From the NCBI GenBank assembly GCA_031459385.1, contig JAVKIP010000021.1, positions 1 through 48,169 of the forward strand: a stretch of 48,169 nucleotides of DNA, in the 5' to 3' direction. The translations under genes were made by a program, and so were the position numbers. The stretch comes from Candidatus Fervidifonticultor secundus. GTDB lineage: Bacteria > Sysuimicrobiota > Sysuimicrobiia > Sysuimicrobiales > Humicultoraceae. Positions 1 through 48,169 of the stretch are shown piece after piece (position 1 is the stretch's first letter; the number at the start of each line of letters is the position of its first letter). The notes beneath the pieces were generated by a model. It worked only from the letters and a program-made list of their open reading frames with translations, made no database searches and was not told the origin of the DNA.

Positions 1-73
1 TCCCGACGACCGCCTCTACGACCCCGTCCGCGTCATGTGGGCACGCGTGCGGGGCCGCCTGCAAGGCCCGTGA
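1..73 (+). CDS. C-terminal fragment of an upstream gene, probably a PhnD/AioX-like periplasmic substrate-binding protein (truncated by window start)
   Basis: Frame 2 reads PDDRLYDPVRVMWARVRGRLQGP* and ends at TGA 71-73, overlapping the kinase ATG (TGATG). DxxYDxVR resembles C-termini of phosphonate-binding-family proteins. Only 23 aa are visible. Confidence 0.45.
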   Translation, partial: PDDRLYDPVRVMWARVRGRLQGP

Positions 74-1512
74 TGCGCCCCAGCCTGCGGCTCAAGATCA
101 CCGGGGCCATGGTGGGGTTGATCCTGGTCGGCGGTGTGGCGGGTGCCGTGAAGGCCCGGACCGACCTGCTGCGCATCGGACGGGCTGACCTGGAGCGGCG
201 GGCCCTCAACGTGGCCTGGAACCTGGGCGTGCAGCACGCCGACCTGCTCCTGACCAACGACATCTTCACGCTCTACGAATTGGTCAACGGCGCGCTGCTC
301 ACCAACCCCGACATCCGCTACATCGTTATCTTCGACCAGACCGGCACCGTGCGCGTCAGCAGCTTCACCGGCGGCGCCCCCCGGGGCTTGCGGGAGGCCA
401 ACGTCCCCACCGTGCCATCGCGCCACCAGGCGCGTCGGCTGCAAACCGACGAGGGCACGATCTACGACGTCGCCTTCCCGGTGCTGGATGGCCAGGCAGG
501 GGTGGTGCGGGTAGGGATGCGGGAGACACCCCTGTACGCCATGGTGAACCGCCAGACCATGGCGTTGCTGGGCCTGACCGCGGCCGGCATGCTGCTGGCC
601 GGCGTGGTGGCCTACGGGATCGGTTCGCTATTGACCCGTCCCCTGGCCCAGCTGGTGGCAGCGGCGCAGGCCGTGGCCCGCGGCGACCTGGGGCGCAAAG
701 CGCCCGTGTTCACCCGCGACGAGGTCGGCGAGGTGGCCGTGGCGTTCAACGCCATGACCGACGCGCTGGCCCGCATGACGCGCGAGCGCGAGGAGGTCAA
801 CCGCCAGCTGCGGCTGTTGTTGGAGCAGGTGATCACGGCCCAGGAGGACGAGCGCAAGCGGGTGGCCCGGGAGCTGCACGACGAGTTCGCCCAGACGCTG
901 ACGGCGCTGGCGATGGAGTTGGAGGCGGCGGCCCGGCGCATCCCGCCCGAGCTGCCAGGCGCGCGGGATGCGGTGGCGCGCACGCACCAGCGGGCGACCC
1001 AGTCCATCGAGGAGGTGCGGCGGCTGATCCTGGACCTGCGGCCGGTGGTGCTGGACGACCACGGCCTGGTGCCGGCCCTCCGCTGGTACGCCGAGCGCTG
1101 CCTGGCGCCGCTGGGGATCGCGGCGAAGGTGACGGCTCCCGGGTGGAGGCGCCGACTCGACCCGCGGACCGAGGTGGTGATCTTCCGCATCGCCCAGGAG
1201 GCGTTGAACAACGTCGCCAGGCACTCGGGCGCCACCGAGGCGGAGGTGCGGCTGGAGCTGGGCCACGATCGCCTGGAGGTTAGCGTGACCGACAACGGAC
1301 GCGGGTTCTCCCCGCAGGCCCCAGGGGCTGCGCTGGCCGGGGGTCGCGGGCTGGGCCTGCTGGGCATGCGGGAGCGGGCCAGCCTCATCGGTGGCGAGTT
1401 CGCCGTCGACTCGGCTCCGGGGCGCGGCACGCGCGTCCGCCTGCGGGTCCCCCTGCGGGGGCCGGCCGCGACGCCGCTGCCTGTCCTTGACGATGCGCGT
1501 CCTGCTGGTTGA
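73..1512 (+). CDS. Membrane sensor histidine kinase (HAMP + HisKA_3 + HATPase, NarX/UhpB class)
   Basis: Two hydrophobic segments, HAMP (RDEVGEVAVAFNAM), H-box ARELHDEFAQ, QEALNNVARH, DNGRGF, GLGLLGMRER. Start set at ATG 73, coupled to the upstream stop. Confidence 0.93.
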   Translation: MRPSLRLKITGAMVGLILVGGVAGAVKARTDLLRIGRADLERRALNVAWNLGVQHADLLLTNDIFTLYELVNGALLTNPDIRYIVIFDQTGTVRVSSFTGGAPRGLREANVPTVPSRHQARRLQTDEGTIYDVAFPVLDGQAGVVRVGMRETPLYAMVNRQTMALLGLTAAGMLLAGVVAYGIGSLLTRPLAQLVAAAQAVARGDLGRKAPVFTRDEVGEVAVAFNAMTDALARMTREREEVNRQLRLLLEQVITAQEDERKRVARELHDEFAQTLTALAMELEAAARRIPPELPGARDAVARTHQRATQSIEEVRRLILDLRPVVLDDHGLVPALRWYAERCLAPLGIAAKVTAPGWRRRLDPRTEVVIFRIAQEALNNVARHSGATEAEVRLELGHDRLEVSVTDNGRGFSPQAPGAALAGGRGLGLLGMRERASLIGGEFAVDSAPGRGTRVRLRVPLRGPAATPLPVLDDARPAG

Positions 1513-2143
1513 CGATCACACGATCGTCCGGGAGGGCCTGCGGGCCCTGCTGGCCGAGGCACCCGACGTGGAGGTGGTGGGCGAGGCCGCCGACGGGGCG
1601 GAGGCGCTGCGCAAGGCCCGGGAGCTGCGGCCCGACGTGGTGGTCATGGACCTGCTCATGCCCGGGATGAACGGGCTGGAGGCGACCCGTGGCATCCGGC
1701 AGGAGCTGCGCGAGGTCGAGGTGCTGGTCCTCACCATGTACGAGAGCGACCAGCACTTCTTCGAGGTGCTGCAGGCCGGCGCGTCTGGCTACCTGCTCAA
1801 GGGCGCCTCGGCCGCCGACCTGCTGGCCGCCCTGCGGGCCGTGCACGCCGGCGACGTCTTCATCTACCCCTCAATGGCCAAGAAGCTGCTGAGCGACTTC
1901 CTGACCCGGGCGGGGGCCGGGGAAGAGGGCGAGCGCTACGCGCGCCTGACCGCCCGCGAGCGCGAGGTCCTCACGCTGGTGGCCGAAGGGTACACGGCGC
2001 AGGAGATCGCCGAGCGCCTCACCCTCAGCCCGAGCACGGTCCAGACCCACAAGACTCACGCCATGCGCAAGCTGCACATCACCACCCGGGCGCAGCTCAT
2101 CCGCTACGCCCTGCGCCACGGCCTCATCGAGCGCGAGGGGTAG
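1493..2143 (+). CDS. NarL/FixJ-family response regulator (REC + LuxR HTH)
   Basis: MRVLLVDDH, VVVMDLLMP, GASGYLLK, LTAREREVLTLVAEG...IAERLTLSPSTVQTH. Overlaps the kinase 3' end. Confidence 0.95.
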   Translation: MRVLLVDDHTIVREGLRALLAEAPDVEVVGEAADGAEALRKARELRPDVVVMDLLMPGMNGLEATRGIRQELREVEVLVLTMYESDQHFFEVLQAGASGYLLKGASAADLLAALRAVHAGDVFIYPSMAKKLLSDFLTRAGAGEEGERYARLTAREREVLTLVAEGYTAQEIAERLTLSPSTVQTHKTHAMRKLHITTRAQLIRYALRHGLIEREG

Positions 2144-3742
2144 ATGGTCAATACCGACGTGCAGGCCACGTGGGCCTACCACGACGGCACCAAGCACTCG
2201 CACGCCAGCGTCCGCCAGGGGCCCGGCGGGCTCGACTGGGCCAACCAGCCGCTCCCCTACAAGATCTACGCCACCGTGCCGCCCCTCCCGCTGCCGCAGG
2301 AAGTACCGCTGCCGGCGTGCCCGGCCATGGAGGCGCTGGCCGCGTTGCCGGCACCACAGGCGCGGCGAATCCCCGACCTGGAGACGCTGGCGGCCCTGTG
2401 CCGCCTGTCGGCTGGCATCACCCGCCGGCTGCGACTCCCCGGCGGGTCCACCATCGCCTTCCGGGCGGCGGCGTGCACGGGCGCGCTGTACCACATCGAG
2501 CTCTACCTGGTGTGCGGGGACCTTCCCGGCCTGGAGGCCGGCGTCTACCACTTCGGGGTGCACGACGTCGCCCTGCGACGGCTGCGGGCTGGCGACTTCC
2601 GCGCTGCGGTGGTCGAGGCCAGCGGCCACGAACCGGCGGTAGCCGCCGCGCCGGTGGTGGTCGTGCTCACCACGACGTTCTGGCGCAACGCGTGGAAGTA
2701 CCGCGCCCGGGCGTACCGCCACGCGTTCTGGGACGGCGGGACGATCCTGGCCAACCTGCTGGCGGTAGCCGGCGGATATGAGCTCCCCGCTCGTGTCGTG
2801 GTTGGGTTCGTCGACGCAACGGTCAACCGCCTGCTGGACGTCGACCCCCAGCGGGAAGTGGCCATCGCGCTGGTGGCGCTGGGACAGGACGAGGCGACGC
2901 CCACGGACCACCCGCTCCCGATGCCGGCGCTGCACCTGCCGACCCAGCGCCTCTCGCGCGCGGAGGTCGACTACCCGGCGATCCGCGCCATGCACACGGC
3001 CTCGTCACTAACCTCCACCGAGGAGGTGCGGGCGTGGCGGGAAGGTCTACCGCCGTATGCAGCACGCCACGACGTCGCCACCGCCAGCATCGGTGCGCCC
3101 GGAGCCGAGGCTGCGTCGGCGACGGGCCGCACGATCCCGCTGGCGCCCCTCGCCGACGCGGAACTGCCGCGGGACACGATCGCGCAGGTGATCCTGCGGC
3201 GCGGCTCCGCGCGCCGGTTCGTGCGCCGGCCCATCACCTTCGCGCAGCTCTCTACGATGGTGGAGCGGGCGACGCGCCCGGTGCCGGCCGACTTCCTGTC
3301 GGGCGGGCGTGCGGGCCCGGCAGCCCTGACCGATGTGTACCTGATCGTGAATGCCGTCGAGGGGCTACCGGCGGGGGCGTACGTACTCCACCGCGAGCGG
3401 CGCGAGCTGGCGCTGCTGCGCGCCGGCGCCTTCCGCCGCGAGGCCGGCTACCTCGCCCTGGAGCAGGCGCTGGCGGCCGACGCGGCCGTCAACGTCTACT
3501 GCCTCGCGGCCCTGCCGCCGCTGCTGGCCCGCTTCGGCAACCGGGGCTACCGGGCCGCGCAGCTCGAGGCCGCCGTCGTCGGCGGACGGCTCTATCTGGC
3601 TGCGTACGCGCTGGGCCTGGGCGCCACCGGCCTGACCTTCTACGACGACGTCACCGCGTTCTTCTCTCCGCACGCGCACGGCAAGAGCGTGATGTTCCTG
3701 ACGGCGCTCGGCGTCCCCGCCCGCCGCTCGTCCCGCGCCTGA
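2144..3742 (+). CDS. SagB/ThcOx-family FMN dehydrogenase with tandem nitroreductase-like domains
   Basis: YHDGTKH, LDWANQP.PYK.Y, WKYRARAYRHAFWDGG, ILRRGSARRF, RGYRAAQLEA, LGATGLTFYDD. Confidence 0.85.
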   Translation: MVNTDVQATWAYHDGTKHSHASVRQGPGGLDWANQPLPYKIYATVPPLPLPQEVPLPACPAMEALAALPAPQARRIPDLETLAALCRLSAGITRRLRLPGGSTIAFRAAACTGALYHIELYLVCGDLPGLEAGVYHFGVHDVALRRLRAGDFRAAVVEASGHEPAVAAAPVVVVLTTTFWRNAWKYRARAYRHAFWDGGTILANLLAVAGGYELPARVVVGFVDATVNRLLDVDPQREVAIALVALGQDEATPTDHPLPMPALHLPTQRLSRAEVDYPAIRAMHTASSLTSTEEVRAWREGLPPYAARHDVATASIGAPGAEAASATGRTIPLAPLADAELPRDTIAQVILRRGSARRFVRRPITFAQLSTMVERATRPVPADFLSGGRAGPAALTDVYLIVNAVEGLPAGAYVLHRERRELALLRAGAFRREAGYLALEQALAADAAVNVYCLAALPPLLARFGNRGYRAAQLEAAVVGGRLYLAAYALGLGATGLTFYDDVTAFFSPHAHGKSVMFLTALGVPARRSSRA

Positions 3743-3789
3743 GCCACCCCGCGCCCGCACCGTTTCCCCCCACCTGAGCCGCGTCGCGA

Positions 3790-3814
3790 AAACCGCGAGG
3801 CCGCCTCGCGGTTT
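3790..3814. promoter_or_regulatory. 25-bp near-perfect inverted repeat (operator or weak terminator)
   Basis: AAACCGCGAGGC-C-GCCTCGCGGTTT lies between the SagB gene and the first molybdoenzyme operon. Confidence 0.5.
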
Positions 3815-3889
3815 CCCGGGCACGAAAATCCTCGCCAGCCCGGATACCCTGGCGGCACGGGCCGGCTAGCCTGAAGCCGGAGGTGGCAA

Positions 3890-6457
3890 ATGAAGCTCAC
3901 GCGCCGTCGGGTGCTGCAGGCGGGTGCCGCCGCCGGCGGAGCGCTGGCCGCCCGACAGCTCCTCCCGGGTCCGCTGCAGACGCTGGTGGCCGGGGCGCCA
4001 GCGCCGGGGGCCGCCGCAGCCGAGCAGTGGGTGCCAACGCTGTGCTGGATCGGCAAGCAAGACTGCGGCCTGCTGGCGAGGCGGATCGGCGGGCGGGTAG
4101 TGAAACTGGAGGGCCACCCCGCCCACCCGCGCAACCGCGGCACCCTCTGCCCCAAGGGCGTCGCTCAGATCATGGCCCTCTACGACCCCAACCGGGTCGG
4201 AACCCCGCTGGTCCGCACCAACGAGAAGGGTGTCCCCGGCCGGTGGCGCGCGGCGTCGTGGGACGAGGCGCTCTCTCTCGTGGCCGCCCGCATCCGGGAG
4301 GCCCGCGCGCGCAACCCCCAGCTGGTCCTCTGGCAGAAGGGACGCAGCAAGGCGGAAGCGTTCTACGACGACGCGTTCGTCAAGGCCACCGGCGCCCTGA
4401 AGATGGGGCACGGTGCGTACTGCTCGGACGCCGGCTACCGCGCCTGCGAGTACACCGTGGGGCCCACCGGCGTCCTGCACCCCGACTGCCGGCACACCCG
4501 CTTCTTGCTGGCCTGGGGCTGGAACCTGACCGGTGCCGGTGGCAACAAGCTGTGCTGGATCACCTGGCCCCAGCAGCTGCTGGCGGCCCGCGAGCGGGGG
4601 CTGAAGGTGGTGGTGATCGATCCGCGGCTGCGGGGTGCCGGTCCCTTCGCCGACGAGTGGCTGCCGATTCGCCCGGCCACCGACCTGGCCCTGGCCCTGG
4701 CGTTCTGCCACTTGCTGATCCGGCAGAACACCATCGACCGTGACTACCTCACCAGGTACACGAATGCACCATTTTTGGTCAAAGGCGACGGCTACATCCT
4801 CCGTGTCGACGGCAAGGAACAGATCTGGGACCAGCGGACGGGCCGCGCCCGTCCCTACGATGCGCCCGGCGTGGTGCCGGCGCTGGACGGCGAGTTCACT
4901 GTGGGCGGGGAGCGGGTGCAGACGGCGTTCCGCCTCTTCCGTGAGCACGTGCGCCAGTACACGCCCGAGTGGGCCGCCGAGGTCTGCGGCATCCCGGCTG
5001 ACCAGATCGTCCGCGTGGCGGCCGAGTTGGGCGAGCAGGCCCGTATCGGCGCCACGGTGGTGGTCGATGGTCTGACGCTTCCCTATCGGCCCGTGGCCAT
5101 TCACGCCTACCACGTCTCTCAGCAGGAACTGGGCTTTCAGGCCATACGGGCCATGCTCCTGGTCATGATGCTGGTAGGCGCCATCGAGGCGGTGGGCGGC
5201 CAGCGCATCGACTTCACCTGGAAGGTGCACAGGAACTTCAAGGCCCTCGACGAGATCGTCATAAAGGACCCGCCCTACAACGTCTACCTCAAGGACAGCC
5301 CGTACTTCCCCATCAACAGCGGGCTGCCCGGGATGGCGGCGAAGGTGATGCTGGAGCCGCAGCGCTACGGCGTGCGCGAGCTGCCGGAAGTGCTGCTGGT
5401 GCACATGACGAACCCCATGGTCGCCTATGCCGATACGCCGACCCTCGCCGCAGCCTACAGGAAGTTCAAGTTCGTGGTGGCCATCGACCCGTGGCTCTCG
5501 CGCACCGCCGACCTCTTCGCCGACGTGGTGCTGCCGGCAGCCACGCTGGAGAAATACGAGGGTCCCAGCGCTGCCACCGACCAGTACACCGACGCCGTGG
5601 CCCTGCGCGTGCCGCCCGTGGCGCCCCTGCACCAGTCCCGGGGCGAGATCGACATCTACCTGGACCTGTGCGAGAAGATCGGCGTCCTCTACGGCCCGGG
5701 TGGTTACCTGGACCACCTGAACGAGGCGCTGCACCTCACGGGCGCGCACCGGCTGCCGCTGGACCGCAAGCCCACCGCCCGCGAGATCTTCGACAGGTGG
5801 GCGAAGGCACAGGGGATCGCCGAGGGCGTGGCCTACTTCGAGCGCCACGGCGTCAGGGTCAAGGGGCCGATCCCTGCCCGCAGGTACTACGGGGTCGCCG
5901 CCGACCCCCCGTTCGACGGCATCCGCCACCGGCTCTACGGCGAATCGCTGTTGCGCTACCGCGAGCAGATGCAGGCCAGGGGCGTGGCCGAGGTCTACTG
6001 GCGCGACTACACCCCGCTGCCCACCTGGCGGCGCCCGACCATGGACGGCGCGCCGCCAGCCTACGACCTCTACCTGATCAGCTACAAGCTCATCGAGTTC
6101 AAGCAGAGCCGCGCCTCGCAGATCCCGCTGCTGGCCGAGCTGGCCCCGCGGCAGTGGCTCGACATCCACCCGGCCACCGCCCGGGCCCGCGGCATCGCCG
6201 ATGGTGACGAGGTGTGGGTCGAGTCGTACCACGCGCTGACCGGGGAGACGCGGCGCGTGAAGGTCACCGCTCGCTACCGGGAAGGCATCCGGCCCGACGT
6301 GGTGGGGATGCCCCATCACTTCGGCGAGGTGGCCCGCCACCCCTGGGCCGCCGGCCAGGGCCCCACCCCCAACGCCCTCTTCTTCACCGGCGAGGGCTAC
6401 GTGGCCAACACTCAGGACCAGGCCTTCCACGTGAAGGTGCGGGTCTCGAGGGCCTGA
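3890..6457 (+). CDS. Tat-exported molybdopterin oxidoreductase catalytic subunit (DMSO reductase family; Arr/Arx/Psr-like)
   Basis: Tat signal TRRRVLQ; FS0-like C-WIG-KQD-C-x27-C; QKGRS and GHGAYC (putative Cys Mo ligand); ADVVLPAATLE; C-terminal IHPATARARGIADGD. RBS GGAGG upstream. Confidence 0.9.
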   Translation: MKLTRRRVLQAGAAAGGALAARQLLPGPLQTLVAGAPAPGAAAAEQWVPTLCWIGKQDCGLLARRIGGRVVKLEGHPAHPRNRGTLCPKGVAQIMALYDPNRVGTPLVRTNEKGVPGRWRAASWDEALSLVAARIREARARNPQLVLWQKGRSKAEAFYDDAFVKATGALKMGHGAYCSDAGYRACEYTVGPTGVLHPDCRHTRFLLAWGWNLTGAGGNKLCWITWPQQLLAARERGLKVVVIDPRLRGAGPFADEWLPIRPATDLALALAFCHLLIRQNTIDRDYLTRYTNAPFLVKGDGYILRVDGKEQIWDQRTGRARPYDAPGVVPALDGEFTVGGERVQTAFRLFREHVRQYTPEWAAEVCGIPADQIVRVAAELGEQARIGATVVVDGLTLPYRPVAIHAYHVSQQELGFQAIRAMLLVMMLVGAIEAVGGQRIDFTWKVHRNFKALDEIVIKDPPYNVYLKDSPYFPINSGLPGMAAKVMLEPQRYGVRELPEVLLVHMTNPMVAYADTPTLAAAYRKFKFVVAIDPWLSRTADLFADVVLPAATLEKYEGPSAATDQYTDAVALRVPPVAPLHQSRGEIDIYLDLCEKIGVLYGPGGYLDHLNEALHLTGAHRLPLDRKPTAREIFDRWAKAQGIAEGVAYFERHGVRVKGPIPARRYYGVAADPPFDGIRHRLYGESLLRYREQMQARGVAEVYWRDYTPLPTWRRPTMDGAPPAYDLYLISYKLIEFKQSRASQIPLLAELAPRQWLDIHPATARARGIADGDEVWVESYHALTGETRRVKVTARYREGIRPDVVGMPHHFGEVARHPWAAGQGPTPNALFFTGEGYVANTQDQAFHVKVRVSRA

Positions 6458-6468
6458 GGAGGACCGGC

Positions 6469-7218
6469 ATGCCGCGCTACGCCATGGTCGTCGACCTCGA
6501 CCGGTGCATGGGCTGCCGGGCGTGCATGGAGGCGTGCAAGGTTGAGAACAACACGCCGCAGGGCAGCTTCTGGATGTACGTCTTCCGCTTCGAGGAAGGC
6601 GCATTCCCTCACGTCCGCACCTGGTTCCTGCCGCGGCCGTGCATGCACTGCGACAACGCGCCCTGCGTCAAGGTCTGCCCGGTGGGCGCCCGGTACAAGC
6701 GTACCGACGGCCTGGTGGCCACCGACTACGACCGGTGCATCGGCTGCCGGTACTGCGAGGTGGCCTGTCCTTATGGCGTCAACACCTTCAACTGGAAACG
6801 CCCGGACCAGAACTACTACCTCGACTGGGCCGACCGCGAGGCGGCGGCGGTGCTGGCGCAGGCCACCGACGGTGCGGTGCCGCCCTACCGCAACCCCGAC
6901 CTGGACCGCGCCTGGGGCCCCGAACAGCGCCGGACCGCCGGCGGCGGGCGGCTGCGGGGCGTGGTGGAGAAGTGCACGTTCTGCGTCCACCGCATCGAGC
7001 GCGGTCTGCTCCCCGCCTGCGTGGCCAACTGCCCGGCGTTGGCCTTGCACTTCGGCGACCTCGACGATCCCAGCAGCACCGTCTCGCGCCTGCTGGCGCA
7101 GCGGCCCCACTTCCAGTTGCTGGAGGACGCGGGCACCGAGCCGCGCGTGTACTACCTGGGCCAGAAGCCGCCCGGGGCCGACGCGCGCCAGGTGGAGGCC
7201 GTGAAAGCGAGGGTGTAA
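6469..7218 (+). CDS. Four-[4Fe-4S] electron-transfer subunit (ArrB/ArxB/PsrB/DmsB type)
   Basis: CMGCRACMEAC, CMHCDNAPCVKVC, CIGCRYCEVAC, KCTFC...CVANC. RBS GAGGAGG. Confidence 0.93.
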   Translation: MPRYAMVVDLDRCMGCRACMEACKVENNTPQGSFWMYVFRFEEGAFPHVRTWFLPRPCMHCDNAPCVKVCPVGARYKRTDGLVATDYDRCIGCRYCEVACPYGVNTFNWKRPDQNYYLDWADREAAAVLAQATDGAVPPYRNPDLDRAWGPEQRRTAGGGRLRGVVEKCTFCVHRIERGLLPACVANCPALALHFGDLDDPSSTVSRLLAQRPHFQLLEDAGTEPRVYYLGQKPPGADARQVEAVKARV

Positions 7219-7221
7219 CCA

Positions 7222-8739
7222 GTGGCCACGCGCGTTGCAACCGTACGGCATCCCGGGCCATACCCCACTGTCCCTGCCACGCGGGGCTGGTACGCATTGG
7301 TGACGGCGCTGCTGGCGCTGGTGGCGCTGGGGTTCTACGCCTACTCCCGGCAGGCGACCGAAGGCCTGGTGGTGACCGGCCTGCGCGACCTGGGCCCGGG
7401 AGGCGGCGCCGCCTGGGGGCTCTATATCGCCTTCGACGTCTATTTCGTGGGCGTGAGCTTCGCGGGCATCACCATGGCCGCCCTGATCCGGCTGCTGCAG
7501 CTGGAGCGGCTGCGGGTCGTGGCGCGCATCGCCGAGACGCTCACGGTCATCGCGCTGCTCCTGGCCGCCCTCAGCGTGCTGCCCGACCTGGGCCAGCCCC
7601 TGCGGGGCATCGTCAACCTGTTCCGCTACGCGCGCCCGCAGTCACCGTTCTTCGGCACCTTCACCCTGGTGATCGCCGGCTACCTGTTCGCCAGCCTCGT
7701 CTACCTCTACCTGGACGGACGGCAGGACGCCGCTCTGTGTGCCCGGACGCCGGGGCCGTTCCAGTGGTTCCACCGCCTGTGGGCGGCGGGCTACCGTGAT
7801 ACGCCGGCGGAACGTGAGCGCCATGAGCGCACCAGCTTCTGGCTGGCCATCGCCATCGTCCCGCTGCTGGTCACCGCGCACTCGACGCTGGGCTTCGTGT
7901 TCGGGCTCCAGGTGGGCCGGCCGGGCTGGTTCAGCGCGCTGCAGGCCCCGGCGTTCGTCATCCTGGCCGGCGTCTCCGGGGTGGGGCTCCTGGCGGTGGT
8001 GGCGGCCCTCCTGCGCACCGCCCTGGGCGAGCAGGAGCGGCTGGGTCCCGAGATCTTCCGGTGGCTGGGGACGTTCCTGATGGTGCTGATCGCAGCCTAC
8101 CTGTACTTCATGATCGTGGAATGGCTGACGACCATGTATGCCGGCCACACGCAGGAGGTGCGGGTGACGCTGGCTATGCTGGCGGGCCGCTACGCGTGGA
8201 TCTACTGGACGTCGGTGGCGGCGCTGGTGGGCGCGTTCGTAGTGGTGGTGTTGCCGGCGCTCCCGGCGCCGGTGGTGGCCTGGCTCCCGGCGGGCCTGCC
8301 GCGCCTGGCGCGGCCGCTGGCGGCAGCGGCCATAGTGGCAGCGGGTGTGCTGATCGTCCAGTTGGTCCCAGCCGCCCACCACGTGGGCCTCACGCTGCCG
8401 CCGCCGGTATGGACCTGGCTGCCCAGGCTGCTCATCGTGCTGGTGGCGCTGGTGGTGCTCTCGATCCTGCCGGTGGTGCGTACCAACGTTGTGGCGGGCA
8501 CCACTACCGCTGGCCTGCTGGTGAACGTCGCGGCCATCGGCAAACGCTACCTGATCGTCGTCCCATCGCAGACCCACGGCAGCCTCCTGCCCTACGGCAC
8601 CGGAGCCTACGCGCCGACGTGGGTGGAGTACGGGGTGATCCTGGGGGTGGCGGCGCTGGGCGCGCTGCTGTTCGCGCTGTTCGCGCGAGTCTTCCCTCTG
8701 CTCCCGGTGGAACTGCCCGGCGAAGGGAGGAGCCACTGA
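7222..8739 (+). CDS. NrfD/PsrC-family membrane anchor / quinol-interacting subunit
   Basis: WGLYIAFDVYFVG, DLGQPLR, QSPF, HSTLGFVFG, KRYLIVVP, YAPTWVE; many hydrophobic segments. Confidence 0.9.
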   Translation: MATRVATVRHPGPYPTVPATRGWYALVTALLALVALGFYAYSRQATEGLVVTGLRDLGPGGGAAWGLYIAFDVYFVGVSFAGITMAALIRLLQLERLRVVARIAETLTVIALLLAALSVLPDLGQPLRGIVNLFRYARPQSPFFGTFTLVIAGYLFASLVYLYLDGRQDAALCARTPGPFQWFHRLWAAGYRDTPAERERHERTSFWLAIAIVPLLVTAHSTLGFVFGLQVGRPGWFSALQAPAFVILAGVSGVGLLAVVAALLRTALGEQERLGPEIFRWLGTFLMVLIAAYLYFMIVEWLTTMYAGHTQEVRVTLAMLAGRYAWIYWTSVAALVGAFVVVVLPALPAPVVAWLPAGLPRLARPLAAAAIVAAGVLIVQLVPAAHHVGLTLPPPVWTWLPRLLIVLVALVVLSILPVVRTNVVAGTTTAGLLVNVAAIGKRYLIVVPSQTHGSLLPYGTGAYAPTWVEYGVILGVAALGALLFALFARVFPLLPVELPGEGRSH

Positions 8740-8954
8740 TGCGCGGGACGATGGCGGTAGGCATCGTGGCGGCTGGCTTCCTGGTGCAGGCGGTAAGCTA
8801 CTTCGTCCTGGCCGCCCCGCTCGGCAAGCCCACCAGTCCGGCGTTCAGCGACCCGCGGGTGCCGTTCGCGCCGGCCCTGTTCATCGCCGGCGTGGTGCTG
8901 GTCTTCCTGGCGGCAGTCGTCTACGAACTGCTTCCCGACCGCCAGGACGGCTAG
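8739..8954 (+). CDS. Small (71 aa) two-helix membrane protein
   Basis: ATG overlaps the upstream TGA, RBS GGAGGAG, and there are two hydrophobic stretches. Confidence 0.7.
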   Translation: MRGTMAVGIVAAGFLVQAVSYFVLAAPLGKPTSPAFSDPRVPFAPALFIAGVVLVFLAAVVYELLPDRQDG

Positions 8955-8959
8955 GGGCC

Positions 8960-9679
8960 ATGGGGGCACGGACACGGCGCGCGGGCCGGTCGCACACGAT
9001 GATCCCTGTGGGTGCCGCTGGCACGGGCACGCTGGCCGTCCTGCGCGAAACGCTCTACCGGCTCCTGGCCGTGCTGTTGCTGTATCCCACGCCGGCCCGG
9101 TTGCGCACGGCGACGGTGCTGGCGGATGCTCTGGCGGTGCACGACGATGCGCTGGCCGCCTTGCCCTGCTACCTGCAGTGGCGGCGGGTGCGGACCGCGA
9201 TAGAGACCGGCCCGCACACGGTGCTGGAAGACGAGTTCGCCCGGCTGTTCCTGGTCCCACCCCGGACCCCACCCTGCGAAACCGCGTACAGTGTAGCGGA
9301 GCCGCAGTGGGTGCTGGCCGACCTGACCGGGGAGTACGCCGCCGCCGGCGCGGCGTTGGCGGCGGAGGTGGGGGAACCACCCGACGCGGCGACGGTCGAG
9401 CTGGAGTTCATGGCCTACTTGTGCGGGCGCGAGCGCGAGGCGTGGGGGCACCATGCCGCCGACGCGGCCGCCGTCCTGGCCCGCGAGCACCGCTTCCTGC
9501 AGCGGCACCTGGTGCGCTGGATGCCTGCGTTCGCCCACGACGTGGCCTGTGCGGCGCCGAAGAGCTTCTACGCCCAGCTGGCCGACATGGCCGGCGCCTT
9601 CGTGCTTTGCGACCGCGACCTCGTCGACCTCGCGCGCACCTGCCTGCGGCGCACGGCCGCCGTGCCGCTGCGCGCATGA
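8960..9679 (+). CDS. TorD/DmsD-family molybdoenzyme maturation chaperone
   Basis: EFARLF, PPCETAY, EPPDAATVELEFMAYL, FLQRHLVRW. Start uncertain (ATG 8960 or 8999). Confidence 0.88.
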   Translation: MGARTRRAGRSHTMIPVGAAGTGTLAVLRETLYRLLAVLLLYPTPARLRTATVLADALAVHDDALAALPCYLQWRRVRTAIETGPHTVLEDEFARLFLVPPRTPPCETAYSVAEPQWVLADLTGEYAAAGAALAAEVGEPPDAATVELEFMAYLCGREREAWGHHAADAAAVLAREHRFLQRHLVRWMPAFAHDVACAAPKSFYAQLADMAGAFVLCDRDLVDLARTCLRRTAAVPLRA

Positions 9680-9695
9680 CCAGCGCCCGGCCCCG

Positions 9696-11318
9696 GTGAT
9701 CGCCATCCTGCTCTGCGCAGACCTCGAGACCCCAGGCGCCGGGATCGACCTGGCCGCAGTGGCCACCTGGCTGGAAGGAACCATTCCGCAGGCCCGCGTG
9801 CAGGTCGTCCCCGACCTGTGTGGACACCCAGGACGCATCGCGCCCTCCCTGGCGCAGCGCGCGCCTGAACGCGTGGTGCTGGGCCTGTGCACGCGCCCAC
9901 GCGCTCGGGCTGACCTGCAGCGCGCGATGCGCCGGGCCGGTCTCGACCCCCTGCTGGTGGAGACCGTCGATCTCGGCGCATGTGCCGCCCGCGCGCACCC
10001 GCGGGCGCATGCCACGGCCAGAGCCAGAGCGCTGCTGGCCGGTGCTGCGGCCAGGGCCTGCACGGCGCAGCCCACCCGTCCCGAGCAGGCACGGCCCGTG
10101 GCCCGCGTGCCGCTCAGCCGACGCGCCCTGCTGCACCTGGCCTGGCTCGACTACGAGAGCGTGCCCGTGGTGGCTGCCGACCGGTGCCGGGCCGGACGCG
10201 GGTGCGCGCTGTGCGCCGATGCCTGTCCGCGCGCAGCCCTGCGGGTGGTCGACGGCACGGTAGAGCTTGACCGGCAGACCTGCACCGCGTGCGGACTTTG
10301 CGTGACGGCGTGCCCGTCGGGGGCCGTGGAACTGCCAGGGGCAATGCCCGCGCAGATCGAGGCCCAGCTGGCCGCGCTCCTGGAGGCTGCGGGGAGCGAG
10401 CTGGGCCCGCCGGTCATCGTCTTCACCTGCCGGCACAGCCCGGGCGATTTGGGGACGCGCCGGGGTGAGACGCACCCGCCGGGCTGGCTCCCGGTCGAGG
10501 TCCCGTGCGTCGCGATGGTGCCGCCCGCGTGGCTGCTGGGGACGCTGGCGCTGGGAGCCGCCGGGGTGGTCGTGCTGCCAGCCGCGGCCGGGTGCCCCGA
10601 CGGGACGGCTGCCCAGGTCGCCGCGCGGGTGGACTACTGCCGCGCGGTGTTGCGCCGGCTGGGGGAACCACCGGAACGGGTGACGGCACTGCCGGCCGGG
10701 AACCGGCCGGCGAGGCGCACAGGGGTCAGTGCAGCGCCCGGACTCGCGGCCGCCGCAGGGCCGCGACCGTCAGAAGGCTTCCTCGCGCCGGGCAGCTGGG
10801 CCCGCCTCTTCCTCCATCTGGCCAGCGTGAGTGACCCGACTGCGGCATGGCACATCGCGCATCCGCACTCGCCCTTCGGCGTCGTGGACGTGGGCCCAGG
10901 CTGCACGCTGTGCGGGAGCTGCGTCCGCGCCTGCCCCACCGACGCGCTCACGCTGGCGCACGACGCCGCAGGCGTGGCCGTGGTCTTTGCGCCCGCACTG
11001 TGCGTCGGATGTGGCCGGTGCGTGTCCGCCTGCCCGGAGGCCGGCATGCTGCGCCTCGAGCGCGTCACCGACCTGGCGCGGCTGCGAGCGGGCCCTGCGA
11101 CCCTCGCGCACAGCCCGCACCGGCGGTGCGCGCACTGCGGGGCCGCCTTCGCCGCCGAGGCGATGGTGGGCCGGATCGCCGCGCTGCTCGCCGACGTGGC
11201 CACCGCAGACGTCGTCACCCGCTACTGCCCGGACTGCCGGGCGGTCGCCGGAGGGCGGCTATCGGGCGGTGGCCCGGGGGTGCGCGGGGGTATTCCGCTC
11301 GCGGCGCTCGAAGGATAG
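9696..11318 (+). CDS. Polyferredoxin with HdrA-N-terminal-like and MvhD-like segments
   Basis: AILLC...DLC...VVLGLC...AGLDP...CAARAH..ATARARALL (HdrA N-terminus-like); CALCADAC, CTACGLCVTAC; IVFTC...VPCVAMV (MvhD-like); CTLCGSCVRAC, CVGCGRCVSAC; CAHC...CPDC. GTG start inferred. Confidence 0.75.
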   Translation: MIAILLCADLETPGAGIDLAAVATWLEGTIPQARVQVVPDLCGHPGRIAPSLAQRAPERVVLGLCTRPRARADLQRAMRRAGLDPLLVETVDLGACAARAHPRAHATARARALLAGAAARACTAQPTRPEQARPVARVPLSRRALLHLAWLDYESVPVVAADRCRAGRGCALCADACPRAALRVVDGTVELDRQTCTACGLCVTACPSGAVELPGAMPAQIEAQLAALLEAAGSELGPPVIVFTCRHSPGDLGTRRGETHPPGWLPVEVPCVAMVPPAWLLGTLALGAAGVVVLPAAAGCPDGTAAQVAARVDYCRAVLRRLGEPPERVTALPAGNRPARRTGVSAAPGLAAAAGPRPSEGFLAPGSWARLFLHLASVSDPTAAWHIAHPHSPFGVVDVGPGCTLCGSCVRACPTDALTLAHDAAGVAVVFAPALCVGCGRCVSACPEAGMLRLERVTDLARLRAGPATLAHSPHRRCAHCGAAFAAEAMVGRIAALLADVATADVVTRYCPDCRAVAGGRLSGGGPGVRGGIPLAALEG

Positions 11319-11360
11319 GGCCTGCACCCGATTGGCAGCTCCTCGCCCCATCCCTAGTCT
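11315..11360 (+). promoter_or_regulatory. Palindromic box plus -10-like hexamer (promoter of the ttr-like operon)
   Basis: ATAGGG-CCTGCA-CCCGAT (11315-11332), 22 nt, TAGTCT (11355-11360). Confidence 0.7.
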
Positions 11361-11390
11361 CGAAACGAGAACCGCCCTGGGAGGAGGCCG

Positions 11391-12356
11391 ATGGTGCCTG
11401 CGCGGCAACGCTCCGCTTCACTGCACCTCGACCCAGCTGTCGAGCCCACTACCAAGCCCGTCGTATCGGACAGACCCGACGCGGCCTCGCGCCGCGGCTT
11501 CCTGAGAACGCTCGGCGCCAGCGCCGCGACCCTGATGGCGCTGGACATCCTGGAAAGCCTCGTCGCCCCGCCGGCGGCTGACGCGGCGACCGCAGCCCCC
11601 GCGCCGGCCCCGACGAAGGCCCCACCGCCGCCGGCCGGCGCTGCCGACCCGGTGCCGCCCGACGTCCTGGTCCGCATGCGGGCCGACCTCGAGCGCGCCC
11701 TGGCCAAGCCCGCCACCCAGCGGCAGTGGGTAATGGTCATCGACCTGCGCAAGTGCGTGGGGTGCAGCGCGTGCACCATCGCCTGCGTCGCCGAGAACAA
11801 GCTGCCGCCGGGCGTGGTCTACCGGCCGGTCGTAGAGGAGGAGCTCGGCACCTACCCGAACGTCACGCGCCGGTTCCTCCCACGGCCCTGCATGCAGTGC
11901 GACAACCCCCCGTGCGTGCCGGTCTGCCCGGTGAGCGCGACCTACAAGCGCCCCGACGGCATCGTCGCCATCGACTACGACGCGTGCATCGGGTGCCGGT
12001 ACTGCATCGTGGCCTGCCCCTACAACGCCAGGGTGTTCGACACCGGCGAACACTACACCGACGGGACCCCGGAACTGAACCTCGTCGAGCGCCTGCCGGC
12101 GTTCGAGTACGGCCAGCGGCGCACCCGCGAGCGCGACGCCTCCCCGGTGGGCAACGCCCGCAAGTGCCACTTCTGCACCCACCGGCTGGAGGCCGGGCTG
12201 CTGCCGGCGTGCGTGACGACCTGCATCGGCCGCGCTACCTTCTTTGGCGACGCCAGCGACCCCGACAGCCTGGTCAGCGAGCTGATCGCCAGGCCCAACG
12301 TCATGCGCCTGAAAGAAGATCTGGGGACGCGGCCGCGCGTCTACTACCTGCTGTGA
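11391..12356 (+). CDS. Tat-signal 4Fe-4S subunit, TtrB/SrdB-like
   Basis: [47 protein letters not shown]...CVTTC. RBS GGAGGAGG. Confidence 0.9.
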
Positions 12357-12366
12357 GGAGGAGACC

Positions 12367-13592
12367 ATGAAGCGCCTGCTCTACGCAGTGTGGATCGCGG
12401 CCTTCGTCCTGGGCCTGTGGGGCGTGTGGGAACGCCTCACCCTCGGGCATCGCCTGACCGGGTACGGGTCCTACATCGTCTGGGGACTGTGGGTGTCGGC
12501 CTACATCTACCTGGTCGGCCTCTCGGCCGGCGCGTTCCTGCTGTCGTCGCTCATCTACGTCTTCGGGGTCCAGCGCCTGGAGCGGATCGGCAAGCTCGCC
12601 CTGTTCACGGCCATCGTCACGCTGCTGGTGGCGCTGCTGTCCATCTGGTTCGACCTGGGCCACATGAGCCGGTTCTACGAGGTCTACACCCGTCCCAACT
12701 TCCGGTCGATGATGGCCTGGATGATCTGGCTCTACTCGGGCTACTTCGTGCTGCTGCTGGCCGAGGGGTACCTGGTCTTCCGTCCTGACCTGGTGCGGTG
12801 GAGTCAGGACGCCACGCGGTCCCCGTTGCAGCGGACCGTGGCCCGCTGGTTCACCCTGGGCCGCACCGCGCTGGACGAGGCCACGCTGGCGGCCGAGCGG
12901 CGCTGGGTGCAGGTGCTGGGTACCATCGGCGTGCCGCTGGCCATCGCCTTCCACGGCGGCGTCGGCGCCCTCTTCGCCACCGTCAGCGCCAAGCTCTACT
13001 GGCACCAGTCGCTGGTGCCCATCCTGTTCCTGACCGGCGCGCTGGTCTCCGGCGGAGGCCTGCTAACCGCCCTGGTGGCGTTCGCGTGGCGCCAGCGCGA
13101 CGGAGAATATCGCAACCTCGTAGCCCTGCTCGGCCGGCTGCTGCTGGTCCTGGTCCTGGTGGACGTCCTGCTGGAGTGGGCCGAGTTCTCAATCCCGCTG
13201 TGGTACGGCACCAGCCCCGAAGGGCAGCTGCTGCGTCAGGTGCTGTTCGGCCCGTACTGGTGGGTCTTCTGGCTGGTGCACGTGCTGCTGGGAGTGGTCA
13301 TCCCGGTCGTGCTGCTGGGCGCGCGGGGCCGGCAGCCTGCGGCCGTGGGGACGGCCGGACTGCTGGTCGCCGCCACGTTCATGAGCGTCCGCCTCAACGT
13401 CGTCATCCCCGCGCAGATCGAGCCGGCCCTGCGCGGCCTGGAACGAGCGTTCGTCAGTCCGCGCCTGGTGTTCCAGTACGCCCCCACCGGGCACGAGTGG
13501 CTGGTGGCGCTCTTCGTGTTGACGGTGGGTGCCGGGCTCTTCTGGGTCGGTGCCAGGTTCCTGCCCCTGCTCGAGGCGAAGGAGGTCGCGCG

Positions 13593-13596
<4 letters not shown>
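12367..13596 (+). CDS. NrfD-family membrane subunit, TtrC/SrdC-like
   Basis: [53 protein letters not shown]. Confidence 0.9.
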
Positions 13597-16840
<3,244 letters not shown>

Positions 16841-16844
<4 letters not shown>

Positions 16845-17428
16845 GCAGCCTGCGCGGGCGCGGTGCCGCGGGAGGCCGCCGTCCGGGCGAGCAGCGTCGT
16901 CGCGCCCCGGACCGGCGCCGGAGGCTGCGCCAGGGGGCATGGCTGCTGGGCGGAGCGGCGCTCGCTGCGGCGGCCGTGGCGCTGGTGATGCTCTCCGCGC
17001 GGCCGCCGGCTAGCCAGGAGTCCCAGCCGGTCGCCCTGCCATCAGGCAGCGCGGCAGGGGCATCGCTCGAACTGGTCCTCTACCAGCCGCCCACCTGAGC
17101 GTGCTGCACCAGGTACGCCGAGTACCTGGCGGCGTCGGGGTTCCCGGCGCGGGTCATCAAGACCGACGATCTGGCAGACATCAAGCGCCGCCATCGTGTC
17201 CCCCACGACCTGGCGAGCTGTCACACCGCGGTGGCCGGCGGCTACTTCATCGAGGGCCACGTGCCCGTCGCGGCCATCGCACGGCTGCTGCGCGACCGGC
17301 CGGCGGTGGCGGGCATTGCGCTGCCCGGCATGCCGCCTGGTTCGCCGGGTATGGGCGGCGTCCAGACCGGACCGCTGGTGGTCTACGCGGCATCCGACAG
17401 CGGGATCAGCGAGTTCGTGCGCTTCTAG
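16841..17428 (+). CDS. CopG/DUF411-family metal-binding protein with in-frame TGA, a candidate selenoprotein (195 aa)
   Basis: Reading through TGA 17096-17098 gives [17 protein letters not shown]...[19 protein letters not shown]...[14 protein letters not shown], which matches the DUF411 pattern (PxCGCC, SCHT, EGHVP, GMPxGSPGM). Hydrophobic N-terminal anchor. GTG overlaps the TtrA-like stop. Confidence 0.85.
17101..17135 (+). promoter_or_regulatory. Putative bacterial SECIS element
   Basis: Perfect 8-bp stem CCAGGTAC/GTACCTGG (17109-17116/17122-17129) with loop GCCGA; 18 nt separate the TGA from the loop. Lower stem GTGCTG/CGGCGT pairs with G-U. Confidence 0.75.
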
Positions 17429-17563
17429 CGAATCGACGGGAGCCTGCGGTTCTGCGGCAGTGTGATCCTGCGCCCGCTCTCGACGAACACCTCGTCAGAA
17501 GGTCTCCGGCCGTCGGCGTCGGATTCATGCATGAACGCCGTGCTGCCAGGAGGTGCAGAGCCC

Positions 17564-17881
17564 ATGGCTGTGTACCTGCCCGAAGTGTACACGCGGTTCC
17601 GGCAACTCCATCCCGACGTGGCTGCGGCGCTGGATCGGCTGGGAGCGGCTACGGAAGCCGCGGGGCCGCTTGACGCCCGGACACAGCGCCTGGTGAAGCT
17701 GGGTATCGCCATCGGCAGCCTGGCGGAGGGCGCCGTCAGGTCCAACGCGCGCAGGGCCCTGGAGGCGGGCGTCACGCCGGAGGAGATCCGGCACGTGGCG
17801 CTGCTCGCCATCACGACCCGCGGGTTTCCGGCCGCCGTCGCCGGCCTCGGCTGGATCGAGGAGGTACTGGCGGCAGGGTGA
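17564..17881 (+). CDS. Carboxymuconolactone decarboxylase/AhpD-like family protein
   Basis: GPLDARTQRLVKLGIAIG...AVRSNARRALEAGVTPEEIRH...TTRGFP. RBS AGGAGG. Confidence 0.85.
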   Translation: MAVYLPEVYTRFRQLHPDVAAALDRLGAATEAAGPLDARTQRLVKLGIAIGSLAEGAVRSNARRALEAGVTPEEIRHVALLAITTRGFPAAVAGLGWIEEVLAAG

Positions 17882-17906
17882 GGCGCGCCGGGGCCGATGA
17901 GACCCC

Positions 17907-18680
17907 GTGGGCGTGTCGGTCCGCCTCCCGTCTCCGCTCGTCCCTGTAACGGTGCTGGACCGGGTGAACCGGTTCGCGGTGCACGCACGGGCCGGCCGCC
18001 GACGCCTGGTGCTGCACCTCCCCAACCCGGGCCGCATGGCCGAGTTGCTCGTGCGAGGAGCGCACGGGCTGGCCGCGCTCACCCCGTCGCGCTCCCGCCG
18101 GACCGCCGGCACGTTGCTCGTGGTCCGTCATCGGGGCCGGTGGGTGGGTATGGACGCCCGCCTGCCTAACCGCCTCTTCGAGGAAGCGCTCCGGACGGGT
18201 GCGCTGGCGCCCTTTCGCGGCTACCGGCGCTGGCGGCGGGAGGCGCCGCTTGGCGGTTCCCGGATCGACTTCGTCCTGGAGGGCCCCAGCGGCCGCTGCC
18301 TTGTCGAAACCAAATCGTGCAACCGGGTGGACGGCGGCGTCGCCCTCTTCCCCGACGCGCCCACCACCCGGGGCGCCGCGCACCTGCGCCTGCTGGCCCG
18401 GGCCGCGCGCGCAGGCCGGCGGGCCGCGGTGGTCTGGTTCATCCAGCGCGACGACGCGCGGATCCTGCGGCCCTTCGCCGAACTGGACCCGCAGTTCGCC
18501 CGGGCTGCGCGGCAGGCCAAGCGGCGCGGGGTCGAGTTCTATGCCTACACGTGCCGGGTGACCCCCTGGGCGATCACGGTGGACCGGGCTATCCGGGTCG
18601 CCGTGTGTGAGGCACGTTTCCAAAAATCGGCTCGTCGCCCGATTGCGCAGGCCCCTGGAGGCGCCTACAAAGAGACGTAA
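17907..18680 (+). CDS. sfsA: DNA/RNA nuclease SfsA
   Basis: RVNRF, HLPNPGRMAEL, SRIDF, LVETKSC, FPDAPTTRGAAHL, DPQFA. Confidence 0.92.
   Translation: MGVSVRLPSPLVPVTVLDRVNRFAVHARAGRRRLVLHLPNPGRMAELLVRGAHGLAALTPSRSRRTAGTLLVVRHRGRWVGMDARLPNRLFEEALRTGALAPFRGYRRWRREAPLGGSRIDFVLEGPSGRCLVETKSCNRVDGGVALFPDAPTTRGAAHLRLLARAARAGRRAAVVWFIQRDDARILRPFAELDPQFARAARQAKRRGVEFYAYTCRVTPWAITVDRAIRVAVCEARFQKSARRPIAQAPGGAYKET
18626..18671 (+). promoter_or_regulatory. Palindromic box plus -10-like hexamer (promoter of the nxr-like operon, inside the sfsA 3' end)
   Basis: ATCGGC-TCGTCG-CCCGAT (18626-18643), 22 nt, TACAAA (18666-18671). Confidence 0.65.
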
Positions 18681-18687
18681 CAGCATT

Positions 18688-18716
18688 CGTCAAAATAGCC
18701 GGATTTCTCCGATTCG
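18688..18716 (+). promoter_or_regulatory. Putative repressor (Rrf2?) operator, copy 1
   Basis: CGTCAAA-N6-GGATTTCTCCGATTCG; the last 16 nt are identical to 29303-29318. Confidence 0.55.
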
Positions 18717-18789
18717 CGGCGCCCACGTCGCAGAACCCCGGCCCCCGTGGGAGGCTCGCCCCGGGAGGCTCGCCAGGGAGGCGGCCACG

Positions 18790-21700
18790 ATGGAGGCAGA
18801 CGACGCGCGCGCCAGGCCGGTGCCGCCCGATCCCGACGCCACCGCCCCGGGGCCGTCTGGCCTGCGGCGCCGCCAGTTCCTCCAGCGCACCAGCGAACTC
18901 GCCAGCGGCGCGCTGCTGGCCCAGGCCCTGCCGCTGCAGCTGCTCCAGACGCTGTCCACCGTGCCGAATCCCTTGGAAGCCTACCCCGACCGGGGCTGGG
19001 AGCGTGTCTACCGCGACCAGTACCGCTACGATCACAGCTTCACGTTCGTCTGCTCGCCGAACGACACCCACCACTGCCGGCTGCGGGCGTTCGTGCGCAA
19101 CGGCGTCATCGTCCGCATCGAGCAGAACTACGACGTCGACCGCTACCGCGACCTCTACGGGAACCGCGCCACCCCCGCGTGGAACCCCCGGGGGTGCCTG
19201 AAGGGCTACACGTTCCACCGGCGCGTCTACGGGCCCTACCGCCTCAAGTACCCCATGGTCCGGCGGGGCTGGAAGCAGTGGGCCGACGACGGCTACCCCG
19301 AGCTGACCAACGAGCGACGCCGGCAGTACCGGTTCGACAGCCGGGGGCAGGACACGTTCGTCCGGGTCTCGTGGGACGAGGCGTACGCGTACATCGCCTC
19401 GGCCTTCATCGCCATCGCCCGCCGGTACAGCGGCGAAGACGGCGCCCGGCGCCTGCTGGCCCAGGGCTACCCGCCCGAGATGGTGGAGGCGATGCACGGC
19501 GCCGGCGTGCGCACCTTCAAGTTCCGCGGCGGGATGGGCCTGCTGGGCGTCATCGGCAAGTACGGCCTGTGGCGGGCGGCCAACATGATGGCCCTGCTGG
19601 ACGCCCACGTGCGCGGGGTGGGGCCCGACGAGGCGTTGGGCGCCCGCAAGTGGAGCAACTACACCTGGCACGGCGACCAGGCGCCGGGCATGCCCTTCGT
19701 CCACGGCCTGCAGACCTCCGACGTGGACTTCAACGAGCTGCGCTGGGCCCGCCTGCACATCCAGGTCGGGAAGAACCTCGTCGAGAACAAGATGCCCGAG
19801 AGCCATTTCTTCATCGAGCTGATGGAGCGGGGCGCGAAGATCGTCGTCATCACCCCCGAGTACAGTCCCCCCGCCACCAAGGCCGACTACTGGATGCCCA
19901 TCCGCCCCCAGACCGACGCGGCGCTTTTTCTGGGCATCACCCGGCTGATGATGGAGCGCGGCTGGTACGACGAGACGTTCGTGCGCCAGTTCACCGACTT
20001 TCCGCTGGTCATCCGGACCGACACGCTGCAACGGCTGCGCGCCCACGAGGTCTTCCCCGACTACCGGCCGGGCCTCGGGCCCGATGGCCCCAGCTTCGCG
20101 CGGCAGAACCTCAAGCCCGACCAGTACGCGAAGCTGGGCGACTTCGTGGTCTTCGACAAGAGCACCGGGCGCCTGCGGGCGCTGACCCGCGACGACGTGG
20201 GGCAGCGCATGGCCGCCAGGGGCATCACGCCTGCCCTGGTCTGGCGCGGGAAGGTGCGCCTGACAGACGGGCGCGAGGTCGAGTGCCTGACGCTGTGGGA
20301 AGCCTACCGCGACCACCTGCGCGACTACGACCTGGACACGGTGGCGGAGATCACGCAGGTGCCCAGGCGCATGATCCAGCGCCTGGCCCGCGACATCGCC
20401 ACCATCAAGCCCGTGGCCATCCACATCGGCGAGGGGATCAACCACTGGTTCCACGCCACGTTGGCCAACCGTGCGTTCTACCTGCCGCTGATGCTGACCG
20501 GGAACATCGGGAAGCCTGGCGCGGGCTGCCACACCTGGGCCGGGAACTACAAGGCGGGCATCTTCCAGGGCTCGCCGTGGACCGGCCCGGGCATCACGGG
20601 GTGGCTGTTCGAGGACCCCTTCCACCCGACGCTGGACCCCAGCGCCCACGGGAAGACGGTGAAGGTCCGCAAGTACCTCAAGGATGAAGAACCGGCCTAC
20701 TGGAACCACGGCGACGTTCCCCTGATCGTCACGACGCCCAAGGCCGGCCGCAAGGTCTTCACCGGCCAGACGCACATGCCGACGCCCACGAAGGTGATCT
20801 GGTACAACAACGTCAACCTCATCAACAACGCCAAGTGGGCCTACGGGGTCATCAAGAACGTCAACCCCAACGTCGAGCTGATCATCAACCAGGACGTGGA
20901 GATGACCGCTTCGGCGGAGTACGCCGACGTCATCCTGCCGGCCACTACCTGGGTGGAGTTCCGATCGTGGGAGCTGACGGCCTCGTGCAGCAACCCCTTC
21001 CTGCAGATCTGGAAGGGCGGGATCCGGCCGCTGTTCGACACCAAAGACGACGCGCTGATCATCGCCGAGGTGGCGGCCAAGCTGTCGGTGAAGACGGGGG
21101 ATCCGCGCTTTCGCGACTACTTCCGCTTCATCCTGGAGGGTCGCCCGGAAGTCTACATCCAGCGTATCCTGGACAGCAGTACCTCCACCGCCGGCTACCG
21201 GTTCGAGGACATCGTGGCGGGGAAGTACGGCGAGCCTGGCGCAGCCCTCATGCTCTTCCGCACCTATCCCCGGGTACCGTTCTACGAACAGGTGCACGAC
21301 AGCGAGCCGTTCTACACCGACACCGGCCGGCTCAACGCCTACTGCGACATCCCCGAGGCCATCGAGTACGGTGAGAACTTCATCGTGCACCGCGAGGGCC
21401 CGGAGGCCACCCCCTACCTGCCCAACGTCATCGTCTCCAGCAACCCGCTGGTCCGGCCCGAGGACTACGGCATCCCCCTCGATGCCCTGCACTGGGACCA
21501 GCGTACCGTGCGCAACGTCAAGCTGCCGTGGGCGCGGGTCAAGCAGACCCAGAACCCGCTGCGGGCGCGCGGCTACCGGTTCTACTGCCTGACCCCGAAG
21601 ACCCGGCACCGCGTCCACTCGTCGTGGAGCAGCACCGACTGGAACCTGATCTGGGACTCCAACTTCGGCGACCCCTACCGGCTGGACCGGCGCACGCCCG

Positions 21701-22302
21701 GGGTGGGCGAGCACCAGCTCCACATGCACCCGCAGGCGGCGCGTGATCTGGGCATCAACGACGGCGACTACGTCTACGTCGATGCCTTCGCCGGCGACCG
21801 CCCGTATCTCGGGTGGAAGCCTGACGACCCCTTCTACCGGGTGGCGCGGTGCATGGTGCGGGTGAAGTACAACCCCGCCTACCCCTACGATGTGGTGATG
21901 ATGAAGCACGCGCCCTTCATCGCCACCGAGAAGTCGGTGAAGGCCCACGAAAGCCGGCGCGACGGCCTGGCGCAGTCGGCCGACACGGGCTATCAGGCCA
22001 ACTTCCGGTATGGCAGCCAGCAGTCGGTGACCCGCAACTGGCACATGCCCATGCACCAGACCGACTCGCTGTTCCACAAGTCGAAGGGCGCTGTGGCGTT
22101 CCTCTTCGGCGGCGAGGCCGACAACCACGCCGTCAACACCGTGCCCAAAGAAACCCTGGTGAAGATCACCAAGGCCGAAGACGGAGGCCTGGGCGGTCGA
22201 GGCGTCTGGGAGCCCGCCCGCACGGGCCATACCCCTGGCCGGGAGCGGCCGTTCATGCGACGCTACCTGGCTGGCGGGCTGGTCAGGATCACGAAGGCGT
22301 GA
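18790..22302 (+). CDS. nxrA: Periplasmic-type nitrite oxidoreductase/nitrate reductase alpha subunit (Nitrospira/anammox NxrA-like), 1170 aa
   Basis: Tat RRRQFLQ; WERVYRDQY; FS0 C-x3-D-x3-C-x39-C (CSPNDTHHC...RGCLKG); RGGMGLLG; NYTWHGDQ (Asp Mo ligand); GEGINHWFH; QANFRYGSQQS; NTVPKET. Confidence 0.9.
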   Translation: MEADDARARPVPPDPDATAPGPSGLRRRQFLQRTSELASGALLAQALPLQLLQTLSTVPNPLEAYPDRGWERVYRDQYRYDHSFTFVCSPNDTHHCRLRAFVRNGVIVRIEQNYDVDRYRDLYGNRATPAWNPRGCLKGYTFHRRVYGPYRLKYPMVRRGWKQWADDGYPELTNERRRQYRFDSRGQDTFVRVSWDEAYAYIASAFIAIARRYSGEDGARRLLAQGYPPEMVEAMHGAGVRTFKFRGGMGLLGVIGKYGLWRAANMMALLDAHVRGVGPDEALGARKWSNYTWHGDQAPGMPFVHGLQTSDVDFNELRWARLHIQVGKNLVENKMPESHFFIELMERGAKIVVITPEYSPPATKADYWMPIRPQTDAALFLGITRLMMERGWYDETFVRQFTDFPLVIRTDTLQRLRAHEVFPDYRPGLGPDGPSFARQNLKPDQYAKLGDFVVFDKSTGRLRALTRDDVGQRMAARGITPALVWRGKVRLTDGREVECLTLWEAYRDHLRDYDLDTVAEITQVPRRMIQRLARDIATIKPVAIHIGEGINHWFHATLANRAFYLPLMLTGNIGKPGAGCHTWAGNYKAGIFQGSPWTGPGITGWLFEDPFHPTLDPSAHGKTVKVRKYLKDEEPAYWNHGDVPLIVTTPKAGRKVFTGQTHMPTPTKVIWYNNVNLINNAKWAYGVIKNVNPNVELIINQDVEMTASAEYADVILPATTWVEFRSWELTASCSNPFLQIWKGGIRPLFDTKDDALIIAEVAAKLSVKTGDPRFRDYFRFILEGRPEVYIQRILDSSTSTAGYRFEDIVAGKYGEPGAALMLFRTYPRVPFYEQVHDSEPFYTDTGRLNAYCDIPEAIEYGENFIVHREGPEATPYLPNVIVSSNPLVRPEDYGIPLDALHWDQRTVRNVKLPWARVKQTQNPLRARGYRFYCLTPKTRHRVHSSWSSTDWNLIWDSNFGDPYRLDRRTPGVGEHQLHMHPQAARDLGINDGDYVYVDAFAGDRPYLGWKPDDPFYRVARCMVRVKYNPAYPYDVVMMKHAPFIATEKSVKAHESRRDGLAQSADTGYQANFRYGSQQSVTRNWHMPMHQTDSLFHKSKGAVAFLFGGEADNHAVNTVPKETLVKITKAEDGGLGGRGVWEPARTGHTPGRERPFMRRYLAGGLVRITKA

Positions 22303-22322
22303 CGGCGCAGGGAGGCGCGGCC

Positions 22323-22595
22323 ATGGCCCCCAAGCCCTTCGAGCCCGACGATCCCCTGGCGCTGGTCGGCGTCGCCGTGGACGCAAAGACCGGCGCGGTG
22401 GACGAGATGGCCCGGTGCCTGGTGGAGGAGTACGTGCGCGACGGGTGGGACGCGGACCGGTTACTGGCCCTCTTCCGCAACCCCTTCTACCGGGCGCTCC
22501 ACGCGATCTATCGCGAGCGCGGCGAGGAGGCGGTGCGGGCGCTCATCGCTGAGGTCACCGGCACCTGGGGGGTATGGAGGACCACAGGGACCTGA
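22323..22595 (+). CDS. Small hypothetical protein (90 aa) within the nxr-like operon
   Basis: RBS GGGAGG; EPDDPLALVGV...MARCLVEEY..GWD...LFRNPFY. Confidence 0.75.
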   Translation: MAPKPFEPDDPLALVGVAVDAKTGAVDEMARCLVEEYVRDGWDADRLLALFRNPFYRALHAIYRERGEEAVRALIAEVTGTWGVWRTTGT

Positions 22596-22659
22596 GCACG
22601 TGCAGCCGATCGCGGTGACCATGACGGGCACGCGCAGCCGATCGCGGTGCTCATGACGG
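22596..22659. repeat. 32-bp tandem direct repeat (2 copies, 29/32 identical)
   Basis: GCACGTGCAGCCGATCGCGGTGACCATGACGG followed by GCACGCGCAGCCGATCGCGGTGCTCATGACGG. Confidence 0.85.
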
Positions 22660-22722
22660 TGAACCGGCGCACGACCCCTGCGGGGCGGGCACGGGGCCCC
22701 CGGCCGAACGGAGGCGTGCAGG

Positions 22723-23976
<1,254 letters not shown>

Positions 23977-23980
23977 GGCC

Positions 23981-24763
23981 ATGGCCGCGGCAGGCGCTGA
24001 CACCGTCGACGCCGTCGCTCGTGCCCTGTGGCGCAGCGCCGTCTACCGGTTCTTCTCGCAGGCCCTGCTCCCACCGGACCGGTGGCGGGAGCCGCCTGTG
24101 CCGCCGGGGCCGCGTCCGGCCGGCACCGCAGCCGGCGGGGAGGACGCCGGTGCGCCCGCCAGCACGACCGACGGCCCGGCCACCGCCGTGGCTGCGGCAG
24201 CACGCACCCTGACAGCGGCCGACCCCCCGGCACTGGCCGCCGCCTACGTCGAGACCTTCGGGCACCTCGTGGGGCCCCGCTGCCCGCTCTACGAGGCCCA
24301 GTATATCCCCGGCGGCATCTTCGCCCAGGCGCAGTGCGCCAGCGACATCGCCGGCTTCTATCGGGCGTTCGGTCTCGAGGTGGCCGACCACGCGCAGGAG
24401 CGCCCGGACCATATCAGCGTCGAGCTGGAGTTCATGCACGTCCTGGCATACCGGGAAGCGTATGCCCGCACACACCACGGTTGCGCGCAGGTCGCGCAGC
24501 TGGTGGACGCGCAGCGCCAGTTCCTCCAGGACCACCTTGGACGGTGGGTGCCAGCGCTGGCCCGGGTCACACAGACCGAGGCTCCGGGCCTCTACGCGCA
24601 GGTGCTCGACGCGTTGACGGCGTGGATCACGGCCGACGCGGCCGCACAGGGTGCGACCGTCGAGCCCGAAGCCGCGCTGGCGCCGCGGGCCGACCTCCCG
24701 GGTCTCGAGGACGACCGGGCAGGGTGCGGGCCCGCACGCTGCCCGCTGGGGGTCGTCCCGTGA
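23981..24763 (+). CDS. TorD/DmsD-family chaperone of the NXR-like enzyme
   Basis: CPLYEAQY, DIAGFYRAFG, ERPDHISVELEFM, FLQDHLGRW. Confidence 0.9.
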   Translation: MAAAGADTVDAVARALWRSAVYRFFSQALLPPDRWREPPVPPGPRPAGTAAGGEDAGAPASTTDGPATAVAAAARTLTAADPPALAAAYVETFGHLVGPRCPLYEAQYIPGGIFAQAQCASDIAGFYRAFGLEVADHAQERPDHISVELEFMHVLAYREAYARTHHGCAQVAQLVDAQRQFLQDHLGRWVPALARVTQTEAPGLYAQVLDALTAWITADAAAQGATVEPEAALAPRADLPGLEDDRAGCGPARCPLGVVP

Positions 24764-25707
24764 CCGACACGGCCGTGCGGGTCCCGGTCGTCCGCTACCA
24801 GGCAGAGCTGGTGGAAGCGGTGGTGCAGCGCGAGCTCGCCCGCCGCTGGCAGGCTGGCGAGCGCCACTGGCACGAGCGGTACCGTAAGGCCGCTGACCGC
24901 CTGTACGTGCTCCACCCGGAACCCGCTGCCCGCGCCGCGGCGTTCCACCGCCTGCACGCCGGCCTCTTCGACGAGCTGGGGTGCGGGCGTCCCGTCGTCC
25001 AGGCGTTGGAGCGCGCCCGGGTGCCCGCCACGGTGGTGCTCGTCGCCCGCGCACGAACCCCCGACGAGGAAGAGGCCGATCTGACCGACGAGGGGGCGAC
25101 CCTGGGCCTGCGGATCATGGCAGAGCGCTTCGGCACACCGGACCTGGAACGCCTGCTGGATCACGAGCTCGGGCACGTCGCCGATATCGTGGATCCTGTC
25201 TTCGAGTATGGCCGCGCCGCCATCGGCGGCCCGGTCGCCCAGGGGCTAGTGGGTGCCCGGTTCGGCCTGCTGTGGGACTGCGTCGTCGATGGGCGGACGG
25301 CGCGGGCCGGCCGCACGCCGCTGCGCACACGCCAGGAATATGACACCGCGCTCCCCCGGCTCTTCCCACAGGTTCCGTCGGCAGCGGCCGCCGTGGTCGT
25401 GGGCCGGCTGTGGGACGGGATGCGGCCGACCTTCGACGAGCTGGTACGCTTCGCCGTGGATCCCCACGCGCTCGCCCGCTGGAGCGGTGTGCACCTGGAC
25501 CAGGACGAGGGGCCCGGCGGGCGGTCGGGGCCGGGCGCGCCGTGTCCCCTGTGCCGGTTCCCCACGCATGCGTGGGCGTCGCCGGTCCCCGAAGGCATCG
25601 TTGCCCTCATCGCGACCGACTTCCCGGGCTGGTCTCCCGCCGAGGGAGCGTGTGAGCGGTGCGTGGAACGCTACGCCGTTGCGGCGGAGTTGGGAGGTGC
25701 GCTGTGA
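24760..25707 (+). CDS. Hypothetical protein with HExxH motif and C-terminal CxxC...CxxC
   Basis: GTG overlaps the upstream stop; LDHELGHVADIVDP; CPLCRFPTHAW...CERC. Confidence 0.75.
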   Translation: MTDTAVRVPVVRYQAELVEAVVQRELARRWQAGERHWHERYRKAADRLYVLHPEPAARAAAFHRLHAGLFDELGCGRPVVQALERARVPATVVLVARARTPDEEEADLTDEGATLGLRIMAERFGTPDLERLLDHELGHVADIVDPVFEYGRAAIGGPVAQGLVGARFGLLWDCVVDGRTARAGRTPLRTRQEYDTALPRLFPQVPSAAAAVVVGRLWDGMRPTFDELVRFAVDPHALARWSGVHLDQDEGPGGRSGPGAPCPLCRFPTHAWASPVPEGIVALIATDFPGWSPAEGACERCVERYAVAAELGGAL

Positions 25708-26624
25708 GACCGGTGCGGGTCGCCACCCCGGTGCGGATCTTCCAGCTGGCAGTCAGGCTCGCGGGCGGAGCGCTGGCGTGCACGCTGGCCCTGGGAGTCG
25801 CCGTGCTGACCGCGGTGGGCCAGACGCAGCAGCCGCCCATCGTCGTGCGGTATACCTCCGCCCGCGTGCCCGTCGACCCTGCCGCGGCGGAGCAGACCTT
25901 CGCGCAGGCCCAGACCCGGGTGATCCCCCTGGTCCCGCAAAACGTCGTCAAGCCCTTTGGCGGCGGGGCGGTGCGCGAGGTGCGCGTGCGCGCGTTGCAC
26001 GACGGGAAGATGCTCTACTGGGAACTGTCGTGGGCCGATGCGACGGAGGACCGCATGCCGCCGCGCGCGACCGCGTTCACTGACGCCCTGGCCGTGCAGT
26101 TCCCCGTCCGCTACGAACCCGGCCGGCTACCAAGCCCGATCATGGGCGAGGCCGCACGCCCGGTGAACATCTGGCAGTGGAAGGCCGCCTGGCAGGACGA
26201 CCTGACCCGCGGGCGCGACCTGCGCGCCGCGTTCCCGAACATGTTCGTCGACTACTACTACGACGTGCACCTTGCCAGGACCGCGCAGGCACGAGCGGGC
26301 TTCAATGCCGGGCTGGCCGCCGGCAACCCTGTCTCCCGGTTGCGGCGCACCTCAGCGGCCGAGGACCTGGTGGCATGGGGCTACGGGACCCTGACGCACC
26401 AGCCGCGTCAGGACGTCGTGGGGTTCGGGCGCTGGCGGGGTGGGCGGTGGACCGTGGTCCTGGCCCGTCCGCTGGCCACGCCCGACGAGATGGACGCGCA
26501 GTTCCAACCCGGCGGGTCCACGGTGATCAACTTCGCGGTGTGGGACGGGAGCCACGAGGAACGCAACGGCCAGAAGAACGTGACCCTGGTCTGGTGGGAG
26601 GTGCGCCTGGAGCCGGTGCCCTAG
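25704..26624 (+). CDS. Heme-b gamma subunit (ethylbenzene dehydrogenase/NxrC, DOMON-like)
   Basis: Signal-like N-terminus; WADAT, FTDALAVQFP, IMG...PVNIWQWKA, EDLVAWGYGTLT, WTVVLARPL, FAVWDG..ERNGQK. Confidence 0.88.
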   Translation: MRPVRVATPVRIFQLAVRLAGGALACTLALGVAVLTAVGQTQQPPIVVRYTSARVPVDPAAAEQTFAQAQTRVIPLVPQNVVKPFGGGAVREVRVRALHDGKMLYWELSWADATEDRMPPRATAFTDALAVQFPVRYEPGRLPSPIMGEAARPVNIWQWKAAWQDDLTRGRDLRAAFPNMFVDYYYDVHLARTAQARAGFNAGLAAGNPVSRLRRTSAAEDLVAWGYGTLTHQPRQDVVGFGRWRGGRWTVVLARPLATPDEMDAQFQPGGSTVINFAVWDGSHEERNGQKNVTLVWWEVRLEPVP

Positions 26625-26667
26625 CGACGCCCGCCGGGTCCTGATCCCCCCGCCGCCCGAGACAAGA

Positions 26668-26713
26668 ATCGGGGCGCCGCCCGATGGCGGGGCGCCACAG
26701 TTTCCGCTAGCCT
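26668..26713 (+). promoter_or_regulatory. Palindromic box plus -10-like hexamer (cupredoxin/radical SAM operon)
   Basis: ATCGGG-GCGCCG-CCCGAT (26668-26685), 22 nt, TAGCCT (26708-26713). Confidence 0.75.
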
Positions 26714-26743
26714 GAGCGTACCACGTGGAGAGGGACGGCGCCG

Positions 26744-27202
26744 ATGAACCGTGGCAACGGGCTCGCGTCCGTCGCACTCATTCTCTCGGTCCTGGCACTC
26801 CTGGTCGCCGGATGGGGGTATCTGTCCCGTCCCCGGGCCGCGCCCACGGCGGCGGCACCTGCCAGGGTGGCGCTCTCGATGATCGTCGCCACGTTCTCCG
26901 GCCAGGGTGTGTTCGCGCACCGCTGGTATCCCACCATGATGGTCGTCCGCGAAGGCGACACCGTAGACCTGGCCGTGGCGAACCCCGATCAGGTCACGCA
27001 CCAGCTCGAGATCGTCACCCCCAACGGCACGGCGATCCGGTCAAAGGCGCTGGCGCCGGGCGCCAGCGACCGCCTGACGCTCGTCGCCGACCAGGTGGGG
27101 GTCTACGAGTACCACTGCGCGCTCCCCTACGACCCCGCCAGAGGACAGTGCACGCCCGACCACGAGCAGATGCGCGGCTACCTGATCGTCACCGGGAGGT
27201 GA
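26744..27202 (+). CDS. Membrane-anchored cupredoxin 1
   Basis: N-terminal TM; VREGDTV.L.V.N.D..THQL; GVYEYHC-x10-C-x3-H-x2-M-RG. Confidence 0.8.
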   Translation: MNRGNGLASVALILSVLALLVAGWGYLSRPRAAPTAAAPARVALSMIVATFSGQGVFAHRWYPTMMVVREGDTVDLAVANPDQVTHQLEIVTPNGTAIRSKALAPGASDRLTLVADQVGVYEYHCALPYDPARGQCTPDHEQMRGYLIVTGR

Positions 27203-27212
27203 GCCCGGCACC

Positions 27213-27671
27213 GTGAGATCCGCACCCCCCTGGTCGGCGCTGGTTGCGGTCGTTCTCAGCGCGGCGGCACTGGCGCTCGCGGTGCTGTCGGCGTCGTCGG
27301 CGTCCCGGCCACCGGCCGGTCCGCCGGCCACCGTGGACCTCACGCTACTGATCACGGCCACCGGTGGGCCCACGCCGCAGGCGACCCATCACGCCTACAA
27401 CCCGCAGATGATCGTGGCGCGCCGCGGCGACCTGCTGCGCCTGCGGGTGATGAACCTCTCGCTCTTCACCCACGGCCTCGTCTTCGAGGGCCTCGACGCG
27501 CGCACGCAGGCGCTGTACGGCGGCGCCGAGGAGGCGGTCAGCGTCGTCGCCGGCAAAGGAGGTGTCTTCCCCTACCGGTGCTACATCCCCTACGATCCCG
27601 TGGCGAGGTCCTGCTCGCCAGACCACGAGACGATGGTCGGGTACCTGGTCGTCCTCGATGACGGCCGCTGA
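27213..27671 (+). CDS. Membrane-anchored cupredoxin 2 (paralog)
   Basis: N-terminal TM; RRGDLLRLRVMN...THGL; GVFPYRC-x10-C-x3-H-x2-M-VG. Confidence 0.8.
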   Translation: MRSAPPWSALVAVVLSAAALALAVLSASSASRPPAGPPATVDLTLLITATGGPTPQATHHAYNPQMIVARRGDLLRLRVMNLSLFTHGLVFEGLDARTQALYGGAEEAVSVVAGKGGVFPYRCYIPYDPVARSCSPDHETMVGYLVVLDDGR

Positions 27672-28845
27672 GGGGAACAGCCAGGGCGCCAGCACACGAC
27701 GCGCACCCGGGGCCGCCTGCTCGGAGGCCCCGAAGGTACGCGACCATCAGGGTGGCCCGCCATACGTCTTCGGCAGGGCGCCGGTGATGCTTTACTGGGA
27801 GATCACGCGCGCCTGTGACCTGGCCTGCCTCCACTGCCGGGCCGAGGCGATGCCGCACCGACATCCGCAGGAACTCGACACGGAAGCAGCCGCCGCCTTC
27901 CTGGCCCAGATCCGCGACTTCGGCGAGCCCTTCCCCCACCTGGTCATCACGGGCGGCGACCCGCTCAAGCGGCCCGACCTGGACCACCTGATCGCCGAAG
28001 CCCGGCGCCTGCGCCTGCCGGTCTCCCTGGCGCCGAGCGCCACGCCGCTGCTGACGCCGCGGCGCCTGCAACACCTGCGGGACGCGGGGCTCTTGGGCCT
28101 GAGCCTGAGCCTCGACGGCGCCACCGCCGCGCGGCACGACGCGGTGCGCGGCGTCAGCGGGACGTTCACCCACACCCTCGGCCTGGCCCGTGCCGCGGCA
28201 GCGCTGGGCCTGCCGCTGCAGGTCAACACGCTGGTGAGCGCTGAGACGCTGCAGGACCTGCCGCCCCTCCTGGACCTGGTCGGGACCCTGCGCGTGCACC
28301 GCTGGAGCCTGTTCCTGCTGATCGCGGTCGGGCGGGGCCGCGTGCTGCGCGGCATCACGCCTGCCCAGGCCGAGGCGCTCTGCCACTGGCTCGCGGCGCG
28401 GGCGCAGGACGCGCCCTTCGCCATCGCTGCCACCGAGGCGCCTTTCTACCGGCGGGTAGTGGTGCAGCGGCTGCGCCGGGCCGGCATCACCGACCGGATG
28501 ATTGCCGTCACGCCGGTGGGCCGGTCGTTCGGCATCCGCGACGGCAACGGGATCGCGTTCGTCTCACACACGGGCGACGTACAGCCGTCAGGGTTCCTGC
28601 CGGTGCGCGCCGGGAACGTGCGCGACGACCCCGTCGTGCGCCTCTACCGTCACGCCTCCGTCTTCGTCCGGCTGCGGGATCCCGACAGCTTTCGCGGGAA
28701 GTGCGGGTACTGTTCCTTCCGCCACCTCTGCGGTGGGTCACGGGCCCGGGCGTTCGCCCACACCGGCGACTATCTGGCGTCAGACCCGCTGTGCGCCTAC
28801 CAGCCAGAGCCGGCGCCCACCCCCCGCGATCCCACCGCCGCGTAA
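27658..28845 (+). CDS. Radical SAM/SPASM protein (NirJ/AhbC/AhbD-like, possibly heme biosynthesis)
   Basis: WEITRACDLACLHCRA, TGGDPL, SLDG, DGNGIAFVSHTGDVQPSGFLP, KCGYC..RHLCGGSRARA..DPLC. Start uncertain. Confidence 0.88.
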   Translation: MTAAEGNSQGASTRRAPGAACSEAPKVRDHQGGPPYVFGRAPVMLYWEITRACDLACLHCRAEAMPHRHPQELDTEAAAAFLAQIRDFGEPFPHLVITGGDPLKRPDLDHLIAEARRLRLPVSLAPSATPLLTPRRLQHLRDAGLLGLSLSLDGATAARHDAVRGVSGTFTHTLGLARAAAALGLPLQVNTLVSAETLQDLPPLLDLVGTLRVHRWSLFLLIAVGRGRVLRGITPAQAEALCHWLAARAQDAPFAIAATEAPFYRRVVVQRLRRAGITDRMIAVTPVGRSFGIRDGNGIAFVSHTGDVQPSGFLPVRAGNVRDDPVVRLYRHASVFVRLRDPDSFRGKCGYCSFRHLCGGSRARAFAHTGDYLASDPLCAYQPEPAPTPRDPTAA

Positions 28846-28853
28846 GCGGCGTC

Positions 28854-29135
28854 CTACGCCGCCCGGCCCTTGAAGTACCGGTCGTAGAGCCGCAGGAGCT
28901 TCTGTCCCTCCCGCTTCGCCTGTTCCCAGGCATCGCGGAACTCCCAGGCCGTCGTCTGGGCCTCCTCCAGCGCGCGGCGGTGCGCCCGCGCGGCATACGT
29001 GGCAGCCTGGCGCAGTTGCTGACGCTCCCGACGCAGCCGCTGGCGCTCGCGTTCGAGGATCTCCCGGTGCAGGTCCAGTGCCCGGAGCGACGCGGCACGG
29101 ACGGCCCGCAGCGCCCGGCGGTGTTCAGCAAGCAC
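28854..29135 (-). CDS. Small basic coiled-coil hypothetical protein (93 aa)
   Basis: GGAGG RBS upstream of GTG at 29135; has its own box plus -10 promoter on the minus strand; helical R/E/Q-rich sequence ending LYDRYFKGRAA. Confidence 0.65.
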   Translation of the reverse strand: MLAEHRRALRAVRAASLRALDLHREILERERQRLRRERQQLRQAATYAARAHRRALEEAQTTAWEFRDAWEQAKREGQKLLRLYDRYFKGRAA

Positions 29136-29154
29136 GGCGACACCTCCCCGCGTC

Positions 29155-29200
29155 ACCGTACCGGGGCACCGTGCCACCGCCCATCGGGTGCCCGCCCGAT
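29155..29200 (-). promoter_or_regulatory. Palindromic box plus -10-like hexamer, minus-strand promoter
   Basis: Minus strand ATCGGG-CGGGCA-CCCGAT (29200-29183), 22 nt, TACGGT (29160-29155). Confidence 0.7.
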
Positions 29201-29237
29201 TTGCGCGCGCAAAACGCGCGATGCGCCGCCGGCCAGA

Positions 29238-29283
29238 ATCGGGCCGCCGCCGGATTGTGAGGCCACAGGCGCTTCCCTAGTGT
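29238..29283 (+). promoter_or_regulatory. Palindromic box plus -10-like hexamer (rrf2-nos operon)
   Basis: ATCGGG-CCGCCG-CCGGAT (29238-29255), 22 nt, TAGTGT (29278-29283). Confidence 0.7.
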
Positions 29284-29289
29284 CGAAGG

Positions 29290-29318
29290 CGACAAAGCGT
29301 GTGGATTTCTCCGATTCG
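29290..29318 (+). promoter_or_regulatory. Putative repressor (Rrf2?) operator, copy 2
   Basis: CGACAAA-N6-GGATTTCTCCGATTCG abuts the Rrf2 ATG and matches 18688-18716. Confidence 0.55.
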
Positions 29319-29798
29319 ATGGAGCTGAGTCGCGCTACCCAGTTCGCCCTGCGGACCGTCCTCGATTTGGCGATCAACGGTCCAGGGCGCACTGCCGAGA
29401 TCGCGCGGCGGCGCGGGATCCCCCCCGCGGCCGCCGCCAAGGTGGTGCAGGCCATGGTACGCGGCGGCGTCGTGCGCACCGCACGCGGCGCCGGGGGCGG
29501 GGTCCGCCTGGCGCGCGCGCCCGCGGCGGTCTCGCTGCGCGATGTCGTGGAGAGCGTTGAAGGCCCCATGGCCATCGCCCGGTGCCTGGTCTGGGACGAC
29601 TGCCCGTGCGTCCAGCCCTGCCCGGTGCGGCTGGCCCTGGGGCGCCTGCAGCGCGAGGTCGTGGCCCTGCTGGAGCGCACGACGCTGGCCGATCTGGCCG
29701 CCGACGCGCGCCATCTGGAGGAGGCGCGTGGCGCTGACGCCGTCGATCGCCGTGGGAACGCCCGAGCGCTCGGATCACCCGCACGTGAAGATCACTAA
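29319..29798 (+). CDS. Rrf2-family Fe-S transcriptional regulator 1
   Basis: MELSRATQFALR, EIARRRGIP, RGAGGGVRLAR, VEGP, CLVWDDCPCVQPCP, TTLADL. Confidence 0.92.
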   Translation: MELSRATQFALRTVLDLAINGPGRTAEIARRRGIPPAAAAKVVQAMVRGGVVRTARGAGGGVRLARAPAAVSLRDVVESVEGPMAIARCLVWDDCPCVQPCPVRLALGRLQREVVALLERTTLADLAADARHLEEARGADAVDRRGNARALGSPAREDH

Positions 29799-29816
29799 CC
29801 AAGAGGAGGGAGCCCT

Positions 29817-31814
29817 ATGAAGCGCGCAAGCACAGCCATCGCCCTGCTGGTAGCGGTGGTGTTGATCGTGGGCGCGTACCTGGCGGGCGCACGGTCCGCG
29901 GCCCGGTACGCGGCCTTCGCCGACGCCAGCGCGATTGCCGCCGCCCGTGGGCTGCAGCCGGCCGATGTGGCCGGCGCGGTCCGTACGTTCGTCCCGCCGG
30001 GCCAGGCCGACGAGTACATCATGTTCTCGTCGGGCGGGCACTCCGGGCAGGTGCTGGTGGTGGGCCTGCCGTCGATGCGCCTGTTGAAGGTGATCGCCAC
30101 GTTCTCCACCGAGCCCTGGCAGGGCTTCGGCTACGGCGCCGACTGGTCCGAGCAGACCCTGGACGAGGGCACGGCCAACGGCGAGGCCAACGGCCGGGCG
30201 CCGGCGCGGCTGACCTGGGGCGACACGCACCACCCGGCCCTGTCAGAGACCAACGGCGAGTACGACGGCCGCTGGCTGTACATCAACGACCGGGCCAACG
30301 GCCGGATCGCCATGATCGACCTGCGCGACCTCAAGGTCAAGCAGCTCGTGCAGATCCCCAACATGCAGACCTCGCACGGCGGGGTCTTCGCCACGCCCAA
30401 CACCGACTACGTCCACGTCTCCAGCAAGATCCCCACGGTGTGGGGTGGCGGCTACGCGCCGCTGGAGCAGTACAGGGAGCGCTACCGAGGCGTCTCGGCC
30501 TGGCTGGCCGTGGACAAGCAGACCGGGCGGATCGACCTGTCGCGCTCGTTCCAGATCGAGCTGCCGCCGTACAACCAGGACCTGGCCGACGCAGGCAAGC
30601 TGGCCAGCGACGGATGGGGCTTCATCAACTCCTACAACACCGAGATGGCCACGGGCGGCAACATGGAAGGTAAGCCCGCCATCGAGGCCGGCGCCTCGAA
30701 GAACGACTTCGACTTCCTCCACATCATCAACTGGAAGAAGGCCGAGGAGGTCGTGCGGGCCGGCAAGTTCGAGATGCGCAACGGCGTGCGGGTGATCCCG
30801 TTGAAGACGGCGGTGGCCGAGGGCATCCTGTACTTCGCGCCCGAACCCCGCAGCCCCCACGGGGTCGACGTGGCACCCAACGGCCGCTACATCGTCGTGT
30901 CGGGCAAGCTCGACCCCCACACCACGGTCTACGACATCGAGAAGATCAAGCAGGCCATCGCCCAGAAGGCCTTCGAGGGCACCGATCCGTTCGGTGTGCC
31001 GATCCTGAAGTTCGACGCGGTGGTGGCCGGCCGCGTGGCGGTGGGCAATGGCCCCCTCCACACCCAGTTCGACGACAAGGGCTACGCGTACACCAGCCTG
31101 TTCGTAGACAGCGCCGTGGCCAAGTGGACGCTGGGCGAGCCCTACTTCAAAGGCGACCAGGCGTTCAAGCTGGTCGACAAGGTGTCGGTCCACTACAACA
31201 TCGGGCATCTGGCCACTGCCGAGGGCGACACCGTCAGCCCCGACGGGAAGTACCTGGTGGCGCTCAACAAGTGGTCGATCGACCGGTACCCGGTGCTGGG
31301 CCCGCTGCACCCGCAGAACTTCCAGCTCGTGGACCTGACCGGGCAGAAGCTCAAGGTCGTCTACGACATGCCGATCCCCAACGCCGAGCCGCACTACGCG
31401 CAGATCATCAAGGCCGACAAGCTCAAGCCCTGGGCGGTCTACCCGGCGGGGACGGACATCCGCACCATGCAGCGCAGCCCCTACGCGACCGAGCGCGGCA
31501 AAGAGCGTGTGGTGCGCACGGGGACGACGGTCGAGGTGTGGATGACCGCGGCCCGCAGCAACTTCCGGCCCGACGTGGTGCGGGTGAAGAAGGGCGATAC
31601 CGTCATCCTGCACATCACCAACACCGAGAAGGTCCGGGACGCGACCCACGGGTTCGCCATCCCCGAGTACAACGTCCAGATGAGCATCGACCCGGGCGAG
31701 ACGGTTACGGCGCGGTTCGTGGCCAGCAAACCCGGCGCCTTCTCGTTCTACTGCACCGAGTTCTGCTCGGCCCTCCACCTGGAGATGCAGGGCTGGCTGC
31801 TGGTCGAGCCCTAG
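29817..31814 (+). CDS. nosZ: Sec-pathway (clade II) nitrous oxide reductase
   Basis: FSSGGHSGQ, WGDTHHP, SPHGVD, GPLHTQF, YNIGH, NKWSIDR, EPHY; CuA THGF...CTEFCSALHLEM; no twin-arginine motif. Confidence 0.96.
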   Translation: MKRASTAIALLVAVVLIVGAYLAGARSAARYAAFADASAIAAARGLQPADVAGAVRTFVPPGQADEYIMFSSGGHSGQVLVVGLPSMRLLKVIATFSTEPWQGFGYGADWSEQTLDEGTANGEANGRAPARLTWGDTHHPALSETNGEYDGRWLYINDRANGRIAMIDLRDLKVKQLVQIPNMQTSHGGVFATPNTDYVHVSSKIPTVWGGGYAPLEQYRERYRGVSAWLAVDKQTGRIDLSRSFQIELPPYNQDLADAGKLASDGWGFINSYNTEMATGGNMEGKPAIEAGASKNDFDFLHIINWKKAEEVVRAGKFEMRNGVRVIPLKTAVAEGILYFAPEPRSPHGVDVAPNGRYIVVSGKLDPHTTVYDIEKIKQAIAQKAFEGTDPFGVPILKFDAVVAGRVAVGNGPLHTQFDDKGYAYTSLFVDSAVAKWTLGEPYFKGDQAFKLVDKVSVHYNIGHLATAEGDTVSPDGKYLVALNKWSIDRYPVLGPLHPQNFQLVDLTGQKLKVVYDMPIPNAEPHYAQIIKADKLKPWAVYPAGTDIRTMQRSPYATERGKERVVRTGTTVEVWMTAARSNFRPDVVRVKKGDTVILHITNTEKVRDATHGFAIPEYNVQMSIDPGETVTARFVASKPGAFSFYCTEFCSALHLEMQGWLLVEP

Positions 31815-31828
31815 CACGCTGAGGCCCG

Positions 31829-31855
31829 CGGGGAGGGGCCCTTTGCCCCTCCCCG
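31829..31855 (+). other. 11-bp perfect GC hairpin between nosZ and nosL
   Basis: CGGGGAGGGGC-CCTTT-GCCCCTCCCCG, abutting the nosL RBS, with no U-tract. Confidence 0.7.
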
Positions 31856-31866
31856 GGAGGCCGACG

Positions 31867-32337
31867 ATGGAGATGACGCGACGACGGCTCCTGACCCTGG
31901 CGGTCGCCGGCACCGCGGGCACGGTGGCAGCGCCCGCGCTGTGGGCCCTCGTGGGCCGGTCGGATGATGCCGGCCCGCCGGCGATCCGCTACGGCGTCGA
32001 CCGCTGCCAGGCCTGCGGCATGCTCATCGCCGACGCGCGCTTCGCCGCCGCGGCGCGCGTGAACGGGCAGGCCCGGCGCTACGACGACATCGGCTGCCTG
32101 CTGCGCGACGCCAGGGCGGCGCTGGCCGCGGGCGCGGCGGCCTGGGTGCACGACCTGCCCAGCGAGCGCTGGGTGGACGCGGCCGGCGCCTGGTACGTGC
32201 GGCCCGCCGGCCTGCGGACGCCCATGGGGTCGGGGCTGGCCGCCTACGCCGACCGCGACGCGGCCCGCGCCGCCCATCCCACGGCGCGGGTGCGGCCGTT
32301 CGCCGAGCTGCTGGCGGCCGGGGAGGCGGGCTCGTGA
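31867..32337 (+). CDS. nosL: NosL-family copper chaperone
   Basis: DRCQACGMLIAD.RFAA, YDDIGCL, WVDA..AWYV, TPMGSGL.AY. Confidence 0.88.
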   Translation: MEMTRRRLLTLAVAGTAGTVAAPALWALVGRSDDAGPPAIRYGVDRCQACGMLIADARFAAAARVNGQARRYDDIGCLLRDARAALAAGAAAWVHDLPSERWVDAAGAWYVRPAGLRTPMGSGLAAYADRDAARAAHPTARVRPFAELLAAGEAGS

Positions 32338-34391
32338 TGCGGCGCGCGCCGGCCGGGCCGGTGCCGGCCGACGGACGCCGGAGGGTCGTCGCGGGCGCGG
32401 CCCTGGTCCTGCTGCTGGCGGGCGGGGCACTGCCCCTGTGGCGGATGACGCTGTACGCGCCCCAGTACCCGCAGGGCCTGCGCCTGGTCATCGACGGCCG
32501 TGGGCTGCGGGGGGACGTGGACGAGATCAACGCCCTGAACCACTACATCGGCATGCGCCAGCTGCCCGGCGGGGAGCGGCCCGTGCTCTACCGCGGCGAG
32601 GAGGACGACGAGGCCCAGGCCGAAGCGATCCCCGAGCTGGCCCTGTTCTTCCCGAGCGTCGCCCTGCTGGCCCTGGGCATGGCGCTCACCGCGGTGGTGC
32701 CCTGGCGGTGGCTCCGGCGGCTGGTGGTCGCCGGTGCGTGGACGCTGCCCGTGGTCTTCCTGGCCGACCTGCAGTACCGGCTGTACGTGTACGGGCACAC
32801 GCTGGACCCGGAGGCCGCGATCCGGCTGCCGCGGTTCACCCCGCGCGTGCTGGGGCCGACGTCGGTGATGAACTTCAACGTCACCGCGCTGCCCGGGCCG
32901 GGCCTGGTCCTGCTGGTGCTGAGCGCGCTGGTGCTCACTGTCGGCCCGGCGATGCGCACCGGGCGCCCGACCCGCCTGGCCGCTCGGCTGCTGGCAACCG
33001 CAGCGACGCTGCTGGTGGTGGCCGTGGCGGTGGCCGCGCCCTGGGCGCCGGCGCACGCGACGACCCCGGGCGTGGCGCCAACGGCCACGGCGGCGCCGGC
33101 GTTCGACCTGGCCGCCGCGGTGGCGGCGGCGCCGACCGGCGCGGTCATCGAGGTGCCACCGGGGACCTACTCCGGGCCGCTGGTACTGACGCGTCCCGTC
33201 ACGCTGCGCGGGCGGGGCTGGCCGGTGATCGACGGCGGCAGGCGCGGGCACGTGGTGGTCATCACCGGCCCGGAGGTACGCCTCGAGGGCTTCGTCGTCC
33301 GCGGCAGCGCGCTGGCCTACAGCAGCGAGGCAGCCGGCATCGTCGTCCAGGGCGCGCGGGCGGTGGTGCGGGGCAACCGCATCGAGGACGTGCTGTTCGG
33401 TCTCTACCTGGCCGGCGCCTCGGACGCCGTGGTGGAGCAGAATACGATCGCCACGGCCGACCTGCCGCTGGAACGCCGGGGCCACGCGGTCTACCTGTGG
33501 CGGGTGCGGGGCGCCCGCCTGCGCGACAACCGCATCACGCGCGGCAAGGACGGGTTCTACTTCTCGTTCTCGGCGGACACCCAGGTCGAGGGCAACACCG
33601 TCACCGGGTGCCGGTACGGCATCCACTACATGTACGCGAATGGGAACGCCTTCGTGGACAACGTCTTCGTCGATAACGCGGTGGGCGCCGCGGTCATGAA
33701 CTCCACTGACGTGCGGCTGGTGGGCAACACCTTCCAGGGCAGCCGGTCCGCGGCCACCGGGGTCGGGCTGATCCTCAAGGATGCCGACCGGGTCCTGGTG
33801 CGCGGCAACCGCATCGTGGGCAACGCCACCGGCATCGAGGTGGAGAACGCGCCGGCCGCCTCCGACGGCTGGGTGCGCCTGGAGCAGAACCTGATCGCCT
33901 TCAACGGCGTCGGGTTCAGCCTGATGAGCACCGCAGCCATCACCGCCACCGGGAACGCCATCGTCGAGAACCTGCGGCCCGTGCAGCCGCGCGGCGCGCT
34001 GCGCGCGGAGGCGAACCGGTGGAGCGAGGGCGGCCGGGGCAACTACTGGAGTGACTACGCCGGCTTCGACGCCGACGGCGATGGCGTGGGCGACGTGCCG
34101 TACAGCCGCGCAGACGTCCTGGAAGACCTGGTCGCCCGGGCGCCCGCCCTCCAGGCGCTGCTCTTCACACCCGCGCACCACGCCCTGGAGACCGCGGCCC
34201 GCCTGGCACCGCTCGTGCGCGGCGCGCCGCTGCTAGTGGACCCCGCGCCGCTGGTCCGGCCGCCGGTGCCTGGCGCGCTGCCGGTGCCGGAACATGGCGC
34301 ACGGGACCGGACCGGCATCCTGTGGGTGGGGCTCGGGCTGCTGCTCCCCGGCGTGGCTGCAGCCGCGGCGCGGAGCCAGAGACGCGCATGA
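32334..34391 (+). CDS. nosD: NosB-like membrane domain fused to NosD beta-helix maturation protein
   Basis: N-terminal part LYAPQYPQGL...INALNHYIGM...YGHTLDP.A.I (clade II NosB-type); C-terminal part G.Y.GPL, RGHAVYLW, RYGIHYMY, GNYWSDYAGFDADGDGVGD.PY. Confidence 0.88.
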   Translation: MMRRAPAGPVPADGRRRVVAGAALVLLLAGGALPLWRMTLYAPQYPQGLRLVIDGRGLRGDVDEINALNHYIGMRQLPGGERPVLYRGEEDDEAQAEAIPELALFFPSVALLALGMALTAVVPWRWLRRLVVAGAWTLPVVFLADLQYRLYVYGHTLDPEAAIRLPRFTPRVLGPTSVMNFNVTALPGPGLVLLVLSALVLTVGPAMRTGRPTRLAARLLATAATLLVVAVAVAAPWAPAHATTPGVAPTATAAPAFDLAAAVAAAPTGAVIEVPPGTYSGPLVLTRPVTLRGRGWPVIDGGRRGHVVVITGPEVRLEGFVVRGSALAYSSEAAGIVVQGARAVVRGNRIEDVLFGLYLAGASDAVVEQNTIATADLPLERRGHAVYLWRVRGARLRDNRITRGKDGFYFSFSADTQVEGNTVTGCRYGIHYMYANGNAFVDNVFVDNAVGAAVMNSTDVRLVGNTFQGSRSAATGVGLILKDADRVLVRGNRIVGNATGIEVENAPAASDGWVRLEQNLIAFNGVGFSLMSTAAITATGNAIVENLRPVQPRGALRAEANRWSEGGRGNYWSDYAGFDADGDGVGDVPYSRADVLEDLVARAPALQALLFTPAHHALETAARLAPLVRGAPLLVDPAPLVRPPVPGALPVPEHGARDRTGILWVGLGLLLPGVAAAAARSQRRA

Positions 34392-35311
34392 TCGAGATCG
34401 TCGACCTGCGCAAGCGCTTCGGCGCCACGCTGGCCGTGGACGGGATCACCACATCGATCGGCGCGGGCGAGTTTGCGGTGCTGCTGGGTCAGAACGGCGC
34501 CGGCAAGACCACGCTGCTGCGCTGCCTGCTGGGTCTGCTGGCCTACGAGGGCACGGTCCGGGTCGGCGGCGTGGATGTGGCCCGCGACGGCCGGACTGCG
34601 CGCCGCCTGATCGGCTACGTCCCGCAGCGGCCGGCGTTTCCGACCGAGCTGACCTGCGCGGAAACCCTGGACCTGTTCGCGCGGCTGCGCGGGCAGCCCG
34701 CGGGTGACGCCTCCTGGCTGGCCCGCGTCGGCCTCGAGGCCCAGGCGCGCACGCCGGTGCGCGCGCTCTCGGGCGGCATGCGGCAGCGCCTGGCCCTGGC
34801 CGTGGCGCTGCAGGCGGCGCCCCGCGTGATCCTGTTCGACGAACCGGCCGCGCACCTGGATGTCGCCGCGCGGCGCGCGCTGCACCGCGACCTGCAGACG
34901 CTGGTCGCAGAGGGCCGGACGGTCGTCCTGTCGACCCATCTGGCCGCCGAATCCCTGCAGCCCGCCACCCGGGCGCTGGTGATGGACCGCGGGCGGCTCG
35001 TCTACGACGGCCCGCCGCAAGAGCTGGGCAGCGCCGTCCAGCAGCGCATCGTCTTCACGTTGAACGGCAGCGGCCGCGACGACCTGCTGACCATGCTGGC
35101 GGCCATGGCCGACGTGACGGCCAGCGCGGCGGGTGCGACGGTGGTGGCGCTGGCGCCGGCGGGGCGCGCCTTCGACGTGCTGGCCGCGGTGGCGGCCGCG
35201 GGCATCCGGCCGGTGGCGGTGCACGTCGAGGAGCCGGCGGTGGACAGCGCGCTGGTTGCCGCCGGGCGCCGTCCGGGCGCGGCGCGACCGGCGCGGGAGG
35301 GTCGCGCATGA
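34388..35311 (+). CDS. nosF: ABC transporter ATPase NosF
   Basis: GQNGAGKTT, LSGGMRQR, ILFDEP, STH; nos context. Confidence 0.9.
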   Translation: MIEIVDLRKRFGATLAVDGITTSIGAGEFAVLLGQNGAGKTTLLRCLLGLLAYEGTVRVGGVDVARDGRTARRLIGYVPQRPAFPTELTCAETLDLFARLRGQPAGDASWLARVGLEAQARTPVRALSGGMRQRLALAVALQAAPRVILFDEPAAHLDVAARRALHRDLQTLVAEGRTVVLSTHLAAESLQPATRALVMDRGRLVYDGPPQELGSAVQQRIVFTLNGSGRDDLLTMLAAMADVTASAAGATVVALAPAGRAFDVLAAVAAAGIRPVAVHVEEPAVDSALVAAGRRPGAARPAREGRA

Positions 35312-36135
35312 CGGCGGCGCGCGTGCTGATCGTGCACGAACTGGGCGACGCCCTGCGCAGCCGGTGGCTGCTGGCGTACGCCGTGCTCTTCGCGGTGCTG
35401 GCGCTGGGCCTGTCGCTGGTAGGCCTGCAGGGCGTCGGGGCCGTGGGCCTGGAAGGCTACGGCCGCACCACTGCCAGCCTCATCAACCTCTGTCTGCTGC
35501 TGGTGCCACTGGTAGCGCTGCTGCTGGGCAGTAGCGGCGTGGCCGCCGACCGCGAGAGCGGCGTGCTGGAGCTCCTGCTGGCCCAGCCCGTCGGCCGTAG
35601 CGAACTGCTCCTCAGCCGTTTCGCGGGCGCCCTGGCCGCCGTCGCGGCGGCGACCATGCTCGGCTTCGGCATCGCCGGGGTCCTCATCGGGCTCGCCACC
35701 GGCACCGCAGGCGGCCTGCGCTACCTGGCCTTTGTCGGCATCGCGCTGGTCCTGGCCGGCGCCTACCTAGCCGTCGGCCTGGCGATCTCCGTGGTCGCGC
35801 GCAGCCGTACGCGGGCCACCGCGGCGGCGCTCGCGGTCTGGTTCGCGAGCGTAGTCGTCTTCGATCTGCTGTTGATCGGGGCGGGCGCCTTCGCCCTGGC
35901 CGGCGTTCGGGGTCTGGCCGCGGCCCTGCTGCTGAACCCCGTGGAGATCGCCCGGCTGCTGGCGCTGCTGGTGCTGGACCCCACGCTGGAGGTGCTGGGG
36001 CCCGTCGGCGGGTTCCTCGTCGCGCGGTTCGGCGCCGCAGGCGTCACCGGCCTCCTGCTGGGCGCGCTGGCCGTCTGGACGCTGGGCCCGCTGGCTGTGG
36101 CCGCGGCCCTCTTCGAAGGCGGCGACGTGCCGTGA
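35308..36135 (+). CDS. nosY: ABC transporter permease NosY
   Basis: ELGDALRSRW, RTTASLINL, DRESGVLELLLAQP, LLLNP; multiple TM segments. Confidence 0.9.
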   Translation: MTAARVLIVHELGDALRSRWLLAYAVLFAVLALGLSLVGLQGVGAVGLEGYGRTTASLINLCLLLVPLVALLLGSSGVAADRESGVLELLLAQPVGRSELLLSRFAGALAAVAAATMLGFGIAGVLIGLATGTAGGLRYLAFVGIALVLAGAYLAVGLAISVVARSRTRATAAALAVWFASVVVFDLLLIGAGAFALAGVRGLAAALLLNPVEIARLLALLVLDPTLEVLGPVGGFLVARFGAAGVTGLLLGALAVWTLGPLAVAAALFEGGDVP

Positions 36136-36785
36136 CGCACGGACGGCGCCCTGCCGGTGGCGGCAGCCTGTGGCTCGCCGCCGCCGCCGGCGTGGCGGTC
36201 GCGGTGCTGGTAGCGGTGATCCACTACCGCACCCCGGCACCCCCAACGCTCACCGTGTCTGCGCCGCCGGAGCCCGGCGGGAAGACGCGCGGGGCGGCGG
36301 CTGCGCCTGTGGCCGTCGAGATCTTCTCCGACTTCCTGTGCCGCCACTGTGCCACCCTGGCTCGCGAGGTGGAACCGGCCCTCGTGGCGCGCTACGTGGA
36401 ACCCGGCGCCGCGCGGCTGGTCTACCGGAACTTCCCCGTCCTCGGGCCGCTGTCGGAGCAGGCTGCGGTGGCCAGCGAGTGCGCGGTGGAGCAGCGGCAC
36501 TTCTGGGCGTACCACGACCGGCTCTTCGCGCGGGCACGGCGCGGCGCGCTGCGGTCCGCGCGCGACCTGGAAGCCGCTGCGCGCGAAGTCGGCCTCGCGG
36601 TCGAAGCGTTCAACGCCTGCCGCGCCGGGGATGCCGCGCGCGCCCGCGTCGAGGCCGACGTGCGCGAGGGTCTCCGCCGCGGCGTGCGCGGAACGCCGAC
36701 CAGCTTCGTCGACGGCCGGATGATCGTCGGCGCGCAGCCGCTGGAGGTCTTCGGTGCGGCCATCGAGGCCGCCAGAGCGCGGTAG
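36132..36785 (+). CDS. DsbA/BdbD-family thiol-disulfide oxidoreductase
   Basis: FSDFLCRHC, YRNFP, FWAYHDRLF, GVRGTPT, GAQP. Confidence 0.9.
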   Translation: MTHGRRPAGGGSLWLAAAAGVAVAVLVAVIHYRTPAPPTLTVSAPPEPGGKTRGAAAAPVAVEIFSDFLCRHCATLAREVEPALVARYVEPGAARLVYRNFPVLGPLSEQAAVASECAVEQRHFWAYHDRLFARARRGALRSARDLEAAAREVGLAVEAFNACRAGDAARARVEADVREGLRRGVRGTPTSFVDGRMIVGAQPLEVFGAAIEAARAR

Positions 36786-36792
36786 CGCCGGA

Positions 36793-37200
36793 GTGTGGTG
36801 GGGCGCCGCCGGGCTGGCAGCTGGCGGCGTGGTGGTCACGGGTGTGCTGACCGCCCTGGCCGCGCGCGGGGCTCCGCCGGTCTGCCTGGTCGGCGCCTGC
36901 GAAGTGGTCTCCAGTGGGCCCTACGCGCGCTTCCTGGGCCTCCCGCTGGGGGTGTGGGGCCTGGCGGCCTTCGCCGTGGTGACAGCCGTGGCCCTTCTGG
37001 GCGCCCGTGGTGCCAGGCGGCGCGCGGTCCTGCTACCGGTGCTGGTCGGCCTGGTCGCGTTCGGCGCCGGCTTCTCGGCCTACCTGACCTGGCTCCAGGT
37101 GGTCGTGCTGCGGGCGGTCTGTGCCTGGTGTGCCGCGAGCGCCCTCGTATGGGCCGCGCTGGCGGCTACCGGGGGCCTGCTGGCCGCCTCGCGGCCCTAG
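36793..37200 (+). CDS. Vitamin K epoxide reductase (VKOR) family protein
   Basis: CLVGACEVVSSGPYA...GLP; YLTWLQ...AVCAWC. Start inferred. Confidence 0.85.
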   Translation: MWWGAAGLAAGGVVVTGVLTALAARGAPPVCLVGACEVVSSGPYARFLGLPLGVWGLAAFAVVTAVALLGARGARRRAVLLPVLVGLVAFGAGFSAYLTWLQVVVLRAVCAWCAASALVWAALAATGGLLAASRP

Positions 37201-37229
37201 CCTAGATCAGCTGTCCGCCCGCTGCCAAA

Positions 37230-37275
37230 ATCCGTCCTGCGCCCGATGGGCCGCGGTGCGCCGTGCCCCTACCAT
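37230..37275 (+). promoter_or_regulatory. Degenerate palindromic box plus -10-like hexamer (hemerythrin-CBS-por operon)
   Basis: ATCCGT-CCTGCG-CCCGAT (37230-37247), 22 nt, TACCAT (37270-37275). Confidence 0.65.
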
Positions 37276-37306
37276 GGGGGCGACTGGCCAACGCCGGGGG
37301 GTTCCC

Positions 37307-37804
37307 ATGAGCAGAGCCAAGGTGACGCTGCTCGAGGCGTACCGGAGCGAACACACCGACCTGAGCGCCGGGCTGGAGGCCCTGACGCAGATGCTCGATC
37401 GCCTGCGGGACGGCAGGCCCGCCCCGGGGGCGGTGGGGGAGACGGAGCGCTTCTTCCGCAGGGTGATGATTCCGCACGCGGAGTGGGAAGAACTGACGTT
37501 CTACCCCGCGGCGGGCGAGTTGCTCCGCGAACACGGCGACGTGAATGCCGCCATGGTCATGGACCACCGGGAGATCGCCTCACGGGTCTCCGATCTGCTG
37601 GCGCTGCTGCAGCGGATCGAGGCCGGCGACTGCGACCCCGCGCTGGTCGACCGTGCCCGCATCCTCGGCTACCAGATCCGTGCACTGGTCGAGGTGCACT
37701 GCCGCAAGGAGGAGGAGATCTACTGTTCCTTGCTGCACCGGTATCTCTCCGACCGGGACGTCGTGCACGCCCTCGCGGTCGGCGACCAGCTCGGACACGA
37801 CTGA
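37307..37804 (+). CDS. Hemerythrin-like (HHE) domain protein
   Basis: EH, HAEWEE..FYP, DHREI, HCRKEE. Confidence 0.85.
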   Translation: MSRAKVTLLEAYRSEHTDLSAGLEALTQMLDRLRDGRPAPGAVGETERFFRRVMIPHAEWEELTFYPAAGELLREHGDVNAAMVMDHREIASRVSDLLALLQRIEAGDCDPALVDRARILGYQIRALVEVHCRKEEEIYCSLLHRYLSDRDVVHALAVGDQLGHD

Positions 37805-37817
37805 GAGGATCGCCGGC

Positions 37818-38561
37818 ATGCTGGTCCGCGACCTCATGAGCAGCCCCCCGATCACCATGGACGCCAGGGGATCCATCGCCGAGGCTCACAGCCTCATGCG
37901 GCACTACCAGATCCGCCGGATCCCGATCCTCTCCCGCGACCGGCTGGTGGGCATCGTGAGCTGGACGGACCTGATGCGGGCCTTGCCCTCCCCCGCCACC
38001 TCCCTGGGCGCATGGGAGATCCCCGGGCTGTTGCTGCGGGCGAGCGTGAAGGAGATCATGACCCCCACCCCGGTCACGATCGGGCCGGACCAGCCCGTCG
38101 AGGAGGCCGCATTCCTCATGCGCAGTCGGAAGATCGGCGGGCTGCCCGTGGTGGGCAACGACGGCCGGCTGATCGGCATCATCACCGAGAGCGATGTCTT
38201 CGACGCCTTCCTCGAGATGACGGGCATGCGGCAGGGCGGTGTCCGGCTGGTGGTCGAGCTCGGGGACGATGCGGGAGCGATCGCGGACGTGACTGCGGTC
38301 CTCAAGGCCGCAGGCGCCGCCCTGACCTCGCTGGCCGTGTACACCGAAGAGGGTCGGCGCGTAGCGCTGCTCCGCGTGGCCACCGCCGATCCCGCGCGCC
38401 TGGCGGAGGCGTTGCCCGCGCGGGGGGTGCGCGTGCGCCACCTCGCCACCGTCGTCGCCCCGGCGCCGCCGGCACCGGCCCGGCCGCAGGCGCCGGTGCA
38501 GCGGATGCCCGCGCGCGATGTGCCGGTGTGGCGGTCGGCCCCGGAGGGGCCCAGGCTCTGA
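37818..38561 (+). CDS. CBS-pair + ACT-like protein (AcuB-like) 1
   Basis: MLVRDLMS, RLVGIVSWTDL, PSPATSL..WEI, KIGGLPVV, GIITESDVF. Confidence 0.88.
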   Translation: MLVRDLMSSPPITMDARGSIAEAHSLMRHYQIRRIPILSRDRLVGIVSWTDLMRALPSPATSLGAWEIPGLLLRASVKEIMTPTPVTIGPDQPVEEAAFLMRSRKIGGLPVVGNDGRLIGIITESDVFDAFLEMTGMRQGGVRLVVELGDDAGAIADVTAVLKAAGAALTSLAVYTEEGRRVALLRVATADPARLAEALPARGVRVRHLATVVAPAPPAPARPQAPVQRMPARDVPVWRSAPEGPRL

Positions 38562-39514
38562 TGCTGGCCACCGAGCTCGTGCAGGCCCTGGAGGCGTTGC
38601 CGACCGCGGAACGCGGGCTGCTGGCGGTCAGGTGGCACGGCCGAGGCGGCGCGGGCGCCAAGACCGGCGCCGTGCTCCTGGCCGAGTTGGCTATCGCCCA
38701 CGGGCTCTACGGCCAGGCCCTGCCCGAGTTCGGCCCTGAGCGGCGCGGCGCGCCCGTGCAGGCGTTCACCCGCATCGCCGCCGGGCGGATCGCCCAGCGG
38801 GGGCCCATCGCGCGCCCCGACGTGGTCGTCGTGCTGGACGCCGGCCTGCTGGGTACCACGGCGGCGCGGGAGGGCCTGACGGCGCGCACCCTGGTCTTCG
38901 TCAACGCGCCCCCTGGGGCCCGCCAGGCGCTCGAACCGTCGGTCCCGGGCCCCCTGGTGGTCGTGGACGCGTCGACGGCGTCGCGCGACGCGCTCGGCCG
39001 CGACCTCCCCAACATCCCCATGCTGGCCGCGGTCGTCGCGGGACTCGACCTGGTGCCGCGCGCCGCGCTCCTGGCGTGGCTCGAGGCGCGCCTGGCGAAG
39101 GAGTTCTCGCCGGCGGTCGTTGCGGGCAACCTGCGCGCGGCCGCGACGGTGCTCGACGGCGTGGCGGCGCAGCCCTGGCAGACTCCCCCGCCAGACGGCG
39201 CGCCGGTGGCTGCGCCGCCGCGCCCGGTGCGAGCTGCCCTGCGCTGGCAGGAGGCGGCAGCTGGCGCGGCCATGGCCGGCGGCACCAGCCGCCAGTTCAC
39301 CACCGGCGACTGGCGTCAGCAGCGGCCCGTGCTCGACCTCCAGAAGTGCATCCACTGCATGCTGTGCTGGCTCTACTGCCCGGACTCGTCGATTCTCGCT
39401 GCCGCGGGCCGGATCACCGAGATCGACCTGACGTACTGCAAGGGCTGCGGCATCTGCGCCGAGGTCTGCCCGCCGCGGGCCCGGGCGATCGTCATGGTGC
39501 CGGAGGGAGCCTGA
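38561..39514 (+). CDS. Pyruvate:ferredoxin oxidoreductase fused gamma-delta subunit
   Basis: RWHGRGGAGAKT, FGPERRGAP, PNIPML; then TGDWR, CIHCMLCWLYCPD, CKGCGICAEVC. Confidence 0.9.
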   Translation: MLATELVQALEALPTAERGLLAVRWHGRGGAGAKTGAVLLAELAIAHGLYGQALPEFGPERRGAPVQAFTRIAAGRIAQRGPIARPDVVVVLDAGLLGTTAAREGLTARTLVFVNAPPGARQALEPSVPGPLVVVDASTASRDALGRDLPNIPMLAAVVAGLDLVPRAALLAWLEARLAKEFSPAVVAGNLRAAATVLDGVAAQPWQTPPPDGAPVAAPPRPVRAALRWQEAAAGAAMAGGTSRQFTTGDWRQQRPVLDLQKCIHCMLCWLYCPDSSILAAAGRITEIDLTYCKGCGICAEVCPPRARAIVMVPEGA

Positions 39515-40698
39515 TGGCAGTGACGACCCGCGAGCGCCTGGGCCTGACCGGCAACGACGCCGTGGCCCTGGCGTGGAAGCAGATCGACCCCGACGTGGTC
39601 GCCGCGTACCCGATCACGCCGTCGACGGGCATCGTGGAGAGGTTCTCGCAGTACGTGGCCGACGGCGAGGTGGGCACCATCTTCGTGCCGGTGGAGTCGG
39701 AACACTCGGCGCTCTCGGCCTGCGTGGGCGCGGCCATCGCCGGCGCCCGCGTGACCACCGCCACGTCGTCGCAGGGTCTGGCCTTGATGCACGAGGTGTT
39801 GTTCATCGCCGCGGGCTTGCGGCTGCCCATCACCATGGCCGTGGCCAATCGGGCGCTGTCGGCGCCGCTGAACATCCACGGTGACCACTCCGATGCCATG
39901 GCCTCGCGGGACGCTGGCTGGGTGCAGCTCTACGTGCGCGACGTGCAGGAGGCCTACGACACGACCATCATGGCGGTGCGCATCGCCGAGACCGCCCGCG
40001 TGCCGGTCATGGTCTGTCTCGACGGCTTCAGCGTCAGCCACGCGCTGGAGCCGGTGCAGGTGCACGACGACGAGGCCGTGCGCGCATTCCTCGGGACCCC
40101 GGTCGCGACGTATCCCCTGCTGAACGGCCAGCCCATCACCGTGGGCCCGCTGGCCCTGCCCGACGCCTACATGGAGTTCAAGCGCGCCCAGGCCGAGGGC
40201 ATGGCCCAGGCGCTCGGGACCGTCGGCGACGTCACCCGGGCCTTCAACCAGACGTTCGGCACCAGGGTACCCGCGCTATTGGAGGTCGCCGGCGCCCCCG
40301 ATGCCGAGACCGCCGTGCTCGTCATGGGGTCGGCTGCCGACCTGGTGGCGGATGCCCTCGGACGCTGGGAGGCCCAGGGCCGCAAGGTGGCCCTGGTGCG
40401 CCTGCGCCTGTACCGACCGTTTCCGGCCGAGGTGGTGCGCGCCGTGCTGGCACCCTACCGGCGTGTGGCCGTGCTCGAGCGAGCGGACAGCCTCAGCACG
40501 CTCGGCGGCCCCCTGATGGTGGATACCGCGGCCGCCCTGTATGGAGCCGTCTCCCCCCCACGGCTCTTTAACCGGATCTTCGGGCTGGGCGGCCGCGACC
40601 TTCGTCTCGAGGATCTGGAGCAGGTGGCGGCCCTCCTCCTGGGGGAGACGGACGGGCCGCCGGTGGCCTATCTCGGCGTGGCAGGCGACGGGCCATGA
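39514..40698 (+). CDS. porA: Pyruvate:ferredoxin oxidoreductase alpha subunit
   Basis: AAYPITP, VESEHSA, TATSSQGL, NRALSAPLNIHGDHSD, RLYRPFP, GLGGRD. Confidence 0.92.
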   Translation: MAVTTRERLGLTGNDAVALAWKQIDPDVVAAYPITPSTGIVERFSQYVADGEVGTIFVPVESEHSALSACVGAAIAGARVTTATSSQGLALMHEVLFIAAGLRLPITMAVANRALSAPLNIHGDHSDAMASRDAGWVQLYVRDVQEAYDTTIMAVRIAETARVPVMVCLDGFSVSHALEPVQVHDDEAVRAFLGTPVATYPLLNGQPITVGPLALPDAYMEFKRAQAEGMAQALGTVGDVTRAFNQTFGTRVPALLEVAGAPDAETAVLVMGSAADLVADALGRWEAQGRKVALVRLRLYRPFPAEVVRAVLAPYRRVAVLERADSLSTLGGPLMVDTAAALYGAVSPPRLFNRIFGLGGRDLRLEDLEQVAALLLGETDGPPVAYLGVAGDGP

Positions 40699-41666
40699 GC
40701 CTGAACCTGCGCGAGCTCTCCACCCGTGGGGAAGGGCTGGCGCCCGGGCACCGCGCGTGCGCCGGCTGCGGGTTCCCGCCCATCATCCGCCTGCTGGTCA
40801 CCGTGGCCCGCCGGCCGCTGGTGGTCGTGAACGCCACCGGCTGCATGGAAGTCGTGACGACCATCTACCCCTACAGCGCGTGGCCCGTGCCCTACATCCA
40901 CAACGCGTTCGAGAACGCCGCGGCGACGGCTTCAGGGGTGGAAGCGGCGGTGCGGGCGCTCGTCCGGCGCGGCCGCCTGCACGAGCCGCCCAAGGTCGTC
41001 GCCATCGGCGGCGACGGCGGCACCTACGACATCGGGCTCCAGAGCCTCTCGGGCGCGCTGGAACGGGGTCACGACTTCCTGTACATCTGCTACAACAACG
41101 AAGGCTACATGAACACCGGCATCCAGCGCTCCAGCGCCACTCCGCCCGGCGCCCGCACCACGACGTCGCCGGCAGGCCGCGTGCTCCCCGGCAAGGTCGA
41201 GATGCGCAAGGATCTCACCGAGATCGTGGCAGCGCACAACATCCCGTACGCCGCGCAGGCCAGCATCAGCCACTGGGGCGACCTGGCCAAGAAGCTGGCG
41301 AAGGCCCTGGCCACCGACGGCCCGACGTTTCTCAACGTGCTGGCACCCTGCCAGCCAGGGTGGGACTATCCACCGCACCTCACCGTGCAGCTGGCCGAGG
41401 TGGCGGTGGAGACGCGCTACTGGCCGCTCTACGAGGTCGACGCCGGACGCTGGCGGATCACCGTGCGCCCTGCCAGGGTGCGGCCCGTGGCCGACTGGCT
41501 GGCGATGCAGGGGCGGTTCAAGCACCTGGTCGCGGCGCCGGACGTGGCCCAGCGCCTGCAGGCCTGGGTCGACGCCAACTGGGCTGCGCTCGAAGCCAGG
41601 GTAGCCGCCACCCGCGCGAGCGCGCATCCTCCGGCGGCCGACCAGCCGACGCCTGCCCAGGCGTAG
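40695..41666 (+). CDS. porB: Pyruvate:ferredoxin oxidoreductase beta (TPP-binding) subunit
   Basis: GHRACAGC, TGCMEV, FENAAA, GGDGGTYDIG, NNEGYMNTG.QRS, PCQPGW. Confidence 0.93.
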   Translation: MSLNLRELSTRGEGLAPGHRACAGCGFPPIIRLLVTVARRPLVVVNATGCMEVVTTIYPYSAWPVPYIHNAFENAAATASGVEAAVRALVRRGRLHEPPKVVAIGGDGGTYDIGLQSLSGALERGHDFLYICYNNEGYMNTGIQRSSATPPGARTTTSPAGRVLPGKVEMRKDLTEIVAAHNIPYAAQASISHWGDLAKKLAKALATDGPTFLNVLAPCQPGWDYPPHLTVQLAEVAVETRYWPLYEVDAGRWRITVRPARVRPVADWLAMQGRFKHLVAAPDVAQRLQAWVDANWAALEARVAATRASAHPPAADQPTPAQA

Positions 41667-41729
41667 CCCGCGCAACCGCCGGCCGCCGTCGTGCAACCCG
41701 GCAGATGCGTGCGGGGCGGCCGCCCAAAA

Positions 41730-41775
41730 ATCGGGCGGCCGCCCGATGGTTCTCCGCGCGCCATCGCGCGATGCT
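41730..41775 (+). promoter_or_regulatory. Perfect palindromic box plus weak -10 (rrf2-2 / multicopper oxidase operon)
   Basis: ATCGGGCGGCCGCCCGAT (41730-41747), 22 nt, GATGCT (41770-41775). Confidence 0.65.
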
Positions 41776-41787
41776 GGTACTCGTCGC

Positions 41788-41810
41788 AAGCGGACCAAAA
41801 TGGTCCACTT
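41788..41810. promoter_or_regulatory. 23-bp imperfect palindrome, putative Rrf2-2 operator
   Basis: AAGCGGACCA-AAA-TGGTCCACTT in the leader of the second Rrf2 gene. Confidence 0.6.
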
Positions 41811-41831
41811 CGTCTCGAGGCGCTCGATGCT

Positions 41832-42233
41832 ATGCAGCTGACGCGACAAGCCGATTACGCCGTCCGGATCGTGCTGGACCTGACCGGCCGCTACCCTCAG
41901 GGTGTCGCCCGCTCCGCCGAGATCAGCCGGCGCCAGCACGTGCCGCGGGCCTTCCTCGCCAAGATCGTGCGCGGGCTGGCGCGCGCCGGCATCGTGCAGA
42001 CGGCCCGCGGGGCAGGCGGCGGGATCCGACTGGTCGAGGACCCCTCGCAGCTCACGCTGCGGCAGGTCATCGAGGCCATCGAGGGCCCGATCCGGCTCAA
42101 CCGCTGCCTGCTCCGGCCGCGCGAGTGTCCGCTCGACCGGACGTGCCCGGTGCACCCGGTGTGGCAGCGGGTCCAGCGCGTCCTCATCCGGGAGCTCGAC
42201 GCCGTCACGTTCGCTCAGCTTCGACACCCATGA
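41832..42233 (+). CDS. Rrf2-family Fe-S transcriptional regulator 2
   Basis: MQLTRQADYAVR, FLAKI, RGAGGGIRL, IEGP, CLLRPRECPLDRTCPVH. Confidence 0.93.
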   Translation: MQLTRQADYAVRIVLDLTGRYPQGVARSAEISRRQHVPRAFLAKIVRGLARAGIVQTARGAGGGIRLVEDPSQLTLRQVIEAIEGPIRLNRCLLRPRECPLDRTCPVHPVWQRVQRVLIRELDAVTFAQLRHP

Positions 42234-42300
42234 CCGGTGAGGGGCACCGAACGCGGCACGGCCCCACTACCACACCGAGATCGGCACAAGGAGGAGCGCC

Positions 42301-43485
42301 ATGTACAGGAATCGCGTGATCAGGATCGGGGCGGCGACCCTGGCCGTCGCCCTGCTGGCGGGTGCCGGCGTGCTGACCGGGTGGCCCCGGCTGTCGCGGG
42401 GCGACCCGGACGCATTGCACAACCACGCGCACCGAGCCCTTGATGAATCCCGGGACGCCGGCTTGGCGGCGGCCGGCGCCTGGCAACCGGCCCCCATGTT
42501 CATGGACCTGCTGATGGGCGGCCCCCTGGCGGCCCAGGCGGCGCAGCGCGTAGCCGCGCAGGTGGCGGCGGGCGCCGCACCGGCCGCGCCGACACCCTCC
42601 CCGCGCGTCTCCCAGCAGGGCGGCAAGACCGTGCGCGAGTACACCCTCGAGATCGTCGAGCGCACCATCGACTTCGGGGGCGGGAACACCTGGACCGTGT
42701 GGACGTACAACGGCACGGTGCCCGGGCCGACGCTGCGCGTGAAGGTGGGCGAGATCCTGCGGGTACGGGTGGTCAACCGCCACAACCGCGTCCACTCCTT
42801 CCACACCCACCTGAGCCACTACCCGCTGGAGAACGACGGCTCCCAGGCCAACATCATCAGCGGGAAGGGCACCGGCGCCATGATCCCGCCCGGCAAGGAG
42901 TACGTCTACACCTTCCGGCCCGACCGGGCCGAGGCCACCTACTACCACTGCCACTCGGCCGACAAGGAGTTCCCGATCAATCAGCACATGCTCCAGGGGC
43001 TCTACGGCGTGGTGGTGGTCGAGGATCCCAAGGCGGCGGCCGGGCGCGAGGAGGTGCTCTTCATGGCCGAGACGACGCGCCTCAAGCAGGGCACCAGGGT
43101 ACCGCCCTACGTCATGAACGGGCTGGGCGTCCCTGGCGGCGAGCTGGCCCTGGAGGAGATCTACAAGGAGAAGGGCCTCGACGGCGTGGTGGCGCAGCTG
43201 GGCAAGACCGTCCCCTTCTTCAAGATGAAGGTGGGCGAGCGGATGAAGCTGCACGTCGTCAACATCGGCAACCTCGACCACAGCCTCCACATCCACGAGA
43301 TCCCGCTGGTGTCGTTGGGAGTGCTGGGCGGCCGGCCCTGGCCGGCCCAGGTCGTGCCCCTGGTGGGCGGGGCGATGGACACGCTGCTGATCCAGTTCCG
43401 CTACCCCGGCCTGTGGCTCTTCCACTGCCATGTGGTGGACCACGCCGACCGGGGGATGGTGGGCGTGTTCGTCGTGGAGCCCTGA
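42301..43485 (+). CDS. Secreted two-domain multicopper oxidase
   Basis: WTYNGTVPGPTLRVKVGE; HSFHTH...YHCH...QHMLQGL; HSLHIH...FHCHVVDHADRGM. Confidence 0.85.
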   Translation: MYRNRVIRIGAATLAVALLAGAGVLTGWPRLSRGDPDALHNHAHRALDESRDAGLAAAGAWQPAPMFMDLLMGGPLAAQAAQRVAAQVAAGAAPAAPTPSPRVSQQGGKTVREYTLEIVERTIDFGGGNTWTVWTYNGTVPGPTLRVKVGEILRVRVVNRHNRVHSFHTHLSHYPLENDGSQANIISGKGTGAMIPPGKEYVYTFRPDRAEATYYHCHSADKEFPINQHMLQGLYGVVVVEDPKAAAGREEVLFMAETTRLKQGTRVPPYVMNGLGVPGGELALEEIYKEKGLDGVVAQLGKTVPFFKMKVGERMKLHVVNIGNLDHSLHIHEIPLVSLGVLGGRPWPAQVVPLVGGAMDTLLIQFRYPGLWLFHCHVVDHADRGMVGVFVVEP

Positions 43486-43518
43486 GCCGGCGGCTGGGGA
43501 GGCGGCGGTGCGCACAAG

Positions 43519-43564
43519 ATCGGGTGGAGACCCGATGGCCCACCGCCGCCCGCTCGGCTAGGCT
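43519..43564 (+). promoter_or_regulatory. Palindromic box plus -10-like hexamer (CBS gene 2)
   Basis: ATCGGG-TGGAGA-CCCGAT (43519-43536), 22 nt, TAGGCT (43559-43564). Confidence 0.75.
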
Positions 43565-43592
43565 GACTGGTAATCTCCCACGGGGCCCGGAG

Positions 43593-44309
43593 ATGCTGGT
43601 TCGGGACTGCATGACGCCTGACCCGACCACCGTGGCGCCGCAGACGTCGCTGGGCGACGCGCTGCGCGTGATGCGCCGGCAGCGGATCCGCCACCTGCCC
43701 GTGATGGAACGCGACCGCCTGGTGGGCATCGTGACCTGGACCGACCTGATGCGGGCATCGCCATCCCCGGCGAGCGGCTTGGCTGCCTGGGAGATCCCGG
43801 AGTTGCTGGCGCAGGCTCCCGTCCGCGACGTCATGACCGAGCACCCGGTGACGGTGGCACCAGACCTGCCCGTCGAGGATGCCGCCCGCCTGCTGCGGGA
43901 GCGCAAGATCGGCAGCCTGCCGGTGGTCGACGGCGACCGCCTCGTGGGCATCGTCACCGAGAGCGACCTCTTCGACGCATTGGTGCGGCTGCTGGGCGGC
44001 GATATCGGCGGCGTGCGCATGGCGGTCGACCTCCCCGCGGGCCTGGTCGACGTGGACCGGCTGATCCACGCCCTGGAAGGGGTCCGCGGCAAGACGCCGA
44101 CCGTGGTGATCGCCGTGCGGCTCGACCAGGCGACGCGCCGCGGCTATGTGCGGCTATCGACCGCCACGCCGCTGCAGGTGGCCGAGGCGCTGGCCGCCGA
44201 GGGGTTTCACGTCACACAGCTGAAGGTCAGCCCGCGACCGCGGCCGGACGCGCCGCAGGACCTGACGGTGCAGAGAGCCGACCCCACGACCGCACCGGGG
44301 CACCCCTGA
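43593..44309 (+). CDS. CBS-pair protein (AcuB-like) 2
   Basis: MLVRDCMT, RHLPVM, RLVGIVTWTDL, WEIP, KIGSLPVV, GIVTESDLF. Confidence 0.88.
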   Translation: MLVRDCMTPDPTTVAPQTSLGDALRVMRRQRIRHLPVMERDRLVGIVTWTDLMRASPSPASGLAAWEIPELLAQAPVRDVMTEHPVTVAPDLPVEDAARLLRERKIGSLPVVDGDRLVGIVTESDLFDALVRLLGGDIGGVRMAVDLPAGLVDVDRLIHALEGVRGKTPTVVIAVRLDQATRRGYVRLSTATPLQVAEALAAEGFHVTQLKVSPRPRPDAPQDLTVQRADPTTAPGHP

Positions 44310-44370
44310 CGTCTCCGCCGCGTTACCGGCGGCCGCGTCACCGCCGGCCCCGTCGCCTCCGGCGTTCCGA

Positions 44371-44416
44371 ATAGGGCACGGGCCCGATGGACGCCCCGGC
44401 CCGTGCGTGGTAATTC
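44371..44416 (+). promoter_or_regulatory. Palindromic box plus -10-like hexamer (hydrogenase operon)
   Basis: ATAGGG-CACGGG-CCCGAT (44371-44388), 22 nt, TAATTC (44411-44416), preceded by TGG. Confidence 0.7.
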
Positions 44417-44473
44417 GAAAGGTGAGTCTCCCGGATCCCGGCGCTGCGGGTCCCCGCGTGCGGAGGCTGTGGC

Positions 44474-44863
44474 ATGCACGAGCTCTCGATCTGCCAGGCG
44501 CTGATCGAGGTCGCAGCCGATGCCCTGGCGCGTGTGCCCGCTCCCTCGCCCCGCGTGCTGCGTGTCACGGTCAGGGTCGGTCGCCTGACAGCGGTAGTCC
44601 CCGAGGCTCTCCGCTTCCATTTCGACCTCCTGACCCCCGGCACGGTGCTGGAAGGGGCTGAACTCGCCATCGAGGAGGTCCCCGCGCGCGGACGGTGCGC
44701 GGCCTGCCTGTATGAGTTCGCAGCGGACGGGTTCCCATCGCGCTGCCCTGCCTGCGGGGCCCGCGACGTCCTGGTCTCTGGCGGGCAGGATCTGGACGTG
44801 GTCGCCCTGGACGTGGCCGACGACGATGCGCAGGAGCCGGTCGATGTCGCCCACACCCGATGA
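44474..44863 (+). CDS. hypA: Hydrogenase nickel chaperone HypA
   Basis: MHELSI, VG.L..V.PEALRF.F, CAAC, CPACG, SGG. Confidence 0.95.
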   Translation: MHELSICQALIEVAADALARVPAPSPRVLRVTVRVGRLTAVVPEALRFHFDLLTPGTVLEGAELAIEEVPARGRCAACLYEFAADGFPSRCPACGARDVLVSGGQDLDVVALDVADDDAQEPVDVAHTR

Positions 44864-46049
44864 GACCGGCATGATCGCCACGCACGCGGGGTGGACCGCA
44901 CAGGCGCCGCTGTGGGCTCGCCACGGCATCTCACGTCGGCAGTTCCTGAAGTTCTGCGCCGCCATGGCCGCCACCCTGGCACTGCCCGAACGGTATGCGG
45001 CGCGCATCGCCCGGGCGCTCGCGCAGGCCAGGCGCCCGGCCCTGGTGTGGCTCGAGTTCCAGGACTGCGCCGGGTGCACCGAGTCGTTCCTGCGGGCCAG
45101 CCGGCCATCGGTTGCCGACCTGGTGCTCGACCTCCTCTCGGTCAACTACCATGAGACGATCATGGCGCCTGCGGGCAGCGCCGCTGAGAAGTCGCTGATG
45201 GACACCGTGCGAGGCGAGAAGGGCCGCTACCTCGTGGTGGTAGAAGGATCGATCCCGATCAAGGACGGCGGCGTCTACTGCACCGTCGGCGGACGCACAG
45301 CCCTGGAGATCGCCCGGGAGGTCTGCGGGAACGCCGCGGCCACCATCACCGTGGGGGCCTGCGCGTTCTACGGTGGCTGGCCGGCAGCCCGTCCCAACCC
45401 CACCGGCGCCGTGGGCGTGGCCCGGGCGGTGCCCGGGATCCGCGTGATCAACCTGCCCGGGTGCCCACCCAACGCCGTCAACATCACCGCCACCCTGGTG
45501 CACTTCCTGACCTTCGGCGACCTGCCCGCCACCGACCAGCAGGGCCGGCCGCTGTTTGCCTACGGCGAGCGCATCCACGACCGGTGCGAGCGGCGGGCCC
45601 ACTTCGACGCCGGACGGTTCGTGGAGGAGTGGGGCGACGAGGGCCACCGCCAGGGCTGGTGTCTCTACAAGATGGGGTGCAAGGGGCCAGCGACGTTCCA
45701 CAACTGCCCGACGGTGCGCTGGAACGACGGCACCAGCTGGCCCGTGGGGGCCGGGCACGGGTGCATCGGGTGTGCCGAGCGTGACTTCTGGGATGCCATG
45801 TCACCGTTCTACCGGCGTCTGCCCCGGGTGCCGGGGGTCGGCATCCACACCACGGCTGACCGGATCGGCGCGTGGATCGCCGGCGGGACCGCGGCGGCCT
45901 TCGCCGTCCATGGCGTGGCCAGTGCCGTGCGAGCGCGGCGGGGCCCCGGGGGGCCTGCGCCAGCCGCGAGCCCGGCCGGAGTACCCACGGGGCCGTCAGT
46001 CGAGGCGACAGCAGAGGAGTCCCCTGGGCAGGAACCGGAGGATGCCTGA
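44844..46049 (+). CDS. Group 1 [NiFe] hydrogenase small subunit (Tat signal, C-terminal TM)
   Basis: SRRQFLKFC, QDCAGCTES, YHETIMA, PGCP, IHDRCERR, WCLYKMGCKGP, GHGCIGC. RBS AGGAG before ATG 44844 (alternative ATG 44871). Confidence 0.95.
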   Translation: MSPTPDETGMIATHAGWTAQAPLWARHGISRRQFLKFCAAMAATLALPERYAARIARALAQARRPALVWLEFQDCAGCTESFLRASRPSVADLVLDLLSVNYHETIMAPAGSAAEKSLMDTVRGEKGRYLVVVEGSIPIKDGGVYCTVGGRTALEIAREVCGNAAATITVGACAFYGGWPAARPNPTGAVGVARAVPGIRVINLPGCPPNAVNITATLVHFLTFGDLPATDQQGRPLFAYGERIHDRCERRAHFDAGRFVEEWGDEGHRQGWCLYKMGCKGPATFHNCPTVRWNDGTSWPVGAGHGCIGCAERDFWDAMSPFYRRLPRVPGVGIHTTADRIGAWIAGGTAAAFAVHGVASAVRARRGPGGPAPAASPAGVPTGPSVEATAEESPGQEPEDA

Positions 46050-47758
46050 TGCCCAGGGTCGTCATCGATCCCATCACGCGCATCGAGGGGCATCTCAGGA
46101 TCGAAGCGCAGGTCGAGAGCGGGCGCGTGACGGATGCCTGGAGCTCCAGCACCATGTTCCGCGGCATGGAGCTGATCCTCAAGGGACGGGACCCGCGGGA
46201 TGCCTGGCTGTTCGCCCAGCGCATCTGCGGGGTCTGCACGACGGTTCACGCCCTCTGCGCCGTGCGAGCAGTGGAAAACGCGCTGAACATTGAGATCCCG
46301 GACAACGCCCGGATCATCCGGAACATCATCGCGGGGATCCAGTACGTCCAGGATCATGTGATCCATTTCTACCACCTGCACGCCCTGGACTGGGTCGACC
46401 TGATGGCCGCGTTGCAGGCCGATCCCGCCGAGACCTCCCGCCTCGCCCAGTCGCTCTCGCCGTGGCCCAAGGCCAGCACCACCTACTTCACGGCGGTCCA
46501 GGACCGCCTGCGCCGGTTCGCGGCGTCGGGCCAGCTCGGCCTCTTCGCCAACGCCTACTGGGGCCATCCGGCGTACCGGCTGCCACCGGCTGCCAACCTG
46601 ATGGCGGTCGCGCACTACCTGGAGGCGCTCGACTGGCAGTCCGAGGTCATCAAGATCCACGCCATCCTGGGGTCGAAGAACCCCCACCCGCAGACCTACC
46701 TGGTAGGCGGCATGGCCATCCCGCTGGACCCGCACAGCCCCACGGCGCTCAACGCCGACCGGCTCCAGCTCCAGCGCCAGCTGCTGGTAGCATCGCGCGA
46801 CTTCGTCGACCAGGTCTACCTGCCCGACGTGGTGGCCATCGCCGGGGCCTACAAGGAATGGACCCGCATCGGCACGGGCGTGGGCACCTACCTGTCGTAC
46901 GGTGACTTCCCCACCGACACCAGCGGGGATCCGGCCCGCCTGTGGCTGCCCCGCGGGGTGATCCTCGACCGGGACCTCTCACGCGTCCACCCCATGGACC
47001 AGCAGCAGATCACGGAGTTCGTCACCCACTCGTGGTACAGGTACGGCGAGGGCGACCAGGCGGCCAGGCATCCGTGGGAGGGCGAGACCGTGCCGGCGTA
47101 TACCGGGCCGGCGCCCCCCTACCGGTTCCTGGACACCGATGGGAAGTACAGCTGGATCAAAGCACCGCGGTACGACAACCGGCCCATGGAGGTAGGACCG
47201 CTGGCGCGGATGCTGGTGGCGTACGCCGCTGGCCACCGGCAGGTGCGGACCGCGGTCGACCGCCTCCTGGCGGCGCTGGGCGCAGGACCGGAGGCGCTGT
47301 TCTCCACCCTGGGACGCGTGGCCGCCCGGGCCATCGAGACCCAGCTCGTGGCCCACGAGCTCCTGGTCTGGCACGACCAGCTGGTCGCCAACATCGCACG
47401 CGGCGACCTCCGCATCCACAACGGGCAGCGCTGGGATCCTTCCACCTGGCCGCGGGAGGCAGGGGGCTGGGGGTTCCACGAGGCGCCGCGCGGGGCGCTC
47501 GGGCACTGGGTACGCATCAGGGACGGTGCCATCGCCAACTACCAGACCGTCGTCCCCAGCACCTGGAACGGGTCTCCGCGGGATGCCCGCGGCCAGCGCG
47601 GCCCGTACGAGGCGGCCCTGGTCGGCACCCCGGTCGCAGACCCCGCGCGGCCGGTGGAGATCCTGCGCACCGTGCACTCGTTCGACCCGTGCATGGCGTG
47701 CGCCGTGCACGTGGTGGGCCCCAGCCGGGAGCCCCTCGCCCGCATCCGCATCGTGTGA
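46049..47758 (+). CDS. Group 1 [NiFe] hydrogenase large subunit
   Basis: DPITRIEGHL, RICGVCTTVH, HFYHLHALDW, EAPRGALGHW, SFDPCMACAVH plus C-terminal extension. Confidence 0.96.
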   Translation: MPRVVIDPITRIEGHLRIEAQVESGRVTDAWSSSTMFRGMELILKGRDPRDAWLFAQRICGVCTTVHALCAVRAVENALNIEIPDNARIIRNIIAGIQYVQDHVIHFYHLHALDWVDLMAALQADPAETSRLAQSLSPWPKASTTYFTAVQDRLRRFAASGQLGLFANAYWGHPAYRLPPAANLMAVAHYLEALDWQSEVIKIHAILGSKNPHPQTYLVGGMAIPLDPHSPTALNADRLQLQRQLLVASRDFVDQVYLPDVVAIAGAYKEWTRIGTGVGTYLSYGDFPTDTSGDPARLWLPRGVILDRDLSRVHPMDQQQITEFVTHSWYRYGEGDQAARHPWEGETVPAYTGPAPPYRFLDTDGKYSWIKAPRYDNRPMEVGPLARMLVAYAAGHRQVRTAVDRLLAALGAGPEALFSTLGRVAARAIETQLVAHELLVWHDQLVANIARGDLRIHNGQRWDPSTWPREAGGWGFHEAPRGALGHWVRIRDGAIANYQTVVPSTWNGSPRDARGQRGPYEAALVGTPVADPARPVEILRTVHSFDPCMACAVHVVGPSREPLARIRIV

Positions 47759-47766
47759 GGACAGGG

Positions 47767-48169
47767 ATGGCCACCGCACCCCTCCAGCGCGTCTACGTCT
47801 GGGAGCCCCCGGTGCGCCTGACCCACTGGGTGAACGTGGCGGCCATCCTGGTGCTCTCGGCCACCGGCCTGTACATCGGCAACCCGTTCCTGCCGGGCGG
47901 CGTCGCAGTGATGACGTGGATGCGCGCCGCCCACAGGATCGCGGCGTGGGTCTTCGTGGCCAGCCTGGCGCTGCGTGCGTACTGGGCGTTTGTCGGTAAC
48001 CGGTGGGCGTCCTGGCGCGCTCTGGTGCCCTACCTGAGCGCAACGGGACGCCGCGAGACCACGGAGATGTTCCTGTACTACACGTTCGCCCGACGTCGCC
48101 CGCCGCCGGCAGTCGGCCACAACGCGCTGGCCGGCATGGCCTACTCGGCCGTGGTGCTGCTCATGCTCA
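47767..48169 (+). CDS. Ni/Fe-hydrogenase b-type cytochrome subunit (truncated by window end; not in the ORF track)
   Basis: MATAPLQRVYVWEPPVRLTHWVNVAAILVLSATGLYIGNPF...MRAAH...RAYWAFVGNRWA...GHNALA. Confidence 0.9.
   Translation, partial: MATAPLQRVYVWEPPVRLTHWVNVAAILVLSATGLYIGNPFLPGGVAVMTWMRAAHRIAAWVFVASLALRAYWAFVGNRWASWRALVPYLSATGRRETTEMFLYYTFARRRPPPAVGHNALAGMAYSAVVLLML

Follow-up and report, generated by a model that had tools for sequence, protein, structure and literature searches.

The DosR regulon of mycobacteria contains Usp, CBS-domain and baeRF10 proteins. DosS and DosT are described as carrying tandem GAF domains with heme, and AirS as binding a [2Fe-2S] cluster through a Cys-X7-Cys-X-Cys-X17-Cys motif (PMC4601167). 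The target of phosphorylated NreC is described as a GC-rich palindrome in front of genes for nitrate respiration (PMC8139620). In E. coli, the NarL site at yeaR is reported to be centred at -43.5 (PMC10853779). In the Sysuimicrobiota, a widespread and uncultured phylum, we here describe a predicted global regulon together with its operator, the geometry of its promoters and a candidate pair of sensor and regulator. The window is the whole stretch of DNA that was analysed, 48,169 nt from Candidatus Fervidifonticultor secundus (contig JAVKIP010000021.1). Among the papers listed in searches of the literature for the motif and the NreC site, none was seen to describe the box, and word searches of two papers on the phylum (PMC11604079 and PMC11962464) returned no account of such regulation.

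Results

The initial annotation of the window had reported nine 18-mer boxes of the form ATCGGG-N6-CCCGAT, each with a -10-like hexamer exactly 22 nt to its 3' side. This observation is confirmed. All nine boxes start at the positions claimed, that at 29183 on the minus strand, and the hexamers at this distance are, in order, TAGTCT, TACAAA, TAGCCT, TACGGT, TAGTGT, TACCAT, GATGCT, TAGGCT and TAATTC. Six of the nine are -10-like in full (TANNNT), but those after 18626, 41730 and 44371 keep only two of the three positions. At up to two mismatches, the window contains 12 matches to the box, compared to 3.4 ± 1.8 in shuffled sequences, and none of 100 shuffles reached 12. The extra matches at 11261, 25168 and 44504 have no hexamer at such spacing.

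We then related the boxes to the genes behind them. The ttr-like, nxr-like, cupredoxin, orphan, CBS and hydrogenase units stand as annotated, but the boxes at 29238, 37230 and 41730 have other first genes than had been proposed. On the plus strand, the box at 11315–11332 (one mismatch; hexamer at 11355–11360) precedes a ttrB/C/A-like operon (11535–16844), in which TtrB and TtrA are the best NCBIfam matches, below the cut-off; G002 has an orthologous box. The next plus-strand box (18626–18671 with its weaker hexamer; one mismatch) lies within the 3' end of an sfsA-like gene (17952–18680 in our gene calls), before an operon of the periplasmic NXR type (18790–26624), and has orthologues in G001, G002 and G007. 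The product of the gene at 18790 is similar over its full length to Kuenenia NxrA (PDB 7B04, 1768 bits, residues 25–1167), and beta, chaperone and heme-b subunits are encoded in the neighbourhood. Judged by sequence, this target belongs to the periplasmic NXR of the anammox/Nitrospira type. An exact box with its hexamer (26668–26713, plus strand) precedes a cupredoxin gene (26744–27202) and a radical SAM gene of the heme-synthesis type (27787–28845); in G002, it is kept in front of the radical SAM gene. The boxes at 29183 and 29238 form a divergent pair, and both are conserved in G001 and G002. The first is exact (29183–29200, minus strand; hexamer 29160–29155) and precedes an orphan gene for 93 aa (28854–29135). 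The second (29238–29283 with its hexamer, plus strand; one mismatch) precedes an Rrf2 regulator gene (29319–29798), and only then come nosZ and the rest of a clade II nosZ-nosL-nosD-nosFY operon (29817–37200), which gives a TIGR04246 match above the cut-off. The box with two mismatches (37230–37275 with its hexamer, plus strand) also has an orthologue in G002; it is followed by a hemerythrin-domain gene (37307–37804) and then by a CBS gene and the por genes (to 41666). The exact box at 41730 (41730–41775 with its weaker hexamer, plus strand) precedes another Rrf2 gene (41832–42233), with a two-domain multicopper oxidase next (42301–43485). It is the only one of the nine for which no counterpart was seen in the G002 island. 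The exact box at 43519 (43519–43564 with its hexamer, plus strand), before a CBS-domain gene (43593–44309), is conserved in G001 and G002. The last box (44371–44416 with its weaker hexamer, plus strand; one mismatch) precedes hypA and the [NiFe] uptake hydrogenase genes (44474–47758), and its counterpart in G002 is an exact box with the full TANNNT.

A degenerate copy had also been noted at 3828–3845 before a hexamer at 3867. It is present (3828–3872, plus strand) in front of a Psr/Phs-like molybdoenzyme operon (3890–11318), but has four mismatches and a spacer of 21 nt, not 22. At the orthologous promoter, G004 and G053 have a better box. The copy has probably decayed or been retuned to the local two-component system (73–2143, plus strand), which consists of an sCache_3-HAMP-HisKA_3 kinase (73–1512) and a NarL-family regulator (1493–2143).

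The regulon, described earlier as window-wide, is indeed found in the window, but its reach is genome-wide and phylum-wide. The genome contains 12 exact boxes, compared to 0–2 for 14 other spacers. As to coding DNA, all 12 are intergenic, and the intergenic share of the genome is 9.6%. Genome-wide, TANNNT stands at spacer 22 in 13 of the 72 box orientations (about 0.08 expected), which is a sharp peak, and the palindrome lies at one fixed distance before about twenty predicted promoters. Across the phylum, the unit of box and hexamer turned up in 61 of 73 genomes, with 405 matches against 1 in the control. Two sister species have 16 and 18 exact boxes, and the sister species G002 keeps eight of the nine window boxes at orthologous promoters. 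In 46 genomes of other phyla, even a relaxed box with the third base free gave 8 matches against 3 in the control, at most one per genome, and no regulon.

The geometry proposed for the box, that of an activator site abutting the -35 element, is supported. If the hexamer occupies -12 to -7, as in the standard numbering of the -10 element, the palindrome would span -52 to -35 with its centre at -43.5. It ends on the base with which a weak -35 element begins, and this explains the spacing as 5 + 17 nt. The box very likely acts as an activator site. The very rigid distance between box and hexamer could also be expected of a promoter for an alternative sigma factor or of a repeat, neither of which would be a transcription-factor site. 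However, the element is palindromic, its inner six bases and flanks differ between copies, unlike those of a repeat, and a 22-nt gap does not fit the -35/-10 spacing of the sigma-70 family, whereas 5 + 17 nt does. This explanation is hardly credible, and the conserved box with its 22-nt spacer and hexamer is almost certainly a real operator.

Which regulator reads the operator? The initial annotation proposed one shared NarL-family regulator, encoded either in the window (1493–2143) or elsewhere as a global regulator, and the single shared regulator, the NarL family and the second location are supported. The candidate is a NarL-family response regulator on contig C13 (19634–20290, minus strand), paired with a GAF kinase (20266–21465). 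It has a receiver domain and a LuxR/GerE HTH, which place it in the NarL/FixJ family. Among the nine LuxR-type HTHs of G000, its HTH alone is 79–98% conserved in each of the five box-rich genomes examined, whereas no other exceeds 64% beyond the genus (30 of 63 HTH matches compared). The pattern of its recognition helix occurs in 55 of the 73 genomes. At least three sites were found in 40 of these 55 and in 3 of the 18 without the pattern. When presence of the helix or of a close sensor was counted, a criterion set post hoc, the numbers were 43 of 60 and 0 of 13; since the genomes are related and the criterion is post hoc, p-values overstate this co-occurrence. In G002, the counterpart of the C13 pair is found about 18 kb beyond the hydrogenase, where the same island ends.

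Several genomes count against the C13 regulator. All seven genomes of genus g4 have the helix, yet only 0–2 sites each; in G077 (94% complete), a box precedes the NXR-like gene, but neither sensor nor helix was found; in G064, G068 and G078, both sites and sensor were found, but no helix match. The 4.2-kb loci of the pair itself contain no box in G000, G001 and G002. This imperfect co-occurrence in g4 and G077, the lack of a box at the pair's own locus in genus g1, and the fact that non-LuxR families were covered in part (CRP/FNR and Rrf2) would suit another dimeric regulator, not of the LuxR type, with which the C13 regulator co-occurs through a shared facultatively anaerobic lifestyle. We consider this rather improbable: a GC-rich palindrome of 18 bp with a predicted centre at -43.5 suits a reader of the NarL family, and the C13 HTH is the sole LuxR HTH conserved across the five box-rich genomes. 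Rrf2 regulators occur in 23 of 73 genomes and in none of the 18 of family f4, where site counts are highest; we count them as targets, not as readers. On these comparisons the C13 regulator is a likely, predicted reader of the box.

Other NarL-family regulators of the genome stand in or near box-rich stretches, namely that of the window, one on contig C6 (32464–33126) and one on contig C30 (2270–2920). Boxes precede the C6 and C30 operons themselves, and the window HTH resembles that of the C13 regulator to about 60%, which makes cross-binding possible. Nevertheless, in none of 40 relatives, including the two box-rich sister species, does the window regulator have an orthologue of more than 59% identity, and it is probably not the reader. 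The C6 regulator occurs in at least 10 of 73 genomes (up to 41 candidates per genome scored) and is not associated with the box (median 4 sites with and 4 without it). It was rejected on this ground and because the genomes of its relatives are nearly free of boxes: 46 genomes of other phyla have 0–2 sites each (2 of 48 were left out, as their regulators are 80–81% identical and they probably belong to the same phylum). The C30 regulator, which we take to be DosR-like from its recognition helix, does not track the box either, as it is found in 9 of 73 genomes and in neither G001 nor G002, and the earlier suggestion of a DosR-like reader fails here. As sole readers the three are largely refuted, and reading of the box by any of them is very improbable. 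The PAS-LuxR regulator on contig C58 and the other LuxR HTHs showed no conservation outside the genus. The exclusion of FNR and CRP stands: no CRP/FNR-type regulator was found in the 97.6%-complete genome. The three cNMP matches are stand-alone proteins of 142–152 aa, two of them at contig ends, and the Crp-HTH matches are partial, those inspected belonging to other regulators. No cNMP domain fused to a Crp HTH was found, and the box itself is not of the FNR/CRP type.

The C13 kinase consists of GAF, HisKA_3 and HATPase domains, with no PAS match. Its single GAF domain (residues 22–160) contains the motif Cys79-x-Cys81-x17-Cys99, and His115 is a possible fourth ligand; all four residues are invariant in 26 aligned homologues. 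The Cys-x-Cys-x17-Cys motif is kept in 98 of 107 sensor homologues, and none of these 98 has the first cysteine of the AirS type. An added membrane domain occurs in about half of the sensors examined. The AlphaFold model (pLDDT 87) shows a GAF-DHp-CA fold and gives no ligand distances. Searches of the ESM Atlas and of PDB sequences and folds with the sensor returned generic GAF or kinase matches alone. Small and soluble, the kinase is predicted to hold an Fe-S cluster and is a candidate for a novel set of Fe-S ligands.

Discussion

We propose that Cys79, Cys81 and Cys99 of the kinase, possibly with His115, bind a redox- or O2-labile Fe-S cluster and that the kinase, as gene pairing and domain type suggest, phosphorylates the C13 regulator. 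The phosphorylated dimer would bind the palindrome from -52 to -35, centred at -43.5, and recruit RNA polymerase by analogy with NarL at yeaR. At low oxygen, the system may switch on respiration and dormancy genes. Its output would include NXR-like, N2O and Ttr- and Psr-like terminal reductases, the uptake hydrogenase, cofactor genes, fermentation and glycolysis genes, and dormancy genes of the DosR-regulon type (Usp, CBS and baeRF10). This whole model, a NarL-family C13 regulator on the box switched on by an Fe-S GAF kinase that signals low oxygen, is fairly probable on the sequence evidence.

Control by anaerobiosis, as the initial annotation had it, is drawn from the targets and the sensor and is a reasonable inference. 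Usp, CBS/BON, an SQR-like flavoprotein and a UbiA-family prenyltransferase recur among the targets in other families. Against the low-oxygen reading, the targets also comprise genes that are not specific to anaerobic life, namely gapA-pgk-tpi, citrate synthase and ABC transporters. The oxygen polarity of AirS is disputed, and since one review describes AirS as fully active when oxidised (PMC8774646), the polarity of the C13 system could be reversed. The same operator and C13 system could even serve another signal (oxidation, NO or sulfide) or a general stationary-phase programme. AirS, the nearest motif match to the C13 sensor, is reported to be fully active as oxidised [2Fe-2S] and sensitive to H2O2 and NO (PMC8774646, PMC4601167); Usp, CBS and metabolic genes make up many of the targets, and the membrane domain on about half of the sensors suggests further inputs. 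However, the strongest targets in the window, nosZ, the Ttr-like operon, por and the uptake hydrogenase, are O2-sensitive or belong to anaerobic respiration, and no oxygen sensor of the FNR/CRP type was found for that job. A different signal is unlikely, and we lean towards the low-oxygen polarity.

As a tag in the sequence, the box can serve to predict co-induced genes, including unknown ones. Nitrite oxidation was suggested from the Nitrospira/anammox-type NXR of two families (PMC11604079). The box lies directly upstream of 11 of the 18 NXR genes of this type examined. If it carries a low-oxygen signal, nitrate reduction would be favoured for the NXR-like enzyme, and this would alter the reading of such genes in metagenomes. 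Tentatively, and with more doubt than confidence in the joint claim, one phylum-wide two-component system with a new Cys3-His Fe-S GAF sensor replacing FNR may be the oxic-to-anoxic switch of Sysuimicrobiota. Horizontally gained respiratory operons would be wired into it by box acquisition, and control of the NXR together with N2O reductase would mean an anaerobically induced nitrate reductase, not a nitrite oxidase as assumed until now.

Among known systems, E. coli NarL resembles the proposed one in its dimer with receiver and LuxR HTH and its palindrome upstream of a weak -35 element, with a centre at -43.5 that is predicted for the present box, although this box is GC-rich and does not resemble the AT-rich 7-2-7 site described at yeaR (PMC10853779). 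NarL controls respiratory genes, as the proposed system would. The candidate kinase is no nitrate sensor of the NarX/NarQ type but a Cys-GAF protein, either soluble or anchored in the membrane; in NCBIfam the pair is not NarL/NarX proper (160 bits against a cut-off of 250 for NarL, 67 against 578 for NarX). As in mycobacterial DosRST, Usp, CBS-domain and baeRF10 proteins stand beside respiratory genes, but the C13 kinase has one GAF domain, not two in tandem, and the DosR-like regulator of the genome has no tie to the box. Staphylococcal NreBC, as described, is likewise a cytoplasmic Fe-S histidine kinase (the cluster being predicted in our case) with a NarL-family regulator in place of FNR (PMC4601167, PMC8774646). 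NreB differs in sensing with a four-Cys PAS domain that binds [4Fe-4S], where the C13 kinase has GAF and no PAS; the present regulon is wider (nos, hydrogenase and dormancy genes), and NreC and its site were likened by description, not by sequence. In the NreC site, GGG and CCC probably lie as far apart as in the box. NreBC also has a partner, NreA, with a nitrate-binding GAF domain. S. aureus AirSR/YhcSR has other targets, and AirS was likened by its published motif spacing, not by sequence. The full AirS motif is not found in the C13 sensor homologues, which lack the first Cys; the invariant His may replace it. The C13 pair shares with AirSR the paired response regulator and the Cys-x-Cys-x17-Cys motif, which corresponds to the last three of the ligands described for AirS (PMC4601167, PMC8774646).

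Box, spacing and promoter geometry

The initial annotation had described nine copies of the palindrome ATCGGG-N6-CCCGAT (the box), each followed after 22 nt by a -10-like hexamer. Reading the sequence at each site confirmed all coordinates: boxes start at 11315, 18626, 26668, 29183 (minus strand), 29238, 37230, 41730, 43519 and 44371, with the hexamers 22 nt on. The complete pattern TANNNT fits only six of the nine hexamers. The degenerate copy at 3828 is present, with four mismatches and a spacer of 21 nt rather than 22. Box matches with at most two mismatches number 12 in the window against 3.4 expected, and 0 of 100 shuffles reached 12. The proposed centre of -43.5 follows if the hexamer is numbered -12 to -7; the box would then span -52 to -35. 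Taken with the five following bases, the last T of the box makes up a weak -35-like hexamer, 17 nt ahead of the -10, which would explain the rigid 22-nt spacing.

The genome is 3.3 Mb long, has 72% GC and is 97.6% complete; the window is its contig C14. It contains 12 exact boxes with a 6-nt core, against 0–2 for each of 14 other core lengths. Equal frequency in coding DNA had been named as an objection to the regulon. Using a purpose-written crude gene caller, we found 12 of 12 exact boxes in intergenic DNA, which makes up 9.6% of the genome. The 36 boxes with one mismatch or none give 72 orientations; TANNNT lies 22 nt downstream in 13 of these (about 0.08 expected) and 23 nt downstream in three more. 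Boxes with at most two mismatches and a complete hexamer at 22 nt form 21 sites, 20 of them intergenic. The box is a real feature, and the set of sites is larger than first described.

Predicted target genes

The unit labels were partly wrong: the first gene differs behind three boxes, and the nos, multicopper oxidase and por genes come later. One Rrf2 gene stands ahead of nosZ, another ahead of the multicopper oxidase gene, and a hemerythrin-domain gene is first behind the por-side box, ahead of CBS and por. Outside the window, full units precede genes for Usp, CBS, baeRF10, formate-THF ligase, gap-pgk-tpi, enoyl-CoA hydratase and ABC transporters; other boxes adjoin a Psr-like operon, moeA-mobB, malic enzyme and citrate synthase.

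Two related orphan genes lie behind boxes, at 28854–29135 (minus strand; no Pfam match) and at C13:12219–12473 (minus strand) on another contig of this genome. Their helical, Arg/Ala-rich products of 84–93 aa resemble small genes behind boxes in G053 and G031. The two-domain multicopper oxidase (42301–43485) has an N-terminal signal-like segment and is grouped with the nos and NXR-like genes. It scores 73 bits against NirK (cut-off 296) and is possibly a divergent nitrite reductase.

An identical 16-nt element occurs at 18701–18716 and 29303–29318, just 3' of the -10 of the NXR-like and Rrf2-nos promoters. Its 14-nt core has only two further genome matches at up to two mismatches; a related palindrome follows the 41730 promoter, and the sister species G002 has variants. 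The element may be the operator at which the Cys-bearing Rrf2 repressors act, which would add a second control layer.

Conservation in the phylum

In the nearly closed genome G002, one 160-kb island unites the genes of contigs C6, C14 and C13, and eight of the nine window boxes are kept ahead of orthologous genes. The stretch 73–11318 (local two-component system and Psr/Phs-like operon) is absent from this island; nxrA directly follows the orthologous operon in G004, G053 and G020. Contig C13 begins with two copies of hypB (7–558 and 674–1333), and the assembly seems to break there from C14.

We surveyed 73 phylum genomes of at least 85% completeness for the unit box-N22-TANNNT with at most one mismatch. 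The regulon, called window-wide, does span the window and extends to the genome and to 61 of these 73 genomes, with 405 matches against 1 for the reversed control. Outside the phylum, 46 genomes (mostly Chloroflexota) gave 15 matches against 3 for the control, at most two per genome. We also scanned the gene immediately behind a site in 29 cases, drawn from five genomes of three other families. Pfam matches were obtained for 17, including three CBS, two Usp, a GNAT-CoA ligase, a flavoprotein oxidoreductase, a UbiA-family enzyme, an OsmC protein, a DtxR-like regulator, a kinase and transporters; the scan gave no match for 12.

The NXR-like operon

Similarity to Kuenenia NxrA extends along the entire gene at 18790. 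An sfsA-like gene (17952–18680) lies between the ttr-like and NXR-like operons here and in G002, and in our genome the NXR promoter box falls within its 3' end. Among 94 genomes we found 21 NXR-like loci, 18 with readable upstream DNA. Box and hexamer lie within 640 nt upstream in 11 of the 18: 4 of the 10 close homologues and 7 of the 8 distant ones. A Psr-like operon with a box at its start precedes the NXR-like gene in G004 and G053; in G013, G042 and G036 the stretch fetched contains no box. For two families, PMC11604079 suggests that enzymes of this type oxidize nitrite. If the low-oxygen polarity discussed below holds, shared control with clade II nosZ favours nitrate reduction by the NXR-like enzyme.

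Which protein reads the box

The initial annotation noted that the sequence is not an FNR or CRP box, and no regulator of the CRP/FNR type was found in the genome. Its three cNMP matches are small stand-alone proteins, two of them cut by contig ends, and its Crp-HTH matches are partial. Nine LuxR-type HTHs score above cut-off. The regulator at 1493–2143, suggested as one possible reader, did not hold up: 40 relatives contain nothing more than 59% identical to it, the closest protein in both sister species is the orthologue of a NarL-family regulator on C13, and its block is absent from the G002 island. With up to 41 candidates scored per genome, the NarL-family regulator of C6 occurs in 10 of 73 genomes, unrelated to site counts. 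That of C30 occurs in 9 of 73, and both sister species lack it. Rrf2 relatives occur in 23 of 73 genomes and in 0 of the 18 belonging to family f4, where up to 29 sites are found.

The C13 regulator, paired with a GAF kinase, is the exception, and its distribution suggests that it tracks the box. Its HTH is 79–98% identical in 5 of 5 box-rich genomes tested (30 of 63 HTH matches fetched), and in the loci read, where it adjoins the kinase, the recognition helix hardly varies. Of the 73 genomes, 55 have the helix pattern; at least three sites are found in 40 of these 55 against 3 of 18 without it. Those three each have a close kinase copy, and with helix or close kinase counted as presence the ratio becomes 43 of 60 against 0 of 13. 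This association is suggestive rather than proof, because the criterion was chosen after the data were seen and the genomes are related. Compared within genera, g9, g15 and g28 clearly show the same association, g11 and g27 do so weakly, g24 in part, and g22 does not. Some observations speak against the C13 regulator: all 7 genomes of genus g4 carry the helix yet have 0–2 sites, G077 has a box ahead of its NXR-like gene though no such system was found there, and the pair's own locus in genus g1 has no box.

Sensor kinase and comparison with known systems

The C13 kinase is soluble (GAF-HisKA_3-HATPase); many relatives carry an extra N-terminal membrane region. Loci L149–L163, from many phylum members, encode Cys-GAF kinases with a multi-pass N-terminal membrane region without Pfam match. 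The kinase of g4, a genus with few boxes, is a membrane-fused form with Cys-His-Cys. Cys79, Cys81, Cys99 and His115 do not vary in an alignment of 26 homologues, and the Cys pattern is retained in 98 of 107. S. aureus AirS ligates [2Fe-2S] via Cys-X7-Cys-X-Cys-X17-Cys (PMC4601167). The spacing here equals that of the last three AirS cysteines, whereas the first is absent in all 98 pattern-bearing homologues; the kinase may hold an Fe-S cluster with histidine as fourth ligand. Because AirS polarity is disputed in PMC8774646, the case for a low-oxygen signal is made by the targets (nosZ, Ttr-like, por, hydrogenase and dormancy genes) together with the lack of FNR.

We found no account of the box or regulon in the openly accessible literature searched on the motif and the phylum. 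According to PMC8139620, PMC4601167 and PMC8774646, NreB senses via a PAS domain with four Cys, and NreC-P targets a GC-rich palindrome ahead of nar and nir genes. PMC10853779 places CRP class II sites at -41.5 and describes E. coli NarL activating yeaR from a palindrome centred at -43.5, touching the alpha subunit C-terminal domain and not sigma region 4. Counted from the predicted -10, the box would have the same centre. By analogy, the C13 system would combine NreBC-like logic, an AirS-like sensor and yeaR-like geometry, and it falls within none of NreBC, AirS or yeaR/NarL. The predicted mechanism is of a known kind; the combination and the phylum are new.

Follow-up and report, generated by a model that had tools for sequence, protein, structure and literature searches.

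A gene of the CopG/DUF411 family in the window, the whole 48,169-nucleotide stretch of DNA analysed here, is best read as intact, its product being secreted or anchored in the membrane and the UGA at codon 86 being very probably decoded as selenocysteine (Sec), a reading to which the sequence comparisons described below lend a probability of about 0.9. Gene callers split one real selenoprotein gene in two at this codon, and the SelB/SECIS recoding mechanism involved is the standard one. The Sec-containing product that had originally been predicted for this locus is supported by the Sec machinery of the genome, by the recurrence of TGA or a cysteine codon at the same position in relatives, by a hairpin that follows the TGA, by the dN/dS values of the codons beyond it, and by the contigs of individual sequencing runs that span the site.

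A CopG/DUF411 reading frame across one TGA

Open reading frame finding yields two pieces, 16841-17098 (85 aa) and 17231-17428 (65 aa), which lie in the same frame as the original prediction had it, and translation of 16841-17428 meets one stop only, the TGA at 17096-17098. Reading through this codon gives a product of 195 residues in which the predicted U-ACC is indeed followed by the motifs SCHT, EGHVP and GMPPGSPGM. The GTG start of the gene overlaps the TGA stop of the gene upstream (GTGA) and lines up with the ATG at which the orthologue from genome G002 begins. Checked in four run-level assemblies, the codon in question is TGA without variant: contigs from four runs of hot-spring metagenomes span 17096-17098 with no differing letter and no gap. 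These runs represent four samples of one study, possibly the one from which the assembly of the window itself was made, so that their contigs exclude an assembly error yet are not independent evidence. The coordinates of the gene, its neighbors and the genes of the Sec machinery are collected in Table 1.

Table 1. Features of the copG(Sec) locus and of the selenocysteine machinery. Unprefixed positions are those of the window; those with the prefix C12 or C1 are positions in the genome.
Feature	Position	Strand	Remarks
4Fe-4S protein gene	11391-12356	+	first of four cistrons in an apparent operon
NrfD-type membrane subunit gene	12367-13596	+	second cistron
TtrA-like molybdopterin oxidoreductase gene	13593-16844	+	best NCBIfam match TtrA, E 2e-145, far below cut-off
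copG(Sec), complete coding sequence	16841-17428	+	195 codons; GTG start, TAG stop at 17426-17428; DUF411 match
Putative transmembrane helix or signal anchor (residues 25-51)	16913-16993	+	helix in AlphaFold2 model; presumed topology
In-frame TGA, proposed to be read as selenocysteine (U86)	17096-17098	+	aligns with invariant first Cys of CxCC
109 codons 3' of the TGA	17099-17425	+	C88, C89, C127-H128-T129, E138-G-H140-V-P142, M164-P-P-G-S-P-G-M171; invariant columns
SECIS-like hairpin	17109-17129	+	stem CCAGGTAC (17109-17116) / GTACCTGG (17122-17129), loop GCCGA (17117-17121)
Second hairpin	17132-17150	+	8 bp, loop GUU, 41 nt after TGA; kept in G001, G002 and G093
selA	C12:155655-157010		548.9 bits, over cut-off
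selB	C12:153751-155619		367.6 bits, over cut-off
selC (tRNA-Sec)	C12:151486-151577		64.5 bits, over cut-off
selD	C1:104038-104961		388.2 bits, over cut-off

Membership of the CopG/DUF411 family, as originally proposed, is confirmed by profile, sequence and structure comparisons alike. The read-through protein matches the Pfam family DUF411 (PF04214) over profile positions 1-48 of 48, with an E value of 1.5e-24 and 85.9 bits (cut-off 27); the same Pfam search gave no match to PF13192 at E <= 0.01, and an NCBIfam search with the read-through protein returned nothing meaningful and matched no selenoprotein model. The sole solved relative found by sequence is the DUF411 chain of 6WIS/6WJE (E 2.8e-21), an entry titled "Copper resistance protein copG" in Foldseek and one whose source organism we take to be Pseudomonas aeruginosa, and U86 falls on the first cysteine of its CGCC. 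In an alignment of 81 sequences, composed of the read-through protein and 80 of 120 listed homologues, the columns C86, C88, C89, C127, H128, Y135, G139, H140, P142, M164, G167 and G170 are invariant, and the motifs C-x-C-C, C-H-T, G-H-x-P and M-P-x-G-S-P-G-M are all present on invariant or near-invariant columns, with the TGA in the place of the first C. The assignment of the TGA to the first cysteine of a PxCGCC motif, made before any relative had been aligned, is thus upheld both by the alignment to the solved chain and by the invariant C86 column.

An AlphaFold2 model made from that alignment has a mean pLDDT of 84.1, with values of 96-98 over residues 81-195, and contains in order a long helix (25-51), a strand (78-82), U86 and a helix (87-98). 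In thioredoxin-like folds the reactive residue usually sits at this point, between the strand and the helix. The top Foldseek matches of the model are 6WJE and 6WIS (E 5.6e-13 to 2.3e-12, target-normalised TM 0.87-0.88, rmsd 1.6-1.7 Å, 38% identity), followed by glutaredoxins as far weaker matches (E 0.02), and as modelled the read-through domain matches the thioredoxin-like fold of CopG. An exported or extracytoplasmic location is predicted for CopG(Sec), given an arginine-rich N-terminus ahead of the model helix at 25-51 and given relatives of which one (G030) has a signal peptide and two (L082 and L088) have a lipobox-like LLLAAC.

Recurrence of the TGA and the selenocysteine machinery

The phylum to which the window belongs consists of one class and one order with 94 species, 80 of them at >= 80% completeness, and searches widened from the order to the class and phylum brought in no further genomes. 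Matches (E <= 1e-8) are found in 15 of the 94 genomes of the phylum. One TGA at codon 86 occurs in five of these, the genome of the window included (G000, G001, G002, G030 and G093), with G000, G001 and G002 from the same genus and G093 and G030 from other families. Cysteine is encoded at this position in G013, G039, G036, G033, G086 and G091; G006 has no stop within its match and its locus, L030, is in the Cys set; G028 has a frameshifted copy of copG; and the codon is readable neither in G089, which has no readable CxCC motif, nor in G087, where the match is partial. The supposition that all close relatives carry cysteine, which had been set against the original prediction, failed, as the TGA is shared by G001, G002, G030 and G093; a close Cys form, P0003, is 70% identical.

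A scan with one genome per species gave 80 loci, 5 of them with TGA (4 from Chloroflexota and 1 from Gemmatimonadales), the five genomes being named as Chloroflexia, Ardenticatenaceae, Chloroflexota, Anaerolineae and Gemmatimonadales. A scan of metagenomes likewise gave 80 loci, 70 of which were readable by motif search, and a stop stands at codon 86 in 19 of these 70. Pooling of loci L022-L200 provided 179 loci, from which 35 were dropped as having no motif match, lying near a contig end, containing N or being duplicates, to leave 144 distinct readable loci. Codon 86 in this set is TGA in 29 loci, TGC in 87 and TGT in 28 (115 Cys in all), and TAA or TAG in none; the copG frame of the TGA loci contains no other stops. 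The proportion 29/144 is not a prevalence because the loci were found by searches seeded with the Sec-form query. The expectation that relatives would carry TGA, and never TAA or TAG, at the cysteine codon agrees with these counts in that 29 of 29 stops are TGA, a weak point since TGA is the only stop that is one base change from TGC and TGT.

Greater weight attaches to the sequence that follows the TGA. The TGA-bearing orthologues within the phylum share only 48-68% identity, dS reaches 2.4, and dN/dS 3' of the TGA is 0.33 against G002, 0.38 against G001, 0.44 against G093 (first 90 codons) and 0.19 against G030. These ratios show purifying selection on the 3' part of the reading frame.

The genome, of 3.3 Mb and 72% G+C, contains selA, selB, tRNA-Sec and selD, all over curated cut-offs, and a search for the four genes, which had been suggested as a check of the original prediction, thereby found every one of them. 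selC, selB and selA form a cluster (C12:151486-157010), and selD itself carries one in-frame TGA with a hairpin after it. Among genomes tested for selA, 10 of 10 with the TGA form and 8 of 11 with the Cys form have the gene over its cut-off; selA was accordingly rejected as a discriminator of Sec and Cys forms within the phylum because Cys-form genomes have it too.

The hairpin after the TGA and competing explanations

The perfect 8-bp stem with a G-first loop 18 nt after the TGA is present as originally described, with a loop of 5 nt and a folding energy of -13.1 kcal/mol for the hairpin alone. The bacterial SECIS model as quoted in a 2026 review of prokaryotic selenoproteins calls for an apical loop of 3-9 nt, a stem of 4-16 bp, a G in the first two loop positions, a distance of 16-37 nt from UGA to loop and an MFE <= -7.5 kcal/mol (PMC13188914). 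The hairpin satisfies every one of these constraints and fits the role of a candidate SECIS. The second hairpin (Table 1), in which a G-U pair becomes A-U among its carriers, is too far from the TGA for the 16-37 nt that the model allows.

How far such a hairpin may arise by chance can be gauged from the + strand of the 48-kb window, which holds 31 perfect 8-bp hairpins with loops of 3-10 nt, an uncommon structure here; a perfect 8-bp hairpin starting 6-29 nt downstream is found for only 1.2% of positions and for only 4 of 393 TGA triplets. In shuffle tests, the 61-nt fold around the hairpin gave z = -1.37 and the 51 nt after the codon z = -2.1. Conservation of the hairpin, another suggested check, is observed within the Sec clade of the window, a group of four in which G001, G002 and G093 keep the structure with stems of 9-10 bp; in G030 and one relative from a metagenome the hairpin is another one and is longer. 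Members of the window's clade have 51-nt fold z values between -2.1 and -3.9, and G030 and L134 have -2.9 and -4.7, respectively.

Comparison of Sec forms with Cys forms gives a graded picture. For loci with G+C >= 0.67, the mean fold z is -2.04 in Sec forms (n = 7) vs +0.32 in Cys forms (n = 24), and a strict bulge-free form of the SECIS model is matched by 8 of 29 Sec forms vs 5 of 115 Cys forms. The Fisher p for the latter comparison is 7e-4, a value that overstates the difference because the relatives are not independent. Over all 29 Sec forms, the fold z is -0.55 vs +0.02 in Cys forms (p 0.07), and whole-region fold z was on this account rejected as a general discriminator between the two. 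The stem includes the rare Arg codon AGG, which makes up 5.2% of Arg codons in the long ORFs of the genome. It is invariant in the four carriers of the window's clade, so that there is no covariation there, and its codons encode the conserved R-Y...Y-L. Weaker pairing in this position is seen in 16 of 29 Sec forms and also in 21 of 115 Cys forms, the latter indicating that the pairing follows in part from the protein sequence.

Other Sec clades differ in this region. Sec clades D and E (9 sequences) have a helix at columns 18-24/28-34 that is paired in 95% of cells, vs 29-56% in slid controls, and in which two pairs are changed on both sides. The 14-member Sec clade C, mostly of low G+C and including the Chloroflexia and Ardenticatenaceae genomes, has no consensus hairpin by RNAalifold. 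One SECIS structure for all Sec clades was therefore rejected, the window's clade pairing columns 14-21/27-34 and clades D and E columns 18-24/28-34. An Rfam scan of 16700-17600 at E <= 10 detected no SECIS family and gave three chance-level matches (M23, RMST_5 and ASdes).

These observations bear unequally on the explanations that might be offered for the TGA. A recent nonsense mutation of TGC or TGT to TGA that killed a Cys-type copG would need a single base change from either cysteine codon, and one relative, G028, has a frameshifted copy. The same TGA is, however, present in orthologues as divergent as those described above (48-68% identical, dS up to 2.4) with dN/dS of 0.19-0.44 after it, is common to 29 distinct loci whose frame has no other stop, and is accompanied by selA in 10 of 10 TGA-form genomes tested, and the pseudogene explanation is close to refuted. 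That the UGA instead terminates translation, leaving two products, a membrane peptide of 85 residues and a C-terminal fragment with a start of its own, corresponds to the way in which ORF finding splits the gene, and Sec insertion is never fully efficient, so that some truncated product is likely in any case. Yet translation begun at the next start in frame, the GTG at 17231, would lose the invariant C88, C89, C127 and H128 and with them 44 codons conserved at the protein level, and the C-terminal fragment would be without an export signal; two functional products from this gene are extremely improbable.

Read-through of the UGA outside the Sec system, such as by near-cognate insertion of Trp or Cys, or a local or global change of the code, takes what support it has from the fact that the identity of the inserted residue is a prediction from sequence and from the 14-member Sec-form clade in which consensus folding found no hairpin. 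Against it, TGA is a normal stop in this genome, ending 676 of 1174 long coding-like ORFs and among them the gene directly upstream of copG, and the single tRNA-SeC(tca) identified by ARAGORN is the only tRNA in the genome with the anticodon tca. The genome encodes the full Sec machinery, the TGA occupies a cysteine position as in known Sec/Cys pairs, and the hairpin conforms to the SECIS model, all of which leave such a decoding very unlikely. Decoding of codon 86 as selenocysteine is the reading that we prefer.

Possible role, evolution and relation to known systems

Under selenocysteine decoding, SelB with Sec-tRNA(Sec) would bind the hairpin at 17109-17129 with the ribosome on the UGA 18 nt upstream, Sec would be inserted there in place of termination, and the product would bear U-A-C-C at the C-x-C-C of the family. 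In a review, periplasmic CopG proteins are described as binding a tetranuclear Cu cluster via CxCC and two methionines, as contributing to copper resistance under anaerobic conditions, and as proposed to function in Cu(I) oxidation and in Cu transfer to other proteins (PMC7558416). As the CxCC and methionines of CopG hold a Cu4 cluster on a thioredoxin-like fold, Sec86 would most likely be a selenolate ligand or redox partner at a copper site outside the membrane, on its outer surface. The "copper oxidoreductase" of the original prediction is drawn by homology to CopG only, whose oxidase role is itself a proposal.

In its genomic setting, copG is the last of four + strand cistrons (11391-17428) with overlapping stops and starts in an apparent ttrBCA-like operon. 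A TtrA-like gene is also found directly upstream of copG in G002, a Sec form, and in G013, a Cys form; it is absent from the 1.5-kb flank examined for G001. A functional link of copG to the TtrA-like enzyme is speculation, in which CopG(Sec) may serve the translationally coupled TtrA-like molybdoenzyme of this hot-spring lineage. By analogy with CopG, the selenolate of Sec86 may bind the tetranuclear copper cluster directly, which would constitute a natural copper-selenium centre. The joint reading, in which Sec86 is a direct Cu4 ligand, the family has switched repeatedly between Cys and Sec, and the protein serves the TtrA-like enzyme, is tentative, and we would put it at somewhat below even odds.

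The 144 domains were placed in a quick maximum-likelihood tree from which the Sec/Cys column had been masked. Parsimony on this tree calls for 7 or more Sec/Cys changes; only 2 of them are forced by well-supported branches, and 65 of 138 inner branches are unresolved. The tree groups the gene of the window with G001, G002 and G093, all of them Sec forms. Repeated switches between Cys and Sec may have taken place in the CopG family. In 21 of 115 Cys forms, the conserved W/Y-x-x-Y/H-L codons already pair weakly as a hairpin some 18 nt 3' of the first Cys codon, so that one TGY-to-TGA change could suffice to start recoding.

The original prediction had also held that this is not a standard selenoprotein family, a view with which the published lists examined agree. 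PF04214, DUF411, CopG and UxCC have no entry in the main text and tables of the 2026 prokaryotic selenoprotein catalogue (PMC13188914), and none of them appears in the main texts of deep-Sep, BSepDB, the GOS survey, a 2022 review and a 2016 ISME J survey or in one BSepDB supplement. A literature search of full text, titles and abstracts found, within the collection searched, nothing linking DUF411, CopG or COG3019 to selenocysteine. In these texts, CopG/DUF411 is uncatalogued among bacterial selenoprotein families, of which new ones are still regularly published (PMC12013277), and Sec-type CopG may represent a widespread selenoprotein family without a catalogue entry.

Several consequences follow. 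Because gene callers cut copG and its TGA-bearing relatives at the UGA, both copper-handling capacity and the size of the selenoproteome are under-counted in these lineages; no NCBIfam selenoprotein model matches the protein of the window. Were a selenolate present in the Cu4 cluster of such a thioredoxin fold, it would make an unusual natural metal site, and the existence of close Cys forms such as P0003 would permit direct comparison of Cys with Sec in one family. The CopG family would also illustrate how Cys and Sec may be exchanged repeatedly, possibly with a hairpin already in place beforehand.

The nearest known systems are P. aeruginosa CopG (6WIS, 6WJE) and Rhodobacter capsulatus CutG, which belong to the same Pfam family, PF04214. 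Similarity to the former amounts to 38% identity over 122 aligned columns at a TM of 0.87-0.88, and common to all are the invariant C-x-C-C, C-H-T, E-G-H-V-P and M-P-x-G-S-P-G-M; CopG and CutG are extracytoplasmic, as the protein of the window is predicted to be. Unlike CopG and CutG, the protein of the window has its first cysteine replaced by a UGA-encoded residue, probably Sec, and has an N-terminus made up of an Arg-rich segment and a long helix rather than a plain signal peptide. The genetic context differs as well. Copper exporters and multicopper oxidases are the usual neighbors of CopG, whereas copG in the window ends a ttrBCA-like molybdoenzyme operon without an adjoining copA, cus or multicopper oxidase gene.

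Among selenoproteins, the thioredoxin-like Sec.1 and Sec.2 (PF13192, with CxU or UxC) in the main text and tables of the 2026 catalogue resemble the protein predicted here in having Sec at the N-terminal redox or metal cysteine before helix 1, a hairpin directly 3' of the UGA and many Cys-form homologues; they differ from it in family, in the motif, which is U-x-C-C here, and in the nature of the site, which by homology to CopG would be that of a metal cluster and not a dithiol/disulfide pair (PMC13188914). The same parts of the catalogue list as metal-related selenoproteins the SO_0444 family Cu/Zn efflux transporter (UxC), a CopZ-family (2Fe-2S)-binding protein, and MerT-like and MerB-like (SaoL) proteins (PMC13188914). 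Although their folds and families are unrelated to that of CopG, and none as described there is a Cu4-cluster protein, the protein of the window would be like each of them in placing Sec within the metal-handling motif of a heavy-metal resistance protein.

Hairpins in TGA- and Cys-form copG genes

The structural context of the predicted selenocysteine codon in copG includes a second hairpin, lying beyond the SECIS-like hairpin, that is conserved in three genomes of the same phylum with TGA-form copG (G001, G002, and G093), where one G-U pair is replaced by A-U. The distance of this element from the UGA, 41 nt, is greater than the spacing that the bacterial SECIS model allows. In a clade of 14 TGA-form copG loci (L174, L164, L145, L179, L154, L152, L141, L148, L147, L137, L196, L082, L088, and L067), most of them low in G+C, RNAalifold did not find a consensus hairpin; by eye, some members show no more than a short CACU/AGUG stem, which carries a GGCUGG loop and lies ~12 nt downstream of the UGA.

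Weak pairing at the hairpin position also occurs in 21 of the 115 Cys-form genes because the codons for the W/Y-x-x-Y/H-L residues read UGGGU...ACCUG. Conversion of Cys to Sec in this family may thus have been eased by pairing already present in the Cys forms.

A 279-residue protein from a JGI metagenome (P0002) consists of two complete Cys-type DUF411 domains fused in tandem, and the copG copy of another genome of the phylum (L031/L035, G028:C12:94428-94897) is spread over two frames, owing to a frameshift in the gene or to a mistake in the assembly.

selD as a second selenoprotein gene

A second selenoprotein gene of the organism is selD, in which a 7-bp hairpin with the loop CGUGC lies ~32 nt downstream of the in-frame TGA.

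Redox genes surrounding copG

Features near copG and in selD
Feature	Location	Strand	Description
NrfD-family gene	7222-8739		further member
621-aa protein	9453-11318	+	several 4Fe-4S domains, FlpD/MvhD domain; upstream of ttrBCA-like operon
ttrBCA-like operon	11391-16844	+	4Fe-4S subunit, NrfD membrane subunit, TtrA-like molybdopterin oxidoreductase
Second hairpin	17132-17150	+	8 bp, loop GUU; immediately 3' of SECIS-like hairpin
Carboxymuconolactone decarboxylase (CMD/AhpD-like) family gene	17462-17881	+	between copG and sfsA
Second molybdoenzyme cluster	18607-24763	+	alpha, beta, chaperone genes
Alpha subunit	within 18607-24763	+	NarG/type II DMSO-reductase-like, 1231 aa
Beta subunit	22723-23976	+	4Fe-4S
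Chaperone	23981-24763	+	NarJ-like
selD	G000 C1:104038-104961 (same genome)	-	one in-frame TGA (...LVACAG-U-ASKL...)

On the 3' side, sfsA directly follows copG in G001 and G002, leaving no space there for the CMD/AhpD-like gene. On the 5' side, the stop/start overlaps that join the ttrBCA-like genes continue into copG. The 621-residue protein resembles heterodisulfide-reductase-associated proteins. The molybdopterin oxidoreductase of the operon carries a Tat signal and matches TtrA with an E-value of 2e-145, yet its score lies far under the TtrA cut-off.
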